NCBI GenBank assembly: GCA_963736115.1
Contig: CAVTNR010000001.1
Coordinates: forward strand, 32,001-96,000
Source: an uncultured bacterium
GTDB taxonomy: Bacteria; Zhuqueibacterota; QNDG01; DTFT01
DNA length: 64,000 nt
Reading direction: 5' to 3'
Part shown: positions 1-64,000 of the stretch, in pieces
Layout of the letters: every line of letters begins with the position of its first letter
How positions within the stretch are numbered: position 1 is the first letter of the stretch
Notes under the pieces: generated by a model
Database searches by the model: none
The model's input: the letters and a program-made list of their open reading frames with translations, nothing else
Told to the model about the DNA's origin: nothing
Position numbers and translations under genes: made by a program

Positions 1-998
1 CCCGTGGACGCCGTTCTCCGCAACACGGATACGCCGGCTCTCTGGCTCGAGGATTTTTTCGCGGAATTCGTGACCGGGAAGATTTACACGATGGACCCTG
101 AGTTTTTCATGAACGCGTTCAACGGGACTCTTTTCGAGTTGAAGGCGGGAGGGCCGACGACGTTCCAGTTCAGACGGGCGTACCGGGACCTGTCCGCGTG
201 GGTTTACCCCATCAAGCTGGAGGATCCGGCCGTCCCGTCCGGAACGGCCATCCGCTTAGAGGCAGTCGGCGGTGATCCGACCGGGACCGAGATTACCGTG
301 TTCGAGTTCAACGGCGGCCAGCGATCGACACGGAAAATCGCCTACGGCGTGGGCCGTGTCACGGTCGGCAGGCATCCGCGAGATGACGAACCGAGGCTCG
401 CACCTGCTGGCCATGGTCACGAACACCCGTCACAGCGAGCCCTACACGGGCACCGTGGACATCACGCTTTCTGGCGAAATTGTCACGGCCTCGCAAAACC
501 TCACCTTCAACCGAGCCTGGGTCAGCCTGGGTGACATCCCGGTTCACTATGACCGGGAATACACGGATTCCGGAGGAGGGGCCAAGGTTTCCGAGAATAT
601 CCTTTTTTACAGCTCCCAGTCCTCGTCCGGATCCTGCGCGGGAGGCGAATACAGGGGCACATGGGACATCACCAATTCGAACGGGCACTGGCAGGGCGAA
701 ATCAGCGCGCTGTTTGTCGGCGATCCGCCCCAGTCCATTGCGGAGCTCAACTGCACGGAGACCATCGAATGGACCGGCCAAACGAACACTTACACGATCA
801 GGGCCGTGGACATTCCGCTGGATGTGTCGCGCGACGGGTTGGGCCTCCTTCGAAGCGCGGGGTCAGGACGCCATCAGCAAGATCGTACGACTGGAGCACA
901 CCATCACGCTGACCGGGTGGCAGGATACGATCCGGGACTGGTACTACGACTCGTACTGGCCGTCCGACATCAAAGCCTATTTTTGGACGGAGCAGTAG
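1..998 (+). CDS. 3' part of a secreted beta-rich hypothetical protein, with two apparent frameshifts (~367 and ~830)
   Basis: Protein-like sequence runs from ORF 4..534 (…GVGRVTV) into the frame of 272..3028 (AGIREMTN…IPLDVS) and then into 480..998 (ATGWASFEARG…YFWTEQ*). The 5' end lies outside the window. Confidence 0.55.
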
Positions 999-1090
999 GC
1001 GGGGTGATTATGACGACCCCGGGGTTTGAGGACCGTTTACGGACACAAATGGTGACCTCAAACGGTTGGCAACAATTAAGGAGACATATC

Positions 1091-3028
1091 ATGAAAATTG
1101 CGGTACTTGCCATCCCGTTCCTGCTGGCCGGCATCTCCGGAATCCGGGCGCAGGAGGTCCTTGTTCCCGGCGACAACCTGGTGCTGGACGGAATTCCCGC
1201 GATCCCGGCCTCGCTCGCGGAGGACGTGGGCCGGTACACGGAATTCCGTTCCGCCGGATTCTCGGGCTGGCATCCGGTGCGGCGGGAGATGCTCATCTCG
1301 ACCCGTTTCGGAGACGTGAACCAGATCCACCTGGTGAAATTTCCCGGAGGCGCCAGGACACAGATCACATTCTCCAAAGACGCGGTATCCGGCGCGACCT
1401 TCGACCGCGGGAACGGTGATTTTATCGTATTCAATATGGACCGCGGCGGTGACGAGCAGTATCAGAAATACCGCTACGATTTCGCGACCGGAAAAACCGC
1501 GCTTCTCACGGACGGGGCATCCAGGAACACGGGAGGCGCATGGTCCAACGCGGCGGACAGAATCGCCTACATGTCCACAAGGCGGAACGGCAAGGACACG
1601 GATCTCTACACCATGCGCCCCGGAGATCCGAAAACGGACTGTCTGCTGACCCTGCTGGAAGGCGGCGGGTGGTCTTCCCTGGACTGGTCCCCGGATGACT
1701 CGCAAATACTGCTGATGGAGTACATCTCCATCAATGAAAGCTACCTGTGGATCGTGGACGTGAAAACAGGGGAGAAAAAGCTTCTCACGCCCAAGGGCGG
1801 AAAGAAGATGGTGTCGTACAAGGACGCGGCCTTTGACCGGGAGGGCAGGGGGATATACGTGTGCACGGACCGGTTGTCCGAGTTCTCCCAATTCGGCCTG
1901 ATGGATCCGTCCAATCTCAAAATAAAGGTTCTGACAGAATCGATCCCCTGGGACGTGGACGGGTTCTCGCTCTCAAAGGACCGCAACAAGGTTGCATTCG
2001 TGGTCAATGAGAACGGGGCAGGAGTTCTGCATGTTATGGATTTGATGACAGGAGCGGAAATCCCGGTTCCCAAAATGCCGGCCGGTATTGTCGGAGGGTT
2101 CCAGTGGCATCAAAACGGCAGGGAAATCGGATTCAGCTTCTCGTCAGGCCGTTCTCCGAGCGATGTTTACTCGCTCAATATCGAAACCGGAGTCATGGAT
2201 CGGTGGACTTTCAGCGAAACCGCGGGTCTGAACACGGAATCGTTCTCTGAAGCGGAACTGGTGGAGTGGAAATCGTTCGACGGCAGAATGATTTCAGGCT
2301 TCCTGTACAACCCGGGTCCGGCTTTCACCGGGAAACGGCCGGTGATTGTCGAAATTCACGGCGGCCCGGAGGGCCAGGCGAGGCCCGGGTTCCAGGCCAG
2401 GAAAAACTACTGGGTCAATGAGATGGGCATCGCCATACTCCAGCCCAATATCCGCGGGTCTTCGGGATACGGCAAGACTTTTCTGAAACTGGATAACGGT
2501 TTTCTGCGGGAGGATTCATACAAAGACATCGAAGCCCTGCTCGACTGGATACGCGCCAGGCCCGACCTGGACGCGGACCGCATCCTCGTCACCGGCGGAA
2601 GCTACGGCGGGCACATGACTCTGGCCGTGGCCTCGCTGTACAGCGACCGGATCCGTTGTTCGGTGTCGGTGGTCGGCATTTCCAATCTGGTGACCTTTCT
2701 GGAGAACACATCCGGATACAGGCAGGACCTGCGCCGCGTGGAGTACGGGGACGAGCGCGACCCCAAAATGCGCGCGTTCCTCGAGAAAATAGCACCGCTG
2801 AATCGCGCGGACAATATCGCCAAGCCCCTGTTCATCATTCAGGGCGCGAACGACCCGCGCGTGCCTGCCAGCGAAGCGGCGCAGATGATGTCCACACTGA
2901 AGAAAAAGGGCGTGCCCGCCTGGTACCTGCTGGCCAAAGACGAGGGCCACGGCTTCGCGAAGAAAAAGAATCAGGATTTCCAGTTCTTTTCGACGATCCT
3001 GTTCATGCGGGAGTTTCTGCTGAAGTGA
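1091..3028 (+). CDS. S9 family prolyl oligopeptidase / dipeptidyl aminopeptidase, secreted
   Basis: Signal peptide MKIAVLAIPFLLAG, a beta-propeller, then IHGGP, nucleophile GGSYGG, DPRV and DEGHGF. ATG at 1091 follows 'aaggaga'. Confidence 0.92.
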   Translation: MKIAVLAIPFLLAGISGIRAQEVLVPGDNLVLDGIPAIPASLAEDVGRYTEFRSAGFSGWHPVRREMLISTRFGDVNQIHLVKFPGGARTQITFSKDAVSGATFDRGNGDFIVFNMDRGGDEQYQKYRYDFATGKTALLTDGASRNTGGAWSNAADRIAYMSTRRNGKDTDLYTMRPGDPKTDCLLTLLEGGGWSSLDWSPDDSQILLMEYISINESYLWIVDVKTGEKKLLTPKGGKKMVSYKDAAFDREGRGIYVCTDRLSEFSQFGLMDPSNLKIKVLTESIPWDVDGFSLSKDRNKVAFVVNENGAGVLHVMDLMTGAEIPVPKMPAGIVGGFQWHQNGREIGFSFSSGRSPSDVYSLNIETGVMDRWTFSETAGLNTESFSEAELVEWKSFDGRMISGFLYNPGPAFTGKRPVIVEIHGGPEGQARPGFQARKNYWVNEMGIAILQPNIRGSSGYGKTFLKLDNGFLREDSYKDIEALLDWIRARPDLDADRILVTGGSYGGHMTLAVASLYSDRIRCSVSVVGISNLVTFLENTSGYRQDLRRVEYGDERDPKMRAFLEKIAPLNRADNIAKPLFIIQGANDPRVPASEAAQMMSTLKKKGVPAWYLLAKDEGHGFAKKKNQDFQFFSTILFMREFLLK

Positions 3029-3104
3029 ATTTCGTAAGGTTTGCCGGCGTTCCACGCCGTGAGAGTCAACCCTGGGGGTGACCAAAAGGTCCATTTTACC
3101 CGCG

Positions 3105-3193
3105 CCCTGAGCGAAGTCGAAGGGCGCAAAGTGACGGATTTACAGCTCGCCTCGACGGAGTTTATCCTGAGCGAAGCGAAGGGCTCGGCGAGC
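3105..3193. repeat. REP-like hairpin repeat pair (cctgagcgaagtcgaaggg / cctgagcgaagcgaaggg)
   Basis: Two near-identical copies at ~3106 and ~3166. The second is nested in a ctcgcc…ggcgag stem. Confidence 0.6.
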
Positions 3194-3276
3194 GTATTGT
3201 CGCTAATACAGACTTTTTGGACACCCCCAGGTTCTGTCATAAACGCAGCTCAGGATATAAGCGCCGGACTGAAGGC

Positions 3277-3630
3277 ATGAGACAGGAAAAGGAGACGGAA
3301 AAGAACGGCGCGTCCTGCCACCACAACGTCTACGTCGTCGAGCTTGACCCGTCCGTGCGCAGGAACCGCAGATTCATGGAAGCGAATCCGGACTGCTCCG
3401 AGGACAAACCCTGCGTGTACGTCGGCATGACCGGGCTCACACCCGAGGAACGCTTCGCCAGGCACAAGTCCGGAATCCAATGTTCCTGGTTCGTGAAGAA
3501 ATACGGCATCCGCCTCCTGCCTGAGCTGTACGCATACCTGAACCCCATGCCCTATGAGGCCGCGGCCGAAATGGAGTTTGACTTGGCCGAAGATCTCCGC
3601 GCCGCGGGCTACGGGGTGTGGCAGCATTAA
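3277..3630 (+). CDS. Small GIY-YIG nuclease superfamily protein
   Basis: VYVVEL…VYVGMTG…EERFARHKSG…E pattern typical of GIY-YIG. Confidence 0.7.
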   Translation: MRQEKETEKNGASCHHNVYVVELDPSVRRNRRFMEANPDCSEDKPCVYVGMTGLTPEERFARHKSGIQCSWFVKKYGIRLLPELYAYLNPMPYEAAAEMEFDLAEDLRAAGYGVWQH

Positions 3631-3819
3631 AGGCAAAACAACACCCGCATTTTCCGTTCTGATTAATATTATCCTTATGTTTTTAAAAAAAATACATTAA
3701 ATTACCAATGTGATTCTGAATCCTATAATGCGTGAAAAAGATTGGTATTGAATCTCTGCGTCCGGGGCATCAAATCCTGGATGATCACAAAGGTAACGGT
3801 AACGGAAAGGAGACACCCC

Positions 3820-3933
3820 ATGGGAGATAAAGGCGGGAAAAAGGACAAGAGCAAGGGTCAGAAACAGAAGGCCGTTCAAAAACAGCAAAAGGACCAGAAG
3901 GCGCGGGATAAGCAACCGAAAAGTTCCGGGTGA
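3820..3933 (+). CDS. 37-aa Lys/Gln-rich small protein
   Basis: MGDKGGKKDKSKGQKQK…, preceded by a strong RBS 'ggaaaggag'. Confidence 0.6.
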   Translation: MGDKGGKKDKSKGQKQKAVQKQQKDQKARDKQPKSSG

Positions 3934-4077
3934 CATTCATTTAGATTGGAGCATCCCGGGGTTTTAGTTTTCGATTTCGTCTGAACCAGGATGGCCGATC
4001 GACAGAACCTTCGCATGGCCTATCGGCCAGGCGCTGCGGAGCCGCTTTCATACGGCACAAGAGGAAGCCCCGAATCC

Positions 4078-5829
4078 ATGAACGCAATAAAAGTCATGAT
4101 GGCCGCGTCGGTTGTGGTGATATTCGGAATCGGGTGCGCACCTGGTATCCGAAAGGGAGACCGGGATCCCGCAACAACCGGCAGACCTGTTCCGCCCGCG
4201 GCGAAAGCCGTTCCCGCCTTTATGCGATCCCCTGACCTGCTGGTCGCGGAGCAGATCCGAATCCGCATCGAGGATGCCGGTGTCGTCGCGGAGCTCAAGG
4301 CGGCCGGCGAACCGGTCTACGCGAGCGAGGCGCTCCCCGGCTTCTACGAGCAGCGGCTCTACATTCCGGCGTGGAGCGACAAGCGCGGACCCACCCGGCG
4401 GGTCGATGAACTGATCGGCGCGCTCCGCGGAGCGGATCTTGAGGGGCTGCGGACGGCGGACTACCACTTTGCCGCCATCGAGAGCCTGCTCGTCGCGGTG
4501 CGCGCCGACGTCAAGAGCGCGGGCGTGATCATTCCCGACCGGTGGGCGGAGCTTGATCTCCTGCTCACGGACGCCTTTCTGGTTTACGGGTCGCATCTTC
4601 TGGCCGGCCGGGTGAACCCCGAAACCCTCAGACCGGAGTGGGTGGCGAACCGGCGCGGCGCCGATCTCGCCGTCGTGCTGGAGAAAGCCCTGAAGTCGGG
4701 CGACGTCGCGGGCACGCTGACTGATCTGGCGCCCCCTCAGAGGGGTTTCAGCCGTCTGCGCGAGGCGCTGGCCTACCACCGCTCGGTGGCTGAGCGGGGA
4801 GGATGGTCCGAAATTCCGGGCGGTCCGGGACTGAAGCGGGGCGACCACGGCCCGGCAGTGGCCGCGCTTCGCGAGCGGTTGCGCCTCGGGGGAGACTTCG
4901 GGGACCTGGAGTGGGATGACATCGAGCTGTTTGATGAGGAACTCGAGAGGATCTTGAAGGGGTTCCAGAAGCGATACGGTCTGACGGCGACCGGCGTCAT
5001 GGACGCCGCGACCCTCGCGGAGCTCAATGTCAGCGTGGAAAATCGCATCAACCAGCTGGAGCTGAACCTCGAGCGCTGGCGCTGGCTGCCGCAGGACCTG
5101 GGAAAACGCCATATCATCGTGAACATCGCGGCCTTCGAACTGAAAGTCGAGGAAAAGGAGGAGACCGTTCTGGCCATGCGGGTCGTGGTCGGACGGCCCT
5201 ATCACTCCACGCCGGTGTTCAGCGACACGATGCGGTACCTTGTCATCAATCCCTACTGGAACGTGCCCCGGAACATCGCCGTACGGGAAGTGATCCCGCA
5301 CATCCTGCGAGACTCGGCCTATCTGACGAAGGAGAAAACAAAGGTGTTCAAGGGCTGGGGACCGGAAGCGCTTGAAATTGATCCCGCGACGGTGGATTGG
5401 ACGACCGTCGACACGACCTACTTCCCCTACCGGCTGCGGCAGGATTCCGGGCCGATCAATGCGCTGGGGCGGATCAAGTTCATGTTTCTGAATAAATATA
5501 ACGTCTATCTGCACGACACTCCGGCCCGCCGGCTGTTCGACAGAGACCGGCGCGATTTCAGCCACGGATGCATCCGGATCCAGCAACCGTTCGAACTCGC
5601 CCTGTATCTGCTCCAAAAAAATTCTCGTTGGAATCGTGAAACGCTTCTGCGTGAAATGGGCGCGGAGGAAGAACGAAGCGTGCCGCTGCCAGAACCGATA
5701 CCGGTGCACCTGCTTTACTGGACCGCATGGGCTGACGCGGACGGAACGATTCAGTTCCGCAGGGATATCTATAATAGGGATAGTCCTCTTCTGAAGGCCC
5801 TGAGAACGCCTCCGTCCGCCAAAGGATAA
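4078..5829 (+). CDS. L,D-transpeptidase, YcbB/LdtD family (scaffold + PG-binding + YkuD), probable lipoprotein
   Basis: NLERWRWLP, VNIAAF, NPYWNVP, NALGRIKF, YLHDTP and catalytic SHGCIR. Lipobox-like FGIGC. Start uncertain (3991/4078). Confidence 0.9.
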   Translation: MNAIKVMMAASVVVIFGIGCAPGIRKGDRDPATTGRPVPPAAKAVPAFMRSPDLLVAEQIRIRIEDAGVVAELKAAGEPVYASEALPGFYEQRLYIPAWSDKRGPTRRVDELIGALRGADLEGLRTADYHFAAIESLLVAVRADVKSAGVIIPDRWAELDLLLTDAFLVYGSHLLAGRVNPETLRPEWVANRRGADLAVVLEKALKSGDVAGTLTDLAPPQRGFSRLREALAYHRSVAERGGWSEIPGGPGLKRGDHGPAVAALRERLRLGGDFGDLEWDDIELFDEELERILKGFQKRYGLTATGVMDAATLAELNVSVENRINQLELNLERWRWLPQDLGKRHIIVNIAAFELKVEEKEETVLAMRVVVGRPYHSTPVFSDTMRYLVINPYWNVPRNIAVREVIPHILRDSAYLTKEKTKVFKGWGPEALEIDPATVDWTTVDTTYFPYRLRQDSGPINALGRIKFMFLNKYNVYLHDTPARRLFDRDRRDFSHGCIRIQQPFELALYLLQKNSRWNRETLLREMGAEEERSVPLPEPIPVHLLYWTAWADADGTIQFRRDIYNRDSPLLKALRTPPSAKG

Positions 5830-5998
5830 CCGGCCAGGGGAACTTTTTACCCATTCCAGCGTGAAAATATTTGTTATGATATAAATTAATGCGGAACCCT
5901 TCTCAACCGGTGGAAGCTTCATCGTCCGGACCCATCCGTTTCCAATTTATAACTTCATAAGGAATAGCGATGCTTCTCGACGATCCATCAGGTCTTTC

Positions 5999-6949
5999 AT
6001 GAAGCGCCTGGCAGCGATCGGTTTGGTGATCAGTGTACTCCCCGCGATCACCACGGCCAGACCCGCCGATCGCACCGAGACGGCGGGGAATCGGGTTGCC
6101 GTCCGCTACCGAGACGCGGTTTCTCCCAACCGGGTGAGGACGTTGACGGTGCTCCCTGGAGAGGCCGTGACTTTCGATGTGGTGGACCCTGAACTGGGAT
6201 CCGGCTACGCGGCGCAATCGGCGGGCGGCCAGCTCGTGCCGCAGGGCACGGGGAGCTGGAAATGGACTCCGCCGTCCGCGCCGGGCCTTTATCCCATCGA
6301 TGTGAAGGCTCCGGACGGAAACGAAGTTGTCCGGCTGCAGGCGTTTGTCGTTGTTCCCTACGAACGGCTCCAGGGTGAATTTCTGCACGGCTATCGAATC
6401 GGCTGTTATCCCGAGAAACCGCTGGCCGGGCGCGCCTGCTACCGGCCGCCTGCGGGATTCGTCGAGGTCAACCGGGAAAATGAAAACGTTCTGGTTTCCC
6501 CGCACTTCCGGCTCGGGCAATTCCTGTGCAAACAGCCGTCCGGCTCCCCGAAGTATGTCGTGCTGAATGAGCGGCTTCTGCTCGCCCTCGAGTATGTTCT
6601 TGAACGGGTGAACGACGCCGGCTATCAGGCGAGCACGTTCCACGTCATGAGCGGGTACCGCACCCCGGCATACAACCGGTCGCTCGGCAATGTCAACTAC
6701 AGCCTTCATCAGTGGGGCGCGGCCGCGGACATCTTCATCGACGAGAACGGGGACGGCATGATGGATGATCTCAACGGCGACGGACGGAGTGATATCCGCG
6801 ACGCGGAAGTGCTCTACCGGCTGATCAATGAAGCCGCGGCCCGTCCGGAGGCGCAAGGGCTGATCGGCGGGCTTGGCAAATATCCCAAGACAGCCGCGCA
6901 TGGTCCCTTCGTCCATGTGGATGTCCGGGAAAACAGGGCGCGGTGGTGA
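5999..6949 (+). CDS. Peptidase M15 family (D-Ala-D-Ala metallopeptidase-like, YcbK/MepK-like), secreted
   Basis: SPHFRLGQF, SGYRTP, SLHQWGAAADI, FVHVDVR. Lies next to the ycbB-like gene. Confidence 0.85.
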   Translation: MKRLAAIGLVISVLPAITTARPADRTETAGNRVAVRYRDAVSPNRVRTLTVLPGEAVTFDVVDPELGSGYAAQSAGGQLVPQGTGSWKWTPPSAPGLYPIDVKAPDGNEVVRLQAFVVVPYERLQGEFLHGYRIGCYPEKPLAGRACYRPPAGFVEVNRENENVLVSPHFRLGQFLCKQPSGSPKYVVLNERLLLALEYVLERVNDAGYQASTFHVMSGYRTPAYNRSLGNVNYSLHQWGAAADIFIDENGDGMMDDLNGDGRSDIRDAEVLYRLINEAAARPEAQGLIGGLGKYPKTAAHGPFVHVDVRENRARW

Positions 6950-7161
6950 GGATTTTCAGTGACGTTTACCGGATTCGAAATTCTCCAGACTCTCAGGTGC
7001 GCTTGACGCACCTTTTTTTATGAAGGGTTCGTTTCTCGAGACGCCGGGCGCCGAAACGTCAAATTCCGCCATTTCCGTTTTCCGATCCATTTAAATCTTC
7101 TATTTTAATATAAATATGCTAAATTGCATGGGTGATCATGGAACCCTCACAGGAGGCCTTC

Positions 7162-8172
7162 ATGCCGGAACACCGATTCAGTCACATCACGAAAACCGGA
7201 GAACTCGTGCCGGTTGCGACCCTATCCAAGGCCATTTCCCTGGCGAGAAGGAGCGGATACGCCTGGCTGGATTTTTCGAGCCCGACACTGGAGGAACTCA
7301 CCCACCTCGTCCTTCCGTTGGGGCTTAATTTTCTCTCCATCGAGGACTGCCTGGACGAGAACCAGATCCCCAAAATCGATTTTTACCCCAAGAACACCTT
7401 CATCCTGTTCAATTCCTTCGCCGTCAGCAAGGGAAAACTGACGATCCATGAAGCGGACCTGTTCATCGGATCGAATTTTCTGGTCACGGTCAATTGTCAT
7501 CGCGCCGGGGACAGCCGGGTGAGGCAGAACATCGAGCAGATCGCGGAACTCGATCCCGAAGGCATCCGCCGGGGTCCGGCCTACCTGCTGCACGTCATTC
7601 TCGACCAGCTCGTGGACCGGAAATCCGATGCGATCGAATCACTCGAGGAAAAGCTGGAGGCCGCGGAGGAGTCCATTCTGTCCGATCCGGCGCGTTTCAA
7701 GCCGGAGATGCTCCTGCACCTGCGGCGACATCTGATCGGGGTTCGAAAAAGCCTGTTTCACGAGCGCGAAATACTCGTGAAAATATGCAGGGGCGACTGC
7801 CCGTACATTCCGGAAAAGGCGCTTGCCCTCTTCCGGGACGTCAACGACCACCTGACCCAGTTCCTCGAATTGACTGAAACCCTGCGCGAAACGGTGAACA
7901 ATCTCATGGAAATGCACGTGTCCATGCTGAACAACCGCATGGCGGCCAGCGCCAACGAGACGAACGCAACGGTTCGGCGGTTGACCTTCATCACCACTAT
8001 TTTTATGCCGCTGACGCTCCTGGCCGGAATCGGGGGTATGTCGGAGTGGAGCATGATAACCGGTCCGCATAACTGGAGGATCGCCTACCCGGCTTTTCTG
8101 CTGGGGACGGCCGTCATGGGAGTCGGTAACTATTTTCTGCTGAAGCACCTGGAAAAGAAGGACGCGGGCTGA
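7162..8172 (+). CDS. corA: CorA-family divalent cation transporter
   Basis: PKID, YLLHVILDQLVD and TIFMPLTLLAGIGGMSE followed by two C-terminal TMs. RBS aggagg. Confidence 0.88.
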   Translation: MPEHRFSHITKTGELVPVATLSKAISLARRSGYAWLDFSSPTLEELTHLVLPLGLNFLSIEDCLDENQIPKIDFYPKNTFILFNSFAVSKGKLTIHEADLFIGSNFLVTVNCHRAGDSRVRQNIEQIAELDPEGIRRGPAYLLHVILDQLVDRKSDAIESLEEKLEAAEESILSDPARFKPEMLLHLRRHLIGVRKSLFHEREILVKICRGDCPYIPEKALALFRDVNDHLTQFLELTETLRETVNNLMEMHVSMLNNRMAASANETNATVRRLTFITTIFMPLTLLAGIGGMSEWSMITGPHNWRIAYPAFLLGTAVMGVGNYFLLKHLEKKDAG

Positions 8173-8492
8173 GACGGACCACGGACCGCTTCTGCCGCCC
8201 CATCGAACGGGGCGACCGGCTCGTCCGGTTCCCGAAAATCCATTCTGTCGCCGCGATTGCGACTACCTACCGGCCCGCGTGGGCTCTGGAACGGATCGGC
8301 CGGAAGGGGATGGTATCGAGGAGGCGGGTGTTTAAAAAGCAGGATTGATCCGATCGCCGCGGTTTCCGCGGGAACGAGAGAGAGACAGCCGCCCAGGAGG
8401 AATGACCGTAAACCGTCCATCTGAGTGCACGGGCCGCCGGTCGGCCCGGGTGTCCCGGATGCATACCGCGGCGTCCGGTCCCAAAAAAGAAT

Positions 8493-8517
8493 GGAACGCT
8501 TCCCTGTAGGTTTCGTT
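8493..8517 (+). promoter_or_regulatory. Possible ECF-sigma promoter (GGAAC-N16-CGTT)
   Basis: ggaac gcttccctgtaggttt cgtt, about 50 nt upstream of the ATG at 8569. Confidence 0.3.
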
Positions 8518-8568
8518 ACACCATATCCCTTCCAGTAGGATCCACAAACCTCGGAAAGGAGGGTGGAC

Positions 8569-8817
8569 ATGAAAACCCGCAGACGATTGACCGCTCTCAT
8601 CGCGTTCGCGGTTTTCGGAACAGCCGGAACCGCATGCGCCAATAAAGCGACCCTGCAGTTCAACGGAATGGCCCCCTACATAGGCGAAGCCCTGTCCGTG
8701 CGGGTCGTTGACAAAGCCACCGGGGACGAAGTGGGCCGCGATCACTTCATGATTGCAGCGGCCTTCTTCACTCTTCCCCCGGGCGGACCTGTCCAAAACA
8801 GAGGGAGACGCTCATGA
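8569..8817 (+). pseudogene. Truncated N-terminus of a secreted protein
   Basis: RBS aaggagg and signal peptide MKTRRRLTALIAFAVFG…. One partial beta-domain (LQFNGMAPYIGEALSVRVVDK) then runs into the next gene. Confidence 0.45.
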
Positions 8818-10481
8818 CCACGGTCGCCGATTATCTCGTGAAACGGCTGGAACAGGCCGGCGTCAGCCACGTATTCGGGGTTCCGGGCGATTATGTCCTG
8901 GATTTCATGGACCGGATCGTCGACAGTCCGTTGAAGTTGGTCAACACGGCCAATGAACTCAACGCGGGATACGCCGCGGACGGTTACGCCCGTGTCCGCG
9001 GCATTTCCGCGATCGTGGTCACCTATGGCGTGGGCGGACTCAGCGCGCTCAATGCCGTGGCCGGCGCGTACGCCGAGCGCGTGCCCATGATCGTCATCAG
9101 CGGCGCGCCGCATTCGAGACTCAGGCACGGACGCGTGCTCATGCACCACCTGGTAGAGAATTACGAGACCCAGATCAACGCCTACCGGCAGGTGACCACC
9201 TCCGCCCAGATGCTGACCGACGCCGCCAGGGCGCCCGAGCAGATCGACCGCGCGGTGAAAACCTGCCTGCGGACTAAGCGGCCGGTGTACATCGAAATTC
9301 CAGTCGATCTGGTCGGCGAGCCGTGCGAGGAACCCTCCGGCGGCCTCGAAGAGGGCTGTCTTCATTGCGACCCGGATGCGATTCGGGAGGCGGTGGCCGA
9401 ATCCTCGGCCATGCTGGCCGGCGCGAAGCGGCCGGCCGTTCTCATCGGAATGGAGGTCAGGCGCTTCGGGCTCGTGCGGCAGATTACCGCGCTTCTCGAG
9501 AAGGGCGGGTACCCGGTTGCCACGACCATCGGCGGTAAAACCGCCATCGCCGAAACGCATCCTCATTATATAGGTGTCTACCAGGGCGGTTTCGGAGAAG
9601 GACTCGCGCACGACATCATCGAGCAGGCGGATGTTCTGCTCTGCCTCGGCGCCTGGATGACCGACATGACGACTGGTGGATTCACGGCCCATCTCGACCC
9701 TGACCGCATGATCAACGCGAACGCGGACCGCGTGCAGATACGCCGTCATTTTTTCGAACAGGTGCGCCTCGCGGATTTCGTGGAAGGTCTCACCGAGGCC
9801 ATCCCGTCCGCGGCCGAGCCCGCGCACCCGCACACGCCGCCTCCCTACCTGGCCGACGGCATCGCGAAGCCGGTGCCCGAAAGGCCGCTGACCGTGGCCC
9901 GGTTCTTCGAGCGTCTGGGCGCCTTCATGGACAACAACATGGTCGTGGTGAGCGACACAGGAGATGTGATGTTCGGATCGACCGGGTTCCACCGGGCGGA
10001 GCCGGAGAGCTACTTCGCACAGGATTACTACCTGTCGATCGGGTACAGCCTGCCCGCGGGCCTGGGTATCGGGCTGGCTGCGAAGGACAAAAGACCGGTT
10101 GTGCTCATCGGCGACGGCGCCTTTCAGATGACCGCGCAGGAATTCTCGTCGTACCGCAGGAACGGGGTGAACGCCGTGGTATTCGTTCTGAACAACCACG
10201 GGTACGTCATCGAACGCCTCATCCACGATGGGCCGTACAATGAAATCCATCCATGGGCCTATCACAAGATTCCGGAGGCGCTCGGCTGTCCGGCCGGCTT
10301 GCTGGCAAGGACCGAGGGCGAACTGGAGAAAGCTCTCGAGGAGGTTTCGCGCCGAAAAGATGAGCCCGTGCTCGTGGAGATCGTGGTCGACCGCATGGAT
10401 GCGTCGAAAACCCTCACCCGGGTCGGGCAGCAGGTGCGAAAGCTTTCCAGTCACGCGGCCGGCGGGCCGCATGAGGCGTGA
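8814..10481 (+). CDS. TPP-dependent alpha-keto acid decarboxylase (pyruvate/indolepyruvate decarboxylase family)
   Basis: FGVPGDY, NELNAGYAADGYAR, the HH motif, and TPP motif IGDGAFQMT…NN. Confidence 0.92.
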   Translation: MTTVADYLVKRLEQAGVSHVFGVPGDYVLDFMDRIVDSPLKLVNTANELNAGYAADGYARVRGISAIVVTYGVGGLSALNAVAGAYAERVPMIVISGAPHSRLRHGRVLMHHLVENYETQINAYRQVTTSAQMLTDAARAPEQIDRAVKTCLRTKRPVYIEIPVDLVGEPCEEPSGGLEEGCLHCDPDAIREAVAESSAMLAGAKRPAVLIGMEVRRFGLVRQITALLEKGGYPVATTIGGKTAIAETHPHYIGVYQGGFGEGLAHDIIEQADVLLCLGAWMTDMTTGGFTAHLDPDRMINANADRVQIRRHFFEQVRLADFVEGLTEAIPSAAEPAHPHTPPPYLADGIAKPVPERPLTVARFFERLGAFMDNNMVVVSDTGDVMFGSTGFHRAEPESYFAQDYYLSIGYSLPAGLGIGLAAKDKRPVVLIGDGAFQMTAQEFSSYRRNGVNAVVFVLNNHGYVIERLIHDGPYNEIHPWAYHKIPEALGCPAGLLARTEGELEKALEEVSRRKDEPVLVEIVVDRMDASKTLTRVGQQVRKLSSHAAGGPHEA

Positions 10482-10844
10482 CGGCCGGAAGAGAGATCGC
10501 TTAAACCGGCGTGGCAGCCTGATTACCGTGGTGCGGTTCGATCAGCGGCCGTGGCTCTGCCGGAGACCAGAGCCCGGCCTGCGATCCCTCGTTGAATGAC
10601 TTGCTTTTTCAGATAATATTAGCTACTTTTCCCCTCATGATCGTCCGAGACCGCTGATCGCGGATTCTATCGAGTCCCACTTTAATCCTCGGACCACTTT
10701 TATGGCCGGAAATCTTGACTGAAGCCTCCCGCGGCTCAGTCCCGCGTTGCGGGACCTACCGATGCATTCCTTTTTTTGAAAATTGCACGGGACCAGGTAT
10801 TGTTCGCATTGACGATTGGAATCAACTTCAGGAAGGAAAGATGC

Positions 10845-11525
10845 ATGAGCAAGGTGCTTTTAATCGATTTCGAGAACGTGCAGGGCGTCAATCTCGCACA
10901 GGTTGATAAAATGGACTGCAAGGTGGCTGTGTTCACGGGCAACATGCAGAGCAAGGTGCCCATTGACCTGGTGACCTCGGCCCAGCGCCTGGGCGGCCGG
11001 CTGGAGTGGATACGCATCGACGGGACCGGGCCCAATGCCCTGGATTTTCACATCGCCTACGTTCTGGGTTTGATGATTTCCGAAAATCCCGGAGATGAAT
11101 ATTATATCCTCTCACGGGACCGCGGCTTCGATCCCCTGATCCGTCACATCCTGAAGGGAAAGACCTTCTGCAAGCGGATCGCCAGCGTGTCCGAGATCGG
11201 GCCAGTCAAGAAAACAAGGGACACGAAGGAGGTAAGAGAACCGCGGGAAATCAGGGAAACCAGAGAATCCAAGGAGACCAGGGAACCCAAGGCGGAGTCC
11301 GGCCGGAAGAACAGGGACACGGATGATCATTACACCAAGGTGCTGGCCAATCTGAAGAAAATCGACAAAAGCCGCAGGCCCAGGAACCGTAAAACCCTGA
11401 AACAGCATATAAAGTCCATGTTCGGTAAGCCGGTATCCGAAGAGAAGCTGGACCGGATCATCGACCAGCTGTTCGGGGCGAGGATGATATCCGAGGAAAA
11501 CGGGAGGATTGTGTATAAGGTTTAA
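10845..11525 (+). CDS. PIN-domain protein (NYN/PIN_7-like) with C-terminal winged helix
   Basis: LIDFENV, GPNALDFHIAY, ILSRDRGFDPL, a charged linker, then RPRNRKTL. Confidence 0.8.
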   Translation: MSKVLLIDFENVQGVNLAQVDKMDCKVAVFTGNMQSKVPIDLVTSAQRLGGRLEWIRIDGTGPNALDFHIAYVLGLMISENPGDEYYILSRDRGFDPLIRHILKGKTFCKRIASVSEIGPVKKTRDTKEVREPREIRETRESKETREPKAESGRKNRDTDDHYTKVLANLKKIDKSRRPRNRKTLKQHIKSMFGKPVSEEKLDRIIDQLFGARMISEENGRIVYKV

Positions 11526-11675
11526 ACCCCGGGGTCTCTTTTGGAATAGATGCTTCATTTTCCGTTGGGTTCATGACAGCCGGTTGTGCACCCCGGGGTC
11601 ATGGTTTCCATGGGAGGATTGTGGTTAAGATGTGATGCTGTGCGTCGCAAATCCCGCAAGATCGGACCTGAACAC

Positions 11676-13136
11676 ATGAGACTCTCCGCCACAGACATCT
11701 ACACACTGTACAGTCCGTCCTTTTGCGAGCTGCGGGTTTACCTGAACGCGCATGGAAAGCCCGGTAAAGGTCCCGGTGAGTTCGAAAAACTCCTGTTCGA
11801 ACTCGGCCGGCGGCATGAGAAGCAGTACCTCGAAACGTTTCCGAAGCATGTCAATCTTGCCGGCGTGGACATGGACCGAAGGGCGGTCCGGACCCTGGAG
11901 GCGGTCCGAAAAGGGGAGCCGGTCCTGTACCAGGGCGTGCTGAAATCGCTCCTGGACGGGTCGCGTGCCGAGGTCACCGGTATACCGGACCTGATGATAC
12001 GGGACAACGGATCTTATGTCATCATGGACTGCAAACTCAGCCGTCACGCGGATTTCAAGAGTCATCCTGAAATTTTTCTTCAGCTCCAGGTATACGGATG
12101 GCTGTTCGAGAAAAATTTCGGGATGCGGCCCGCGGGACTGAAGGTCTTTCGAGGGGACAGGACGTTGGAGGAGCTCCCGTACAACGGCGGGGAGGACGCG
12201 CTCCGGGCCCTGAATCTCATCCGCATGAACGCCTGCCTCCCAAAAGAGCCGTATTCCCCGGTCGGCTGGTCCAAATGCGGCGGATGCGCCTTCAACGAAG
12301 GGTGTTGGAAAATCGCCATCGACACGACCGACCCCGCGATCATACCTGATCTCGATCAGTCCGCTGCTAAGACGCTCCGGGAAATGGGCGTCAGAACCCT
12401 TGATGACCTGCTGAACCGTTTCACCGAGGAGTCGCTGTCCGAATTGGAGCGGCCTTGGGGGCACAAAATGCGGCGGATCGGCGCCTCGGCCGCGGGAATT
12501 TTGAAGCACGCCCAAGCCCTGACGCGGAACGAGTGCAATCTCATCCGCGCTCCGGAACTGCCCGAATCTAAGAACTGGGTCATGTTCGATCTGGAGGGCC
12601 TGCCGCCCTGGTTCGATGAATTGGACAAGATCTATCTGTGGGGGACGCAGGTTTTCGGGGAACAGAAGGGGGATTACCAGGCGGCCATGGCCGGATTCGG
12701 GGAGGACGGGGACCGGGAGGGCTGGTTCCGCTTTCTGGAGAACAGCGCGGCCATTTTTAAGTCCCTCGGCGACATCCCATTTATCCACTGGCACCATTAC
12801 GAGAGGGTCAAGGTCGAGACGTACATCGAACGGTACGGGGACCGGAAGGGGATTGCGGAGCGGGTTCTGAAGAACTGCACCGATCTGCTCCCGATCACGA
12901 AAAAATCCGTTGTACTTCCGGTGCACAGCTACAGCCTGAAAGTCATCGAGAAGCTGGCCGGGTTCAGACGTTCCATGGAGGAATTCGGGGGCGACTGGTC
13001 CATTGCGCAGTACATTCGCGCGGTCGAGACCGGGGACGACAGGCTCAGGCAGGAAATCGTATCCGAGATTCAGAAATACAACCGCGAAGACCTGGAGGCG
13101 ACCTGGGCGGTTCTGCAGTGGTTGAAGCGATTCTGA
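11676..13136 (+). CDS. TM0106-family RecB-like nuclease (PD-(D/E)XK + HhH + RNase H-like)
   Basis: GIPDL…DCKL, LQLQVY, CxxC…C, FDLEG, SYSLK, YNREDL. Confidence 0.85.
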   Translation: MRLSATDIYTLYSPSFCELRVYLNAHGKPGKGPGEFEKLLFELGRRHEKQYLETFPKHVNLAGVDMDRRAVRTLEAVRKGEPVLYQGVLKSLLDGSRAEVTGIPDLMIRDNGSYVIMDCKLSRHADFKSHPEIFLQLQVYGWLFEKNFGMRPAGLKVFRGDRTLEELPYNGGEDALRALNLIRMNACLPKEPYSPVGWSKCGGCAFNEGCWKIAIDTTDPAIIPDLDQSAAKTLREMGVRTLDDLLNRFTEESLSELERPWGHKMRRIGASAAGILKHAQALTRNECNLIRAPELPESKNWVMFDLEGLPPWFDELDKIYLWGTQVFGEQKGDYQAAMAGFGEDGDREGWFRFLENSAAIFKSLGDIPFIHWHHYERVKVETYIERYGDRKGIAERVLKNCTDLLPITKKSVVLPVHSYSLKVIEKLAGFRRSMEEFGGDWSIAQYIRAVETGDDRLRQEIVSEIQKYNREDLEATWAVLQWLKRF

Positions 13137-13193
13137 GCGGCAACTGCGATACACCTTTAATGCGCATCGCAGGGTTTTCAGGGAGGGAGAAAA

Positions 13194-13556
13194 ATGAACC
13201 GGATACTGGTCGTGGGAGACACGATCGGAGACATTATTGCGCGGTTTCTGCGCCAGGACGGCTGGCCGGTCACGGTGTTGCGCGAAACCGCGAATATCCA
13301 GGCCGTTTACGAAGCGTTGAGTCGCACGCCGTTCGCCGCGGTCCTGATCACCGACGACACCATGGGTATCAGCCACATCAGCACCATGGTCCCGATCATC
13401 CATAATTACTTTCCGGGCGTCCGGATCATGGTGCTGTCCGGTTACTATGATGACGAACTGGTCCGGAGCTGGAAGCTTTCAGGCGCGGCCGGCTTCATGC
13501 CCATGCCCTTCGACGGGCTGGGCCTGGCCCAATGCGTGAGGCGGATGATGGAATGA
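13194..13556 (+). CDS. Stand-alone atypical response-regulator receiver domain
   Basis: RILVV…LRQDGW…VLSGY…GAAGFMPMPF. The conserved Lys is replaced by Met. Confidence 0.65.
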   Translation: MNRILVVGDTIGDIIARFLRQDGWPVTVLRETANIQAVYEALSRTPFAAVLITDDTMGISHISTMVPIIHNYFPGVRIMVLSGYYDDELVRSWKLSGAAGFMPMPFDGLGLAQCVRRMME

Positions 13557-13696
13557 CGGAACTCCCCAATGCGACGCACGTGAGACGCACGTCACGTGTC
13601 GCGGACGGTCAGTTGGAGGGCATCAGGAGGCGCACGGCTGTCCCGCCCTCCGGAAAAGTGGACAACACTGGAACCCCGCAAAGGAGGGATGCGATC

Positions 13697-16600
13697 ATGA
13701 AAAACCGGATCACCCGTTGGGGGCTGGCTCTTTCGCTCATGGCCTTCCGGACCGCTGCGGCCGCCGATTATCTCGCCGATTTCAGCCAATTCCCGGCCTA
13801 CGCCTACAACACAGTCGCCTACCTGCAGGGGGGCGCCTATGTGGGATGCGGCCCCACGACCGGGGCGATGATGTTTGCCTATTTCCAGGCGCGCCATTCT
13901 CTGACCGGTCTTCTGACCAATCCCGGTACGGGCGCGGACGCGGGTTTGAACACAGCCTGGGCCCTGCACGGCCAGTCGTACATGAAAACGCAGAACAACG
14001 GTTTCGGGGATGTGCAGTACATCCAGTCCGGACTGGAGCAGTACGCGGCCGACCGGGGTTTTTCCCTGAAAGTCACGATTCATGCCAGTACCTGGTATTC
14101 CGACCCGGCTTCGCCGGATGCCGCGTGGCTGAACGCGTACGGCCCGTACGGGGACGCCTGGATGAACGACGGAGCGTTCTGGATCCGCAATACCAATAGC
14201 ACCTGGACGATCGATCCTGATCTGTTCTGCGATTTTATGTTCATGTGCCTCGGTCAAGGCGTGCCGGTATTCCTCACCATTGACACGAACGCGGACGGCG
14301 GAGGGGACCACTGGGTGGCTCTGGTGGGCTATGACCGGACGTCCAAACAGTACGCATTCTACAACACCTATGATACGGCCCTGCACTGGGCGGACATCTA
14401 TTATATGGGCGACCCCGCAGGAAAACGGGCCAACAGCATCTCCATGGTGCGCACCGTGGAGTTGATGCTGGCGGAGCCGGACATCGCCGTTGACTGGACT
14501 TCATGGAATTTCGGCTCCGTGGAAGTCGGGGGAGACGGCCCGGTCCAGTACCTCACGGTCACGAATACCGGAGGTTCGGATCTCGACGTTGCGGAGATCT
14601 CACTGACGGGCGCGAACGCTTCGGATTTCTCGATTCTCAACGGCGGAGCGTTCACACTCATACCCGGCAACGGCCGTCAGATCGGGGCGCGTTTCAACCC
14701 GGTCTCGGCCGGGGCCGAAAAGCACCCAGCTGGTCCTGACCAGCAACGACCCGGACGAGAATCCGCTGACGATTTCGTTGACGGGGACTGCCACGGACGG
14801 GAGCGGCACGCCGATGAATCTTCTGACGGTGGACCTGGGCCAGGGCGTTGTGAACGACCTTGCCTCGATCGGTACGACCCTCTTCGCCGCGACCGAAACG
14901 GGCGGTGTGCTCCGATCCGACGACCACGGGAACACCTGGAATCCAATGAACACCGGGCTCACGAATATAACGGTCCGGTGTCTGCTCGCAGACGGGACGC
15001 GTTTGTACGCCGGCACGTGGGGCGGCGGAGTTTTTCGCTCGGACAACAGCGGCGGCTTGTGGACGCCCATGTCCTCGGGAATGACCAACCTGCACGTGAC
15101 CTCCCTGGCGATCGATCCGCCCGGCCTTGAGGGAGCCCAGCGCATGCTCGCGGGCACCTGGGGGGGAGTGTTCAGCCTCATCCAGCCTGCCGAGACCTGG
15201 ACCGAGGTCAATGCCGGCCTGACTGAAACGCACGTCCGTTCAGTTCTGCTGGCCGGCACGTTCGCTTTCGCGGGCACCATTGACGGCCTGTTCCGCTCTC
15301 CTGACCTGGGACAGACTTGGTCCACGGTCCACAACGGCCTGACCAACACCGCGGCCATTTCGCTTGAAAGAAGGGGGGGACTCCTGTTCGCGGGGACAGA
15401 CGGCGGGGGCGTCTTCTTCTCGGGGGACAACGGTGACGCGTGGGCCGGATATTTCCTGAACGATCCAGCGGCCGTCGTTCCGGATCTGAAGGCGTTCGAC
15501 ACCGGCCTGTTCGTGGCGACCTGGGGCTCGGGTCCGTTCTTCAAGGATGAGGAATCCGATTTCGGCCTCGGCCTGACCGCAATCACGGAATCGAACATCC
15601 GATCCGTGACCGTGGCCCGCATTGATCCGGACACGGGTGAATTCGCGGTTCTCCTGGGCACGGAGTCGGGGAACGTCTGGTTTTATTATCCCGATACTCA
15701 ATACCCTGTCGTGGTCGACGGCGAAAAGGATCGGTTCTATGAAACCCTGACCGGACCGGATGACGGATATCTTCAGCTCCGCTCCTACGCCTGGAACGAC
15801 GTCGGCGCGCCGGACGGGGACGATGACCTGTCCGCCCGGATCTGGACGGCCTGGGACGGGAAGTGGTTCTACCTGTACGAAGAAGTGAATGACGACGCGA
15901 TCTCCGCGGACGGCCAGAATGCGTGGGAGCAGGACGGTTTGGAGCTTAAATTCGATCCCGTGCCTGCGGATACCACGATTGATTCTGTGTGGGACTGCCG
16001 TCTGACGGCGCTGGACGACGCGTCCCCGGGGGTCATCGTCTGGGACGACCTCACCCAGGCGCCGGAGTACGCTTGGAAACAATGGCGGCGCAAGACGATA
16101 CCGGGCGGCTACGCGCTGGAACTGGCCGTTCAATGGCAGGCGATCACGGCCAACGGCGAAACCATCGCCCCCCAGGAAGGAACCGAGTTCGGTATGGCGA
16201 TCAAGCAGCATGACAACGACGAGGCCGCCGGAATCACGGCCATGGTTCAGTGGTCCGCCGTGCTCCGGGACGCGGTGTGGAACACGCCCAAGTACATGGG
16301 CACGGTGAGACTGCTCCCGGATCACAGGATGCAATTCATCCCATCGAATAAAATGACGGGCGTGGCGAATCCCGTCCCATACGACGGGTCCGAATACACG
16401 CGTTCCGGGATCGCGGACGCGGCCGGGGATCCCGCTGCGTTCGGCCTCATGCAGAATTATCCGAATCCGTTCAATCCGTCCACGACGGTGTCTTTTTCCC
16501 TGCCGCGGGCGTCCACGACGCGAGTTGCGGTTTTCGATGTCCGGGGCCGGGAAGTGGCGGTTTTGGCCGAGGGAAGGCTTCGCGCGGGCGGCCATCGCAT

Positions 16601-16697
16601 CTCCTTCGACGGCACGGGTCTGGCTGCGGGGGTGTATATTGTAAAATTGGAAACGGATTCCGGCGCTGCGGCACGGAAAATGGCGCTGGTGAAATAG
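13697..16697 (+). CDS. Secreted multidomain protein: papain-like (C39/C10-type) peptidase + ASH/Ig + beta-propeller + CBM9/DOMON-like + C-terminal sorting domain; frameshift ~14716
   Basis: GCGPTTGAMM…HWVALVGY catalytic pattern. Removing one base restores GAKSTQLVLTSNDPDENP. Ends QNYPNPFNP…KMALVK. Confidence 0.75.
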
Positions 16698-16849
16698 TCA
16701 CCGCGGGTCAAGGGCAGCGTATGATGAAACGCGTCGCAACGGTTGATCCGTCCCCATCCTCCTGATGGACAAAAACACCTTGATTCCATTGAAAAAAATC
16801 GTTTAATTAATAACAGGGAATCATTCGATTTATAGAAGGAGGAAAGGAA

Positions 16850-17599
16850 ATGTCGGATAAGGGAACCAAGAAGAAACTGACCCATGTGGGCGGAGACACG
16901 CCTCAGGCGGGCGGCGGCCGGCCGTTCGTTCCGACCGCGGAGAGCAAGGGCAAGGCCAAGACCCTGCGGCTGTTCGCGATCCTCTCGTTTCTCGTCGCGT
17001 TCGGTTTCGAAATCGCCGCCATTCTCCAGCTCGGAAAGGCGCCGGTCAATACCGCGGTGCTCATCGCCCTGATCGTGGCGGACCTGATTTTCGCGGTCGT
17101 CGGCTCGCTTCTGTGGAAGAAGTCGAACCGGCTCGATCCGGCTTCAGAGAAAGAGTCGTTTAAGTTTTTCGTTCAGAACCAGCTCGGCGCCATTCTAAGT
17201 GTGCTGGCCTTCCTGCCCCTGGTCATCCTCATCTTCACGAACAAGAACCTGAAGGGCAAACAGAAGGGCCTCGTCGGCGCGGTGGCCGTGGTCGCCATGC
17301 TCATCGCGAGCATCATCGGCGTGGATTTCAACCCGCCTTCCGTGGAGCAGTACGCGGAACAGACGGCCCGCGTCGAATCCCTGAACAACGGCCTGAACCA
17401 CGTGTACTGGACGCAGTACGGCGGCAGCTATCACCTGTTCTCCGACTGCGGCTACATCAATTCGGCCAAAACGGACGAGATCTTCCAGGGCACGGTGGCG
17501 CAGGCGCGCGAACTGAAGAACATCACCGACCTCTGCGACCGGTGCGGCGCCCGGGCGGAGAAGGATAAGGCGCTGGGGGCCGGGGCAGCAGTCGAATAG
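16850..17599 (+). CDS. 4-TM membrane protein with C-terminal Cys/His motif
   Basis: Four hydrophobic segments and YHLFSDC…LCDRC. RBS present. Confidence 0.8.
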   Translation: MSDKGTKKKLTHVGGDTPQAGGGRPFVPTAESKGKAKTLRLFAILSFLVAFGFEIAAILQLGKAPVNTAVLIALIVADLIFAVVGSLLWKKSNRLDPASEKESFKFFVQNQLGAILSVLAFLPLVILIFTNKNLKGKQKGLVGAVAVVAMLIASIIGVDFNPPSVEQYAEQTARVESLNNGLNHVYWTQYGGSYHLFSDCGYINSAKTDEIFQGTVAQARELKNITDLCDRCGARAEKDKALGAGAAVE

Positions 17600-17632
17600 C
17601 CGTCGCTGTCCCGAGCATCGTCAGTCCCGGTA

Positions 17633-17663
17633 AAGATCCCCGACGAAAGAACTCGGGGATGAC
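17633..17663. repeat. Hairpin (atccccga-cgaaagaac-tcggggat), REP-like or terminator
   Basis: Perfect 8-bp stem downstream of the stop at 17599. Confidence 0.45.
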
Positions 17664-17724
17664 AGAAATAAATTACAGCCTCTCGCGGATCAGGAATAAG
17701 CCGAGGGAGGCTTGCTTTAAAGGA

Positions 17725-17790
17725 CAGACCTGAAAGGTCTTCAAGACCTTTCAGGTCTGCGCGTTAAAGCGGAATCCTCCCGGAGCCTCG
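17725..17790. repeat. Composite REP-like element copy 1
   Basis: Palindrome cagacctgaaaggtcttcaagacctttcaggtctg plus a degenerate cctcccgga module. Confidence 0.8.
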
Positions 17791-17817
17791 GAAGAATCCC
17801 GCAAGCCGGAGAATGCG

Positions 17818-18318
17818 ATGGACTGGCTCCTCCTCATACTCGGCCTCCTTCTGATGCCGCTCGGCATCGCAGGCTGCATACTGCCGGTTCTGCCCGGCCC
17901 GCCGCTGTGCTTCGCGGGTCTCCTGCTCGTTCACTTCACTCGGTTCGCCGAGTTTTCGGAACCGCTGCTGTTCACGGCCGGCGGCCTGGTCATCGCCATG
18001 CAGATCATCGACTATTACACACCCGCCTGGGGCGCGAAAAAATACGGCGGCTCAAAGCGCGGCGAGGTCGGGAGCATCCTCGGCCTGTTGGCCGGCCTAT
18101 TCTTCCTGCCGCCCCTTGGGCCCTTCGGCCTGGTCACCGTGATCGGCGGGCCTTTCGTGGGCGCCTTTATCGCGGAACTGCTCGGCGGCGCGGACCCCAA
18201 CCGCGCCCTGTCCTCGGCTTTCGGCACTTTCGTCGGGTTTATCGCCGGGACTCTTTTGCGCGTGATTCTGTCCATCGCGATCGCGGTGATGACAGTGATC
18301 GGCATATTCCGGACCTGA
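17818..18318 (+). CDS. DUF456 (YqgC-like) membrane protein
   Basis: LPVLPGPPL, GAKKYGGSK, GPFVGAFIAEL. Confidence 0.85.
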   Translation: MDWLLLILGLLLMPLGIAGCILPVLPGPPLCFAGLLLVHFTRFAEFSEPLLFTAGGLVIAMQIIDYYTPAWGAKKYGGSKRGEVGSILGLLAGLFFLPPLGPFGLVTVIGGPFVGAFIAELLGGADPNRALSSAFGTFVGFIAGTLLRVILSIAIAVMTVIGIFRT

Positions 18319-18436
18319 TTGAGATTGCCGAGGCCGCGGAAGCGGGAGCCCCGTGAAACGGGGCCAATTAGTTTATATAATTCAGAGTATTGAAGGCCTC
18401 CGCGGGGAGAAAAGATGGCGGAAACCTCCCGCCGAA

Positions 18437-18516
18437 CAGACCTGAAAGGTCTTGAAGACCTTTCAGGTCTGAGTGTGAAATCCGTACCCTTCCGGAGGTC
18501 CCAGACCTTCGGGAGG
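18437..18516. repeat. Composite REP-like element copy 2
   Basis: cagacctgaaaggtcttgaagacctttcaggtctg plus ccttccggaggtcccagaccttcgggagg. Confidence 0.8.
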
Positions 18517-18691
18517 CGGTCAATGATGGCCCGCGAATTGCCTGACTTTTGGTTCAGAAGCCCCGGACACCGGATGCGATCCGATCCAATCGCCGCTGAA
18601 TCAATGAGATATCCCTTTCAGGTCGAAACGGGCGGGGCTCAGAAGTCCGAGACCGGCCTCGGAATTCCATTCCGTCATTCGGGAGGGCGTC

Positions 18692-20823
18692 ATGCGTCAG
18701 AAGAAAAGCCGCATCCGCGAGTTCGAATTCCATTACCTGACCGAGCTGACGGCCCGGGGCATCAAGCCCTTGAGCCGGTGGGAAGGGCCGCTTTCGGACC
18801 GGAGCCGCAAACTGCTCCGCGGCAGGAGTCTGTCCGTTGAAACCGTCTCCAGGATGACGGAGTCCGGAAGGCGAGTCGAGGAAACGGTTTCAGCGCGTCT
18901 AGCCGGTACACCAGCTTGTACAGCCGCAGATTCGGGAATACGCTGATCAGTGACCGGGCCGCGGACCGCAGAACGGAAGGATTCCTGTTCGGTTATCCGT
19001 CGTGCTGTGTCTCGGAATTCGTCCGGCGGCCCTACAAACCGAACGGCCTCGACCGGCGCACCCAGTCCATGCTCTTCCACTGGGCCTGTGAAGAATGCAG
19101 GTCCACTGCCGATCTGATCCCCTATTATCGTTCCAGCCATGATTCCGTGTCCGGCCGGATGGGCGGTTTCGACCCACTGAAGGCCTCCGATGCTCCGGTC
19201 CGGAGGTCCCTGAACCTCGCGGTGATCGCGCTCGCGCTGTCGGGCGGCCTCCTGTCCGCGAAAACGCCGGCCGATTCCACCCATTTCATCGCTTTGCCGG
19301 GAGACGTAAATTCAAACGGCCTGTCCTATGCCGAGGAAATCCGGCTTGGCACATTCGACCGCGGATTCGATCTGACGGAATGCCATATCCGGGCGGCTCT
19401 GTTCAAGGCCCGAATCGATTCCCTGCCGGACACCGTGCAGACGGACCGGGCTTATAAAATTGAACACGTCCTGCGCGGCGTGGTGCAATGCGCGAAATGC
19501 GGGACCTGGGTGAATATGGGTTCCGTCACGATCGCGCATCCGATCCGCGGCCTGCAGATGGAACTCCCGTACCTCGCGCTCCACTTCATGGAGAACGGGT
19601 ATTTTTCCTATGGCGGCGACAAGGACTTTCAGCGTGCTGATGTGGACACACTCAAGGCCATCCTGTTTCCGTTCGACGCGGCGCACGGCTTGGCTGTTCC
19701 GGCTGACTCGGACGGAGACGGCCTGACGGACGCGGAAGAGGACAGCCTGTTTTTCGACGGATGGTCGACGATTCCGGACCGGGACGGCGACGGACTGCCG
19801 GACGGACCGGACCTGGCCGAGGACCTGATCCGCCTGTTTCCGAAACTGAAGGAGCAGGCCGACGGACTGCACAGCCATGTGGCGTTCAAGCCGGTCTGGG
19901 GGCAGGAAACCTGCGGTGTCTGCGGCTCCGTGCACAATATGGGAACAATCATCATCACCAATCCGGAAAACGGCCGCGAGTTTGAAATTCCCTATCTTGG
20001 TCTGCACGCCCTGGCTCATGGCCATTTCTCCTATGACGGCTCCATTCACCCGAACGGCCGCGCATCGGCCTTCGACCTGTTCCGGGCGATGAAAACCCAT
20101 CACCTCCATATCGACGGGGACTCGGATAATGACGGGCTGAAGGACGAAGAGGAGGGCCGTTTCGGATTTGACCCGAATGCCGCGGATTCGGACGGCGACG
20201 GTGTGCCCGACGGCATGGACCTGGCGCTGACTTTGGCGGATTCATTGATGGCTCTGCCCGCGGTTCCGGGAACCGCCGGGCCCTACCTGGAAGACGCGGC
20301 CATGTACGGTATTCAGTTCTGCCTGATCTGCGGCGGGCAGATCAACATGGGCGTTTATCGCATCCATAACCCGCTGATCAACACGCCTTCGCCCCTGGAG
20401 GTCAGCCATTACGCCTTCCATTTCCTGGCAAAAGGAAGTTTCGCTTTCGAAGGGGAGGAGAGCGGCAGAATCGATCCGCTCCGGCTCGCGGATTTTCTGA
20501 GTGTGCCGTCCGGCATTCATCCCGTTCCGGCTTCAGCCGGGCCTGCGGTGTTCGATTTGCGCCAGAACCACCCGAATCCGTTCAATTCAAGCACCATGAT
20601 TCCCTACCGGCTGTCCGGCCGATCCGCTGTGTCACTGAAGTTGTTCGACATTCGCGGCCGTTGGATCAGGACTCTGGTCGATGGCGTCGAGGAACCGGGA
20701 GAGAGGACTGCGGCTTGGGACGGCCTGTCAGCGGAAGGTGTTCCCGCGGGATCCGGTTTTTACCTGTACGAGCTGTCGGTGGATGGGGTAAAGCGCTCGG
20801 GAAAGATGCTGATGGTCCGATAA
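18692..20823 (+). CDS. Cys-rich N-domain + internal signal/TM + 3x CxxCG-NMG-H repeats with DxDGDG Ca2+ motifs + C-terminal FlgD/sorting domain; frameshift ~18888
   Basis: Adding one T in 'ggtttc' joins 18692..18946 to 18916..20823 (ETVFSASSRYTSLYSRRF). Ends QNHPNPFN…KMLMVR. Confidence 0.7.
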
Positions 20824-20842
20824 GAGCCCGCGGGACGCATGA

Positions 20843-20925
20843 AAACCTCAAAGGTCTTACCGACCTTTCAGGTTTATATATTGAGAACAGAACCTCCCGG
20901 AAGCTCGGAGCCTCCGGGAGGTTCT
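20843..20925. repeat. Composite REP-like element copy 3 (degenerate B module)
   Basis: aaacctcaaaggtcttaccgacctttcaggttt plus agaacctcccggaagctcggagcctccgggaggttct. Confidence 0.75.
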
Positions 20926-21089
20926 CTGTTTTGTGACGAACTTTTACTTGTTTTTTCCGTATGATATCATAACCTTAGCAGCATTATTCCAACAGCCTGG
21001 AATATCAGGCAGTTAAACACCGTCTGGAATTCCGGCGCAGGCAAATGATCCCGATCTCCTTCCATCATTAATTATCATAAGGAAAGCGA

Positions 21090-23315
21090 ATGCAAAAAAA
21101 TCATGTCTGCCGGGTCATCGGTCTGGCACTCTGCCTGCAGTCCCATGCCTTCGGAGCTGGTTGGGAACGACAGAGCCCGATCCCGCTCGGGAACGAGCTC
21201 AACGACGTCCATGTTTTCAGTACGGGCGGCCTGATCGCGGTCGGAAACGGCGGCGCCTGCATCCGAAGCACGGATCACGGCCTGTCCTGGGACAATCTGA
21301 CTCCCCTGGAAGGTTCGGACAATGACCTGCTTTCGATTTATTTCGCGGATGACTCCACGGGATGGATCGTCGGCGAGATCGGTACGGTTCTGAGGACAGG
21401 CGACTGCGGCGTGACCTGGGCGGCGCTGCCGAATGAAATAGAGGACGATCTGGATGACGTGTTCTTCACGGACACACGGAACGGCTGGGCCGTCGGACGC
21501 TGGGGCAGCATTTACCGCTCCGTCAACGGCGGCGAGGATTGGACGCCTCAGTCCAGCGGCACTGTCCGCAGACTGAAATCCGTGTTTTTCGTGAATCCGG
21601 ATACGGGCTGGGCCGTGGGCCACGGCGGGACCATACTGAAAACCGAAAACCGCGGTTCGGTCTGGACGGCCCAGGACGCAGGGACGGACGGTCACCTGCG
21701 GTCCGTCCATTTCCTGAATCCGGACACCGGATGGGTCGCGGGCGAGGACAGCACCCTTCTGAAAACAACGGACGGCGGCCGAAACTGGGACCGCGTCGAC
21801 GCGGGAACGGGATTCGATTTCGCGACAGTGCGCTTTCTCAACCCGGACACCGGCTTTGCCGCGGGATTCAACGGTTCGCTCGACGAGTGGGGCATTCTTC
21901 AGAAGCGGGGCGGAGGCATGATCGGCACCACGGACGGCGGCGTTTCCTGGTCCACGGTCCATTCCTCGGCAGGCGCGGGTCTGAATGCAATCTCCTTTTC
22001 CGGTTCCGGAACAGGCTGGTCCGTGGGCACGACCGGCTGCCTGCTGGAGACGGAAGACCTCGGCGCGACCTGGGCATCGCGCTCAAAGGGAGCCTCCGGC
22101 GACCTGTCCGCTGTGTTTTTCACCGATCCGGAAAGGGGATGGGCGATCGCATCGGGCACGCTCTACCGGACCGCGGACGGCGGCGGCACATGGACCGCGA
22201 ACCCGGCGCCCGTGCTGGACGATCCCAGGCTCGCGAATTTTTCATTCACCGCACTGCAGTTCGCGGATGCGGACACGGGCCTGCTGACGGGTAGTTACAT
22301 CATACAGTCTTCCACGATGTTCGAAATGGCGAGCGTCGTGCTGAGAACCACGGACGGCGGGGACACCTGGAACACGGCGCGGCGGCAGGAATTCGAGTAT
22401 ATACTCGACCTGCAGATGCTGGACGCGGACACCGGGTTCGCCCTGGCCGCGGTCGTGGATCTCATGACCGGAAGCATCCAGTCGAAGTGCCTGTCCACCA
22501 CGGACGGCGGCCGTGTCTGGACGGCACGGGAAGGCCGGGTTTCCACGTCGGTTCTCTACTCTCTGGACTTCACGGATTCGAAAACCGGATGGGCGGCCGG
22601 GGAAAGCGGCATGATTTACAGAACCCTGGACGGCGGTCTGACCTGGAAAGGATTCCGCACGGGCATGAGTAATGTCTTCTTTCAGGAGGTCGATTTCGCG
22701 GACAGCCGGCGCGGCTGGGCCGCGGGCGCGAACGGACTGATCGTGGCCACGGAAAACGGAGGCGAGAAATGGACCCGGCTTGATTCCGGCACCGGCGAGT
22801 TCCTGACCGCGCTGTTCGCGGTCGACGGCAGGACCGTCTGGGTCGCGGGCACGGGCGGAACGATTCTGAACACACTCGACGGGGGCCTCACCTGGGAGCG
22901 TCAGAATACGGGCTGCTTCGACACCTTCCTGGACGTGTTTTTCCCGACCGTGGCTACGGGATTCGTCGTCGGCGGCAGCGGGAGCATATTCAGGACCACC
23001 GGAGGAACCACGGGGGTCTCCTGTCCGGATGAGGCCGCAACTGCGGCGCCTTCGGGCTTCCGGCTGGAAGCGAATTATCCCAATCCCTTCAACCCGGAAA
23101 CGACCTTCCGGTTCAGCCTTCCGGAAGCGGGCGAGATCACGCTCAGGATATTCGATCTGCTGGGACGCGAGGTCGCGGTCCCGGCCTCCGGCCGTTACGG
23201 CGCCGGCGAACACCGTGTCCGGTTCCATGCGGACGGCCTGGCCAGCGGCGTGTATTTCTGCCGCCTCGAGGCCGGGGACCGCATCCGCACCCGGAAAATC
23301 GTGATTCAAAAGTAA
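21090..23315 (+). CDS. YCF48/BNR-repeat double beta-propeller secreted protein with C-terminal sorting domain
   Basis: Many GWAVG…ILKTTDGG.TW repeats. Ends ANYPNPFNP. Confidence 0.9.
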   Translation: MQKNHVCRVIGLALCLQSHAFGAGWERQSPIPLGNELNDVHVFSTGGLIAVGNGGACIRSTDHGLSWDNLTPLEGSDNDLLSIYFADDSTGWIVGEIGTVLRTGDCGVTWAALPNEIEDDLDDVFFTDTRNGWAVGRWGSIYRSVNGGEDWTPQSSGTVRRLKSVFFVNPDTGWAVGHGGTILKTENRGSVWTAQDAGTDGHLRSVHFLNPDTGWVAGEDSTLLKTTDGGRNWDRVDAGTGFDFATVRFLNPDTGFAAGFNGSLDEWGILQKRGGGMIGTTDGGVSWSTVHSSAGAGLNAISFSGSGTGWSVGTTGCLLETEDLGATWASRSKGASGDLSAVFFTDPERGWAIASGTLYRTADGGGTWTANPAPVLDDPRLANFSFTALQFADADTGLLTGSYIIQSSTMFEMASVVLRTTDGGDTWNTARRQEFEYILDLQMLDADTGFALAAVVDLMTGSIQSKCLSTTDGGRVWTAREGRVSTSVLYSLDFTDSKTGWAAGESGMIYRTLDGGLTWKGFRTGMSNVFFQEVDFADSRRGWAAGANGLIVATENGGEKWTRLDSGTGEFLTALFAVDGRTVWVAGTGGTILNTLDGGLTWERQNTGCFDTFLDVFFPTVATGFVVGGSGSIFRTTGGTTGVSCPDEAATAAPSGFRLEANYPNPFNPETTFRFSLPEAGEITLRIFDLLGREVAVPASGRYGAGEHRVRFHADGLASGVYFCRLEAGDRIRTRKIVIQK

Positions 23316-23325
23316 GGAAAATGAC

Positions 23326-26274
23326 ATGACGACCCGCCGTATGATTCCGTTCACTCACGCATTTCCAGCGATCCGCTTTTTCCGCCGGCTGATTCCCGCG
23401 GCCGGTTTCGCGATTGTTTTCGCGTCGGCCGGCACCGCCGCGCCGGCGCCTCCGCGGTTTTCCGCGGAACGCGGTTTTTACAGCGATCCCTTCACCCTGA
23501 CGATCGCGACGGAAGGGAACCGCACTCCCCTCCGATGCACCGTCGACGGTTCGGATCCCCGGACCTCCACGACGGCCCGGCTCTCCGATTCACCGATGAC
23601 GATTTTTGTGGATCCCGAAGACACCGCCGGCCGGGGAACGGCGCCGGGTTTCATCGTGCGCGCGGCTTCGGTTGAATCGGACACGCTGTTCAGCGCGGTT
23701 GTCACGCACACCTATCTGTTCGTCGACCGGGCCGCGTCGCTTTCGCCGGACGGCATGCCGCCCGGGCCCGGATGGCCGGGCGCAGTCGCCAACGGCCAAC
23801 GGATGGATTACGGCCTGGATCCGGACGTGCTGAACGACACCCGGTACCGGGACAAACTGGAAGCGTCCCTGCTTTCCCTGCCGACCGTGTCGCTGACGAC
23901 CGGCCTGGAAAACCTGTTCAGCGGCAAAACCGGCATCTACGTGAACGCGATGGCGCACGGAGAGGAATGGGAGCGGCCCGTATCCGCGGAGTGGATGGAC
24001 CCGGACGGGGAAGAATCGTTCCAGATCGATGCGGGACTCCGCATCCGCGGTGGATACAGCCGCCACGGCCAGTATCCCAAACACGCTTTCCGGCTTTTCT
24101 TTCGCGAAGAATACGGCGCGGCCAAGCTCCAGGTTCCCCTGTTCGGGGAGGAGGGCGTCTCTGAATTCGACAAGATCGACCTGAGAACGCCGATGAATTA
24201 CCACTGGAGCTGTTTCGGCGACCAGGGTGTGTTCAATATCATGGTTCGCGACGTGTATTCGCGCGACCTTCAGCGCGATATGGGCCAGCCCTACACGCGG
24301 AGCCGGTTCTATCATCTCTATATCGACGGAACCTACTGGGGGGTGTACCAGACGCAGGAAAGGTCCGAAGCCCGGTACGCGGCCTCGTATTTCGGCGGAT
24401 CGTCCGGCGATTACGATGTGGTCAAGGTGGCCACGGACATCGGATACGTTATCGAGGCCACGGACGGAACGCTCGACTCCTGGCGAACCGTCTGGGATCT
24501 GTGCGAGGCGGGATTCGAATCCGCTGAAAACTACGCCGCCCTGCTCGGACTCGGGCCGGACGGCGGACGCGATCCGGGCCGCGTCCGCTGGGTCGACGCG
24601 GACAACCTGATCGATTACATGATCATCATCTTCCAGACCGGCGATTTCGACGCGCCGGTCACGAAATTCGGACAGAACAAGAATCCCAATAATTTCTATG
24701 CGGTGTTCAACCGCGCCGATCCCGACGGTTTCAAGTTCTTCGTCCACGACGCGGAACACTCGCTGTTCACGAGCATCTACGCGGATCCGGGCATCGGGCT
24801 GTTCGAGGACCGGGTGAACATCGGGAGCCTGACCGACTGGTACCGGATGGAATGCGCGGGTTTCGACAAGTTCCACCCGCAGTGGCTCCACCACCGGCTC
24901 TGCGCCAATGCGGATTACCGAATCCGTTTCGCGGACCGGGTCTACCGGCATTTCTTCAACCAGGGGGCGGTTACGGTCGAGGCCAATATCCGCCGTTTCA
25001 TGGAGAGGATCCGGGAGATCGACATGGCTATGATCGCCGAGTCAGCCCGCTGGGGAGACGCTCAGATGTCGCAGCCGCGCACCAAGCACGACGACTGGCT
25101 GCCCCAGGTGGACAATGTGGTTGATAATTTCTTCCCGTACCGGAACGGCATCGTTCTGGATCAGCTCAGACAGGCCGGTCTTTGGCCGGAACTGGACCCG
25201 CCGTTCTTCACGGCCGGCGGCATGGCGATCGAGACTCCGTCCATCACGGCGGAAACGGCGCTGCGCCTCTCGATTTCGAATCCGAACGCAGCCGGAACGG
25301 TCTGGTACACAACGGACGGCACGGATCCGCGTCTGCCAGGAGGCGATGCTTCAGGTCGGGCCCTGTCCGGAAACGAACCGTTCGCAGAACTCCATTCCAC
25401 AACGCGGGTGATGGCCAGGGTCCTATCCGGAACCGACTGGAGCGCGCTCCACGAGATCACCGTCCGGATGCGGGACGACCTCAGCGGACTGAAGATCACG
25501 GAAATCCACTACCACCCGCTGGACGCGGACACCGTGGACAGCCGGGAGTTGGAATTCGTCGAACTCAAAAACACGGGAACGGCTTCGCTCAATCTGACGG
25601 ACGCCGTGTTCACCAACGGGATCGATTACACTTTCCCTGCGTCCGCGATTCTGGATCCCGGAAGCTTCATCGTGCTGGCGTCGAACGCGGGCCGGTTCCA
25701 CAGCCGGTACGGTTTTTTCCCCTTCGGAGAATACGCGGGTCAGCTGGACAACGGGGGAGAGCGTATCGTCCTGAAAGCCGCGGCCGGGGACACGGTGATC
25801 CAGATGCGCTACGATGACAGGAGCCCGTGGCCGACGGAACCCGACAGCATGGGATTCTCCCTGGTTTCCCGCGATTTCGATCCCGCGGGCGATCCGGACG
25901 ATCCCGCGTACTGGAGGACTTCGGTTCACGTGCACGGATCGCCGGGCCGGGACGATGATGGAACGTCCGCTGCCGAAGGTCTCGGGACGGAGCCGGAGCA
26001 ATTCGGGCTGTTCCGCAATTATCCCAACCCCTTCAATCCGAGAACCGCTCTGTCGTACGTTCTGACCGGACGCGGAAGAGTCACGCTGACCGTGTATGAC
26101 GCGTCCGGACGCAGGGTCCGCATCCTGGCGGACGGCGTGCAGGAGGCGGGCCTGCATGAAATCACATGGGACGCTTCGGACGACAGGGGAATGGCGGTTC
26201 CGTCCGGCTTGTACATCGGCCGGCTGTCCGGGCCCGCGTTCACCCGGACCGTGAAGATGATACTGATGCGGTGA
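23326..26274 (+). CDS. CotH kinase-family protein with Fn3-associated, lamin-tail and FlgD/sorting domains
   Basis: GLRIRGGYSR…KHAFRL, YWGVYQTQE, NNFY…HDAE, ITEIHYHP…EFVEL (LTD) and NYPNPFNP. Confidence 0.88.
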   Translation: MTTRRMIPFTHAFPAIRFFRRLIPAAGFAIVFASAGTAAPAPPRFSAERGFYSDPFTLTIATEGNRTPLRCTVDGSDPRTSTTARLSDSPMTIFVDPEDTAGRGTAPGFIVRAASVESDTLFSAVVTHTYLFVDRAASLSPDGMPPGPGWPGAVANGQRMDYGLDPDVLNDTRYRDKLEASLLSLPTVSLTTGLENLFSGKTGIYVNAMAHGEEWERPVSAEWMDPDGEESFQIDAGLRIRGGYSRHGQYPKHAFRLFFREEYGAAKLQVPLFGEEGVSEFDKIDLRTPMNYHWSCFGDQGVFNIMVRDVYSRDLQRDMGQPYTRSRFYHLYIDGTYWGVYQTQERSEARYAASYFGGSSGDYDVVKVATDIGYVIEATDGTLDSWRTVWDLCEAGFESAENYAALLGLGPDGGRDPGRVRWVDADNLIDYMIIIFQTGDFDAPVTKFGQNKNPNNFYAVFNRADPDGFKFFVHDAEHSLFTSIYADPGIGLFEDRVNIGSLTDWYRMECAGFDKFHPQWLHHRLCANADYRIRFADRVYRHFFNQGAVTVEANIRRFMERIREIDMAMIAESARWGDAQMSQPRTKHDDWLPQVDNVVDNFFPYRNGIVLDQLRQAGLWPELDPPFFTAGGMAIETPSITAETALRLSISNPNAAGTVWYTTDGTDPRLPGGDASGRALSGNEPFAELHSTTRVMARVLSGTDWSALHEITVRMRDDLSGLKITEIHYHPLDADTVDSRELEFVELKNTGTASLNLTDAVFTNGIDYTFPASAILDPGSFIVLASNAGRFHSRYGFFPFGEYAGQLDNGGERIVLKAAAGDTVIQMRYDDRSPWPTEPDSMGFSLVSRDFDPAGDPDDPAYWRTSVHVHGSPGRDDDGTSAAEGLGTEPEQFGLFRNYPNPFNPRTALSYVLTGRGRVTLTVYDASGRRVRILADGVQEAGLHEITWDASDDRGMAVPSGLYIGRLSGPAFTRTVKMILMR

Positions 26275-26278
26275 CAAT

Positions 26279-26412
26279 ACGTGCGGCGCGCCTTATAGGC
26301 GCGTTGCGCGCACCGGGCGCCAGACCTGAAAGGCCAAGAAGAAAGACTTTTCAGGTCTGGGTTTTGACGGCCACCCAACCTCCCGCGGGTTTATACCAAC
26401 CCGCGGGAGGTT
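26279..26412. repeat. Composite REP-like element copy 4 (A+B+C modules)
   Basis: gcgcgccttataggcgcg; cagacctgaaag…cttttcaggtctg; aacctcccgcgggtt…aacccgcgggaggtt. Confidence 0.75.
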
Positions 26413-26814
26413 TTTTCCGATCCTCCGATACGGTGACACTATTCGGGTGTTACCACCTCCTGCAAAATCACCTTGACTTGCTTCGATTATTTCGTTAATT
26501 ACTGATATCAAGCCGGTAATCCCGGACCATTCGCCTTCCTTCCTCTGTTTATTCCTGAACCTACTTCGAATGCGGCTCCGGCAGTAATTCCGAATCTATC
26601 CCCTTTCTAAACATGGGGATGAGGCATGCATCAGACTTCCCGATTTTCCCGCTGTCAATACCGGTTCCAGTCTCTCTCCGGCGTCCTGTGGTTCCGGATC
26701 TTCGGCGACTCAGGTCCATTTCCCGAATATCCGTTCTTTGGATAATATCGGATGTCTGTTTCGTACGCGTGCAGGCCGCGGCAATAATGGAGTATCATGA
26801 GGAAGGAGAAAGGG

Positions 26815-29800
26815 ATGGCTGGAAAAATCCGTTTTCGAGCAGGGGCCCTGATCTGCCTGGCCGGCTTGATGATCCATGCCCCGGAAGGCAGAGCCCAATC
26901 CGGCACCATTGACTTCAATTCATCGCAGTGGTCCAGCCTCGTCGGACAGGTGCTGTACCACGGCGGACCGGCCAACACCCTGTCGGACGCGCCGAACGGC
27001 GTGGATTTCATCGTCACATACGGCGAGATGAACATCACAGCCGCGTATCCGACCGGCTACATGCTTTTTTTCTCGCCCATCATCCCTTCGCACGGCAATG
27101 ATGAGGCCGGCCAGGTTCAGATCCGTTTCAGCACGCCGAAGAAACGTGTCCGCCTCAAGGTCTCGCACGACGAGCACCCTGTGCACACGCCGTATTACAC
27201 GACCGTGAAATTCTACCGCGATTTCAACGCATCGAACGCGCTGGCCACGGTCGACGTCGAATGGAATTCGGGACGGTTCACGACCGCGGAGCACAGCGAC
27301 CAGGCCGACGGCATCCGCATGGTCGTGGTCACGACGATGTTCGCGGAGAACAACATCGACGACGTCGAATTCGAACAGCTCGATTCTTCCGAGCCCCCGC
27401 TCCAGCAGGCCTTTCCGTTCGACGACGGCACGGTCCAGGGCTGGACATTGACCGGCGCGTTCAACGAAGCCGGCCAGGGCCCGCGGGCGTCCAATTTCAC
27501 CTTCGGGTGGAACGACCCGGTACAGCATCCAGGCGCGCCCGGTCAGGATCCAACCGGCGACGGACGCGGATGCATCCGGATGAACACGGCCGGAGGGCAC
27601 GGCATCACGGACCCGGGACACACATGGTTCATCATGCAGTTCCATTCTCCGGACCTTTCCGCGTCGGCGGTGTGGCAGGCGGCGAATGGATATGCGGTCG
27701 AAATCGCGGACTGCATGACCGGGACCGGCGCCCTGTACGCGAACGCCTATGTCACGGTCTACGACCAGGATCAGGCCAGGGACCGCACGTTCTACAGCGG
27801 AGACGCGGTTCCGCTCCAGCGCGATGTGTACGGAGACGGAACCGCGGTGTGGAACAGGGTCCTCCTCGACTGGTCCGTTTTCTCATCCTTTCCGATGCGG
27901 CGCACGGTCAAGGAGGTTTTCATCAACATCTGGGGCCGGCTGTCCGACACGCATACCGGAAGCCTGTTCATGGACGCCGTGTCCGTGATGCCCGGCGAGA
28001 ACGTGCCCCAGCCCCCGGCCGCGCCGTCGAACGTGCAGGCGGTACAGCTCCCGGGCCAGATTCACGTCACCTGGCTGGATCATTCGGACGATGAAACGGG
28101 ATTCCGGCTGGAGATGAAGGAATTCCCCACGTTTCCCGGCGACTGGCAGGAAATCGCGGTTCTGGGGCCGGATGTGACCTCGCATCAGATCACCGGCGTG
28201 CGGTTCAACCACTCGTACTACTTCCGTGTGCGTTCCTTCAATGACAACGGCGTCTCCGCTTATTCGAACACGGACACGCTGTACTGCGGCTACCAGCTCT
28301 CCTATATCCGCATCCTCAGACCCAATGGCGGCGAGACCTGGAACGCGGGAAGCGTGCAGGCGGTCAACTGGGAGACCTCCACGTACGGCCGGGCCGAGCG
28401 GGTGAACATCCACTACTCCGTGGACGGGGGCAGTCACTGGGTGCATCCGCCGATCGCCTCCGACATCCAGAACCTGGGCACTTTTTCCTGGACCGTGCCG
28501 GCGGAACTCTCAGCGGATTGCATTGTGAAGGTGGAGAACGCGGCCGGCTTGTTCCCGTACGACCTGAGCGATATGGCCTTCCGCATCCTGGAGGGGAGCG
28601 GACCCGTTCTGTCGCTCTCTGCGGACACCCTCGACTTCGGTTCGGGTCTGCAGACGCTCCCGTTCTCGATCGTGAACACGGGAACTGGAGAACTCGCCTG
28701 GAGCGTCACCCAGGACGCGGGCCAGCCCTGGGTCGTGTCCGTGGATCCCGTATCCGGGACCGGGAATGCCGAAGTCACGGTCCGGGTGGACCGTGCCGCG
28801 CTTTCAGGAGAAGCGGCTATCGGCGGCCTGAATGTGAGTTCGAGCGGCGGGGATGAGCATCTCGTCCTCTTGATTGAAAAGGAGGAATCCGGCCCGCCGC
28901 CGGACTGGGATTACACGCCGAACACCGGAAACAACGCGACGATCATCCTGCCTACGGCCGCGGGTCCCAACATCGACGGGTCGGCGCTTGCGGAAGGCGA
29001 CTGGATCGGCGTGTTCTCGGACGCGGGCCTGTGCTGCGGACGGGCGCAATGGGCAGGCGCCAATCTGTCCATCACCGCGTGGGGAGACGATTCCCAGACC
29101 GGCGAAAAAGACGGATTCTCCCCGGGGGAGACCGTGCATTTTCGTGTGTACCGCGCCTCCACATCCACGGAATGGCGCTTCGTGACGACCGGCTATTCCC
29201 TGGGAAGCGGCCTGTACGCGGCGGACGGGTTGATGATCCTCAGCCGTTTCAATGTCACCGGTCTCGGGTCCCTGACGCTCGGACTGAAACAGGGATGGAA
29301 CCTGTTTTCGATCAATCTCACCCCCGTGCAGGCCGGCATGGACGCGGTCATGACGCAGGTGAGCGCCGACCTGGTGATCGTCAAGAACGGGCAGGGGCGA
29401 ACCTATATCCCCGAATTTCAGATCAATGACATCGGCAACATCGACGTCCGTCAGGGGTACAAGGCTTATCTCAGCAGGGCCGCGGACCTGACCGTGCAGG
29501 GGATTCCGGTCGATCGGGTCACGACTCTCGAATTGCCGCCGGGCTGGAGCATGATCGGTTACTGGCCGGATTCGCCGATGCCGGTCGCGGACGCGTTGGC
29601 TGGGATTCTGGATTTCCTGGTCATCGCGAAAAACGGTTCGGGCGACACGTATCTGCCGCAATACGGCATCAACACCATCGGTTCCATGGAACCCGGCCAG
29701 GGCTACCAGGTTTATCTGTCCGCGGCCGCGACACTCGAGTATCCTTCCGGTCCGGAACCCCGCATCGCCCGGTCCGTGGCCGGAAACAGGGGCGCGGCTG

Positions 29801-30510
29801 AGCTGAGGCATTTCCGGTTCGTGTCCAACACGGGCGAGAATGCGACCGTGGTGGTGCCGGCCGAAGCGCATCCCGGGTATTCGGACGGGACCCGTCTGGC
29901 TGTCGGGGATGAGATAGGCGTGTTCACATCGGACGGCCGCTGCTGCGGAGCCGTGGTCTGGGAGGACGTGAACGCGGCGCTCACGGTGTGGGGCGACGAC
30001 GCGCTGACGGACAGCGTGGACGGCTTTCTCGATGGCGACACGCTGAGACTGGCTGTCTGGAAAGCCGGGACGGACAGGCAGATTCCAGCCGTCACCCTTT
30101 TTCGCGAAAGCGATCCTGACGTGTTCGCGCCGGACGGACTTTCAGTCGTGACGTCGCTGATCGCGGATCTGACTTCGGGCCTGCCGGGCGCGGGGCTTTC
30201 AGGTCTTCCCGAAGGTTTCGGGCTGTCCGTGAATTATCCCAATCCCTTCAATTCGGAAACCGTGATCGTCTACCGCATGCCGGTTCCGGGACGGGTGGAA
30301 CTGACGGTTTACGACCTGAACGGCAGACCGGTACGCACGCTCCTCAAAGGGCCGGCACAGGCAGGCAGCCACACCGCGGCCTGGGACGGACGGGACGGAA
30401 ACGGCATCGAAGTTCCTTCGGGCCTGTACACCTGCAGGATCCGGGTCTCGGGGAACACGGACGGCCTTCCCGCTTTTCAGGCGGTTCGCAAGATGACGCT
30501 GATTAGGTGA
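26815..30510 (+). CDS. Large secreted protein with Fn3, BACON-like, duplicated CCG-containing beta domains and FlgD/sorting domain
   Basis: Signal peptide, Fn3 (APSN…WLDHSDDETGF…YYFRVRS), NTGxNAT…IGVF…CCG…WGDD twice, and NYPNPFN. Confidence 0.88.
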   Translation: MAGKIRFRAGALICLAGLMIHAPEGRAQSGTIDFNSSQWSSLVGQVLYHGGPANTLSDAPNGVDFIVTYGEMNITAAYPTGYMLFFSPIIPSHGNDEAGQVQIRFSTPKKRVRLKVSHDEHPVHTPYYTTVKFYRDFNASNALATVDVEWNSGRFTTAEHSDQADGIRMVVVTTMFAENNIDDVEFEQLDSSEPPLQQAFPFDDGTVQGWTLTGAFNEAGQGPRASNFTFGWNDPVQHPGAPGQDPTGDGRGCIRMNTAGGHGITDPGHTWFIMQFHSPDLSASAVWQAANGYAVEIADCMTGTGALYANAYVTVYDQDQARDRTFYSGDAVPLQRDVYGDGTAVWNRVLLDWSVFSSFPMRRTVKEVFINIWGRLSDTHTGSLFMDAVSVMPGENVPQPPAAPSNVQAVQLPGQIHVTWLDHSDDETGFRLEMKEFPTFPGDWQEIAVLGPDVTSHQITGVRFNHSYYFRVRSFNDNGVSAYSNTDTLYCGYQLSYIRILRPNGGETWNAGSVQAVNWETSTYGRAERVNIHYSVDGGSHWVHPPIASDIQNLGTFSWTVPAELSADCIVKVENAAGLFPYDLSDMAFRILEGSGPVLSLSADTLDFGSGLQTLPFSIVNTGTGELAWSVTQDAGQPWVVSVDPVSGTGNAEVTVRVDRAALSGEAAIGGLNVSSSGGDEHLVLLIEKEESGPPPDWDYTPNTGNNATIILPTAAGPNIDGSALAEGDWIGVFSDAGLCCGRAQWAGANLSITAWGDDSQTGEKDGFSPGETVHFRVYRASTSTEWRFVTTGYSLGSGLYAADGLMILSRFNVTGLGSLTLGLKQGWNLFSINLTPVQAGMDAVMTQVSADLVIVKNGQGRTYIPEFQINDIGNIDVRQGYKAYLSRAADLTVQGIPVDRVTTLELPPGWSMIGYWPDSPMPVADALAGILDFLVIAKNGSGDTYLPQYGINTIGSMEPGQGYQVYLSAAATLEYPSGPEPRIARSVAGNRGAAELRHFRFVSNTGENATVVVPAEAHPGYSDGTRLAVGDEIGVFTSDGRCCGAVVWEDVNAALTVWGDDALTDSVDGFLDGDTLRLAVWKAGTDRQIPAVTLFRESDPDVFAPDGLSVVTSLIADLTSGLPGAGLSGLPEGFGLSVNYPNPFNSETVIVYRMPVPGRVELTVYDLNGRPVRTLLKGPAQAGSHTAAWDGRDGNGIEVPSGLYTCRIRVSGNTDGLPAFQAVRKMTLIR

Positions 30511-30524
30511 CGCCGTAAATCCAT

Positions 30525-30642
30525 GTGCGACGCACCTTCAAGGTGCGTCGCACGCGCCGGGCATCAGACCTGAAAGGTCTTGAAGACCTTTCAGGTCTGT
30601 TTTCGGAAAATCCTCCCGGAGGATCGGAGCCTCCGGGAGGTT
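30525..30642. repeat. Composite REP-like element copy 5 (intact A+B+C)
   Basis: gtgcgacgcaccttcaaggtgcgtcgcac; cagacctgaaaggtcttgaagacctttcaggtctg; cctcccggaggatcggagcctccgggagg. Confidence 0.85.
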
Positions 30643-30899
30643 CGTTCTCGCGAAAAGCCAGCCTCAAACCGATACCCAAACCAATCGTGCGGCCTTTGGC
30701 CCCGGGGTCGAATAACCCTTGCATCATTGATTTCCGACGAATATTGATTGGTCCTTTTTTTGCACGCCATTTTCCTGCATAAAACATTGCCTTATAAGGG
30801 TTTAATTCATTCTAATCTGAAATAACGGTCTACCGGAGAGCGACAATCTGCATCCATTCTCCGAATACGATCAGTCCGCTGAGATGAAGGGGAAAATCA

Positions 30900-31739
30900 A
30901 TGAAGAAGACGGTAATGACTCGCCTGTTCCTGGCGGTACTGGCTCTATCCATGGCAGCCGGGTGCGGCCGCGGGCCGGTCAGGAACGCGGGGGTCGCGGA
31001 TCCGGCGGTCGTGAAGGGATTTCCGGTTTTCGCGAACACGGTTCTCTCCTCGACGGTGACCATCGTTGAAGAGTCCATCCTCGAGCAGGAAAGGATCATC
31101 AACAGTCTCGCCGGCCTTCCTGAGGTGCAAAGCGCGGACTGGAGCAGGATGAAGGGCCTTGTCAGCCGGTTCCAGGCAAGCCTGAAGGATTCGGGTGTGT
31201 ACTGGTTTGCGCTTCCGGACGGCCGATATTACACGGTCGGGCAGGGGCTCGTCGGCCGGACACTGTCGGACCGGCCGTACTTTGCCTCGGTCATGGCGGG
31301 CCGCGCCGCGGTCGGGGATCTGGTGGTGAGCCGTTCGACGGGCAGGAAATCAGCGGTCGTGGTTCTGCCGGTGCAAGGCGCCGGGGGCCGTGTCGTCGGG
31401 GGCCTGGGCGCGTCGATATTTCTGGACAAGCTGGCCGGCCGGCTCTCCGCTTCGCTCTCCATGCCCGAGGGGTGTTTCTTCTATGCACTGGCGCCGGACG
31501 GCATGACGGCCCTGCACCTGAAACAGGAACTGGTTTTTGACAACCCGCTTTCGAAGGATTCGCCGAGCATGAGGACCGCGGTGGAGAAGATGCTCGCATC
31601 CGATTCCGGAGAAGTCGAATACACGTTCAACGGATTCCACAGGCGCGTCCGGTATCAGGTCTCGCGCCTGACCGGGTGGCGTTTCGCGTTCGGGATCAAT
31701 ACAGCCACTGCGGATTCCGGGCCGAAGACGGGCCGTTGA
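30900..31739 (+). CDS. Stand-alone Cache-domain lipoprotein
   Basis: Lipobox MAAGC, LSDRPYF, VSRSTG, TGWRF. No signalling domain. Confidence 0.75.
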   Translation: MKKTVMTRLFLAVLALSMAAGCGRGPVRNAGVADPAVVKGFPVFANTVLSSTVTIVEESILEQERIINSLAGLPEVQSADWSRMKGLVSRFQASLKDSGVYWFALPDGRYYTVGQGLVGRTLSDRPYFASVMAGRAAVGDLVVSRSTGRKSAVVVLPVQGAGGRVVGGLGASIFLDKLAGRLSASLSMPEGCFFYALAPDGMTALHLKQELVFDNPLSKDSPSMRTAVEKMLASDSGEVEYTFNGFHRRVRYQVSRLTGWRFAFGINTATADSGPKTGR

Positions 31740-31838
31740 ACCGGAGGCCGCGGAAAGGTCCGGCGGGGTCCAGTCAAGGGAGGGTGCATGAGAGGATTTT
31801 TAAGGAAGCAGACGCGGAATGAACCCGGAGGGGAGGCC

Positions 31839-32282
31839 ATGACCGGTTCCGGAACGAAGCCGGATGGCGTCCGGGCCGAACACCGGACTTTTCTCGAGCG
31901 GTTTTCGGATCTCTCGAAAAAGGTCATACGGCCCGTCATGGAACATGTCATGGAGCTGATCCGGAAGGCGGGCTTCGACTCCGGGATCTCCGAGCGAAAG
32001 GAGATGGCGCTGCCGGACGGCTCCGTCCGGAACGCGGAAATCAGGCTGACCATCGTTCCGCCGGGCTGTGAAGCCGATGCCGCGGATCCGGAACACTGCC
32101 CGGCCGTTGTTTTTTCAGTCCCCATCTCCGAAAACGTCATCCGCGTGCAGGTGAGCCGGAAAATGGCAGGGGGCGGCTGGCGTCCGGAAGACATCGGGGA
32201 ACTGCATCCCGGGGCCGTAACCGAGGAGGAAGTGTCCGGTCACATTCTCCGGGTTCTTGAACTGGCCGCGGAAAAAGCGTAA
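31839..32282 (+). CDS. Hypothetical protein
   Basis: ORF with RBS ggagg and protein-like composition. Confidence 0.55.
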   Translation: MTGSGTKPDGVRAEHRTFLERFSDLSKKVIRPVMEHVMELIRKAGFDSGISERKEMALPDGSVRNAEIRLTIVPPGCEADAADPEHCPAVVFSVPISENVIRVQVSRKMAGGGWRPEDIGELHPGAVTEEEVSGHILRVLELAAEKA

Positions 32283-32443
32283 ATTCCATTTGCCCGCCTG
32301 ATCCGGTTCCTGCTTGCACCGGTCCGGGGTGGCTCCGACAGGACCGGGCAACCCTTGTTCCGCAAACCGTGACAATTTGATACTTGGTTCACACCCGGAG
32401 TTTGGATAAATTTGAACCGGTCCATTCACAGCCGGGAGAAACC

Positions 32444-34555
32444 ATGAAAAACCGCAGTCTTCGCCTGATTCCCGCCCTGACTCTTTGTTCCGGAGTGCTG
32501 ATGAGCCAGAATCCTTCCTTCGCGCCCCCGGTCTCATACGAAGCAGCGTCCGCAAGGGCGGATGCCGTTGTCCGTCAGCTGACTTTGGACGAGAAACTCA
32601 GCCTGATCGGCGGGCACAACAGCTTTTTCATCAAGGGGCTCGAGCGCTTCGGTTTTCCGGACCTGTACATGGCGGACGCGACAGCCGGCCTGCATATCCG
32701 CGAATCATTCAGCAACAAAAATCTCGGCGCGCCTCCCATGGAGAAATCCACGGCCTTTCCGTGCCCTCTGCTTCTGGCCGCAACCTGGAACGCCGATCTC
32801 AGCAGGCGATACGCCGAGGCCGTGGGCGAGGAGTGCCGGGCAGGAGGCGTGTCCGTTCTCCTCGGCCCGGGCCTCAACCTCTACCGTGTCTCCCAGTGCG
32901 GACGCAACTTCGAATACTTCGGAGAGGACCCCTTTCTCGCGGGAAGGATGATCGCGCATTACGTCACGGGTCTGCAGTCCACCGGGACCCCGGCCACGCT
33001 CAAACATTTTCTTGCGAACAATACGGATTTTTACCGCCGCAGGAGCAATTCGGTCGTGGATGAGCGGACCATCCGGGAACTGTACGCCCGGGCCTTTGAA
33101 GCGGGCATCCGGGCGGGCGCCATGGCGGTCATGACCTCGTACAATCTGGTGAACGGCGAGTGGACGGGCCAGAGCGAAGCTGTGATCAATGATCTGCTTA
33201 GAAAACAGCTCGGGTTCAAGTGGCTGGTCATGACGGACTGGTGGTCCGTGTGGGACGGGGAGAAGGTGATCCGTTCCGGCCAGGACCTGGAAATGCCCGG
33301 CCTGGAGGCGCTCAAGAAAACAAAGGAATTGCTCGCCCAGGGCCGCATACTCGAGCCGGACATCGACCGCATGACGGCCAGCATCCTGACCATGGCTTTT
33401 GCCATGAACCTGTATGACAGGCCCGTGCAGGACAGGTCGTATGAAAGCCGTTTTCCGGCCCATGTCGAGACCGCGCTTCAGACCAGCCGGGAAGGCATCG
33501 TGCTCCTGAAGAACACCGGTGTTCTGCCCATCCGGCCCGCATCCGCGAACCGCATTCTGGTGACCGGTAAATTCGTGACCGACATCGCGGCGGGCGGCGG
33601 CGCCGCGGAGGTGAAGGGCTATGACCCGGTGACGCTTCTGGACGCGCTCAAAAAGGAATACGGCGAACGTATCGTTTACGATCCCTATCCCTCAGAAGCC
33701 GCGCTTCGGGAGGCGGACGCGGTTCTGGTCAATACCGGCACATCGGACTGCGAGGGCTGGGACAGGCCCTTCGACCTGCCCGCGCACGAGAACGCCTTCA
33801 TCCAAAGATGCCTGGCCGCGAACTCGCGGTCCGTGGTCATCGTGCATTCAGGTAGCGGGGTCAACATGAGCCCCTGGAACGGACAGGCCGATGCGGTGGT
33901 CTATTCCTGGTACAAGGGACAGATCGGGAATGTCGCTTTGGCGGAAATCCTTTCGGGCCGAACCAATCCCTCAGGCCGCCTGCCCATCAGTATTGAAAAG
34001 CGTTTCGAGGATTCGCCGGGATACGGTTATATGCCGGAAGGCGATACGCTTTACACGGGTTGGGCCGGAAAAAGGGAATATGAGCATCCGGTTTACGACA
34101 TCGAATATAAAGAGGGCGTGTTTATCGGCTACCGCTGGTACGAGCACAAACGGATCGAGCCGCTGTATGCCTTTGGTCACGGGCTGTCCTATACCACATT
34201 CGAATTTTCGGATCTGAAAATCGCCGAACCGTCCGTGAAACCGGGGGAGACGGTTCATGTTTCGCTCCGGGTCCGCAACACAGGACTCACGGAAGGCGCG
34301 GAAACGGTTCAGCTCTATGTCCGCGACGAGGCCTGCTCCGTCCCCCGTCCTGAAAAAGAATTGAAGGAATTCTCGAAGATTTTTCTGAAGCCGGGAGAGG
34401 AACGAACCGTGTCCTTCGAACTGGGGAAGGACGCATTCGCGTTCTGGGATACAGACCGCGGGGACTGGACCGTGGAGCCGGGCGTTTTCCGCGTCCTGAT
34501 CGGAAAATCGTCCGCGGATATCGTGCTGGAGGGGGGAGTGGAAGTGGTTCGGTAG
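32444..34555 (+). CDS. GH3 beta-glucosidase, secreted
   Basis: GRNFEYFGEDP, KHF, MTSYN, nucleophile MTDW, and a C-terminal Fn3-like domain. Confidence 0.93.
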   Translation: MKNRSLRLIPALTLCSGVLMSQNPSFAPPVSYEAASARADAVVRQLTLDEKLSLIGGHNSFFIKGLERFGFPDLYMADATAGLHIRESFSNKNLGAPPMEKSTAFPCPLLLAATWNADLSRRYAEAVGEECRAGGVSVLLGPGLNLYRVSQCGRNFEYFGEDPFLAGRMIAHYVTGLQSTGTPATLKHFLANNTDFYRRRSNSVVDERTIRELYARAFEAGIRAGAMAVMTSYNLVNGEWTGQSEAVINDLLRKQLGFKWLVMTDWWSVWDGEKVIRSGQDLEMPGLEALKKTKELLAQGRILEPDIDRMTASILTMAFAMNLYDRPVQDRSYESRFPAHVETALQTSREGIVLLKNTGVLPIRPASANRILVTGKFVTDIAAGGGAAEVKGYDPVTLLDALKKEYGERIVYDPYPSEAALREADAVLVNTGTSDCEGWDRPFDLPAHENAFIQRCLAANSRSVVIVHSGSGVNMSPWNGQADAVVYSWYKGQIGNVALAEILSGRTNPSGRLPISIEKRFEDSPGYGYMPEGDTLYTGWAGKREYEHPVYDIEYKEGVFIGYRWYEHKRIEPLYAFGHGLSYTTFEFSDLKIAEPSVKPGETVHVSLRVRNTGLTEGAETVQLYVRDEACSVPRPEKELKEFSKIFLKPGEERTVSFELGKDAFAFWDTDRGDWTVEPGVFRVLIGKSSADIVLEGGVEVVR

Positions 34556-34892
34556 GCTGTCCGTGCGATTAACGGATTGAGTGGTTATTTTTTTTCAAAT
34601 CAGGACTTGCGTCTCTGCAGCAAGTCCTTTTCTGTATATGAGCTTGATGGATGGGGCCGGTGCGGCATGGGTTTTTTTAATAAAAACGGTCTTGACATTC
34701 TCGTTTTTTTATCTAATTTGACATTATATTACCACTTTAAGTTTAGAATCTCCGTCTTTAAAATTTCAGAAACGGTCTTCATCCGATTGCCCCGGTCATA
34801 CCCGCAATCGGCATCGGAACGGAGTCGCATCCTTCCAACGGTCCCAAAGGTCGCGTCGTTCGTCCGGATGAACACACGAAAAGGAACCTGAC

Positions 34893-37481
34893 ATGCCCCA
34901 GAAAAACAGGATCATTCTTGTCACCGGTGACGTCGTTCTCGACCACCATGTCTATGTCGGGGAAAGAACAGGTCCGGACTCGTCCAGACGGGTCGGAACG
35001 ATCGATCGGACCTCGGAGGGCGGGGCGGGACTGGTCTTCCGCATTCTCGAGACCCTTTCCACGCGGGATCATTCGACACCTGGAGCCGAGGGAGGATACA
35101 CGGTCGAATTCGGCCTTGATTCCGGAATTTTCGGCAAACTGGATTCCTGCCTGAACGCTTACGCGAACTGGAGGCCGTTTCCTCTGGATAAGCAACAGAT
35201 CTGGCGGATGGACAGGGAACTGGGATACGGGAGCCCCTGCTCGAGGGTTTTTCCGTACGCCGAGCACTGCAATCCCAAACTTTCCCCGGATCCGGAACTC
35301 CTGCTGATCGATGACGGCGGACTGGGCTTCCGGCATGGCATACAGAAGGCCGCATGGCCGTTCTGCCTGACCCATGAAAATGCCGGACTCCCGCGCTGGA
35401 TCGTTCTGAAAATGTCCAGCCCGCTGGCGCAGGGCGACCTGTGGAGGCTTCTGTCCGGCCGTTTCCGGGACCGGCTGATCGTGGTCGTGTCCATCGGCGA
35501 CATCCGCAAGGAGGAGGTCCAGGTCAGCAGGGGCATTTCCTGGGAGCGCACGGCGATCGATCTCACCGAGGAACTGTGCGCGAATCCAGCGGTCAAGGGG
35601 CTCCTGAACTGCAGGCACCTGATCGTGTCGTTCGGGGACGAGGGGGCCCTGCACGTCGAAATCACCGGACAGGAGAAACGGTTCAGGCTCTTTTTCGACA
35701 TCTCCCAGATGGAACAGGAATCCGGCGAAAAGATCAAAGGCCGGGGGCTTGGATTCACCGCCTGCCTGACCTCGGGGATGGCGGACAAACTGGCGCGTGG
35801 CGGATCGGAGGACCCGATCGCGGAAGGGATCCGGGCGGGGCTTTCGGCCATGCGCATGATGCACCTGCAGGGGCACGGTCCCGTGACCGACGGGACCCCC
35901 GGCTTTCCTTTCGATGCAGTGGCCCGGGACATCCTCGATCCGAAGAGCCGGTTTTCGGAGATTGATCTTCCCGATCCGGAGCGGTCCGATGCGGGCGTGA
36001 AAAAATCGTGGACGATCATGACCGCTTTTCTGGGCGGCGTGAAGAAAAATCCGCGTCCGCTGTACGGCGCGGGCCGCCGGGTCGCGATTCTGGGACCGGA
36101 TGCTCTGAACCATGTTCCCTTCTCCCGTTTCGGCAGGGTGTTCACCGTGGATCGGAACGAGATCGAAAGCCTCCGTACCATTCAGACCCTGATCCGGGAT
36201 TACCTGGATCGGGATCCGGGAAAGAAGCCGTTGAATCTGGCCGTGTTCGGCCCTCCCGGCGCCGGGAAAAGTTTCGGCATCGGCGAAATCGCGCGGGGCA
36301 TTCTCGGGAAAGACGTACCCATACTCGAATTCAACCTGTCCCAGTTCGGAGACCCCGCCGCGCTGATGGGCGCGTTTCACCAGGTGCGGGACAAGGTCCT
36401 CGAAGGGGTCATGCCCATCGTATTCTGGGACGAATTCGATTCGCGCGAGTACTTCTGGCTCCAGTACCTGCTCGCCCCCATGCAGGACGGGAAGTTCCTG
36501 GAGGGCCAGATTTCGCATCCGCTGGGGAAGTGCGTTTTCGTTTTCGCGGGCGGCACGAGTTATACCATGGAGAATTTCGGCCCGGTTCCGGGCGATGCCC
36601 GCAAATGGGAGGAGTTCAAGATCAAAAAGGGCCCTGATTTCGTCAGCCGGCTCGCGGGGTATCTCAACGTGCTGGGCCCCAACCGGCGGCTCGTCATGAA
36701 TCCGTCGACAGGGACATGGGAGGATGACCCCGGCGATGTCTGTTTCCCCGTTCGAAGGGCGCTTCTGATGCGCTCCATGCTCGGGTTGAAGGACGGGGAC
36801 CGGCTGGATATCGATCAGGGCGTTTTGTCCGCTCTGATCGAGACGGACCGGTACAGGCACGGATCGCGGTCGCTGGAGAAGATCGTCCTGTCGCTGAAAC
36901 GGACGGAATCCGCCATCCGTAGATCGGACCTGCCCACGGACGATATCCTGTCTCTCCATACGGACACGAACCGTTTTATATCCATCATCAACCGGGACAT
37001 GGCATTTCGATCGAATGCCGAGGTTCTGGCTCCGTTCGTGCACGAATTTTACAGGAAACTCGGAAAAGCGGAGGGGTGGATCCGGAAGGAAATGGACGTG
37101 GATTATCAGGACCTGCCGGATGAATACAAGGACGACAATCGCGCGGCGGCGGGCCGGGTATCCGCCGTCATTTCGCTCGTCGGGCTGTACATCGTGCCGG
37201 AGTCGCACCCGGTTTCCGATCCGCCCGGCGAGATAAAGGAAATCATCGGACGGAACATCGAAATTCTCGCTGAGGCCGAGCACAACGGATGGATGAAATA
37301 CAAGCTGCAGAACGGATGGACGACCGGGGAGAAAAGGGACGAATCACGCAAGGTGCACGATTGCCTGAAACCCTATGGCGTATTGTCCGAGAAAGAGAAG
37401 GACAAGGACAGAAATTCGGCCAGAAACTTCGCCGCCATCATTAAGGAGGCGAAGTTCAAGCTGGTGACGAGTCTGGGGTGA
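34893..37481 (+). CDS. PfkB/RfaE-like N-domain + P-loop ATPase + RyR-domain protein
   Basis: ILVTGDVVLDHHVY, Walker A GPPGAGKS, Walker B VFWDEFD, and RyR motif LAEAEHNGW…GW…RDESRKVHDCLKPYGVLSEKEKDKD. Confidence 0.85.
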   Translation: MPQKNRIILVTGDVVLDHHVYVGERTGPDSSRRVGTIDRTSEGGAGLVFRILETLSTRDHSTPGAEGGYTVEFGLDSGIFGKLDSCLNAYANWRPFPLDKQQIWRMDRELGYGSPCSRVFPYAEHCNPKLSPDPELLLIDDGGLGFRHGIQKAAWPFCLTHENAGLPRWIVLKMSSPLAQGDLWRLLSGRFRDRLIVVVSIGDIRKEEVQVSRGISWERTAIDLTEELCANPAVKGLLNCRHLIVSFGDEGALHVEITGQEKRFRLFFDISQMEQESGEKIKGRGLGFTACLTSGMADKLARGGSEDPIAEGIRAGLSAMRMMHLQGHGPVTDGTPGFPFDAVARDILDPKSRFSEIDLPDPERSDAGVKKSWTIMTAFLGGVKKNPRPLYGAGRRVAILGPDALNHVPFSRFGRVFTVDRNEIESLRTIQTLIRDYLDRDPGKKPLNLAVFGPPGAGKSFGIGEIARGILGKDVPILEFNLSQFGDPAALMGAFHQVRDKVLEGVMPIVFWDEFDSREYFWLQYLLAPMQDGKFLEGQISHPLGKCVFVFAGGTSYTMENFGPVPGDARKWEEFKIKKGPDFVSRLAGYLNVLGPNRRLVMNPSTGTWEDDPGDVCFPVRRALLMRSMLGLKDGDRLDIDQGVLSALIETDRYRHGSRSLEKIVLSLKRTESAIRRSDLPTDDILSLHTDTNRFISIINRDMAFRSNAEVLAPFVHEFYRKLGKAEGWIRKEMDVDYQDLPDEYKDDNRAAAGRVSAVISLVGLYIVPESHPVSDPPGEIKEIIGRNIEILAEAEHNGWMKYKLQNGWTTGEKRDESRKVHDCLKPYGVLSEKEKDKDRNSARNFAAIIKEAKFKLVTSLG

Positions 37482-37559
37482 TCGACCGGAGTACGATGAA
37501 ATGAGTGGTGACTCCGGATGATTCGATCGGGGTCGGGAGTTTGGGGTCCGGCGGCTTCT

Positions 37560-39200
37560 TTACCGATAGAGGCTTAACAGGTTGTCCCGCACACAAGAAA
37601 GCGCCGCATCGCCGCCAATGCCCGTCTTTTGATCGAATTTCACTTCGTATGATTTTCCGGTATTCAGATGAACGGCTATGATGGTTAGAATGCCGTCGAT
37701 GTCGAGCTTGAAGATCACATCGAACTTGTGAAATCCTTCCGGTTTGGGCTCGACATTCTCGATGGTCAGCTCGCCGATGGGCGTGTTCTCGAAAACAAAC
37801 TGGCCTTCTCCTTGGTAAATCGACACCTTGATTCTCGTGACATTTTCAGGATTGGTGATATTGGAGATCTTCACTTCGATCGGAATGTAGCTGCCCTGCG
37901 CGATTATCCGTACGCATTGGCCGCCCGCGACTCCGATTCCGATCGAATGCTCCGTGATCAGGTGGATCTGCCTGTCGTCCAAGGACTGATCGTTGAATGT
38001 CAACGATTCCCTCCGGCGCTTGATGTCGAATCCGCCTTCGGTGGAGTCGAACCGCCTGGCCAGTATCGCCGCGCCCCGAGCCGCTGCAGTAGCCGGATTG
38101 ATTTCACCGCGGATGAAACCATCGTCCTTCTTGAAATAATCCCGCAGCATCTCCCTGATCTTAGGGATTTTACTGGATCCCCCGACCAGGAGGACCGCGT
38201 CCACCTGGTCTCTTTCGATGCCTTTCTGTTCCCTGGCGTTGTTGATGGCCATATCGACATAGTTAAGGGATTTGCGAAGGAGTCCGTCGATCAGAGAAAG
38301 CATTACGCCCCGTGACAGTACCAGCCGGACGCCGGGTTTAATTGATTCAAATACAAGAGTTGTGTACTCATTGAAGGACAGGGAGATTTTAGCATATTCG
38401 GCGATCGATTTGAGATTCGCCTTCGCCTGCCAGTCCGAGCCGACATCGATTCCCTGCTTGCCCAGCTCCTCGACCGCCCATTCCCCGATGGCATCATCGA
38501 AATCCACGCCGCCGAGACGCGGGTCACCGGATGTCGCGATGACGCTGAGATTGCCCGTTTCCATCCGGACGATGGACACGTCAAACGTCCCGCCCCCGAG
38601 ATCGTACACCAGATAGGTTTTTTTCTCAGCTTCCTCCCGGTCCACTCCGTAGCAGATGGCCGCGGCTGTCGGGTCCGGGATGAGCTGCCTCGGATACAGC
38701 CCGGCGAGCAGGGCGGCTTCTTCCGTCGCCTTCTTTTGAGGCTCCATGAAGTAGGCCGGCACGGTCACCACCGCGTCGTGGATTTCCTCCCCGATTTCCC
38801 GTTCGGCGACTTCCTTCATCTTCATCAGGATGAAGGCGCTGATTTCCTGGGGCAGCATCCATTGGCCAGCGAAAAAAACCTTCACGGGATCCCCGGGCTT
38901 GAACACATTTTGGGCATTGAACCGTTCTAGGGATCTATTATTGGGCATGAATAGCTTACCCATATCCCGCTTGATTTCGATTATGGTGTCCTCTGGACGG
39001 ACGGGGAAATTGCGCTTGGCGGCAGCGCCCACAATGACCTTGCGAAGCATCGGGTCCGTGCTGACGACCGAAGGGGTCGTTTCGAAATTGGTGTCCGATT
39101 CCGGATTCCGGAGAATTTCAGCCTGTTCAATATGGGTATTATAGGAGGCTACGGCCGAATACGTCGTACCGAGATCGATACCGATTACTTTGTGATACAT
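37560..39200 (-). CDS. Hsp70-family protein, paralog 2 (C-terminally truncated, E171D-equivalent)
   Basis: [40 protein letters not shown]. Ends just after SBD-beta. RBS gggagg. Confidence 0.9.
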   Translation of the reverse strand: MYHKVIGIDLGTTYSAVASYNTHIEQAEILRNPESDTNFETTPSVVSTDPMLRKVIVGAAAKRNFPVRPEDTIIEIKRDMGKLFMPNNRSLERFNAQNVFKPGDPVKVFFAGQWMLPQEISAFILMKMKEVAEREIGEEIHDAVVTVPAYFMEPQKKATEEAALLAGLYPRQLIPDPTAAAICYGVDREEAEKKTYLVYDLGGGTFDVSIVRMETGNLSVIATSGDPRLGGVDFDDAIGEWAVEELGKQGIDVGSDWQAKANLKSIAEYAKISLSFNEYTTLVFESIKPGVRLVLSRGVMLSLIDGLLRKSLNYVDMAINNAREQKGIERDQVDAVLLVGGSSKIPKIREMLRDYFKKDDGFIRGEINPATAAARGAAILARRFDSTEGGFDIKRRRESLTFNDQSLDDRQIHLITEHSIGIGVAGGQCVRIIAQGSYIPIEVKISNITNPENVTRIKVSIYQGEGQFVFENTPIGELTIENVEPKPEGFHKFDVIFKLDIDGILTIIAVHLNTGKSYEVKFDQKTGIGGDAALSCVRDNLLSLYR

Positions 39201-39529
39201 TTTAATCCCTCCCAATAGATGGGAACATGCAGAAATTTATCGGTACAGGATTCTATCACTAGGGGATCAGATGGCGATTCATAAAATCGGAGCAAGGAAA
39301 TGCCATAGACGGCAGGCTATACCGAAAATACAAGAAGGTGGCTTTCGCGGAAATATAAGGATGTCTTTCACGCTGACGATCGTGTCTGTGGCCTTGTTGT
39401 TCTAGTATTTTAATCGATTTAGAATAGCAGAAGAGATGCGTATCAAAATCGTATTGAACCGAATGTTCGTTGAAAGTGGAAATCTTTCTTCCATGTATGC
39501 CAGATATTCTGAATGAATGTTTGCGGTAC

Positions 39530-42500
39530 TCACATGGTTTTGAGCACGTCCTTGATGTTGTTCAGCAATTTTACCGCCTCTGTTTTCATTTCGTTGTCCG
39601 GCGATTCGTGAATGACCCTCTCGAAATATGATGCCGCCTTTCGCAATTCAGACTCTCCCCGATCGCCGGTTCCGGCATGGTATTTCTCGGCTGCAGACTG
39701 GAATAAACAGAACGCGTAATAATAAACCGCGTGCAGATTGTCCTTGTCCAGGTCCTGTATCTCCTCGAAGCAGGGGAGAAGATCCCTGCATTTATCAGGA
39801 GTGTCCAGCCTGTCCACGGGGGCCAGAGCCGCGGCGACCATGAGCTGACGCTTGTTCTCTATAATTTTTGAGAGAATTTCGGGCTCAGGCCTGGTTTCTT
39901 CATCGCCCGACGATTCCAGGGAACGCAACGCTCCATCTATGTCTTCGTCGATAAGCGCGATCAGCGAATGCGCTTCTTCAGGATTGCCTTTGATCCATTG
40001 ATTGTAAACACCCAGTAATTGCTGCGCGGTCCTGAGGATGTCCGGACTGCTCTCCAACTCCTTCACGAGAAGATCCCGGGCAGTCCGATATTCCTTCTTC
40101 TTTATCGCATCGGCGACAAGCGCGGATCCCTTTCTGTCGGATAGCATCTCCCGGCACTGTTTGACGCCTTCGACGCTGATACCATGCTTCAAGCATCTTT
40201 CCAGGTGGGGGATCGCCTCCGCGGGTTGTTCGAGCTGGGAAAAAAGGAATGCGACAAGACGCGCCGGTCCGGTTAACTCAGGGAAATCTTTGCACCAGGG
40301 TTCGAGATCTGAAATAATCTCCCGGATTTTTTCCTCAGTCATCGGAGTTTCTTTCTGATACAACGCGTTCACTGAGTCAGGATAGAATGGCCTGGGGTCA
40401 TCCAACAGTGTTGCCAATTGCCTATTGTTTTCATCTGGACTTTTTGCCCACTCGTTGGATATTTTCCGCCAGAACTCTTTATGGCGCGGCAACGAGGCTC
40501 TGATCTGTTTAAATCGGGCACTGTCCGATTTAGAAAAATGGTCGCACAGATGGATGAACATATCTGAGGGATGAACGTGTCCAGAGTCTTGATAATGACG
40601 GGCGAGGTTTTCAGTTCATTTGCGATACCGTTTGCTGCGGCTTCGACGAGCTCCTTCTGAAATTGCGTCGGGATATCGTTCAGCCGGTCGAGAATAAGGA
40701 GAGAGTCAATCGATTTTATTTCTATACCCCAGTCAACTTCCCCCTGTTTGCTGAATTCTTTGTCATATCTCCAAAGTTGGGAGAAACCGAAAAAAAACAA
40801 GAATTTAAGCCTGTACACGTCCTCAATCCATTCGATGAGATGGCTCTCATCGGCGTGGTAGTTCGGATTGTTCGCCAGAGTCAGCCCTTCCGTCGTTTCA
40901 CAGAAAGAAAGGGCAGACTGAAGGCGCGAAACGCATGTGCTGCGGAATCCCCTTCCGATCCGTTCCGGCAATTCCTGGCACACGCGGTCGATGAATTGGT
41001 CCAACATATCTTTGTATCCGGTTTTTACCTGCTGGGCATGCTCCCCGCCATTTTTCTTTCTGTCTGTTTCGCCAGTCGGATCCTTTTGAAGGGACCGGTC
41101 ACGGCCCAGTAGGAGAACTGGAGTCCGCATTTCGAACCAGCGGTTCAGGAATTCGGCCTGCTTGTGTGCCACAAATTCCCGAAGCAGGCCCGGACTGTTG
41201 AGGAGATCGATCAGTTTCCGGACGCGGCCCTTGTGGTCTGGTGTCTGGTCCTTAGAATCCCATAAAAATCCGTTCGCGAATGCCCATGCAAAATTTTTAT
41301 GGAAATCAGACCGGGCCAAGGCTGAAACACGGGGGTTGTCCGTCGCGATCGCGTGGAAATAGAGGACTTCACAATACGATTTCCAGGATAGCAATGTCTG
41401 ACCGTGATCGGTCGAAGTCAGTGTGTCGCATACGGCGATATTTTTCAGCGCAGGCAGGTACAGACGGTCGATGTGCAGGCATTTTTGCCAAAGCAAACGG
41501 GCCCGGCGGCTTTTTCCGAGGCGATGAAGGGTGGTGGCTGCCTGCATCAAAACAGACATCTCGAGTAATTTCAGCTCAGGAAGGCCGCGTTGTTCCCCCG
41601 TATAGGCGTCAAACGTGGACAGACTGTGATCGATGATACTGTCGACTTCATCGTCGACCGCCTGAAGCGTTTGCCCCAGGCCTTCGGGCCCCGAAAAAGA
41701 GTTCGGTTCGATTTTCCGTCTCGGGGAGTCGGTTCCACCAACTGCAGGCTGCGCAACTTGGTTTTGAGCGGGAAGGGCCAATTTGACCAGGTGTCGGCCG
41801 AAGCGACCCTGAGCGGTCAGATGTTCCTTGAACCGGGATTCGAGTTCAGTCGCTTTCTTTTCAAGCGTCTTGTCCAGGGCTGTCATCCGCCGGGCCTCGG
41901 TGATGCGCAGGATGGCCGCTTCGTTTTGTTTCGGAAGGGAATTGATGAATAGCCTGATTTCCAGCGCGAGCGTCGCCTGTTCGGGTGTAAGCGTTCCGGT
42001 CTGACGGTCCTCGGTCGTCATCTGTTTCAAACGGGTCCAGTACGAGGCGATCTTTTCCGATGTCCCGGTCGATTCAATCCAAAGCGCATCCAGGACGTCG
42101 GCCGGAGACTCGAGTGATCCGGGCGTTCCTTCTCGAGGAAGGAGCCGTGATCGCCGTAGACTCGATCTTGCCGGACCATTCCACGAATTTCGGTGAAGCC
42201 GAATCCGCCGGTTTGTCGGGCTTGATCGGCATGGAAGCCAGCTTGGCGCCGATCCGGGCATGGATCTTTCTCAGGTTGGACGGCGGATTCAGCTCATTGA
42301 AGGCTTTTTTACATTCCTCCATTTTCAACGTGAACGCGTTGCGTCTCGTTTCCGGGGAAGCGGAAGGCCGAAGAACGGCGTCCAGTTCATCGGATGGAAT
42401 CCCGAGTATCTGTTTCTGGAGCCGTTCGATGCCCGAGAGACCGTTTGACGCCGATTCCTGAAGCCGGTTCAGGGCTGCGGTGAAGATCACGTGGTCCTTC

Positions 42501-43849
42501 ACCACCAGCGCGGCGGCTTCTTTGGCCGCAGCGGATTGCATCCTGGGCTCGAGATCGCCCTTTAACAGGTCGAATCCCTCCTGCGCCAGGTTCTTCAGAT
42601 TCTGATGGGACGATTCCAGCTGATTGATGATGTCGCGGGCCGCTTCCGGCGTGATGCGCTGGATCTCGGACGATGGTGCGGCCTCGACAATGGCCGGTGG
42701 GGGAGGGGCGTTCAGTTTGTTCGCAGCGCTGATCAGTTTCCGGATCAACGCATTCGATTTTTCGGCGGTCTCCGGTTCGGATTCCGGATGGCGGGATGGA
42801 TCGAGCAGTTGTTTGGCGGACCGGTATGCGCTGCTGGCGGGGAACTCGATTTTCCGCCAGAGCAGGCGTTTATCATGGATCAGTGCGATGATGAGAGGCG
42901 GCAGCCTGCCGCCGGATAACGAATCGGCCAGAGAACGGGGCAGATCCTCGGCCGGCATCTCAAAAAGCGAACAGATATGGTCCAGAAGGACCATGGCTTC
43001 AGGGCATTCCTTCACCTCGATTTTTTCCTTCAATTTCCGGATGGAAGAGACAGGGTAACCGATGATCAGCCATTGAACCGCGCTGATGACGAATGCCGGT
43101 ATCCCGGATTTCCGTTTCCTGCTCCGTTCCAGAATATCCCCCAGCAGCGGGGTTAGGGTCTCCATCCGCTTGCGGCTGGCTTCTTGCTCCAGATGCCGCT
43201 CGGCTTCAAGGTCAATAACGCCCGACCACCGGCATTCGTCCTCGCCGCTGAACCGGTTCATGGGCCCCGCGTCTGGTTCGGACGTTTCCTTTTTGGAAGG
43301 ATCTCCCTTCATGCCGGAAGGCATCGGCGCCGGCTGATCCGATTTCCTTGCTTCGGCTTCAACTGAGGCCAGGCTTTTTGGGGGTGTGAAATTGAGCAGA
43401 TCCTTTTCGAATGTATTCTCTTTTCCACGGATCTTCGAGATGATCCGATCGGCTTTTTTTCTCAAACCGTCCGGTTCGTACTCAGTTCGGCCTTTGTACC
43501 CATCGTTCAATTCATGATGCAGAATGGCGATGTGCGCCCAAAGCCGGTGGCTGGTGGGGCACAGCTTGACGGCATCCTTGAGCCATCGGCAGGCCGTTTC
43601 CAAGCTTCCGAGCGATATATAGAGACGAGCCAGATGATAGGAGTAACGGGGGTTCGTGTCGTCGATCCTGCGAGCTTCCAGAAGAAGGCGGATCGCGTCT
43701 GGAACGGGCGTTCGGGGGTGAAGCGCAAGGCGGAACAGGGATTCCGCCAGAGCCTCGGCGGATTCAAAGGAATGGCTGCGCTTCCGCTCTTCCCTGAACT
43801 TCTCGATAGCCCGATTGAGCCGCTCGGTGTCATAAACCAGTTTTTTCAT
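39530..43849 (-). CDS. Giant TPR/helical protein (~1440 aa) split by two apparent frameshifts (~42135, ~40562)
   Basis: ORFs 42074..43849, 40369..42261 and 39530..40561 overlap with continuous coding character. TPR motifs NPRYSYHLARLY, ALKNIAVC, AVYYYAFCLF. Confidence 0.65.
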
Positions 43850-43850
43850 G

Positions 43851-45575
43851 CTACGCCTTTCCGAAGAGGGACTGTAGCCGTGATCCGTCCGAAATCTGAA
43901 TGCCTCCGGTGGAGCCGAGCGCCAGGGAATCGATGCGGGGGTTGAAACTCAGAATGCCTGCGGCATGCGTGTATACGATTTGGCCGTTCTTGAGAAGGGC
44001 ATAGGTGTGGTCAGGATAAACGAATGAGACGTAGTGATCTTCATCCTGCACGCCGATACAGTAAGGCCTGGCGCCCTTTGTCGCATGGAATTTGATTCGC
44101 GGTACCAGCTGTTCGTCCACGAAAAGGCCGCTGCCGGTCTCATCCAAAGCAAGAATTCGATTTTCGGAGGGCATCGCATGGGATATGTTTGCCAGATTGG
44201 AATGCCAGGGTGTCATCTTCCATTCGGCTAGAGAATACTGGTACAGTTTCTTTTCGCCGATCATGACAATATGGTCCTTGAAGCGTTTCATCCCGATGAT
44301 GGAACGTTCCACCGGGAATTGTCGGACTGGCTGGTTCTCATGATACACGCAGAAATGACCCTGAAAATCGACAAGGCAGACGACCCGTCCGTCCGACTGG
44401 AAATCAAGGATTCCTGCCGGATGGCTGAACGACAGGCTTTTCTCACAGGAAGAGGAGTCGATCCGGACCATGTCGCCGTTCCACATTCCAACCATTACCT
44501 GTTCGCCGATGAGAATGCAATTCCCGGGAATTGCATACGATGGATTGCCCGGTTGTAATTGGATTTCCTTGCATTCACCGGTTTCCCGAATCAGAAAGAT
44601 GTTTCCGCACCAGTCGGCAAGTGCTATCAAACTGCCGGTGCATTGAATTTTTTTCATCTTCGAATGTACACGGACTTTGCCCAATAATTGTCCAGACAGG
44701 TCGAATACCCGGATATCGGTCAGATCGACCACGATGAACGCCTTACTTGTTTCGAAGAAATGGACTTGGGTGTTTTCTGGAGACCGGCCATATGGAACGG
44801 AAACGCCAGGACCTGGCGGAGGAGGTGGTGGTGTAGATACGACCTCGAAAGGATTGCTTGATGATGATTTATACCCATCGGAACTGGCCGTAATGATGAC
44901 ATGACCGACTGAATGCCGGAAGGACAGGTCATTAAATACCGCAACCCCCTGGGATGTCTTCTGTTTGAGGGTACCCTGAAATCCATCTATATTTGCTGTC
45001 AATTCAACAATTTGGTCTTCTGAGCCGGGTTGTCCCCGGTCGGAGAGTGAAAGGCTTATTGGAGGTAATGTATTGTGAATGACGACGTTGCCCAAAGGGG
45101 CTGCCCATTCAAGTTGTGGTACTTCACTGGTTATATTCAAACCCAAATCATGAATCAGTCGTGACAGCCAATGATCTGGATGTTTTTTTACGTCGAGATA
45201 ATGGATATGATTGATCGACATGGGAATCAGGGATTTTGCCTCTTGATCGAGAAGAATAGGAAATATCTTGCCGGCGCTCCCGGTCGGATCAATTTGCAAA
45301 GTCTTTGTCAGTTCCCATTGAGTCATTTGTTTGTTAAAATATAGCGTGGAATAAACCAGAATTACGCATCGGCTCCGGAAAATAGCTTTTGCAAGAGCGT
45401 CGAGATATGATTGAGAAATTTGAAGACCGTTATCTTCATCCAGGAAAATGCCCGGTCTTTTTCCTTGTGGCGTTTTACATTGAGTCAATGGGATGTACAG
45501 GGAATTTTTAACCCAATCGTACTCTTCGCGCGCATAGCTGATGAAAATGTCGTAGGTGAATTCGCTGTTTTCCAT
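43851..45575 (-). CDS. TIR domain + Ig-like + poly-Pro linker + beta-propeller protein
   Basis: YDIFISYA…IFLD…AIFRSRCVILVYS…WEL (catalytic-position Glu), GVAVFNDLSF Ig strand, PPPPPPGP, then WD-like blades. Confidence 0.85.
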   Translation of the reverse strand: MENSEFTYDIFISYAREEYDWVKNSLYIPLTQCKTPQGKRPGIFLDEDNGLQISQSYLDALAKAIFRSRCVILVYSTLYFNKQMTQWELTKTLQIDPTGSAGKIFPILLDQEAKSLIPMSINHIHYLDVKKHPDHWLSRLIHDLGLNITSEVPQLEWAAPLGNVVIHNTLPPISLSLSDRGQPGSEDQIVELTANIDGFQGTLKQKTSQGVAVFNDLSFRHSVGHVIITASSDGYKSSSSNPFEVVSTPPPPPPGPGVSVPYGRSPENTQVHFFETSKAFIVVDLTDIRVFDLSGQLLGKVRVHSKMKKIQCTGSLIALADWCGNIFLIRETGECKEIQLQPGNPSYAIPGNCILIGEQVMVGMWNGDMVRIDSSSCEKSLSFSHPAGILDFQSDGRVVCLVDFQGHFCVYHENQPVRQFPVERSIIGMKRFKDHIVMIGEKKLYQYSLAEWKMTPWHSNLANISHAMPSENRILALDETGSGLFVDEQLVPRIKFHATKGARPYCIGVQDEDHYVSFVYPDHTYALLKNGQIVYTHAAGILSFNPRIDSLALGSTGGIQISDGSRLQSLFGKA

Positions 45576-45626
45576 TGAGGTCCTCTCGCGGCTGATCGGG
45601 AAACCTGAGAAAATTGAACGACCGGT

Positions 45627-46496
45627 TCAGTACCGGCCGAACCGCTTCAACGAAGATTCGAAATGCCCTTCCCTGACGAAATCCATCAATGCGTTGATCC
45701 GGCAGGGGATGAACGGATGACCCGCATTCATGTTGATCGGTCCAGCGACCGGGGCCGAGACGAGCAGCGGATATTGAACCGAAAGGTATTTCTCAAGATC
45801 CACGTTACGGGCCAGTTCCACGCTTTTCAGGGCGACGGACAGCAGAGCAGAGGCGGCCTGTTTCCAGTCGCCGCACATCAGAAGACCGATCCGGTCGCAC
45901 CGGATTTCCATGCTTCGACAGTTGGCCATGACCTGGCGGTACACATTTTTCCATTCCTGGCCGGGAATGACGCGGTTCAGGACGTCTTCCTGGTTGTTGT
46001 CCACGAGATCCCGGATCAGGAATCCCAGCGACATTTCGCGGCACCATTCAGAGGTGTAGCTCAACAGATGCCCAGTTTCATGCCCGATGACGAAGGCCAA
46101 TTCGATCTCGTTGAGGTTTTCAACCAGCCGGGTTCCGAGCAGCATGATGGGCCGTTTATGACTGACCACACTGACCGCGGACCAGGAATCGATGCCCTTA
46201 CGGCCAAGATCCGAGACGACATAGACCTCGGGCCTGGCCCAGCCTGATTGACTGTACAGGTATTCGAACAATCGGTCCAGTCCGGGCAGCAACCGATAAT
46301 CGACCAGCAGGCCGCCATCCAGTCCGATGATCCGTATTTTCTCGGTCCACTCGTCATGCCGGGATTCGTAGCGATCCAGGCCCGGCACCTGGGCCTCAAT
46401 CCGGGACAGTGGGACGGATTCCCAGAGAAGCTGGAGATCGATAGCGCCCAGCCTGGGGAGCGATTGGGTATCGATGTCTTTCGAGATGAGTTTCAA
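45627..46496 (-). CDS. M48-family zinc metallopeptidase (soluble)
   Basis: ELAFVIGHETGH (HExxH), EIRCDRIG, HPFIPCR. No TM segment. Confidence 0.85.
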   Translation of the reverse strand: MKLISKDIDTQSLPRLGAIDLQLLWESVPLSRIEAQVPGLDRYESRHDEWTEKIRIIGLDGGLLVDYRLLPGLDRLFEYLYSQSGWARPEVYVVSDLGRKGIDSWSAVSVVSHKRPIMLLGTRLVENLNEIELAFVIGHETGHLLSYTSEWCREMSLGFLIRDLVDNNQEDVLNRVIPGQEWKNVYRQVMANCRSMEIRCDRIGLLMCGDWKQAASALLSVALKSVELARNVDLEKYLSVQYPLLVSAPVAGPINMNAGHPFIPCRINALMDFVREGHFESSLKRFGRY

Positions 46497-46508
46497 GGCT
46501 GTCTATTC

Positions 46509-48608
46509 CTATAATACACTATTGATTTGGGAGAGAATACCTTCGTACTGGGATACCATCTGCGACAGTGCATCCATCGCTCCCTTCGAAGAAACCTTCA
46601 TTTGAGCCAGGGATGCAGCGGATTTGGCGTTGGATACCCTGCCCCGGAAATTTTCCAGATCGTAACGACTCGTGAACTTCGAACCGGACTTCAACACTCC
46701 GATGATGGACAGGAATTCCTTCCCGTGTTCGTCGACGACAGCCTTGTCCTTGAACTGCGCCCGGAACGAGGCGTTCATGTCCTCGACCTGTTTGAGGTTG
46801 CGCTCCACTGCCTCTTCCAGCTGGTCGAGATTTTTTCTGGCGACATCCGTGATCAGCTTGCGGTTCAGGGCCGGAATCTCCCGCTTCAGTTTCCGCAGAT
46901 CCTCGGTGATCTCTTCCAACTTGGTCTCTGAGTCGATTCCTGATTTCGCCCGTTCCATGATGGCCTTGAAACGCTCGCCGGCCTGCTGGATTACCGCGGC
47001 ATCATTTTTCTGATCCTCGATGATCTTGCTCAGGGATTGCAGCGCTTCCAGATTGCGGTCAACCGCCTTGTCGAGCTGGGCCAGCGTCGCTTTAGAGTCA
47101 TCACCCGTAATGTCGGTCAGAGCCCGAGTGGCCTGTTTTTTCACTTCTTTCAACCGCTTGAGGAGCTCCTCGAACACCTGGGGGCTGTCGATTCCCTGCT
47201 TGGCCCTTTCCATGATGGATACGAATTCAGTGATGATGGTGTTGACTCTCCGGGTCTCCTCCTGACGCTTGATCAGCATCGAACGGATGCTCTGAAAGAA
47301 ATGGATCGCCTGCTCGACCTGGGCGAGTAGTTGGGCCGGAACGGGCTGACCCGGATCGGCTGCGGCCTGTCGGGCAAATTGGCGGGTTGTATCCAGTTCG
47401 GAAAGAACCGTATCAATGTCCGGGAGGCGCTGGTTCTGGAACGCGTCGTTGAACTGGCGGAATCGGCAGGCGGCGGTCAGGAAACTGAGAAATGGATATT
47501 CTGGAACGTACCGAAGCGCTGTGAATAAAATGCGCTCAGCGCCTGTAAAATCGCCTTGATTCATATGCTGTTGGGCCACTTGGACCTCGTCCCGTACGAT
47601 TAGGGACTGGAGTTTCTCCCGGTCCGCGGGCGATCCGGCCATCTTCACTTCGGAAATTTTCTTCGAGGAACCAAGCCGACCCAGCAGACCACCCGTTGAG
47701 AACTGCCTGAGATAGGCCTCGAACAACCGGGCTTCAGTGGTTCCCTTGTATCGGTCATCGACCTTCCCGAGCGCCCTCAATGCCCGCCCGAATTCCTCCT
47801 TTTTGAAATGCTCGATGGCCGGATGCAGTGCCATGTACAGGAGCTGGGATTCCAGATCGTTTTTCAAGCCGTTCAGAATCGACGGTACGTTGTGCCCGGC
47901 GACGCGGATCCCTTCCAGAACGCACTCGTACGCGGCGGCTGGGTTCCGCTGCCCCATCAGGAGGATCGCCTTGAAGGCATAGTATTCGGCGCGGCTTGGA
48001 TCGAGCTGCATCAGTTCGGACAGCTGGTTGAACAGCATGTTCGCGCTGAGGAGCATGAGAATGGGAAACTTGACGTAAACCTGGCCGCAGGCTTTCGTCT
48101 TCAGCATAGCGATCAGATCGGCGAGCGGTTTTCCCGTATGGGCGCCGTCTATGGAGGCGAGGATCCGCAGGGCGGTGATCTGCGTGCTGAGCGTTCCGAT
48201 CGGAGAATCCGAGTTCAGGATGCACAGCGCCTTCAGGTACAGGGCCTCGGGATGGGCTGGTTTCTTGGCCAGGTAGGCATCGAGCTTCTGAACGGCTTCC
48301 TGGTATTCTTTTTTCTGAATGTGCGCTTTCGCCTGCTGCAGCAGTGCGATGTCCACGTCGATGAGACCGCCTACCTGACGGAAGGCATCGTCCGGCAGTA
48401 TTTCCCCCAGACGCAGCGACTCATCCGACTTGGCACTGGCGGCCATTTTGTTGAGCTCCGCTTGGACGTCGAAGCCGTTCATCTTGGCCTTGCTGGGGTC
48501 GATGACCGGACCCTTCAGCACGAAACCTTCCTTGAACTCCGGCACCTTAGTGGAGACCTTCATCAACTCCGGTGCTTCAACGAACTGGCTTTCTTTAACG
48601 GCGGTCAT
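46509..48608 (-). CDS. TPR protein with three C-terminal ~85-aa helical repeats
   Basis: HPEALYLKALC and DPSRAEYYAFKA TPRs; repeats of F..IMERAK.GIDS…AV.RNL. Confidence 0.8.
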   Translation of the reverse strand: MTAVKESQFVEAPELMKVSTKVPEFKEGFVLKGPVIDPSKAKMNGFDVQAELNKMAASAKSDESLRLGEILPDDAFRQVGGLIDVDIALLQQAKAHIQKKEYQEAVQKLDAYLAKKPAHPEALYLKALCILNSDSPIGTLSTQITALRILASIDGAHTGKPLADLIAMLKTKACGQVYVKFPILMLLSANMLFNQLSELMQLDPSRAEYYAFKAILLMGQRNPAAAYECVLEGIRVAGHNVPSILNGLKNDLESQLLYMALHPAIEHFKKEEFGRALRALGKVDDRYKGTTEARLFEAYLRQFSTGGLLGRLGSSKKISEVKMAGSPADREKLQSLIVRDEVQVAQQHMNQGDFTGAERILFTALRYVPEYPFLSFLTAACRFRQFNDAFQNQRLPDIDTVLSELDTTRQFARQAAADPGQPVPAQLLAQVEQAIHFFQSIRSMLIKRQEETRRVNTIITEFVSIMERAKQGIDSPQVFEELLKRLKEVKKQATRALTDITGDDSKATLAQLDKAVDRNLEALQSLSKIIEDQKNDAAVIQQAGERFKAIMERAKSGIDSETKLEEITEDLRKLKREIPALNRKLITDVARKNLDQLEEAVERNLKQVEDMNASFRAQFKDKAVVDEHGKEFLSIIGVLKSGSKFTSRYDLENFRGRVSNAKSAASLAQMKVSSKGAMDALSQMVSQYEGILSQINSVL

Positions 48609-48619
48609 GGAGATTCCCT

Positions 48620-48847
48620 TTATTCTAGATCGATATTCTCAGGCTCCGGCACGTTTTCGAGTAGATGTTCGGCGGACCGCCGGCATAACTGGTATTCCTT
48701 CTCCTGGGTGATATCCGTCAGCTCAAGGATCGAGGATACGACGTTCATCTGTTCCGTCGAGAATTCCTCTGCTTTCGTGACGCTTTCGGAGCTCACAACC
48801 AGCGCTTCGAGCATCTTTTTCCTGTTGAGAGACTGGGTTTTGGCCAT
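48620..48847 (-). CDS. 75-aa acidic helical hypothetical protein
   Basis: Fits tightly in the operon (gaps of 3 and 11 bp). RBS gaggtga. Confidence 0.7.
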   Translation of the reverse strand: MAKTQSLNRKKMLEALVVSSESVTKAEEFSTEQMNVVSSILELTDITQEKEYQLCRRSAEHLLENVPEPENIDLE

Positions 48848-48850
48848 GGA

Positions 48851-50904
48851 TCACCTCTTTTTCCTGGTTTCCTTCGGGGCGGCCGGTTTGATCCTTCGCG
48901 TTTTCGCGGGTGGGCCTGCTTCCAAAAGGAGGATTTCCGCCGGCTCCGGGGTTAAAATACCTTCCTTTTCATCCTCCTCTTCAGGCAGCAGCACTTCGCC
49001 GGTGTAGACCAGAACCCGGTTGACTTTCGCCTCCACCTGATCGTAGGTGTCCTTGATCCGCTGAGTGTTTTCCGAAATCTCTTTCATCGATTTTTCCAAT
49101 TCCTCTTCGGCCTTTTTCCCCTTTCCGGCGGGGTCTTTCGATGCGCCGGCCTTGATCGCGCCGATGATGGCGCCCATCCGCTTACGGATGAATTCCTGCC
49201 GGGTGGAAAGGTTCTGAATGGTCGGCCCTTCGCCGCTGGTCGCCTGATCTTCGGTTATCATTTCCCCAAGGAGATGCCTGAAATGCGGGAAGGCTTCCAG
49301 GCGATGGATCAACTTTTCCTTCAGCTCCTCCTTCAGTACCTGAGGGACGCTTTTATTGTCCAGATAATTATTGACGATCGAAAAGTATGTTTTGATGGAA
49401 TCCTTCTGGAGTTCGTCCAGTTTTCTTTCCCGCTTGATGATGAGGTCCACCTCGGGAACTAGCGAGCTCGATTTCTCGAGCATGTCCAGCGACTCCTCCC
49501 GAAGCGCATTGTGGAAGAAGAAATAATCGACCAGCCCCTGAATCAGTTTGGGGTCGGGCATTTCGGAATCGATGGCCATGACCTTGTTCAGGCGATCACG
49601 AAGGCTATCCCGTTCCGCAGGGGTCAGGCCCGATTTTTCGTCTTTTTCGCACCATTCGTGAATCAGGGAGACCGCATGCCAGAGAAGGACGTTCCGGATC
49701 AGAAGGTCCTTGTCGTCAAGTTTGCGCTCGCCTTCACCCGCGTATTCATCGCCGCCGGATTTACCGGTTTTCGCCTTTTGCGATTGAGGATCCCCGTAGT
49801 CTTTTTCGAGCTTTTGTACAATACCCATCAGGGGTTTCCGCAGCTGGCTCCGTTCTCCGGAACACCACCGGCAGAGCAGAAGTCCGATTTCGGCGTTCAT
49901 CGTCGAACGCTTCTCCTGCGTCGCCCGTGCTTCCGCCGCCTCGAAATATTCCCTGGCCTGGAGGAATTCCTTGTTGAAAAGCGAAACAATGCCCAATGTG
50001 ACCTGGTGATCGCTGATACTTCCGGGAACCCGGTCTGCATGCACGCCCAGACTCCGTACGCGGTCAAAGTACTGAACAGCCTCCTTGATTTCGCGCTTTT
50101 TCCAGTGTTCTTTCCCGAGATTGAAGCAGGCGATGCTCATCAGCTCCTTCGATTTGAGAAAATCCTGGAGTGCATCCTGGTTGGTATCGTATATCTCATA
50201 AGCGTACTTGTATTTCTCCACTTTTACTTTCGCCCAAAGGTCCAAATACTGAACCGCCGGATCCGATAGGTTTACCCTAGACAGGTCCTCTATCGTCCCG
50301 CTGCAGTCGTCTCGCAGGGCGCGGAGGTAGGCGCGCGCAAAATAGGCCTCATCGAGGTCGTTCTGTTTGAGCCCTGAGGTGATGGCCTTTGTCAGCAGAT
50401 CCTCCGCGTCCGTATACTCGGTTCTCCTCTCCTGATCGATGATCCGGAGCGCCTGAAGCAGGGGTTTTCTTTTCTTCGCGGGCTGAATGATCGAGAAAAA
50501 AAGAATGAGCCCCAGAATCACCAGGATCAGAAAACCGAGCACGGTACCGCCGATCAGGATCAGACTTCTGTCTATTCCGGCGAACAGTCCCTTTTTCTCT
50601 CCGGCTGATTCTTCGGTCAGACCGGTTTCTGCGGCGCCGCGCCCGGAAGGGGATACTGCCGGAGTTCCCGATGGTCCGGTTTCGGGCGGAACGGAAGCCG
50701 AACTGTCGGCCGGGCCGACGGTTGTCCATGTGTGGTCCGGCTTGAGCAAGACCTGTGCGCGCCCTTCGTCCGGGCGAGTTCGTCGGCCACCGACGGAGCG
50801 GCGAGTATCGCCACAAGGAGAAGGATCGTCAGCCCCATGGCTTTCGTCCGGCTATTTTGTCCCATCGGAAGTTTGTTTCGGAAAATCCGCCTTGATCGCC
50901 GCAT
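48851..50904 (-). CDS. Single-pass membrane TPR/coiled-coil protein with signal peptide and short DUF3157-like exodomain; frameshift ~50765
   Basis: The signal MGLTILLLVAILAAPSVA joins with a one-base change to AQVLLKPDHTW. TM LILIGG…FFSII is followed by KKRK, then TPRs. Confidence 0.7.
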
Positions 50905-50934
50905 TTTCCCCTCTTTCCTTTTTTCTGGATACCG

Positions 50935-52517
50935 TTACCGTCTGCAGTCTGTCAGCATTTTCTCGAGCTGGAGGATCCGGCTGCCGAAACGCTCGATGAC
51001 CGCGGGCTCGACGCGCCGCGGATCCGTGACGGGATATCGTGCGACCGTGGACAAGGCGTTTTTAATCCCGTCCAGGAAGGCGCGAGCAGCCTCGAACTTG
51101 CCGGGGCTCTCCGGGATTTCACCGATCAACGCTTCCGAGTACAGCAGGGTCCGCGGAAATTCCCACCACATGAAGGTTGGCTGCCCTCGGGACGGGTCCC
51201 CACTTGCACTGGATGAGTAGTAAAGGTACGGGTGAAGAACCTGCTGGGCATTGACAAACTGGCCCTTTTTAATGAAATAGGACGTCACTTCCATGAACAG
51301 TCTGTCCCTATCGGTGGTTGGAAGCGCATGATAATCACGCCACGCCATGGCGATCATCTTGGCCGGGCTGTCCATCTGAATCTTCGACGGCGCGTCGGTG
51401 TGGTCCGGACCGGTCCAGTTGAGAAGAATCGCGAGCTGCAGCCGGTGGGATTCGATGTTCCCGGCGGGAGCCGATTGGACGGCCCGTTCGAGCCATTCCA
51501 AGCCAGCAACCGCGTCCTGAAGATCCTCCTTTGCGATCCTTCCGGCTAGTAGAAGGAGATCGAACCGGCTCTCTCCCAGACAGACATCCCCGATGAAATC
51601 GATGGCCTTTTGAAACCGTTTTTTAGCCCGGAGGTCTTCCACGACGGCTCGGGGATCCAGGCGGTCTGCGAGGTCCCGCAGCTTGACGGCCGCCTGGGCT
51701 GGATCCGCGTCTGCTCGGATCCGGGGATCTGGATCCAGTGCGGTCCGTACCATGTGCACGACTTCCGGATACAGATCGACCCGGTCGATCCAGATAGGCA
51801 TTCTTTTCGTGAGCCCCTCCGGCTCGAACAGGGTGCTGGACGCCCCTTTTTGAATGAGCAAGAAGGGGTCTTCCGTCGCGCTCCATGAAAAGAGGCATTG
51901 CATCATCATAACCCCGCACACGTAAATATCGAGGTTTCGGTCCCGGATCATTTTTCGGTTCCCCCGGATGAGTTCGGGGGCCAGAAATGGGATTCGGGAG
52001 GGTTCGGCGAGCAGTGTTTCGAAACGCGGCCAGTACCCCAGGACGGAAGCGCCAGCAGAACCGGCCACTGATCCTTGAATACGATGTCCGCAGGCATGGG
52101 GTAATTCACTTCCCCGTTCGTCTCCCACCAGACGGGCAGGGAACCGGCGACCTTCGACATGAGGAAAAGGCGGTTCCGTGGGTCGGCTTCGGACAGCAGT
52201 TCGAGCATGCTGCGTCCGCTTGTTTCATAGGCCACGTAGAAAAACAGGCTGCCCTGCACCGTCACGTCGCCGGTCTCCACGATCTGCGCCAGTCCCTGCC
52301 TTTGCGGTTTGCCGATCCACCCGTCTATTTCCGAGCGTTGGGTGAGCGACAGGACATCGTCGATCGGAAGGAGGCGGAAATACCGACTTCCGGATGCCTC
52401 CCGGTACACATAACCCCGCAGGCTCGGGCCCACGTATTCGAGCCGCTCGCCGGCCCTGCCGACCTGTAGCGTCGCGGGCGGGTTCAGCGGGTCATTTTTT
52501 CGCTTTTGCGTAGACAT
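50935..52517 (-). CDS. Degenerate protein-kinase-like domain + TPR; frameshift ~52038
   Basis: PMPADIVF (catalytic-loop-like), FLAPEL, DIYVCG, ALDPDPRIR. No HRD or DFG. C-terminal TPR-like helices. Confidence 0.65.
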
Positions 52518-54534
52518 CTTCGAGTGTGTCTCCCAAGTCTTCCAGCTTCTCGCCGGTAATTCCGGAATTCAGGGCTGATATGAAATCGCTGAACGCCTTG
52601 AGTAGGTTTGTGTCCGTCTCCTGGAGCAGATGTTTCTGCGTCCGACGGACGATGGATTTGAACTGTTCCGGAACGGGGAGTGCGGGTTCCGGAATTCCTC
52701 CCGCGGCCGGTGCTCCCTGGGCAGGCTCGGGCTTTACCGGAGTGGTGGGGGAACCGGGAGAAGGCGTCGCCGGTCCCGGCGCTGGCTGTTGCGGCTGGGA
52801 TCCGGGTACGGCTCCAGGCTGCGGGGGAGGGGTGAAGCCGCCCGGACCGGATGGACCCGGCTGCGGGGGGACCTGGACACTGCCGTGGGCATATAGACCG
52901 AGCAGTGTGTTTCGCTTCTGGATCAAGGCGGCGTCTCCCCCGATGCCCGTCTTCTGCTCGAATTTCATTTCATACTGCTTCCCGGTCTGCACGTGGAAGA
53001 CCACCATGGTCAGGAGTCCGTTGACGTCGAGCTTGAAAGTCACTTCGAACTTGTGAAATCCTTCCGGCTTGGGATCGACGTTCTCGATGGTGAGCTCGCC
53101 GATCGGTGTGTTCTCGAAAACAAACTCGCCTTCTCCCTGAAATACAACCGCTTTGATCCGCGTCGCATTCTCCTGATTGCCGAATATGTCGTTCTTCACT
53201 TCGATTGGGATGTTGCTGCCTTGAGCGATCATCCGCACGCACCTACCGCCCGCGACGCCGACCCCGAGCGAATGCTCCGTGATCAGGCGGATCTGCTGGT
53301 CGTCCACGGACTGGGCGTTCAATTTCAACGATTCATTCCGGCGCTTGATGTCGAATTCGCCCTCGGTGGGAGCGAATCGCTTTGCCAGTATCGCCGCGCC
53401 CCGGGCGACCACGGTGTCCGGATTGAGTTCGCTTTTGACGAAGCTGTCATCCTTCTTGAAATAATCGAGGAGCATTTCCTTGACCTTGGGGATTTTGCTA
53501 GAGCCGCCGACCAGGAGAATCGCATCCACCTGGTCCCGGTCGATCCCTTTCTGCTCCCGGGCGTTGCTGATGGCCTTGTCGACGTAAGTGAGGGACTTGC
53601 GAAGGAGTCCGTCGATCAGCGACAGAAAGACATCTTTCGTCAGGACCAGCTGGAGCTCGTGTTTAATTGATTCGAGCGACATCGTCGCGGATTCGTTGTA
53701 ACTCAAGGCGATTTTGGCCGGTTCCGAGACCGATTTGATCTTCGCCTTCGCCAGAGGGTCCGCGCCTACATCGATTCCCTGTTTGCGGAGCTCTTCGACC
53801 GCCCATTCCACGATGGCATTGTCGAAATCCCCACCGCCGAGACGCGGATCGCCGGCCGTCGCGATGACGTTCAGATTGCCCGTTTCAACCTGGATGATGG
53901 ACACGTCAAAGGTTCCGCCCCCGAGATCGTACACGAGATAGGTTTTTTTCTCCGTCTCCTCCCGGTCCACTCCGTAGCAGATGGCCGCGGCTGTCGGTTC
54001 CGGGATGATCTGCCTCGGGTACAGCCCGGCGAGCAGGGCGGCTTCTTCAGTCGCTTTCTTCTGCGGCTCCATGAAGTAGGCGGGCACGGTCACCACCGCG
54101 TCGTGGATTTCCTCCCCGATCTCCCGCTCGGCCACTTCTTTCATCTTCATCAGGATGAACGCACTGATTTCCTGGGGCAGCATCCATTCCCCTGCAAAAA
54201 ACACTTCCACAGGTTGTCCGATCTTGCGGGCGTTCTGGGCCCGGAATCGTTCCAGGGCGTTGTTTTTCTCTGAGAACAGCTCGCCCATTTCCCGCTTGAT
54301 TTCTATCACGGTGTCCTCGGGGCGGACGGGGCAATTTCGCTTGGCAGCAGCGCCCACGATGACCTTGCGGAGCATCTGGTCCGTGCTGACGACCGAAGGG
54401 GTCGTTTCGGGATTGGTGTCCGATTCGGGGTTCTTGATGATTTCAGCCTGTTCAGTATAGGTATTATAAGAAGCCACGGCCGAATACGTCGTACCGAGAT
54501 CGATACCGATCACCTTGTGCATTTTGTCGTTCAT
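52492..54534 (-). CDS. Hsp70-family protein, paralog 1 (divergent, Pro-rich tail)
   Basis: [31 protein letters not shown]-beta (VFQGE…FKLDVNG), a P/G-rich linker and a C-terminal helical domain. Confidence 0.92.
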
Positions 54535-55350
54535 GATTTTGCTCCTTGACTGGTGTGTGCGGCGCTGTCCTTGTGCGAACGGTTTTTATCACGGTCCGAA
54601 ACCGGACGGGTCTTCCCGATAATGACCCGGCAGGGCCTAACCAGAACCTGGCCCGCCCTGTACCCGGATTGTTCGACCCGGATCACCTTTCCCTCATCAC
54701 CTTCGCCGTACCCGAGGCATTCCATGGTCAGAGGATCGAAATCAGCCCCGGGCTGAACCTCGAAAGGGGTATAACGGAGGGCCTGGGTGATGCCGGTGAG
54801 AAGATCGAGTATGGAGTCCGTATTTTTCAGGAACTCCTTCTCGTTTTCGCTGCCTGAGTAATGACGTTTCATCGACTTCAGGGATTCCATGGCCGGGATC
54901 AGCGCGTTGAAAGTCGAACGTCCGATGAATTCCTTGCGGTCTGAAACGCAGGTTCTCCTTGAACCGTTCCAGCTCCATGCCGACCGAACGGGAGAGGGAC
55001 TCCTGGGCGGCCTGAAGCGACGAAACGGTTGCGATGACCTGCGTTATTTTACCTTCCAGATTGGAAACCATCCGGTAGAGGCCGACCATGTCTTCGGCCA
55101 GTTCTCCCAGGGTTTGGAGCAGGTCATCATTCTTACCGTCGCGGATTCCCGCCCCCTTGAAAAAATCGACCGTGAGGGTCTGTTTGGACAGATCCAGATC
55201 GATCGGTTCCTCACTCCCTGCGGCGCCCACCGGGTTCTGCCCGACGGCGGTTTTCGATTCCTTCCTGGGGGAGGTCCCGCTGGCCGATCCGCCGGATGGT
55301 TCGTTGTGCGGAATGTCCGGCTGATCCGCACTGGGCTTTGTTTTGTTCAT
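54531..55350 (-). CDS. GrpE-like nucleotide exchange factor; frameshift ~54949
   Basis: The coiled coil in 54742..55350 joins VSDRKEFIGRSTFNALIPAMESL, then PGADFDP…VIRVEQSGY…VRPCRVII. Confidence 0.8.
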
Positions 55351-55967
55351 GGTTCCTCCTCGTCGATCCGCTTGTTGTATTCAAAATCCGTGTTGAAAAT
55401 CCTCCGGGTCAGGTCGCTGGGATGAAAGCAGTGGAGATTTTTGATTTCTTCGAAAAAACGGGAGAGTTCCTTGCGGATATAGATCAGCTTTGTCCGGTAA
55501 CCGCTCAACACGTCCGCCCGGAAATCCTCGAAGCGGAGCAGGATGCAGGGAGGGTTAGACAGGTCGTACTTTCGTCGATCCTCTCCTTTCTCCAGCAAGA
55601 TCAGGTTGATCTCGTTCACTTCTTTGTCGATGCGCAGGATGTCGGATTCGATTTTTTTGAAATCGGGATCGGCCTTAAGGGCTTCCTTCTCCAGATCGAA
55701 GATTTCCCCGTTCAGTTTTTTCAGGGCCGCGGGATCGGATTTTTCGGAGTTTTTCTTCATGGTGTCCAGCCGGCTTCTGGCGGATGGAAGACCGGGGACG
55801 GCCTCGAAGATCTTGGCCTGCCGCGTGACAAGCGCCTGTCTTTGAGCATTCAGAGACTGCAAAAATTCTCCCTTGGCGTCCATGATTTCATTTGCGGTCG
55901 CGTCCGGGGTTAGTCCCAGTTTGGCGTAGGAAGTGTTTCGGCTGAGGATCACGGGGTAATTGAACAT
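55347..55967 (-). CDS. J-domain-like protein lacking HPD, with a coiled-coil insertion
   Basis: SYAKLGLTPDATANEI (J helices I/II) … EDRRKYD (helix IV). First gene of the operon. Confidence 0.65.
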   Translation of the reverse strand: MFNYPVILSRNTSYAKLGLTPDATANEIMDAKGEFLQSLNAQRQALVTRQAKIFEAVPGLPSARSRLDTMKKNSEKSDPAALKKLNGEIFDLEKEALKADPDFKKIESDILRIDKEVNEINLILLEKGEDRRKYDLSNPPCILLRFEDFRADVLSGYRTKLIYIRKELSRFFEEIKNLHCFHPSDLTRRIFNTDFEYNKRIDEEEP

Positions 55968-56526
55968 AAGACACCTGATCTCCCTGTGAATGGACGACTT
56001 GTCGTTGTTTTCGATGATGGGGTTCGATAAGGAGATGGAAAGGAGGCGTTATCTGTCGGCCATCCCATAGGCATGAATAAAAAAAGGAATGGCCCACCGC
56101 TGACTCGGAATTTGCAGCGTTGGAAATCCTCACTCCCTCCCCAGAATAATGGTTTTCGAAAAAACGAAAAGAAGAGCCCGACAAATCTCTATAAATAAAT
56201 AATAATAAAACGATGAGTATACAGGTATAGGAATAATGTTTGCAAAATATTGATTATTTGTTTGAAAATCAAGAAGAATGTCCGGCATTTCGACATTAAA
56301 AGGCATAATATCCAGAATATATAATCATATAGAGTTTGAAAGCGAGCGGGATTCCGCTGTCGCCAAAATGTAAACAATTATAATTAAACAGATTACGAAA
56401 CAACAGAAAGATATTCCTCATTCTGTGTCCGCAGGGGTGGTTCTGGCATTTTTCCAAATTACTATCAATAGTAACGACATCTGAAGAAGAGGAAATAATC
56501 CAGGCGTTTGAAATCAGCCCACGGTT
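55968..56526 (-). promoter_or_regulatory. AT-rich intergenic promoter region of the J-GrpE-Hsp70 operon
   Basis: About 560 bp, non-coding, and visibly AT-rich against the GC-rich background. Confidence 0.45.
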
Positions 56527-57660
56527 TTATTTCAATTCCACGATCTCCCGCACCACCGCCTCGGCCGCTTTCTCCAGGGGCCCGGCGGCCGTTCTTACGG
56601 ACGGGTCCTGCGCCAGGGTTTCCCCGACTTTTTCCAGCCTGCTGAAATTCCCGAAAATGATTTTGTAAAGGGGTACCTTCGACCCGTAATTTCCCCAGTC
56701 CACCTCGGTCTTCATGAACCGGCTGAACGAACCGGAAAGACGGATGAACAGGCTTAAAGCCTTCTTGGGCAGTTCGTTCAGTACGACACCGTCCAGATCC
56801 CTCACTTTCGACAGAAATTCGCGGATGGCCGGTTGCGGATAGACCTCCTCGAAGAACCGGATGAAACGGGCGCTCGTCACGCCGCGGAGCTCGCACAAAT
56901 TTCCGCTCAGGCATAGATAGAGAAGTTCGATGGCCTGGTGGAAAACCGGAAGATCAAGGTGTTTCGCCGTCAGAATTCCGGGGCGCTGGTCGTCGTGCCA
57001 GGCGGCTTGAAAGACGGTTTTGCCGACGTCGAGCACGAAATCGTCCACTTCCCGTTCCGTGGCGGCGGTCCCGGATTCGGCGAGCAGTTCTCCCGCGCCT
57101 TCCCGGAACCGGGAGAGGCGGAGAAAATACTGCTCGTGGCCGGCGGACATCAGCCGGATGAACCGGTCGTCGATCATGGGATAGCCCGGACTGACGTAGA
57201 GATCCTCGACGATCAGGCTGTATTCCGCCCAGAAATCCTCATGGACCCGGCACAGGTAGTAGACGGGCATATCGTGCGGAGTCAGTCGGATGTCCAGGTA
57301 GACCCGGTAATTGCATGCGTCCCGGATGCACGACTGCAGACCTTCCTGATTCGTGAGGCGGACGGAATGATCGCCGTAAGGCGACCGGATTGTGACTTCG
57401 CGCGTGAGGGTCTCCGAGATGTCGGACAGGATCCGGCTGGATCCTCCCGCGTTTTCGAGGGTGAGACGATGGGCGTCGTAAGTCCGGATGGCCTCGAGAA
57501 GCGGGGCCAGGATCGATCGGGGGTCCATGTCCCAGGTCGAATGACCCGGCACGTACCCGTAACGGCTGTGCGAGGTCGATCCTTCCTCGAAATCTCCGTC
57601 CCGCGTCCGGTCGGAGCCGGTAGCAACGGCGCCTTCGGTGTCCCAGTATTCATCGGTCAT
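56527..57660 (-). CDS. Hypothetical protein, last gene of the Clp-like/MoxR/vWA operon
   Basis: 377-aa ORF overlapping the vWA stop. No motif recognised. Confidence 0.75.
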   Translation of the reverse strand: MTDEYWDTEGAVATGSDRTRDGDFEEGSTSHSRYGYVPGHSTWDMDPRSILAPLLEAIRTYDAHRLTLENAGGSSRILSDISETLTREVTIRSPYGDHSVRLTNQEGLQSCIRDACNYRVYLDIRLTPHDMPVYYLCRVHEDFWAEYSLIVEDLYVSPGYPMIDDRFIRLMSAGHEQYFLRLSRFREGAGELLAESGTAATEREVDDFVLDVGKTVFQAAWHDDQRPGILTAKHLDLPVFHQAIELLYLCLSGNLCELRGVTSARFIRFFEEVYPQPAIREFLSKVRDLDGVVLNELPKKALSLFIRLSGSFSRFMKTEVDWGNYGSKVPLYKIIFGNFSRLEKVGETLAQDPSVRTAAGPLEKAAEAVVREIVELK

Positions 57661-59800
57661 GTTTCGACTCCCCGTTTTTCGTTACCGAACGGTTGCGTTC
57701 CCGGATGCAGGAGGCCACGTATCGGCCGATTTTCCGCGCCACCGCGGCCGCGTCGTTGAGCTCGTCGGGAAGCACGGGAATAATTTTATCCACTTGTTTT
57801 TCCAGCCCGGTTTCCCGATCGATCCCAAGCGCGACCATGGTGGTGTGCAGTTTCCCGTTTGATTCCGCGTTCAAGGACTCGAATACGGCCTGCACTTCCA
57901 CTATCCCGGACTTGGAATTCTGGAAGGACCGGTTCCATTGGCAGTCGGTGATTAAAATCAGGTACATCATGCGTCCGCGGGCGAGGGCTTTGGCCTCGCG
58001 CATGATGAAGGCAATGGAGACAGCGTCTGACTGAACGCCGGTTCCGGTATCCGGGAGTCCGGGCAGCGCCCGGAGCGCGTCCTGCTTGTACAGCACGGGC
58101 GTTTTCTTCGGATGGTAAATCCACTGAACCAGGGGGCCCGTCATGCCCGGCCGGACCTCTCCGCTGTGGTACAGGCCGGCAAGAAGCTGAATTTCGCTCC
58201 GGGACGTGGATTTCAGCCAGGCCGCGGTCAGGAGTTTCAGCATGTGCATCTGACGGCTGTTCAGCGATCCCGATCCGTCACAGGCGATGGCCAGCACCGG
58301 CCGGCCGCGACGGTCCGCCCTTTCCCGCATGCGGTACCGTTTAAACACGGCCGCCGAAAAATCCGCCAGGGACAGCCGTGCGGTGTCCAGTGCCCCGGAT
58401 GTGCGCAAACGGTCCGTTTCGGGAAGCTTCTGCACGTTCGGATAGAGGCTTCGGCGCAGAGCTTCAGTGACGGGGAGGGCTTCCTCCAGCAGCTTTTGAC
58501 AGGCGGACATGTCCTCTGAAAGCGGCACCGGTCGGTCGAATATCTCGGCAGTGGTGGTCTTGCCGTCAGCCAGGGGCACTTCGATCTGGCGTCCGTCGGA
58601 CGGGCTGCCCTCCATCAGGCCGCCGTCGAAGATTTTAAAATGAAGCATCCGCTCGACCAGATCGGACCTGATGTCCTCCCAGGACCGTTGACGGATTCCG
58701 GCAGCGCGCAGGGTCATGATGAATTTGACGAGCGCGGTTTCCTCCTGGTCGGTCCGTCCCAGGGGATCCTCCTTGGTCCCGGACAGGAGGTTGTTGACCA
58801 TTACCATGGTCAACCGTTCGACGATACTGTCCGGATCGATCAGCAGGGGCGGTGTGAGCCGTTCCAGCGGATGGAGTTCCGATTCCCCGGAAGGCTCGCC
58901 GGCTTCCACGTCAAATACTTCGTCTAGTACGTCGAGGGCCTCAGGGTGTCCGGGTTTAGCCGAGTTGAGGAACTGAGACCGTTCCGGATTTATTTTCCGG
59001 GGAGCCTTTACCATCGGCGCGAGCGCCTTGACCAGGTCGCGGCCCCACTGGTTCCCCAGTTCCAGGAGGAATCCCGGTTCCGTCCGGTTCAGTGCCTCGA
59101 TATAGGGGCGAGACGTCAAGACGGTCTTTTCCAGCATCATAGCCGTGACAGGATGCAGTTCCAGCCGCCTGAAATCGGGCAGAAGCTCCCCGTAGAGCAC
59201 GCCGTTGAAAACCACGTCGATCACGGTGCGGAACCGGAGATCCTGCTGAGACGCCATGAAGAGACGGTAGATCTCGAGCGCGGAGAAGGCGGGATCGGAC
59301 GACAGTTCCTGGAGCAGGATCCGGATGCGAATGGCCTTCTCGATGATTTTCACCAGAAGGAGCCGGTTTTGACCATCCGTCTCGGTGCCTTCCGTCACCG
59401 TCTCATCTTCGAGCATGAGAATCAGGGAAATCACCTTTTCGCTGAAAACAGCTTCATATTCCAAATATCCGGTCAGTCCGATGGCGGCGTACGCCGCCGC
59501 GACCGCCGGGTACTGCGTGTACAGGCAGCTGAGCTGGGGTTTCACGCAAAAGGGCGATTCGGGATCGGGATTCCGCCCGGCGAGCCTGTGAACCGCCGTC
59601 TGGATCTGGGTCATCCGGCGGTAGAAGAGGTTCTGGGCCGGGAGCCTCTCCGAGAGATCCATGTTTGGACGGAACGCATCCCCCAGGGTAATTCCCGCCC
59701 AGTCCGATTTCGACTTGCGCTTCCGGTAATAGGAGGAATACCATCCGCGGGTCGAGTGATCATCGTCCCGGTTTGAAGCGTTTTTCCCGGCTGTTGTCAT
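57650..59800 (-). CDS. vWA-domain protein (CobT/NorD-like MoxR partner)
   Basis: SGALDTARL, MIDAS IACDGSGS, LILITD. Confidence 0.85.
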   Translation of the reverse strand: MTTAGKNASNRDDDHSTRGWYSSYYRKRKSKSDWAGITLGDAFRPNMDLSERLPAQNLFYRRMTQIQTAVHRLAGRNPDPESPFCVKPQLSCLYTQYPAVAAAYAAIGLTGYLEYEAVFSEKVISLILMLEDETVTEGTETDGQNRLLLVKIIEKAIRIRILLQELSSDPAFSALEIYRLFMASQQDLRFRTVIDVVFNGVLYGELLPDFRRLELHPVTAMMLEKTVLTSRPYIEALNRTEPGFLLELGNQWGRDLVKALAPMVKAPRKINPERSQFLNSAKPGHPEALDVLDEVFDVEAGEPSGESELHPLERLTPPLLIDPDSIVERLTMVMVNNLLSGTKEDPLGRTDQEETALVKFIMTLRAAGIRQRSWEDIRSDLVERMLHFKIFDGGLMEGSPSDGRQIEVPLADGKTTTAEIFDRPVPLSEDMSACQKLLEEALPVTEALRRSLYPNVQKLPETDRLRTSGALDTARLSLADFSAAVFKRYRMRERADRRGRPVLAIACDGSGSLNSRQMHMLKLLTAAWLKSTSRSEIQLLAGLYHSGEVRPGMTGPLVQWIYHPKKTPVLYKQDALRALPGLPDTGTGVQSDAVSIAFIMREAKALARGRMMYLILITDCQWNRSFQNSKSGIVEVQAVFESLNAESNGKLHTTMVALGIDRETGLEKQVDKIIPVLPDELNDAAAVARKIGRYVASCIRERNRSVTKNGESKHDR

Positions 59801-59815
59801 GGCGTATCATCCCAC

Positions 59816-60829
59816 TTAAAAAAGGTTGCCCTGTATGGTCGTGGTTTCGTCTTCCTCCATCTTCAGACCGAAGACCTGGTTGAAAACGCTGTGGTTCAGC
59901 TTCCGGTCCTCCAGGCTGGCATTGCCCATCAGGGTGGTCTGGGTGATCTGCTGAAGGCTCAGGTGGGGCATGGCGCCGGCCATCCGCAGAAATGCCAGGT
60001 ACCCGTAAATGGAAGGCGGCGGAACGGATTGAAGCCTCCCCTCGACACGGTGTTTTCGGATTTCCTGGCCCATCGCGACCACCTTGACGATCAGGTCCCT
60101 TTTTAACTCCGACGCATGGGTCTCGCGGACCAGATGCTGGAGGACCAGAATCTCGAGATCGGCCGGAAGGTAGTCGAGCGTGATGTTCATCGAGAACCGA
60201 CGTTTCAAGGCGTCATCGAGAGTGACCAGAGTGTGGGTCGATTCGTTTTCCGCCTGGTAATTGCTGTCGGAGATCCATGTGATGAATTCACCGCGGATGG
60301 TGTTGCCGTCGGGGAGCAGAATATGCCCCCGGGTCATCAGGTCGAGAAGGCCCCCCTGCACGCTCGAAGAATGAACCCGTCCCATCTCCCTCAGCCAGAC
60401 CAGTGGGTAATTTGCGTCTGTGGACGCCTCCGCGTCCTTCAGGGATTCGACCAGTTTGCTCGGCTCGTCGTACGTGGTGCCCCCCTTGAGCGAACGCCGC
60501 TGGTACAATTCACCGGGCGTTTCGTAGACGGCCATTTCGACGGGATACACCTTCAGGAGTTTGACGGGAAGCCCGAGCCGGTTGCAGACATGGCTGAAGT
60601 TTTCCGGCACCCGGTACAGCGCCTCGATCAGGGACGTTTTGGCACTGCCGGTCGGTCCGCTCAGATGGATGAATTCATGCGAGGCAATGCCGTACACGAG
60701 CGATTCCAGGATCCATTTCAGGATGAAAAGGGGATTGCCGCCGGGCGCGGGAAGCAATTCGATCAAATCCTCCGCGCCGGCCTTCCGGTACGCTTTTTCC
60801 GCAGCGATGTGAAATACCTGTTTCGACAT
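59816..60829 (-). CDS. MoxR-like AAA+ ATPase
   Basis: Walker A GPTGSAKT, non-canonical Walker B WLREMGR, SN sensor, LDDALKRRF. Confidence 0.85.
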   Translation of the reverse strand: MSKQVFHIAAEKAYRKAGAEDLIELLPAPGGNPLFILKWILESLVYGIASHEFIHLSGPTGSAKTSLIEALYRVPENFSHVCNRLGLPVKLLKVYPVEMAVYETPGELYQRRSLKGGTTYDEPSKLVESLKDAEASTDANYPLVWLREMGRVHSSSVQGGLLDLMTRGHILLPDGNTIRGEFITWISDSNYQAENESTHTLVTLDDALKRRFSMNITLDYLPADLEILVLQHLVRETHASELKRDLIVKVVAMGQEIRKHRVEGRLQSVPPPSIYGYLAFLRMAGAMPHLSLQQITQTTLMGNASLEDRKLNHSVFNQVFGLKMEEDETTTIQGNLF

Positions 60830-60846
60830 GGCGTCCTCCTTATTGT

Positions 60847-63114
60847 TCAGGCCGGCCGAAGGGTCAGCCGTTCGTCCGAATCCGCATCAACGATCCAGAC
60901 GGCTGAAGATCCGGCCCGGTTTTTTCTCAGGAATTCCATGAAAGCCTCCGCGGCCAGCGACCGCGCCTCCTCGATGATCGCGCGGGCCCCGAATGCGAGG
61001 ACGTGTGTGTCCATCCGTCCAATCACCCGCGATCCGACCGAAGGTTCCACCCGGACTTCGTCTACGTTCATCCGCATCCGTGACGCGGCCGCCCAAATCG
61101 AAGCGCGTATGGCGCGTTCGACGATCAGAGCCAGGGCGGGTCCGTCCAGCGGCCGGAACAGGATGGGTGTCCCGATCCGGGATAGAAAAGCGCCGGAGAA
61201 AAGATCCCGGATTTCGGAAAGGACCGTGTTCCGGATCTCCCGGTCGGAGGTCTGATCCTGAAATCCGATGCGTTTCCGCACTCCCTCGTCCCTTCCATTG
61301 GGCAGATTGATGGTGAACGCGAAGACCAGGTTGGCGCATGAGAACATCGTGCCCGAGGCGCTCTGGCCTTCGCCGGTCTCCAGGATCTGCAGGAAGATAT
61401 CCGCAATGGCGGAGCGGACTTGGGGTGGCGCATGATCCAGGTCGCTCACCTCGACGAGGGCTCCGGCGTGATGTTTGGCGGCTTGTTCCAGTCGTCCGCT
61501 CTGGTAGGAGCCCACGATACCGCGTCCCGAGCCGAGAAGCTGGGCCGAGGCTGTGTAGAAATCGGGTATACTCGCAGCATCGATGTTGATGTAGGGAATG
61601 CCCAGTTCCCGCGCCACCAGGACGGCGCTCTGGGATTTTCCTGTGGCCGGCGTGCCCTGGGCGCAGTAGCGGATGGGCTGGTGATCCGGCCGGGTCAGGC
61701 ATTCCATTCGTAACCTCGCCACCAGCTGGTCGATGGCGTCGTCCTGGGCCAGGATTTCGGTCTTCACGACATCCGCCAGGTCAGACCGGGTCAGCACGGC
61801 GTTCAGACGTTCCTGGACATGCTCCAGTCGTCCGCCGCGGGGGCGGTTGGGCAGACCTGAAAAAGTCTCGGACAGTTCATGTATATCCGTGGCGAAATCC
61901 CTGGCAGGTCGCGGAGGCGAGCCTCCGGCCTGAAGGATGTTCCATTCCCGCTGGACCAGCGCTGTCAGCACCCGGACCCGGCCCGAGGCCGGAAGGTCCG
62001 AGAGGGCCGACCGAATCCGGTCGAACAATCCGGATTTCAGCGCCGCCGGCACGCCGCCCGATTTCCAGCCGACCTGATCGATTGAAAACCGGATCATCGA
62101 ATCCTCCGGGATGTCCGGGGCGTGGCGGATAACCGGCAACAGGGGATCACTCGTACCGCCCTGCCCGCCGTGGAACACCGATTGGAGTTGCGGATAGTTG
62201 CCCGTGAAAATGACCTGTTTCCCGGAGCCGGCCAAAAGTTGAAGCATGGTCTGCACTTCGTTGGCCATCTCGTAGGGATTGATTCCGAAATTCAGGCATG
62301 CCGCGGGTACGGCCACAATGCCGGGAGCCTTGCCGGCCAGATCCACAAGTGTTTTTCCGTTCAGGGACGGCACCATCAGGCGTCCCACCGTTCCGCCGGC
62401 CGAGGAGAGATGCCGGGCCAGGTGGGCCAGAAGGTAATCCCCGGCGACCGGGTGCTGTATCGCGACGGCGATGGAGAGGGATCCGCTCATGAAATCGATC
62501 ACCTGCCCGCACCAGGCGTCGAGAACCGGGGCGAAGGCGTCATCCGATTCCTTTCCCGGAAGGATGCATTCCAATATTTCGGAAATGTTCTTGTACCGTT
62601 CCAGCAGATCCGAGTCCGCAAGATCCTCGGGCAATTCGTCCTGAAGCGCAATGGCGGCGGATTCAAGATTCTTCAGCTCCGAGAGGAATACCCCGGAGCG
62701 TGTGGGCGTCATCGGGATCGCCTGAACCCGCATTTCGACCCACAGCGATGACTGACCGGAATCCGTCGTCTGGGCGGGAGGAATGAGGCGGACTTTATCG
62801 CCGAAACGGGACAGATGGGCGAACAGATTTTCGGCGGAGATCCGGACCGAGCGGGGCGCTTTCAGAAGTTCGAATTGTATTCCGAGGACCCCGTCTTCGA
62901 CAAGCCGGCAGGTGATGGCGCTGAGACCCTTCCGTCGGTTTTTTTCGCCCGGTCCGGTCCGGAAGGATTTTCCATCCGGCGCGACCGCCATTTCGATCGG
63001 AACAGCCTGACGGATCAGGCCGATGATCTGGTGAATGACGATGGCCGGATCCGGGCCGTCCGGGGTTTTGGAATTCCAGCTTGAGACGGTCGGCTGTTTG
63101 AATCCGGATGTCAT
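60847..63114 (-). CDS. Degenerate ClpA/B/C-like AAA+ protein
   Basis: D2 module ILAQDDAI…GTPATGKS…LLGSGRGIVG…FLQILETG…RIGF…FLSRI…GARAI. RBS aggag. Confidence 0.8.
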   Translation of the reverse strand: MTSGFKQPTVSSWNSKTPDGPDPAIVIHQIIGLIRQAVPIEMAVAPDGKSFRTGPGEKNRRKGLSAITCRLVEDGVLGIQFELLKAPRSVRISAENLFAHLSRFGDKVRLIPPAQTTDSGQSSLWVEMRVQAIPMTPTRSGVFLSELKNLESAAIALQDELPEDLADSDLLERYKNISEILECILPGKESDDAFAPVLDAWCGQVIDFMSGSLSIAVAIQHPVAGDYLLAHLARHLSSAGGTVGRLMVPSLNGKTLVDLAGKAPGIVAVPAACLNFGINPYEMANEVQTMLQLLAGSGKQVIFTGNYPQLQSVFHGGQGGTSDPLLPVIRHAPDIPEDSMIRFSIDQVGWKSGGVPAALKSGLFDRIRSALSDLPASGRVRVLTALVQREWNILQAGGSPPRPARDFATDIHELSETFSGLPNRPRGGRLEHVQERLNAVLTRSDLADVVKTEILAQDDAIDQLVARLRMECLTRPDHQPIRYCAQGTPATGKSQSAVLVARELGIPYINIDAASIPDFYTASAQLLGSGRGIVGSYQSGRLEQAAKHHAGALVEVSDLDHAPPQVRSAIADIFLQILETGEGQSASGTMFSCANLVFAFTINLPNGRDEGVRKRIGFQDQTSDREIRNTVLSEIRDLFSGAFLSRIGTPILFRPLDGPALALIVERAIRASIWAAASRMRMNVDEVRVEPSVGSRVIGRMDTHVLAFGARAIIEEARSLAAEAFMEFLRKNRAGSSAVWIVDADSDERLTLRPA

Positions 63115-63159
63115 ACGTTCTCCTGTTCTGGGTGATCCAGCCACCCGATCCGGATAAGG

Positions 63160-63175
63160 ACAAAAAAAAGGCCAG
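63160..63175 (-). promoter_or_regulatory. Candidate sigma54 -24/-12 promoter for the Clp-like/MoxR operon
   Basis: Minus strand CTGG-CCTTTTTTTT-GT (GG-N10-GT), about 45 nt upstream of the ATG at 63114. An alternative GG-N10-GC lies at 63277-63294. Confidence 0.3.
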
Positions 63176-63321
63176 TTTTATAATGACCTGACCGGGTTGC
63201 AGTTAGGCGACGCATGGGGTTGAGTTTTCCCGGTTGATTTATATGGGACAATGCACTAAATTGTAAATAATACCGCGTGCAGATCAACTGCCGGACCCAA
63301 ACACCACCCCGCGGGAGGATC

Positions 63322-64000
63322 ATGGAATACCAGGCCCTGCGATTCGAAGACCCGGACCGTCCGACATGCTGTACCCTCAGCGCGGAGACCGCCGAAGACA
63401 TCCTTGAAATCAGGAAGGGTCGTCTTCCCGTTGTTTATCTGCTCGCGGACGACGCCATCGACCGCTTCACCGGATACCCCGCCCTGATCCGCGACCGCGG
63501 AACCAAGCACAAGAAAAAATCCCTGTCCGACCTGCTTCTCGGTTACGACCGAATCTGCATGATCCGGGGCTCCTATGAAGGAATCCGCCAGCTGATCCGG
63601 AGCTGTAACGATCTCCTGAAGAACGCCCGGGTTCAGGCGGATCAGAACGCGTTCCTCATTTTCATTCCCGACGGTCCCTTCATCCGTCTGTGGAATCGAA
63701 CCAGCGGGAGCGGAACGCGCGCAAGGGACACGGGCAGATCCCTCGATCCCGGGACCCGGTCCGAGCTTCCCGGGATGCTTCCGATCCAGGAGGTTCCCCC
63801 GGAACTAAACGAAAGCTATCTGGGCCATTCGGAAGATGTTCGGCTGGTCCGGCAGTTGATCCTCGTCGCGGCCCGCTGTGAGAATCCGATTCTGATCCTG
63901 GGCGAATCCGGAACGGGCAAAGAGATCGCGGCCCGGAGCATACACCAGTTGAGCCTCCGGCGTAATCTCCGGTTTGAGGCGGTCAACTGCGGCGCACTTC
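63322..64000 (+). CDS. Sigma54-dependent enhancer-binding protein (partial, runs off the window)
   Basis: Manual translation from ATG 63322 (RBS ggagg): …YLGHSEDVRLVRQLI…ILILGESGTGKEIAARSIH…AVNCGAL. Confidence 0.88.
   Translation, partial: MEYQALRFEDPDRPTCCTLSAETAEDILEIRKGRLPVVYLLADDAIDRFTGYPALIRDRGTKHKKKSLSDLLLGYDRICMIRGSYEGIRQLIRSCNDLLKNARVQADQNAFLIFIPDGPFIRLWNRTSGSGTRARDTGRSLDPGTRSELPGMLPIQEVPPELNESYLGHSEDVRLVRQLILVAARCENPILILGESGTGKEIAARSIHQLSLRRNLRFEAVNCGAL

Follow-up and report, generated by a model that had tools for sequence, protein, structure and literature searches.

The window, by which we mean the whole 64,000-nt stretch of DNA analyzed here, carries at 37560-55967 on its minus strand eleven genes that, as judged from sequence, belong to a real and rare gene cluster found across several bacterial phyla. 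The order Hsp70, pseudokinase, membrane TPR, TIR-propeller is kept in all 12 loci from other genomes or metagenomes that cover both the Hsp70 and the TIR positions. Because this order recurs, the grouping of the genes is more than chance, and the expectation in the initial annotation that this Hsp70 subfamily co-occurs with TPR and TIR genes in other genomes is borne out. The cluster looks like a new chaperone-gated immune or stress switch. Its gene set, conservation, domain identities, missing kinase motifs, invariant Glu, membrane anchor, and island location are directly supported.

Gene organization

The content and coordinates of the eleven genes match their first description as ten tightly coupled minus-strand genes followed by a duplicate Hsp70. 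The features of the locus are as follows.

55968..56526, minus strand: candidate promoter region, AT-rich, intergenic, 559 nt, upstream of the J-like gene
55347..55967, minus strand: J-like protein, 206 aa (profile match to J-domain)
54531..55350, minus strand: GrpE, frame-broken (Pfam GrpE, 5e-9)
52492..54534, minus strand: Hsp70a, 680 aa (Pfam HSP70, 5e-118)
50935..52517, minus strand: pseudokinase-TPR, ~525 aa if intact (AF2/Foldseek kinase fold)
48851..50904, minus strand: membrane TPR protein, frame-broken (TM segment, weak TPR matches)
48620..48847, minus strand: small conserved protein, 75 aa (tblastn homologues)
46509..48608, minus strand: TPR/coiled-coil protein, 699 aa (TPR_16, 2.6e-5)
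45627..46496, minus strand: M48-like zinc peptidase, 289 aa (Peptidase_M48, 1.6e-9)
43851..45575, minus strand: TIR-propeller protein, 574 aa (TIR_2, 1.1e-13)
39530..43849, minus strand: giant TPR/helical-repeat protein, ~1440 aa, two frame breaks (TPR matches)
37560..39215, minus strand: Hsp70b, 551 aa (Pfam HSP70, 1.6e-109)

From the J-like gene to the giant TPR gene, all nine junctions among the ten operon genes are overlaps (4, 4, and 26 nt) or gaps of at most 51 nt (30, 3, 11, 12, 51, and 1 nt in order). This spacing indicates that the ten genes are translationally coupled. Hsp70b lies 314 nt downstream of the giant TPR gene, close to the ~330 nt claimed before. The GC content of the operon is 0.49-0.57 versus ~0.60 in the flanks. 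The AT-rich region at 55968..56526 is likely the operon's own promoter region; it has one sigma-70-like match on the minus strand (56245-56216, a consensus match only) and no sigma-54 consensus on that strand.

Conservation and distribution

The partner genes were found at none of the 26 DnaK-like loci and at none of the 64 unrelated TIR loci. Going by record titles, the loci that carry the cluster span three phyla or more: Actinomycetota, Thermodesulfobacteriota, and that of the window. Homologues are also present in Planctomycetaceae and Streptomyces records. Identities among the system Hsp70s span 43% to 83%, so the conserved order is not an artifact of near-identical genomes. The pseudokinase is present in 4 of the 167 genomes of the window's phylum and in two of the four genomes of the genus, G000 counted; among 401 sampled Actinomycetota it was found in the query genome only.

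Comparison of the loci points to six universal genes, namely those for the J-like protein, the lidless Hsp70, the pseudokinase-TPR, the single-pass membrane TPR, the TIR-propeller, and the giant TPR protein. GrpE, the small acidic-tail protein, and the TPR/coiled-coil protein appear to be extras in most non-actinobacterial versions, and the M48 peptidase and the second Hsp70 appear to be add-ons in the window's lineage. The first interpretation of the locus is thus kept in its center, the conserved Hsp70/TPR/TIR unit, and given up where it counted the M48 peptidase and the second Hsp70 as core parts.

Hsp70, GrpE, and the J-like protein

Hsp70a has intact ATPase motifs and SBD-beta, followed by a Pro-rich linker and a conserved C-terminal helical domain of ~60 aa, whose motif is present in 10 loci (alignment A6). 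The helical lid is not recognizable in Hsp70a: the Pfam HSP70 match covers model positions 1-501 of 599, and in the alignment only ~17 residues stand between SBD-beta and the Pro-rich linker. The protein shares 34-39% identity with DnaK. It scores as neither a DnaK equivalog (388 bits against the NCBIfam cutoff of 648, NF001413) nor HscA (330 bits against 620). In a quick tree the system Hsp70s form one group, and a branch with 100 SH-aLRT support splits it off from 25 DnaK-like rows. This split, together with the synteny, upholds the earlier proposal that the genes are one conserved unit around a distinct Hsp70 subfamily.

Hsp70b is a paralogue of Hsp70a (76-77% identity) that lacks the Pro-rich linker and the C-terminal domain, and in the tree it falls inside the window's clade. 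No counterpart was found in G170, G171, or G115, and in G170 the stretch between the RyR gene and the end of the giant gene is only ~140 nt long. A second Hsp70 as a system component is therefore not retained, as it was found in the window's genome only.

The intact GrpE orthologue of locus L005 scores 47.1 bits and the C-terminal part of the window's GrpE 36.5 bits, both over the Pfam gathering cutoff of 25.8. By its sequence, GrpE would be the dedicated nucleotide-exchange factor; it is present in 7 of 9 loci and missing from L007 and L047. GrpE adjoins Hsp70 as in classical dnaK operons, so that the cluster could be read as an alternative heat-shock dnaK operon with unrelated TPR, TIR, and protease genes as chance neighbors. 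We consider this highly improbable. The partners are kept at 12 of 12 system loci against 0 of 26 DnaK-like ones, the Hsp70 is under the DnaK and HscA cutoffs and has no lid, and the genome has a separate housekeeping dnaK; the reading is already contradicted by the synteny.

The N-terminus of the J-like protein resembles J-domain helices I-II and is followed by a long helical hairpin and, at the C-terminus, a conserved P-S-D-L-x-R-x-D-F motif. A Pfam scan of the protein gave no match, DnaJ included. A profile of 15 homologues matches the J-domain of DNAJA1 (E 1.2e-4), with the HPD motif aligned to non-HPD residues, and HPD is absent from all 15 aligned homologues and from three short actinobacterial forms. 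The name J-like, given from the start, is less well supported: HPD is missing and the profile match reaches only E 1.2e-4. Because the protein has no HPD, it is doubtful that it stimulates the Hsp70 ATPase in the canonical way. The AF2 model is all helical (pLDDT 74), and fold searches returned coiled-coil matches only. The gene is upstream of Hsp70 in all nine loci in which the region is covered, actinobacterial ones included.

Pseudokinase-TPR and TIR-propeller proteins

The AF2 model of the pseudokinase (pLDDT 93.9) shows a Hanks-type kinase fold followed by a TPR domain. Foldseek matched it to PknB (E 4.9e-8, TM by target 0.58-0.63) and to PknG, and the Atlas clusters for this protein are likewise kinase+TPR. 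The family has 152 representatives. No Pfam Pkinase match was found in the pseudokinase proteins, and the HRD and DFG motifs are absent from the family (alignment A3). At the positions of the catalytic loops the family consensus reads PMPADIVF and LLALP, and strand 3 has a near-invariant Arg (R50) where the ATP-binding Lys is expected; these motifs were mapped by order along the fold, not by residue-level structural alignment. PknG of Mycobacterium tuberculosis (PDB 2pzi), which is among the top Foldseek matches, has the same kinase-then-TPR architecture. However, PknG is an active kinase, whereas the operon protein lacks HRD and DFG and has Arg for the ATP-binding Lys, as mapped by fold order. 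The C-lobe of the pseudokinase is also weakly similar to IRAK4, RIPK4, and BRAF (E about 0.006), which is a lead only.

The TIR-propeller protein consists of a TIR domain, a middle beta-rich domain, and a beta-propeller. The TIR domain scores 52.2 bits with TIR_2 (cutoff 28), and its profile matches solved TIR domains (2.6e-9), among them the bacterial TcpB, PdTIR, and AbTIR. Residue E88 is invariant in alignment A1 (11 sequences) and lines up with the W/C-x-x-E Glu of solved TIRs, a column which we take to hold the catalytic Glu of TIR domains. A TIR domain with a catalytic-type Glu, as first proposed, is therefore well supported. The propeller has Atlas structure matches with TM 0.57-0.65, and both it and the TIR domain have many invariant residues. 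Of the other first-given labels, pseudokinase-TPR, membrane TPR, small protein, TIR, and propeller are sustained by these and the following data, and the Ig label comes from a feature lead (0.76) only.

Repeat proteins, small protein, and peptidase

Pfam gives weak TPR matches on the four repeat proteins. In the membrane TPR protein, a signal-peptide-like N-terminus and ~80 aa on the outside are followed by a single TM helix and then by a large helical-repeat domain in the cytosol. Its N-terminus was recovered by comparison with L005 and L006, and a strong TM segment is present in all 14 N-complete orthologues. No TM segment was found in the TPR/coiled-coil protein, an orthologue of which is present in 10 of 12 loci and missing from L007 and L047. 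The giant TPR protein is found at 11 of the 12 loci, and the one exception stops at a contig edge. The protein is a single ORF in G171 (L124) and in G115 (L125, 1292 aa).

The small protein has tblastn matches in eight loci (E 3e-35 to 2e-4) and was recognized by eye in L046 and L053; counting the window, it is present in all 11 loci of the TPR/coiled-coil type. It ends in an acidic motif, ...HLL..VPEPD..D-L/I-E. This acidic tail is a possible TPR-clamp ligand, as a lead only.

The M48 protein scores 38.3 bits against the Pfam cutoff of 20.3 and has HETGH with a downstream Glu. It has no TM segment and is soluble. Apart from the window, the M48 gene turned up in L005 and L006 alone, and with 3 of 12 loci it does not qualify as a core component.

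Frame breaks

Relative to intact orthologues, the ~18 kb of the cluster has five 1-nt frame breaks, all on the minus strand.

near 54949-54959, minus strand: GrpE, 1-nt insertion (orthologue comparison)
near 52041, minus strand: pseudokinase, 1-nt deletion (orthologue comparison)
near 50760-50790, minus strand: membrane TPR, 1 nt (comparison with L005 and L006)
42111-42152 and 40498-40555, minus strand: giant TPR, two breaks of 1 nt each (orthologue comparison)

So many breaks, two of them in the giant TPR gene and one each in the genes for GrpE, the pseudokinase, and the membrane TPR, against intact orthologues in L005, L006, L124, and L125, would fit a decaying relic, in which the frameshifts are real and the system is non-functional in this genome. 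However, the housekeeping dnaK, on contig C8, likewise falls into four segments in frames 3, 1, 2, and 3 within ~1.8 kb. A real split of this gene would kill the cell or come close to it, which points to an indel-prone assembly. One of the five breaks sits in a C-run, and outside the breaks the frames are open with 57-85% identity to orthologues. Since dnaK is frame-split as well, assembly indels are the likeliest cause of the breaks in the window, and we consider a relic quite unlikely.

Genomic island

The cluster is part of a 33.6-kb island, and the same-genus genome G029 lacks this island at the corresponding site. The patchy distribution, the island location, and the GC offset together indicate a self-contained accessory gene system. 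The island also carries a MoxR-vWA module and NUDIX and RelA/SpoT-SLOG-RyR genes. The NUDIX and SLOG families are tied to conflict in the literature on nucleotide-centric systems. MoxR-vWA is tied to conflict systems in passages of PMC7159879. With PADLOC, 24 flanking proteins from seven loci gave no named system and only shared AAA+/ATPase-domain matches (RtcR-type, weak TmtA), and the Nocardia flanks are ordinary metabolic and regulatory genes. The support for a defense island is therefore mainly from this one island.

Relation to known systems

For the 14 operon ORFs PADLOC gave no system-level match, and no such system is named in PADLOC, NCBIfam, or the searched literature, which agrees with the claim that the locus is no already named system. 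The further claim that it is undescribed holds, in the searched literature, for the gene system itself, but the idea of an Hsp70 that serves conflict systems as their NTPase switch has been published before (PMC7159879; 10.64898/2026.10.19.760177). From the parts of the sources concerned, the kind is not wholly new, and the closest printed idea is Hsp70 replacing STAND NTPases in conflict systems.

The Hsp70/GrpE theme in the GAP1-N2 GTPase-centric systems (Kaur, Burroughs, Iyer & Aravind 2020, eLife 9:e52696, PMC7159879) resembles the operon in several ways: the Hsp70 is dedicated and comes with a GrpE of its own, its partners bear J-domains or TPRs, a second, truncated Hsp70 is sometimes present, and the theme is associated with the membrane and occurs in actinobacteria. 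The passages on this theme read it as regulated assembly of an effector complex, and describe neither a pseudokinase nor a TIR-propeller. Those systems are defined there by GAP1-N2, TRAFAC GTPases with zinc ribbons, and FNIII-repeat proteins, whereas Pfam found no GTPase or fn3 domains in the operon proteins of the window, L005, L007, L053, and L125.

STAND/NLR-like proteins, for which one source names Hsp70 or Hsp90 as a possible NTPase replacement in STAND-type tripartite proteins (10.64898/2026.10.19.760177, in the part concerned), have roles in common with the operon: a TIR effector, an NTPase switch (Hsp70), and superstructure-forming repeats (TPR, beta-propeller). However, they join effector, NTPase, and repeats in one protein, whereas the operon spreads the roles over at least nine genes, its Hsp70 keeps a substrate-binding domain and its own co-chaperones, and a pseudokinase and a membrane anchor are extra. 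In the relevant passages on EACC1-protease modules (PMC12642450), a lidless DnaK-like domain is fused to death-effector protease modules, so that a lid-helix-less Hsp70 relative is again recruited to a cell-death/defense-type module. That DnaK-like domain, with ~50% DnaK identity, is fused to a cysteine protease and paired with the EACC1 pore-former, whereas in the operon the Hsp70 is a more distant, stand-alone gene and a TIR serves as effector.

A TIR with a catalytic-type Glu, combined with TPR proteins, is common to the operon and to Thoeris and further bacterial TIR systems such as the two-gene BcTir/Tpr (10.1101/2023.05.26.542521, in the passages concerned), and in both cases one would expect NAD+ cleavage as the output. 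Thoeris and BcTir/Tpr have neither a chaperone nor a pseudokinase, and the operon has both. The operon was rejected as Thoeris: PADLOC ThsB1 matched at only E 0.006, no ThsA is among the 14 operon ORFs, and a SIR2, Macro, or SLOG partner of the ThsA type is missing from the operon.

Proposed function

We infer protein contacts, a trigger, NADase activity, and a defense role for the cluster. The reading to which we give about even credence is a membrane-tethered TPR scaffold on which the cycle of a dedicated Hsp70 acts as the gate of a TIR NADase. The four repeat proteins would make up a large scaffold, which the single-pass TPR protein would anchor in the membrane; the short segment of this protein on the outside could sense the state of the envelope. 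The dedicated Hsp70 would be an ATP-driven switch, cycled by its own GrpE and the HPD-less J-like partner, and would keep the TIR-propeller and/or the pseudokinase inactive. Upon a trigger (a phage protein, proteotoxic stress, or envelope stress), Hsp70 would let the TIR domains assemble and cleave NAD+, and the resulting depletion or signal nucleotide would lead to growth stop or aborted infection. In the window's lineage, the M48 peptidase and the tail-less second Hsp70 would have been added.

Several observations count against this NADase switch. Direct phage sensors are typically hypervariable, unlike the propeller and TIR with their many invariant residues; neither the operon nor its flanks has a PADLOC system; the J-like protein has no HPD; some TIR domains are scaffolds, not enzymes; and the five breaks are compatible with a decaying copy. 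Some of these would also suit a non-immune, chaperone-assisted membrane signaling or stress module that controls dormancy or development rather than phage defense. The Hsp70 set would fold and maintain very large TPR scaffolds that relay an envelope or proteostasis signal, and the TIR would be a metabolic (NAD-linked) or purely scaffolding output. The conserved short outside segment of the membrane TPR, the conserved sensor-like domains, the lack of known defense genes in the PADLOC-searched flanks, and hosts that include developmentally complex Actinomycetota, in which GGDEF, TetR, and metabolic genes flank the cluster, all favor such a module. However, the cluster is patchy even within the genus and sits on an island beside MoxR-vWA, NUDIX, and SLOG genes of conflict-linked families, and the invariant catalytic-type Glu argues for an enzyme. 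We regard the non-immune module as possible, if somewhat unlikely.

A transmembrane TIR signalosome is an unlikely further variant. The lidless Hsp70 would stand in for the STAND NTPase of an NLR, and a guarded pseudokinase decoy and the receptor-like TPR would feed TIR assembly. It would then be a prokaryotic counterpart of receptor-TIR-(pseudo)kinase immunity in which chaperone engagement itself is sensed. The C-lobe similarity of the pseudokinase and the acidic tail of the small protein are leads that fit it.

If the gated NADase reading is true, a TIR effector would here, for the first time in a multi-gene bacterial system, be under the control of a private Hsp70 cycle that is complete with Hsp70, exchange factor, and J-like partner. 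The system would then be a tractable model for the chaperone licensing of immune receptors, which has been studied mainly in plant and animal NLRs. Four diagnostic families, the J-like, pseudokinase-TPR, membrane TPR, and small acidic-tail proteins, are without a library model, and intact orthologues are available, one of them in a cultured actinomycete.

Operon organization and reading-frame breaks

The initial annotation had described an eleven-gene operon, and gene calling placed these genes on the minus strand at window 37560-55967. Its position and content were correct, as the Pfam matches confirm the gene identities (HSP70 twice, GrpE, Peptidase_M48, TIR_2, and weak TPR).

Genes of the operon in order of transcription (window coordinates, minus strand)
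55347-55967, minus: gene 1, J-like protein (putative J-protein without HPD)
54531-55350, minus: gene 2, GrpE (Pfam GrpE)
52492-54534, minus: gene 3, first Hsp70, Hsp70a (Pfam HSP70, 5e-118)
50935-52517, minus: gene 4, pseudokinase-TPR protein (weak Pfam TPR)
48851-50904, minus: gene 5, membrane TPR protein (weak Pfam TPR)
48620-48847, minus: gene 6, small protein of 75 aa
46509-48608, minus: gene 7, TPR/coiled-coil protein (weak Pfam TPR)
45627-46496, minus: gene 8, M48 peptidase (Pfam Peptidase_M48)
43851-45575, minus: gene 9, TIR-propeller protein (Pfam TIR_2)
39530-43849, minus: gene 10, giant TPR protein of roughly 1440 aa (weak Pfam TPR)
37560-39215, minus: gene 11, second Hsp70, Hsp70b, 314 nt past the giant TPR gene (Pfam HSP70, 1.6e-109)

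The first ten genes are tightly packed, with successive overlaps of 4, 4, and 26 nt followed by gaps of 30, 3, 11, 12, 51, and 1 nt. Frame splits affect five genes or gene parts, and comparison with intact orthologues from related genomes placed the 1-nt indels as follows.

Single-nucleotide indels in the operon (window coordinates)
near 54949-54959: GrpE
near 52041: pseudokinase, within a C-run
near 50760-50790: membrane TPR protein, masking its true start at 50904
42111-42152: giant TPR protein
40498-40555: giant TPR protein

We read these breaks as assembly errors because the housekeeping dnaK of the same genome (G000:C8:16482-18314) is itself split, running through frames 3, 1, 2, and 3. 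Real decay of the operon genes is improbable. The assembly is indel-rich, and every frameshift in this genome therefore calls for caution.

Conservation of the gene set

Homologous loci were collected with three queries. The Hsp70 was searched against one genome per species, the pseudokinase against 1.84 billion representative proteins, and an alignment of the TIR-propeller proteins against metagenome contigs. HMMs made from the homologues were then run on all ORFs of 114 loci, of which 12 include the Hsp70 position as well as that of the TIR-propeller protein (the window, L005, L006, L007, L044, L046, L047, L051, L052, L053, L062, and L125). The pseudokinase and the membrane TPR protein lie between Hsp70 and the TIR-propeller protein in the same order in all 12, and the giant TPR gene comes next in 11, the remaining locus stopping at a contig edge. 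The J-like gene lies upstream of Hsp70 in each of the nine loci with that region covered. GrpE is present in seven of these nine; the actinobacterial forms keep the J-like gene and lack GrpE. Intact operons are available as a nine-gene form in G115 and L053 and as a six-gene form in actinobacteria. The TPR/coiled-coil gene was found in 10/12 loci, and the small protein sits between the membrane TPR gene and the TPR/coiled-coil gene in 11/11 loci of that kind.

The core is not identical with the claimed gene list: the J-like and small proteins belong to the core, whereas the M48 peptidase (3/12 loci: the window and its nearest relatives L005 and L006) and the second Hsp70 (seen in the window only) are add-ons. 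Hsp70b is not downstream of the operon in the genomes G171 and G115, nor anywhere in the G170, G171, and G115 genomes, and G170 has no space for it downstream. As controls, partner genes were found at 0/26 DnaK-like loci and 0/64 unrelated TIR loci. Hsp70 identity among the system loci ranges from 43% to 83%, so the conserved order is not due to near-identical genomes. This is a real, conserved gene system, so far unnamed.

Two loci carry further arrangements. A Paractinoplanes record (L035, 4739-15017) holds a rearranged variant with the giant TPR protein, the J-like protein, an Hsp70 with the C-terminal domain described below, and the membrane TPR protein; it is without the pseudokinase, and its one TIR match, upstream, is weak. 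In G115, a separate 515-aa TIR_2 and TPR protein (L125:300-1847, plus strand) follows the giant TPR gene in convergent orientation, with a FlgD_ig gene between the two.

Comparison with described systems

The initial annotation had presented the operon as a candidate undescribed system. PADLOC gave no system-level match for the operon proteins, the best TIR-only matches being PDC-S66 (2e-7) and ThsB (0.006), and NCBIfam had no name for any of the system-specific proteins. Full-text literature searches gave no description of this gene set; neighbourhoods related to it might be listed in the source data of eLife 2020. Three described systems or ideas come closest. The GAP1-N2 GTPase systems share the Hsp70/GrpE theme (PMC7159879); of the GTPase, GAP1, and FNIII parts that define them, Pfam scans of the operon proteins found neither the GTPase nor FNIII, and GAP1 is probably missing too. 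For immune proteins of tripartite architecture, a preprint states in general terms that a Hsp70- or Hsp90-like NTPase can stand in for the STAND NTPase (10.64898/2026.10.19.760177), and lidless DnaK-like domains occur fused to EACC1-protease modules (PMC12642450). A further source has bNACHT25 and DnaJ as its subject (PMC12169576). NTPase- or chaperone-gated conflict systems are already known as an idea; this gene set would be a variant not described before.

Components and proposed mechanism

In Hsp70a the ATPase motifs and the beta substrate-binding domain are preserved, and there is no recognisable lid. The place of the lid is taken by a linker rich in Pro and by a C-terminal helical domain of ~60 aa, which is conserved and was found in ten loci. 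The protein falls below the NCBIfam cut-offs for DnaK and HscA. A quick tree made with IQ-TREE puts 13 system Hsp70s and 25 DnaK-like rows on opposite sides of a branch whose SH-aLRT support is 100. Hsp70b falls within the window's own clade in this tree, with supports of 91 and 94. The C-terminal domain was considered as a pseudokinase binder and set aside, since L047 has the pseudokinase without the domain and L035 the domain without the pseudokinase. For the J-like protein paired with residues 1-560 of Hsp70, a complex prediction run without controls scored 0.00 and counts neither way.

The J-like protein has no Pfam match. Its profile matches the DNAJA1 J-domain (E 1.2e-4) without conservation at the HPD position. 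The fold is modelled as a helical hairpin, for which Foldseek returned nothing from the PDB at E <= 0.001 and VIA wide returned generic coiled coils only (Z <= 8.7).

The pseudokinase-TPR model (pLDDT 93.9) matches PknB (4.9e-8) and also PknG, a kinase and TPR protein. The Gly-rich loop, the APE motif, and the subdomain XI Arg are retained across the family. HRD and DFG are absent and Arg occupies the expected site of the ATP-binding Lys, for which reason we class the protein by motif as a predicted pseudokinase, the elements being mapped by their order along the fold and not by residue-level superposition. The family is sparse, with 152 representatives at E <= 0.001 in the 1.84 billion clusters. 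It occurs in 4/167 species genomes of the window's phylum and in two of the four genomes of its genus, that of the window included. Among 401 sampled Actinomycetota it was found in the query genome alone, a count that may have missed weak matches because three candidates were scored per genome. The Nocardia pseudokinase as a lone query gave no metagenome matches.

The membrane TPR protein has a strong TM segment in all 14 N-complete orthologues; in the window's clade a signal-peptide-like start is followed by ~80 residues outside the membrane. The TIR protein has an invariant Glu at the W/C-x-x-E position and, by Atlas's own model, a C-terminal beta-propeller (TM 0.57-0.65). The 'Ig' label for its middle region is based on a weak lead only. 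A search for this family gave 11 proteins in a word-indexed set of 5.8 billion. The M48 protein contains HETGH and no TM segment.

The gene set brings together a putatively complete Hsp70 cycle of its own, a TIR domain that has a catalytic-type Glu, a predicted dead kinase, and four repeat proteins as scaffolds, among them the membrane-anchored one. From this content we propose that the repeat proteins would form a membrane-tethered platform on which Hsp70 may act as an ATP-dependent switch, holding the TIR-propeller protein and/or the pseudokinase inactive. A trigger would shift the chaperone cycle and end the inactive state, and the TIR domains could then assemble and cleave NAD+. We hold this functional reading as a whole to be an even call. 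As the main alternative, the same machinery could serve non-immune envelope or proteostasis signalling, which we regard as rather unlikely. No relatives of the system Hsp70 were found on viral contigs, and the only TIR match there was an unrelated one.

Genomic setting

The same-genus genome G029 lacks the operon at the corresponding site. There the GH3 gene (window 34554) joins sequence matching C1:100250 onward across ~290 nt; in the genome of the window, this site is thus occupied by a 33.6-kb island that extends from window 34555 to about 68200 (C1:66555-100250). A dispersed repeat of ~115 nt lies exactly at the empty site (L144, G029:C189, 1205-1340), and copies 80-96% identical occur on many contigs of the window's genome (e.g. 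C5, C10, C11, C12, C27, and C28). This repeat is possibly REP- or MITE-like. The GC content of the operon is 0.49-0.57 versus about 0.60 in the surroundings, and its flanks are different in every other genome. The gene set is conserved, translationally coupled, and horizontally mobile.

Other features of the island
window 34893-37481, plus: RyR-domain ATPase, 862 aa: Walker-A region, RyR domain at the C-terminus (Pfam, 1.1e-15); convergent with Hsp70b
window 56527-63144, minus: ClpA-like/MoxR/vWA/unknown module, separated from the operon by a 559-nt AT-rich gap
L145 (G000:C1:95000-100500), 278-1978: sigma-54 activator, right end
L145, 2003-2443: NUDIX protein, right end
L145, 2391-4925: RelA/SpoT - SLOG (LSDAT_prok) - RyR protein, 844 aa, right end

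PADLOC gave no system-level match for 24 flanking proteins of the operon from seven loci, only shared AAA+/ATPase-domain matches. The Clp/MoxR/vWA module was rejected as a conserved partner, as it is adjacent in the window and the same-genus L005 only and the neighbours in G115 differ. Homologues of the RyR ATPase adjoin unrelated TIR genes in the metagenome loci L115 (1e-50), L123 (1e-20), and L072 (1e-11). The three right-end genes, which share the island with the TIR gene, form a trio of nucleotide-signalling type; other genomes showed no conserved association between this trio and the Hsp70 operon. The sigma-54 promoter consensus matched 16 times where chance predicts 20, and none of the matches on the operon's strand lies upstream of it. 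Elsewhere in the window, a run of large secreted proteins (18916-30510, plus strand) carries FlgD_ig or Por_Secre_tail sorting domains together with BNR, CotH, LTD, and BACON_2, which is typical type IX secretion cargo of FCB-group bacteria.
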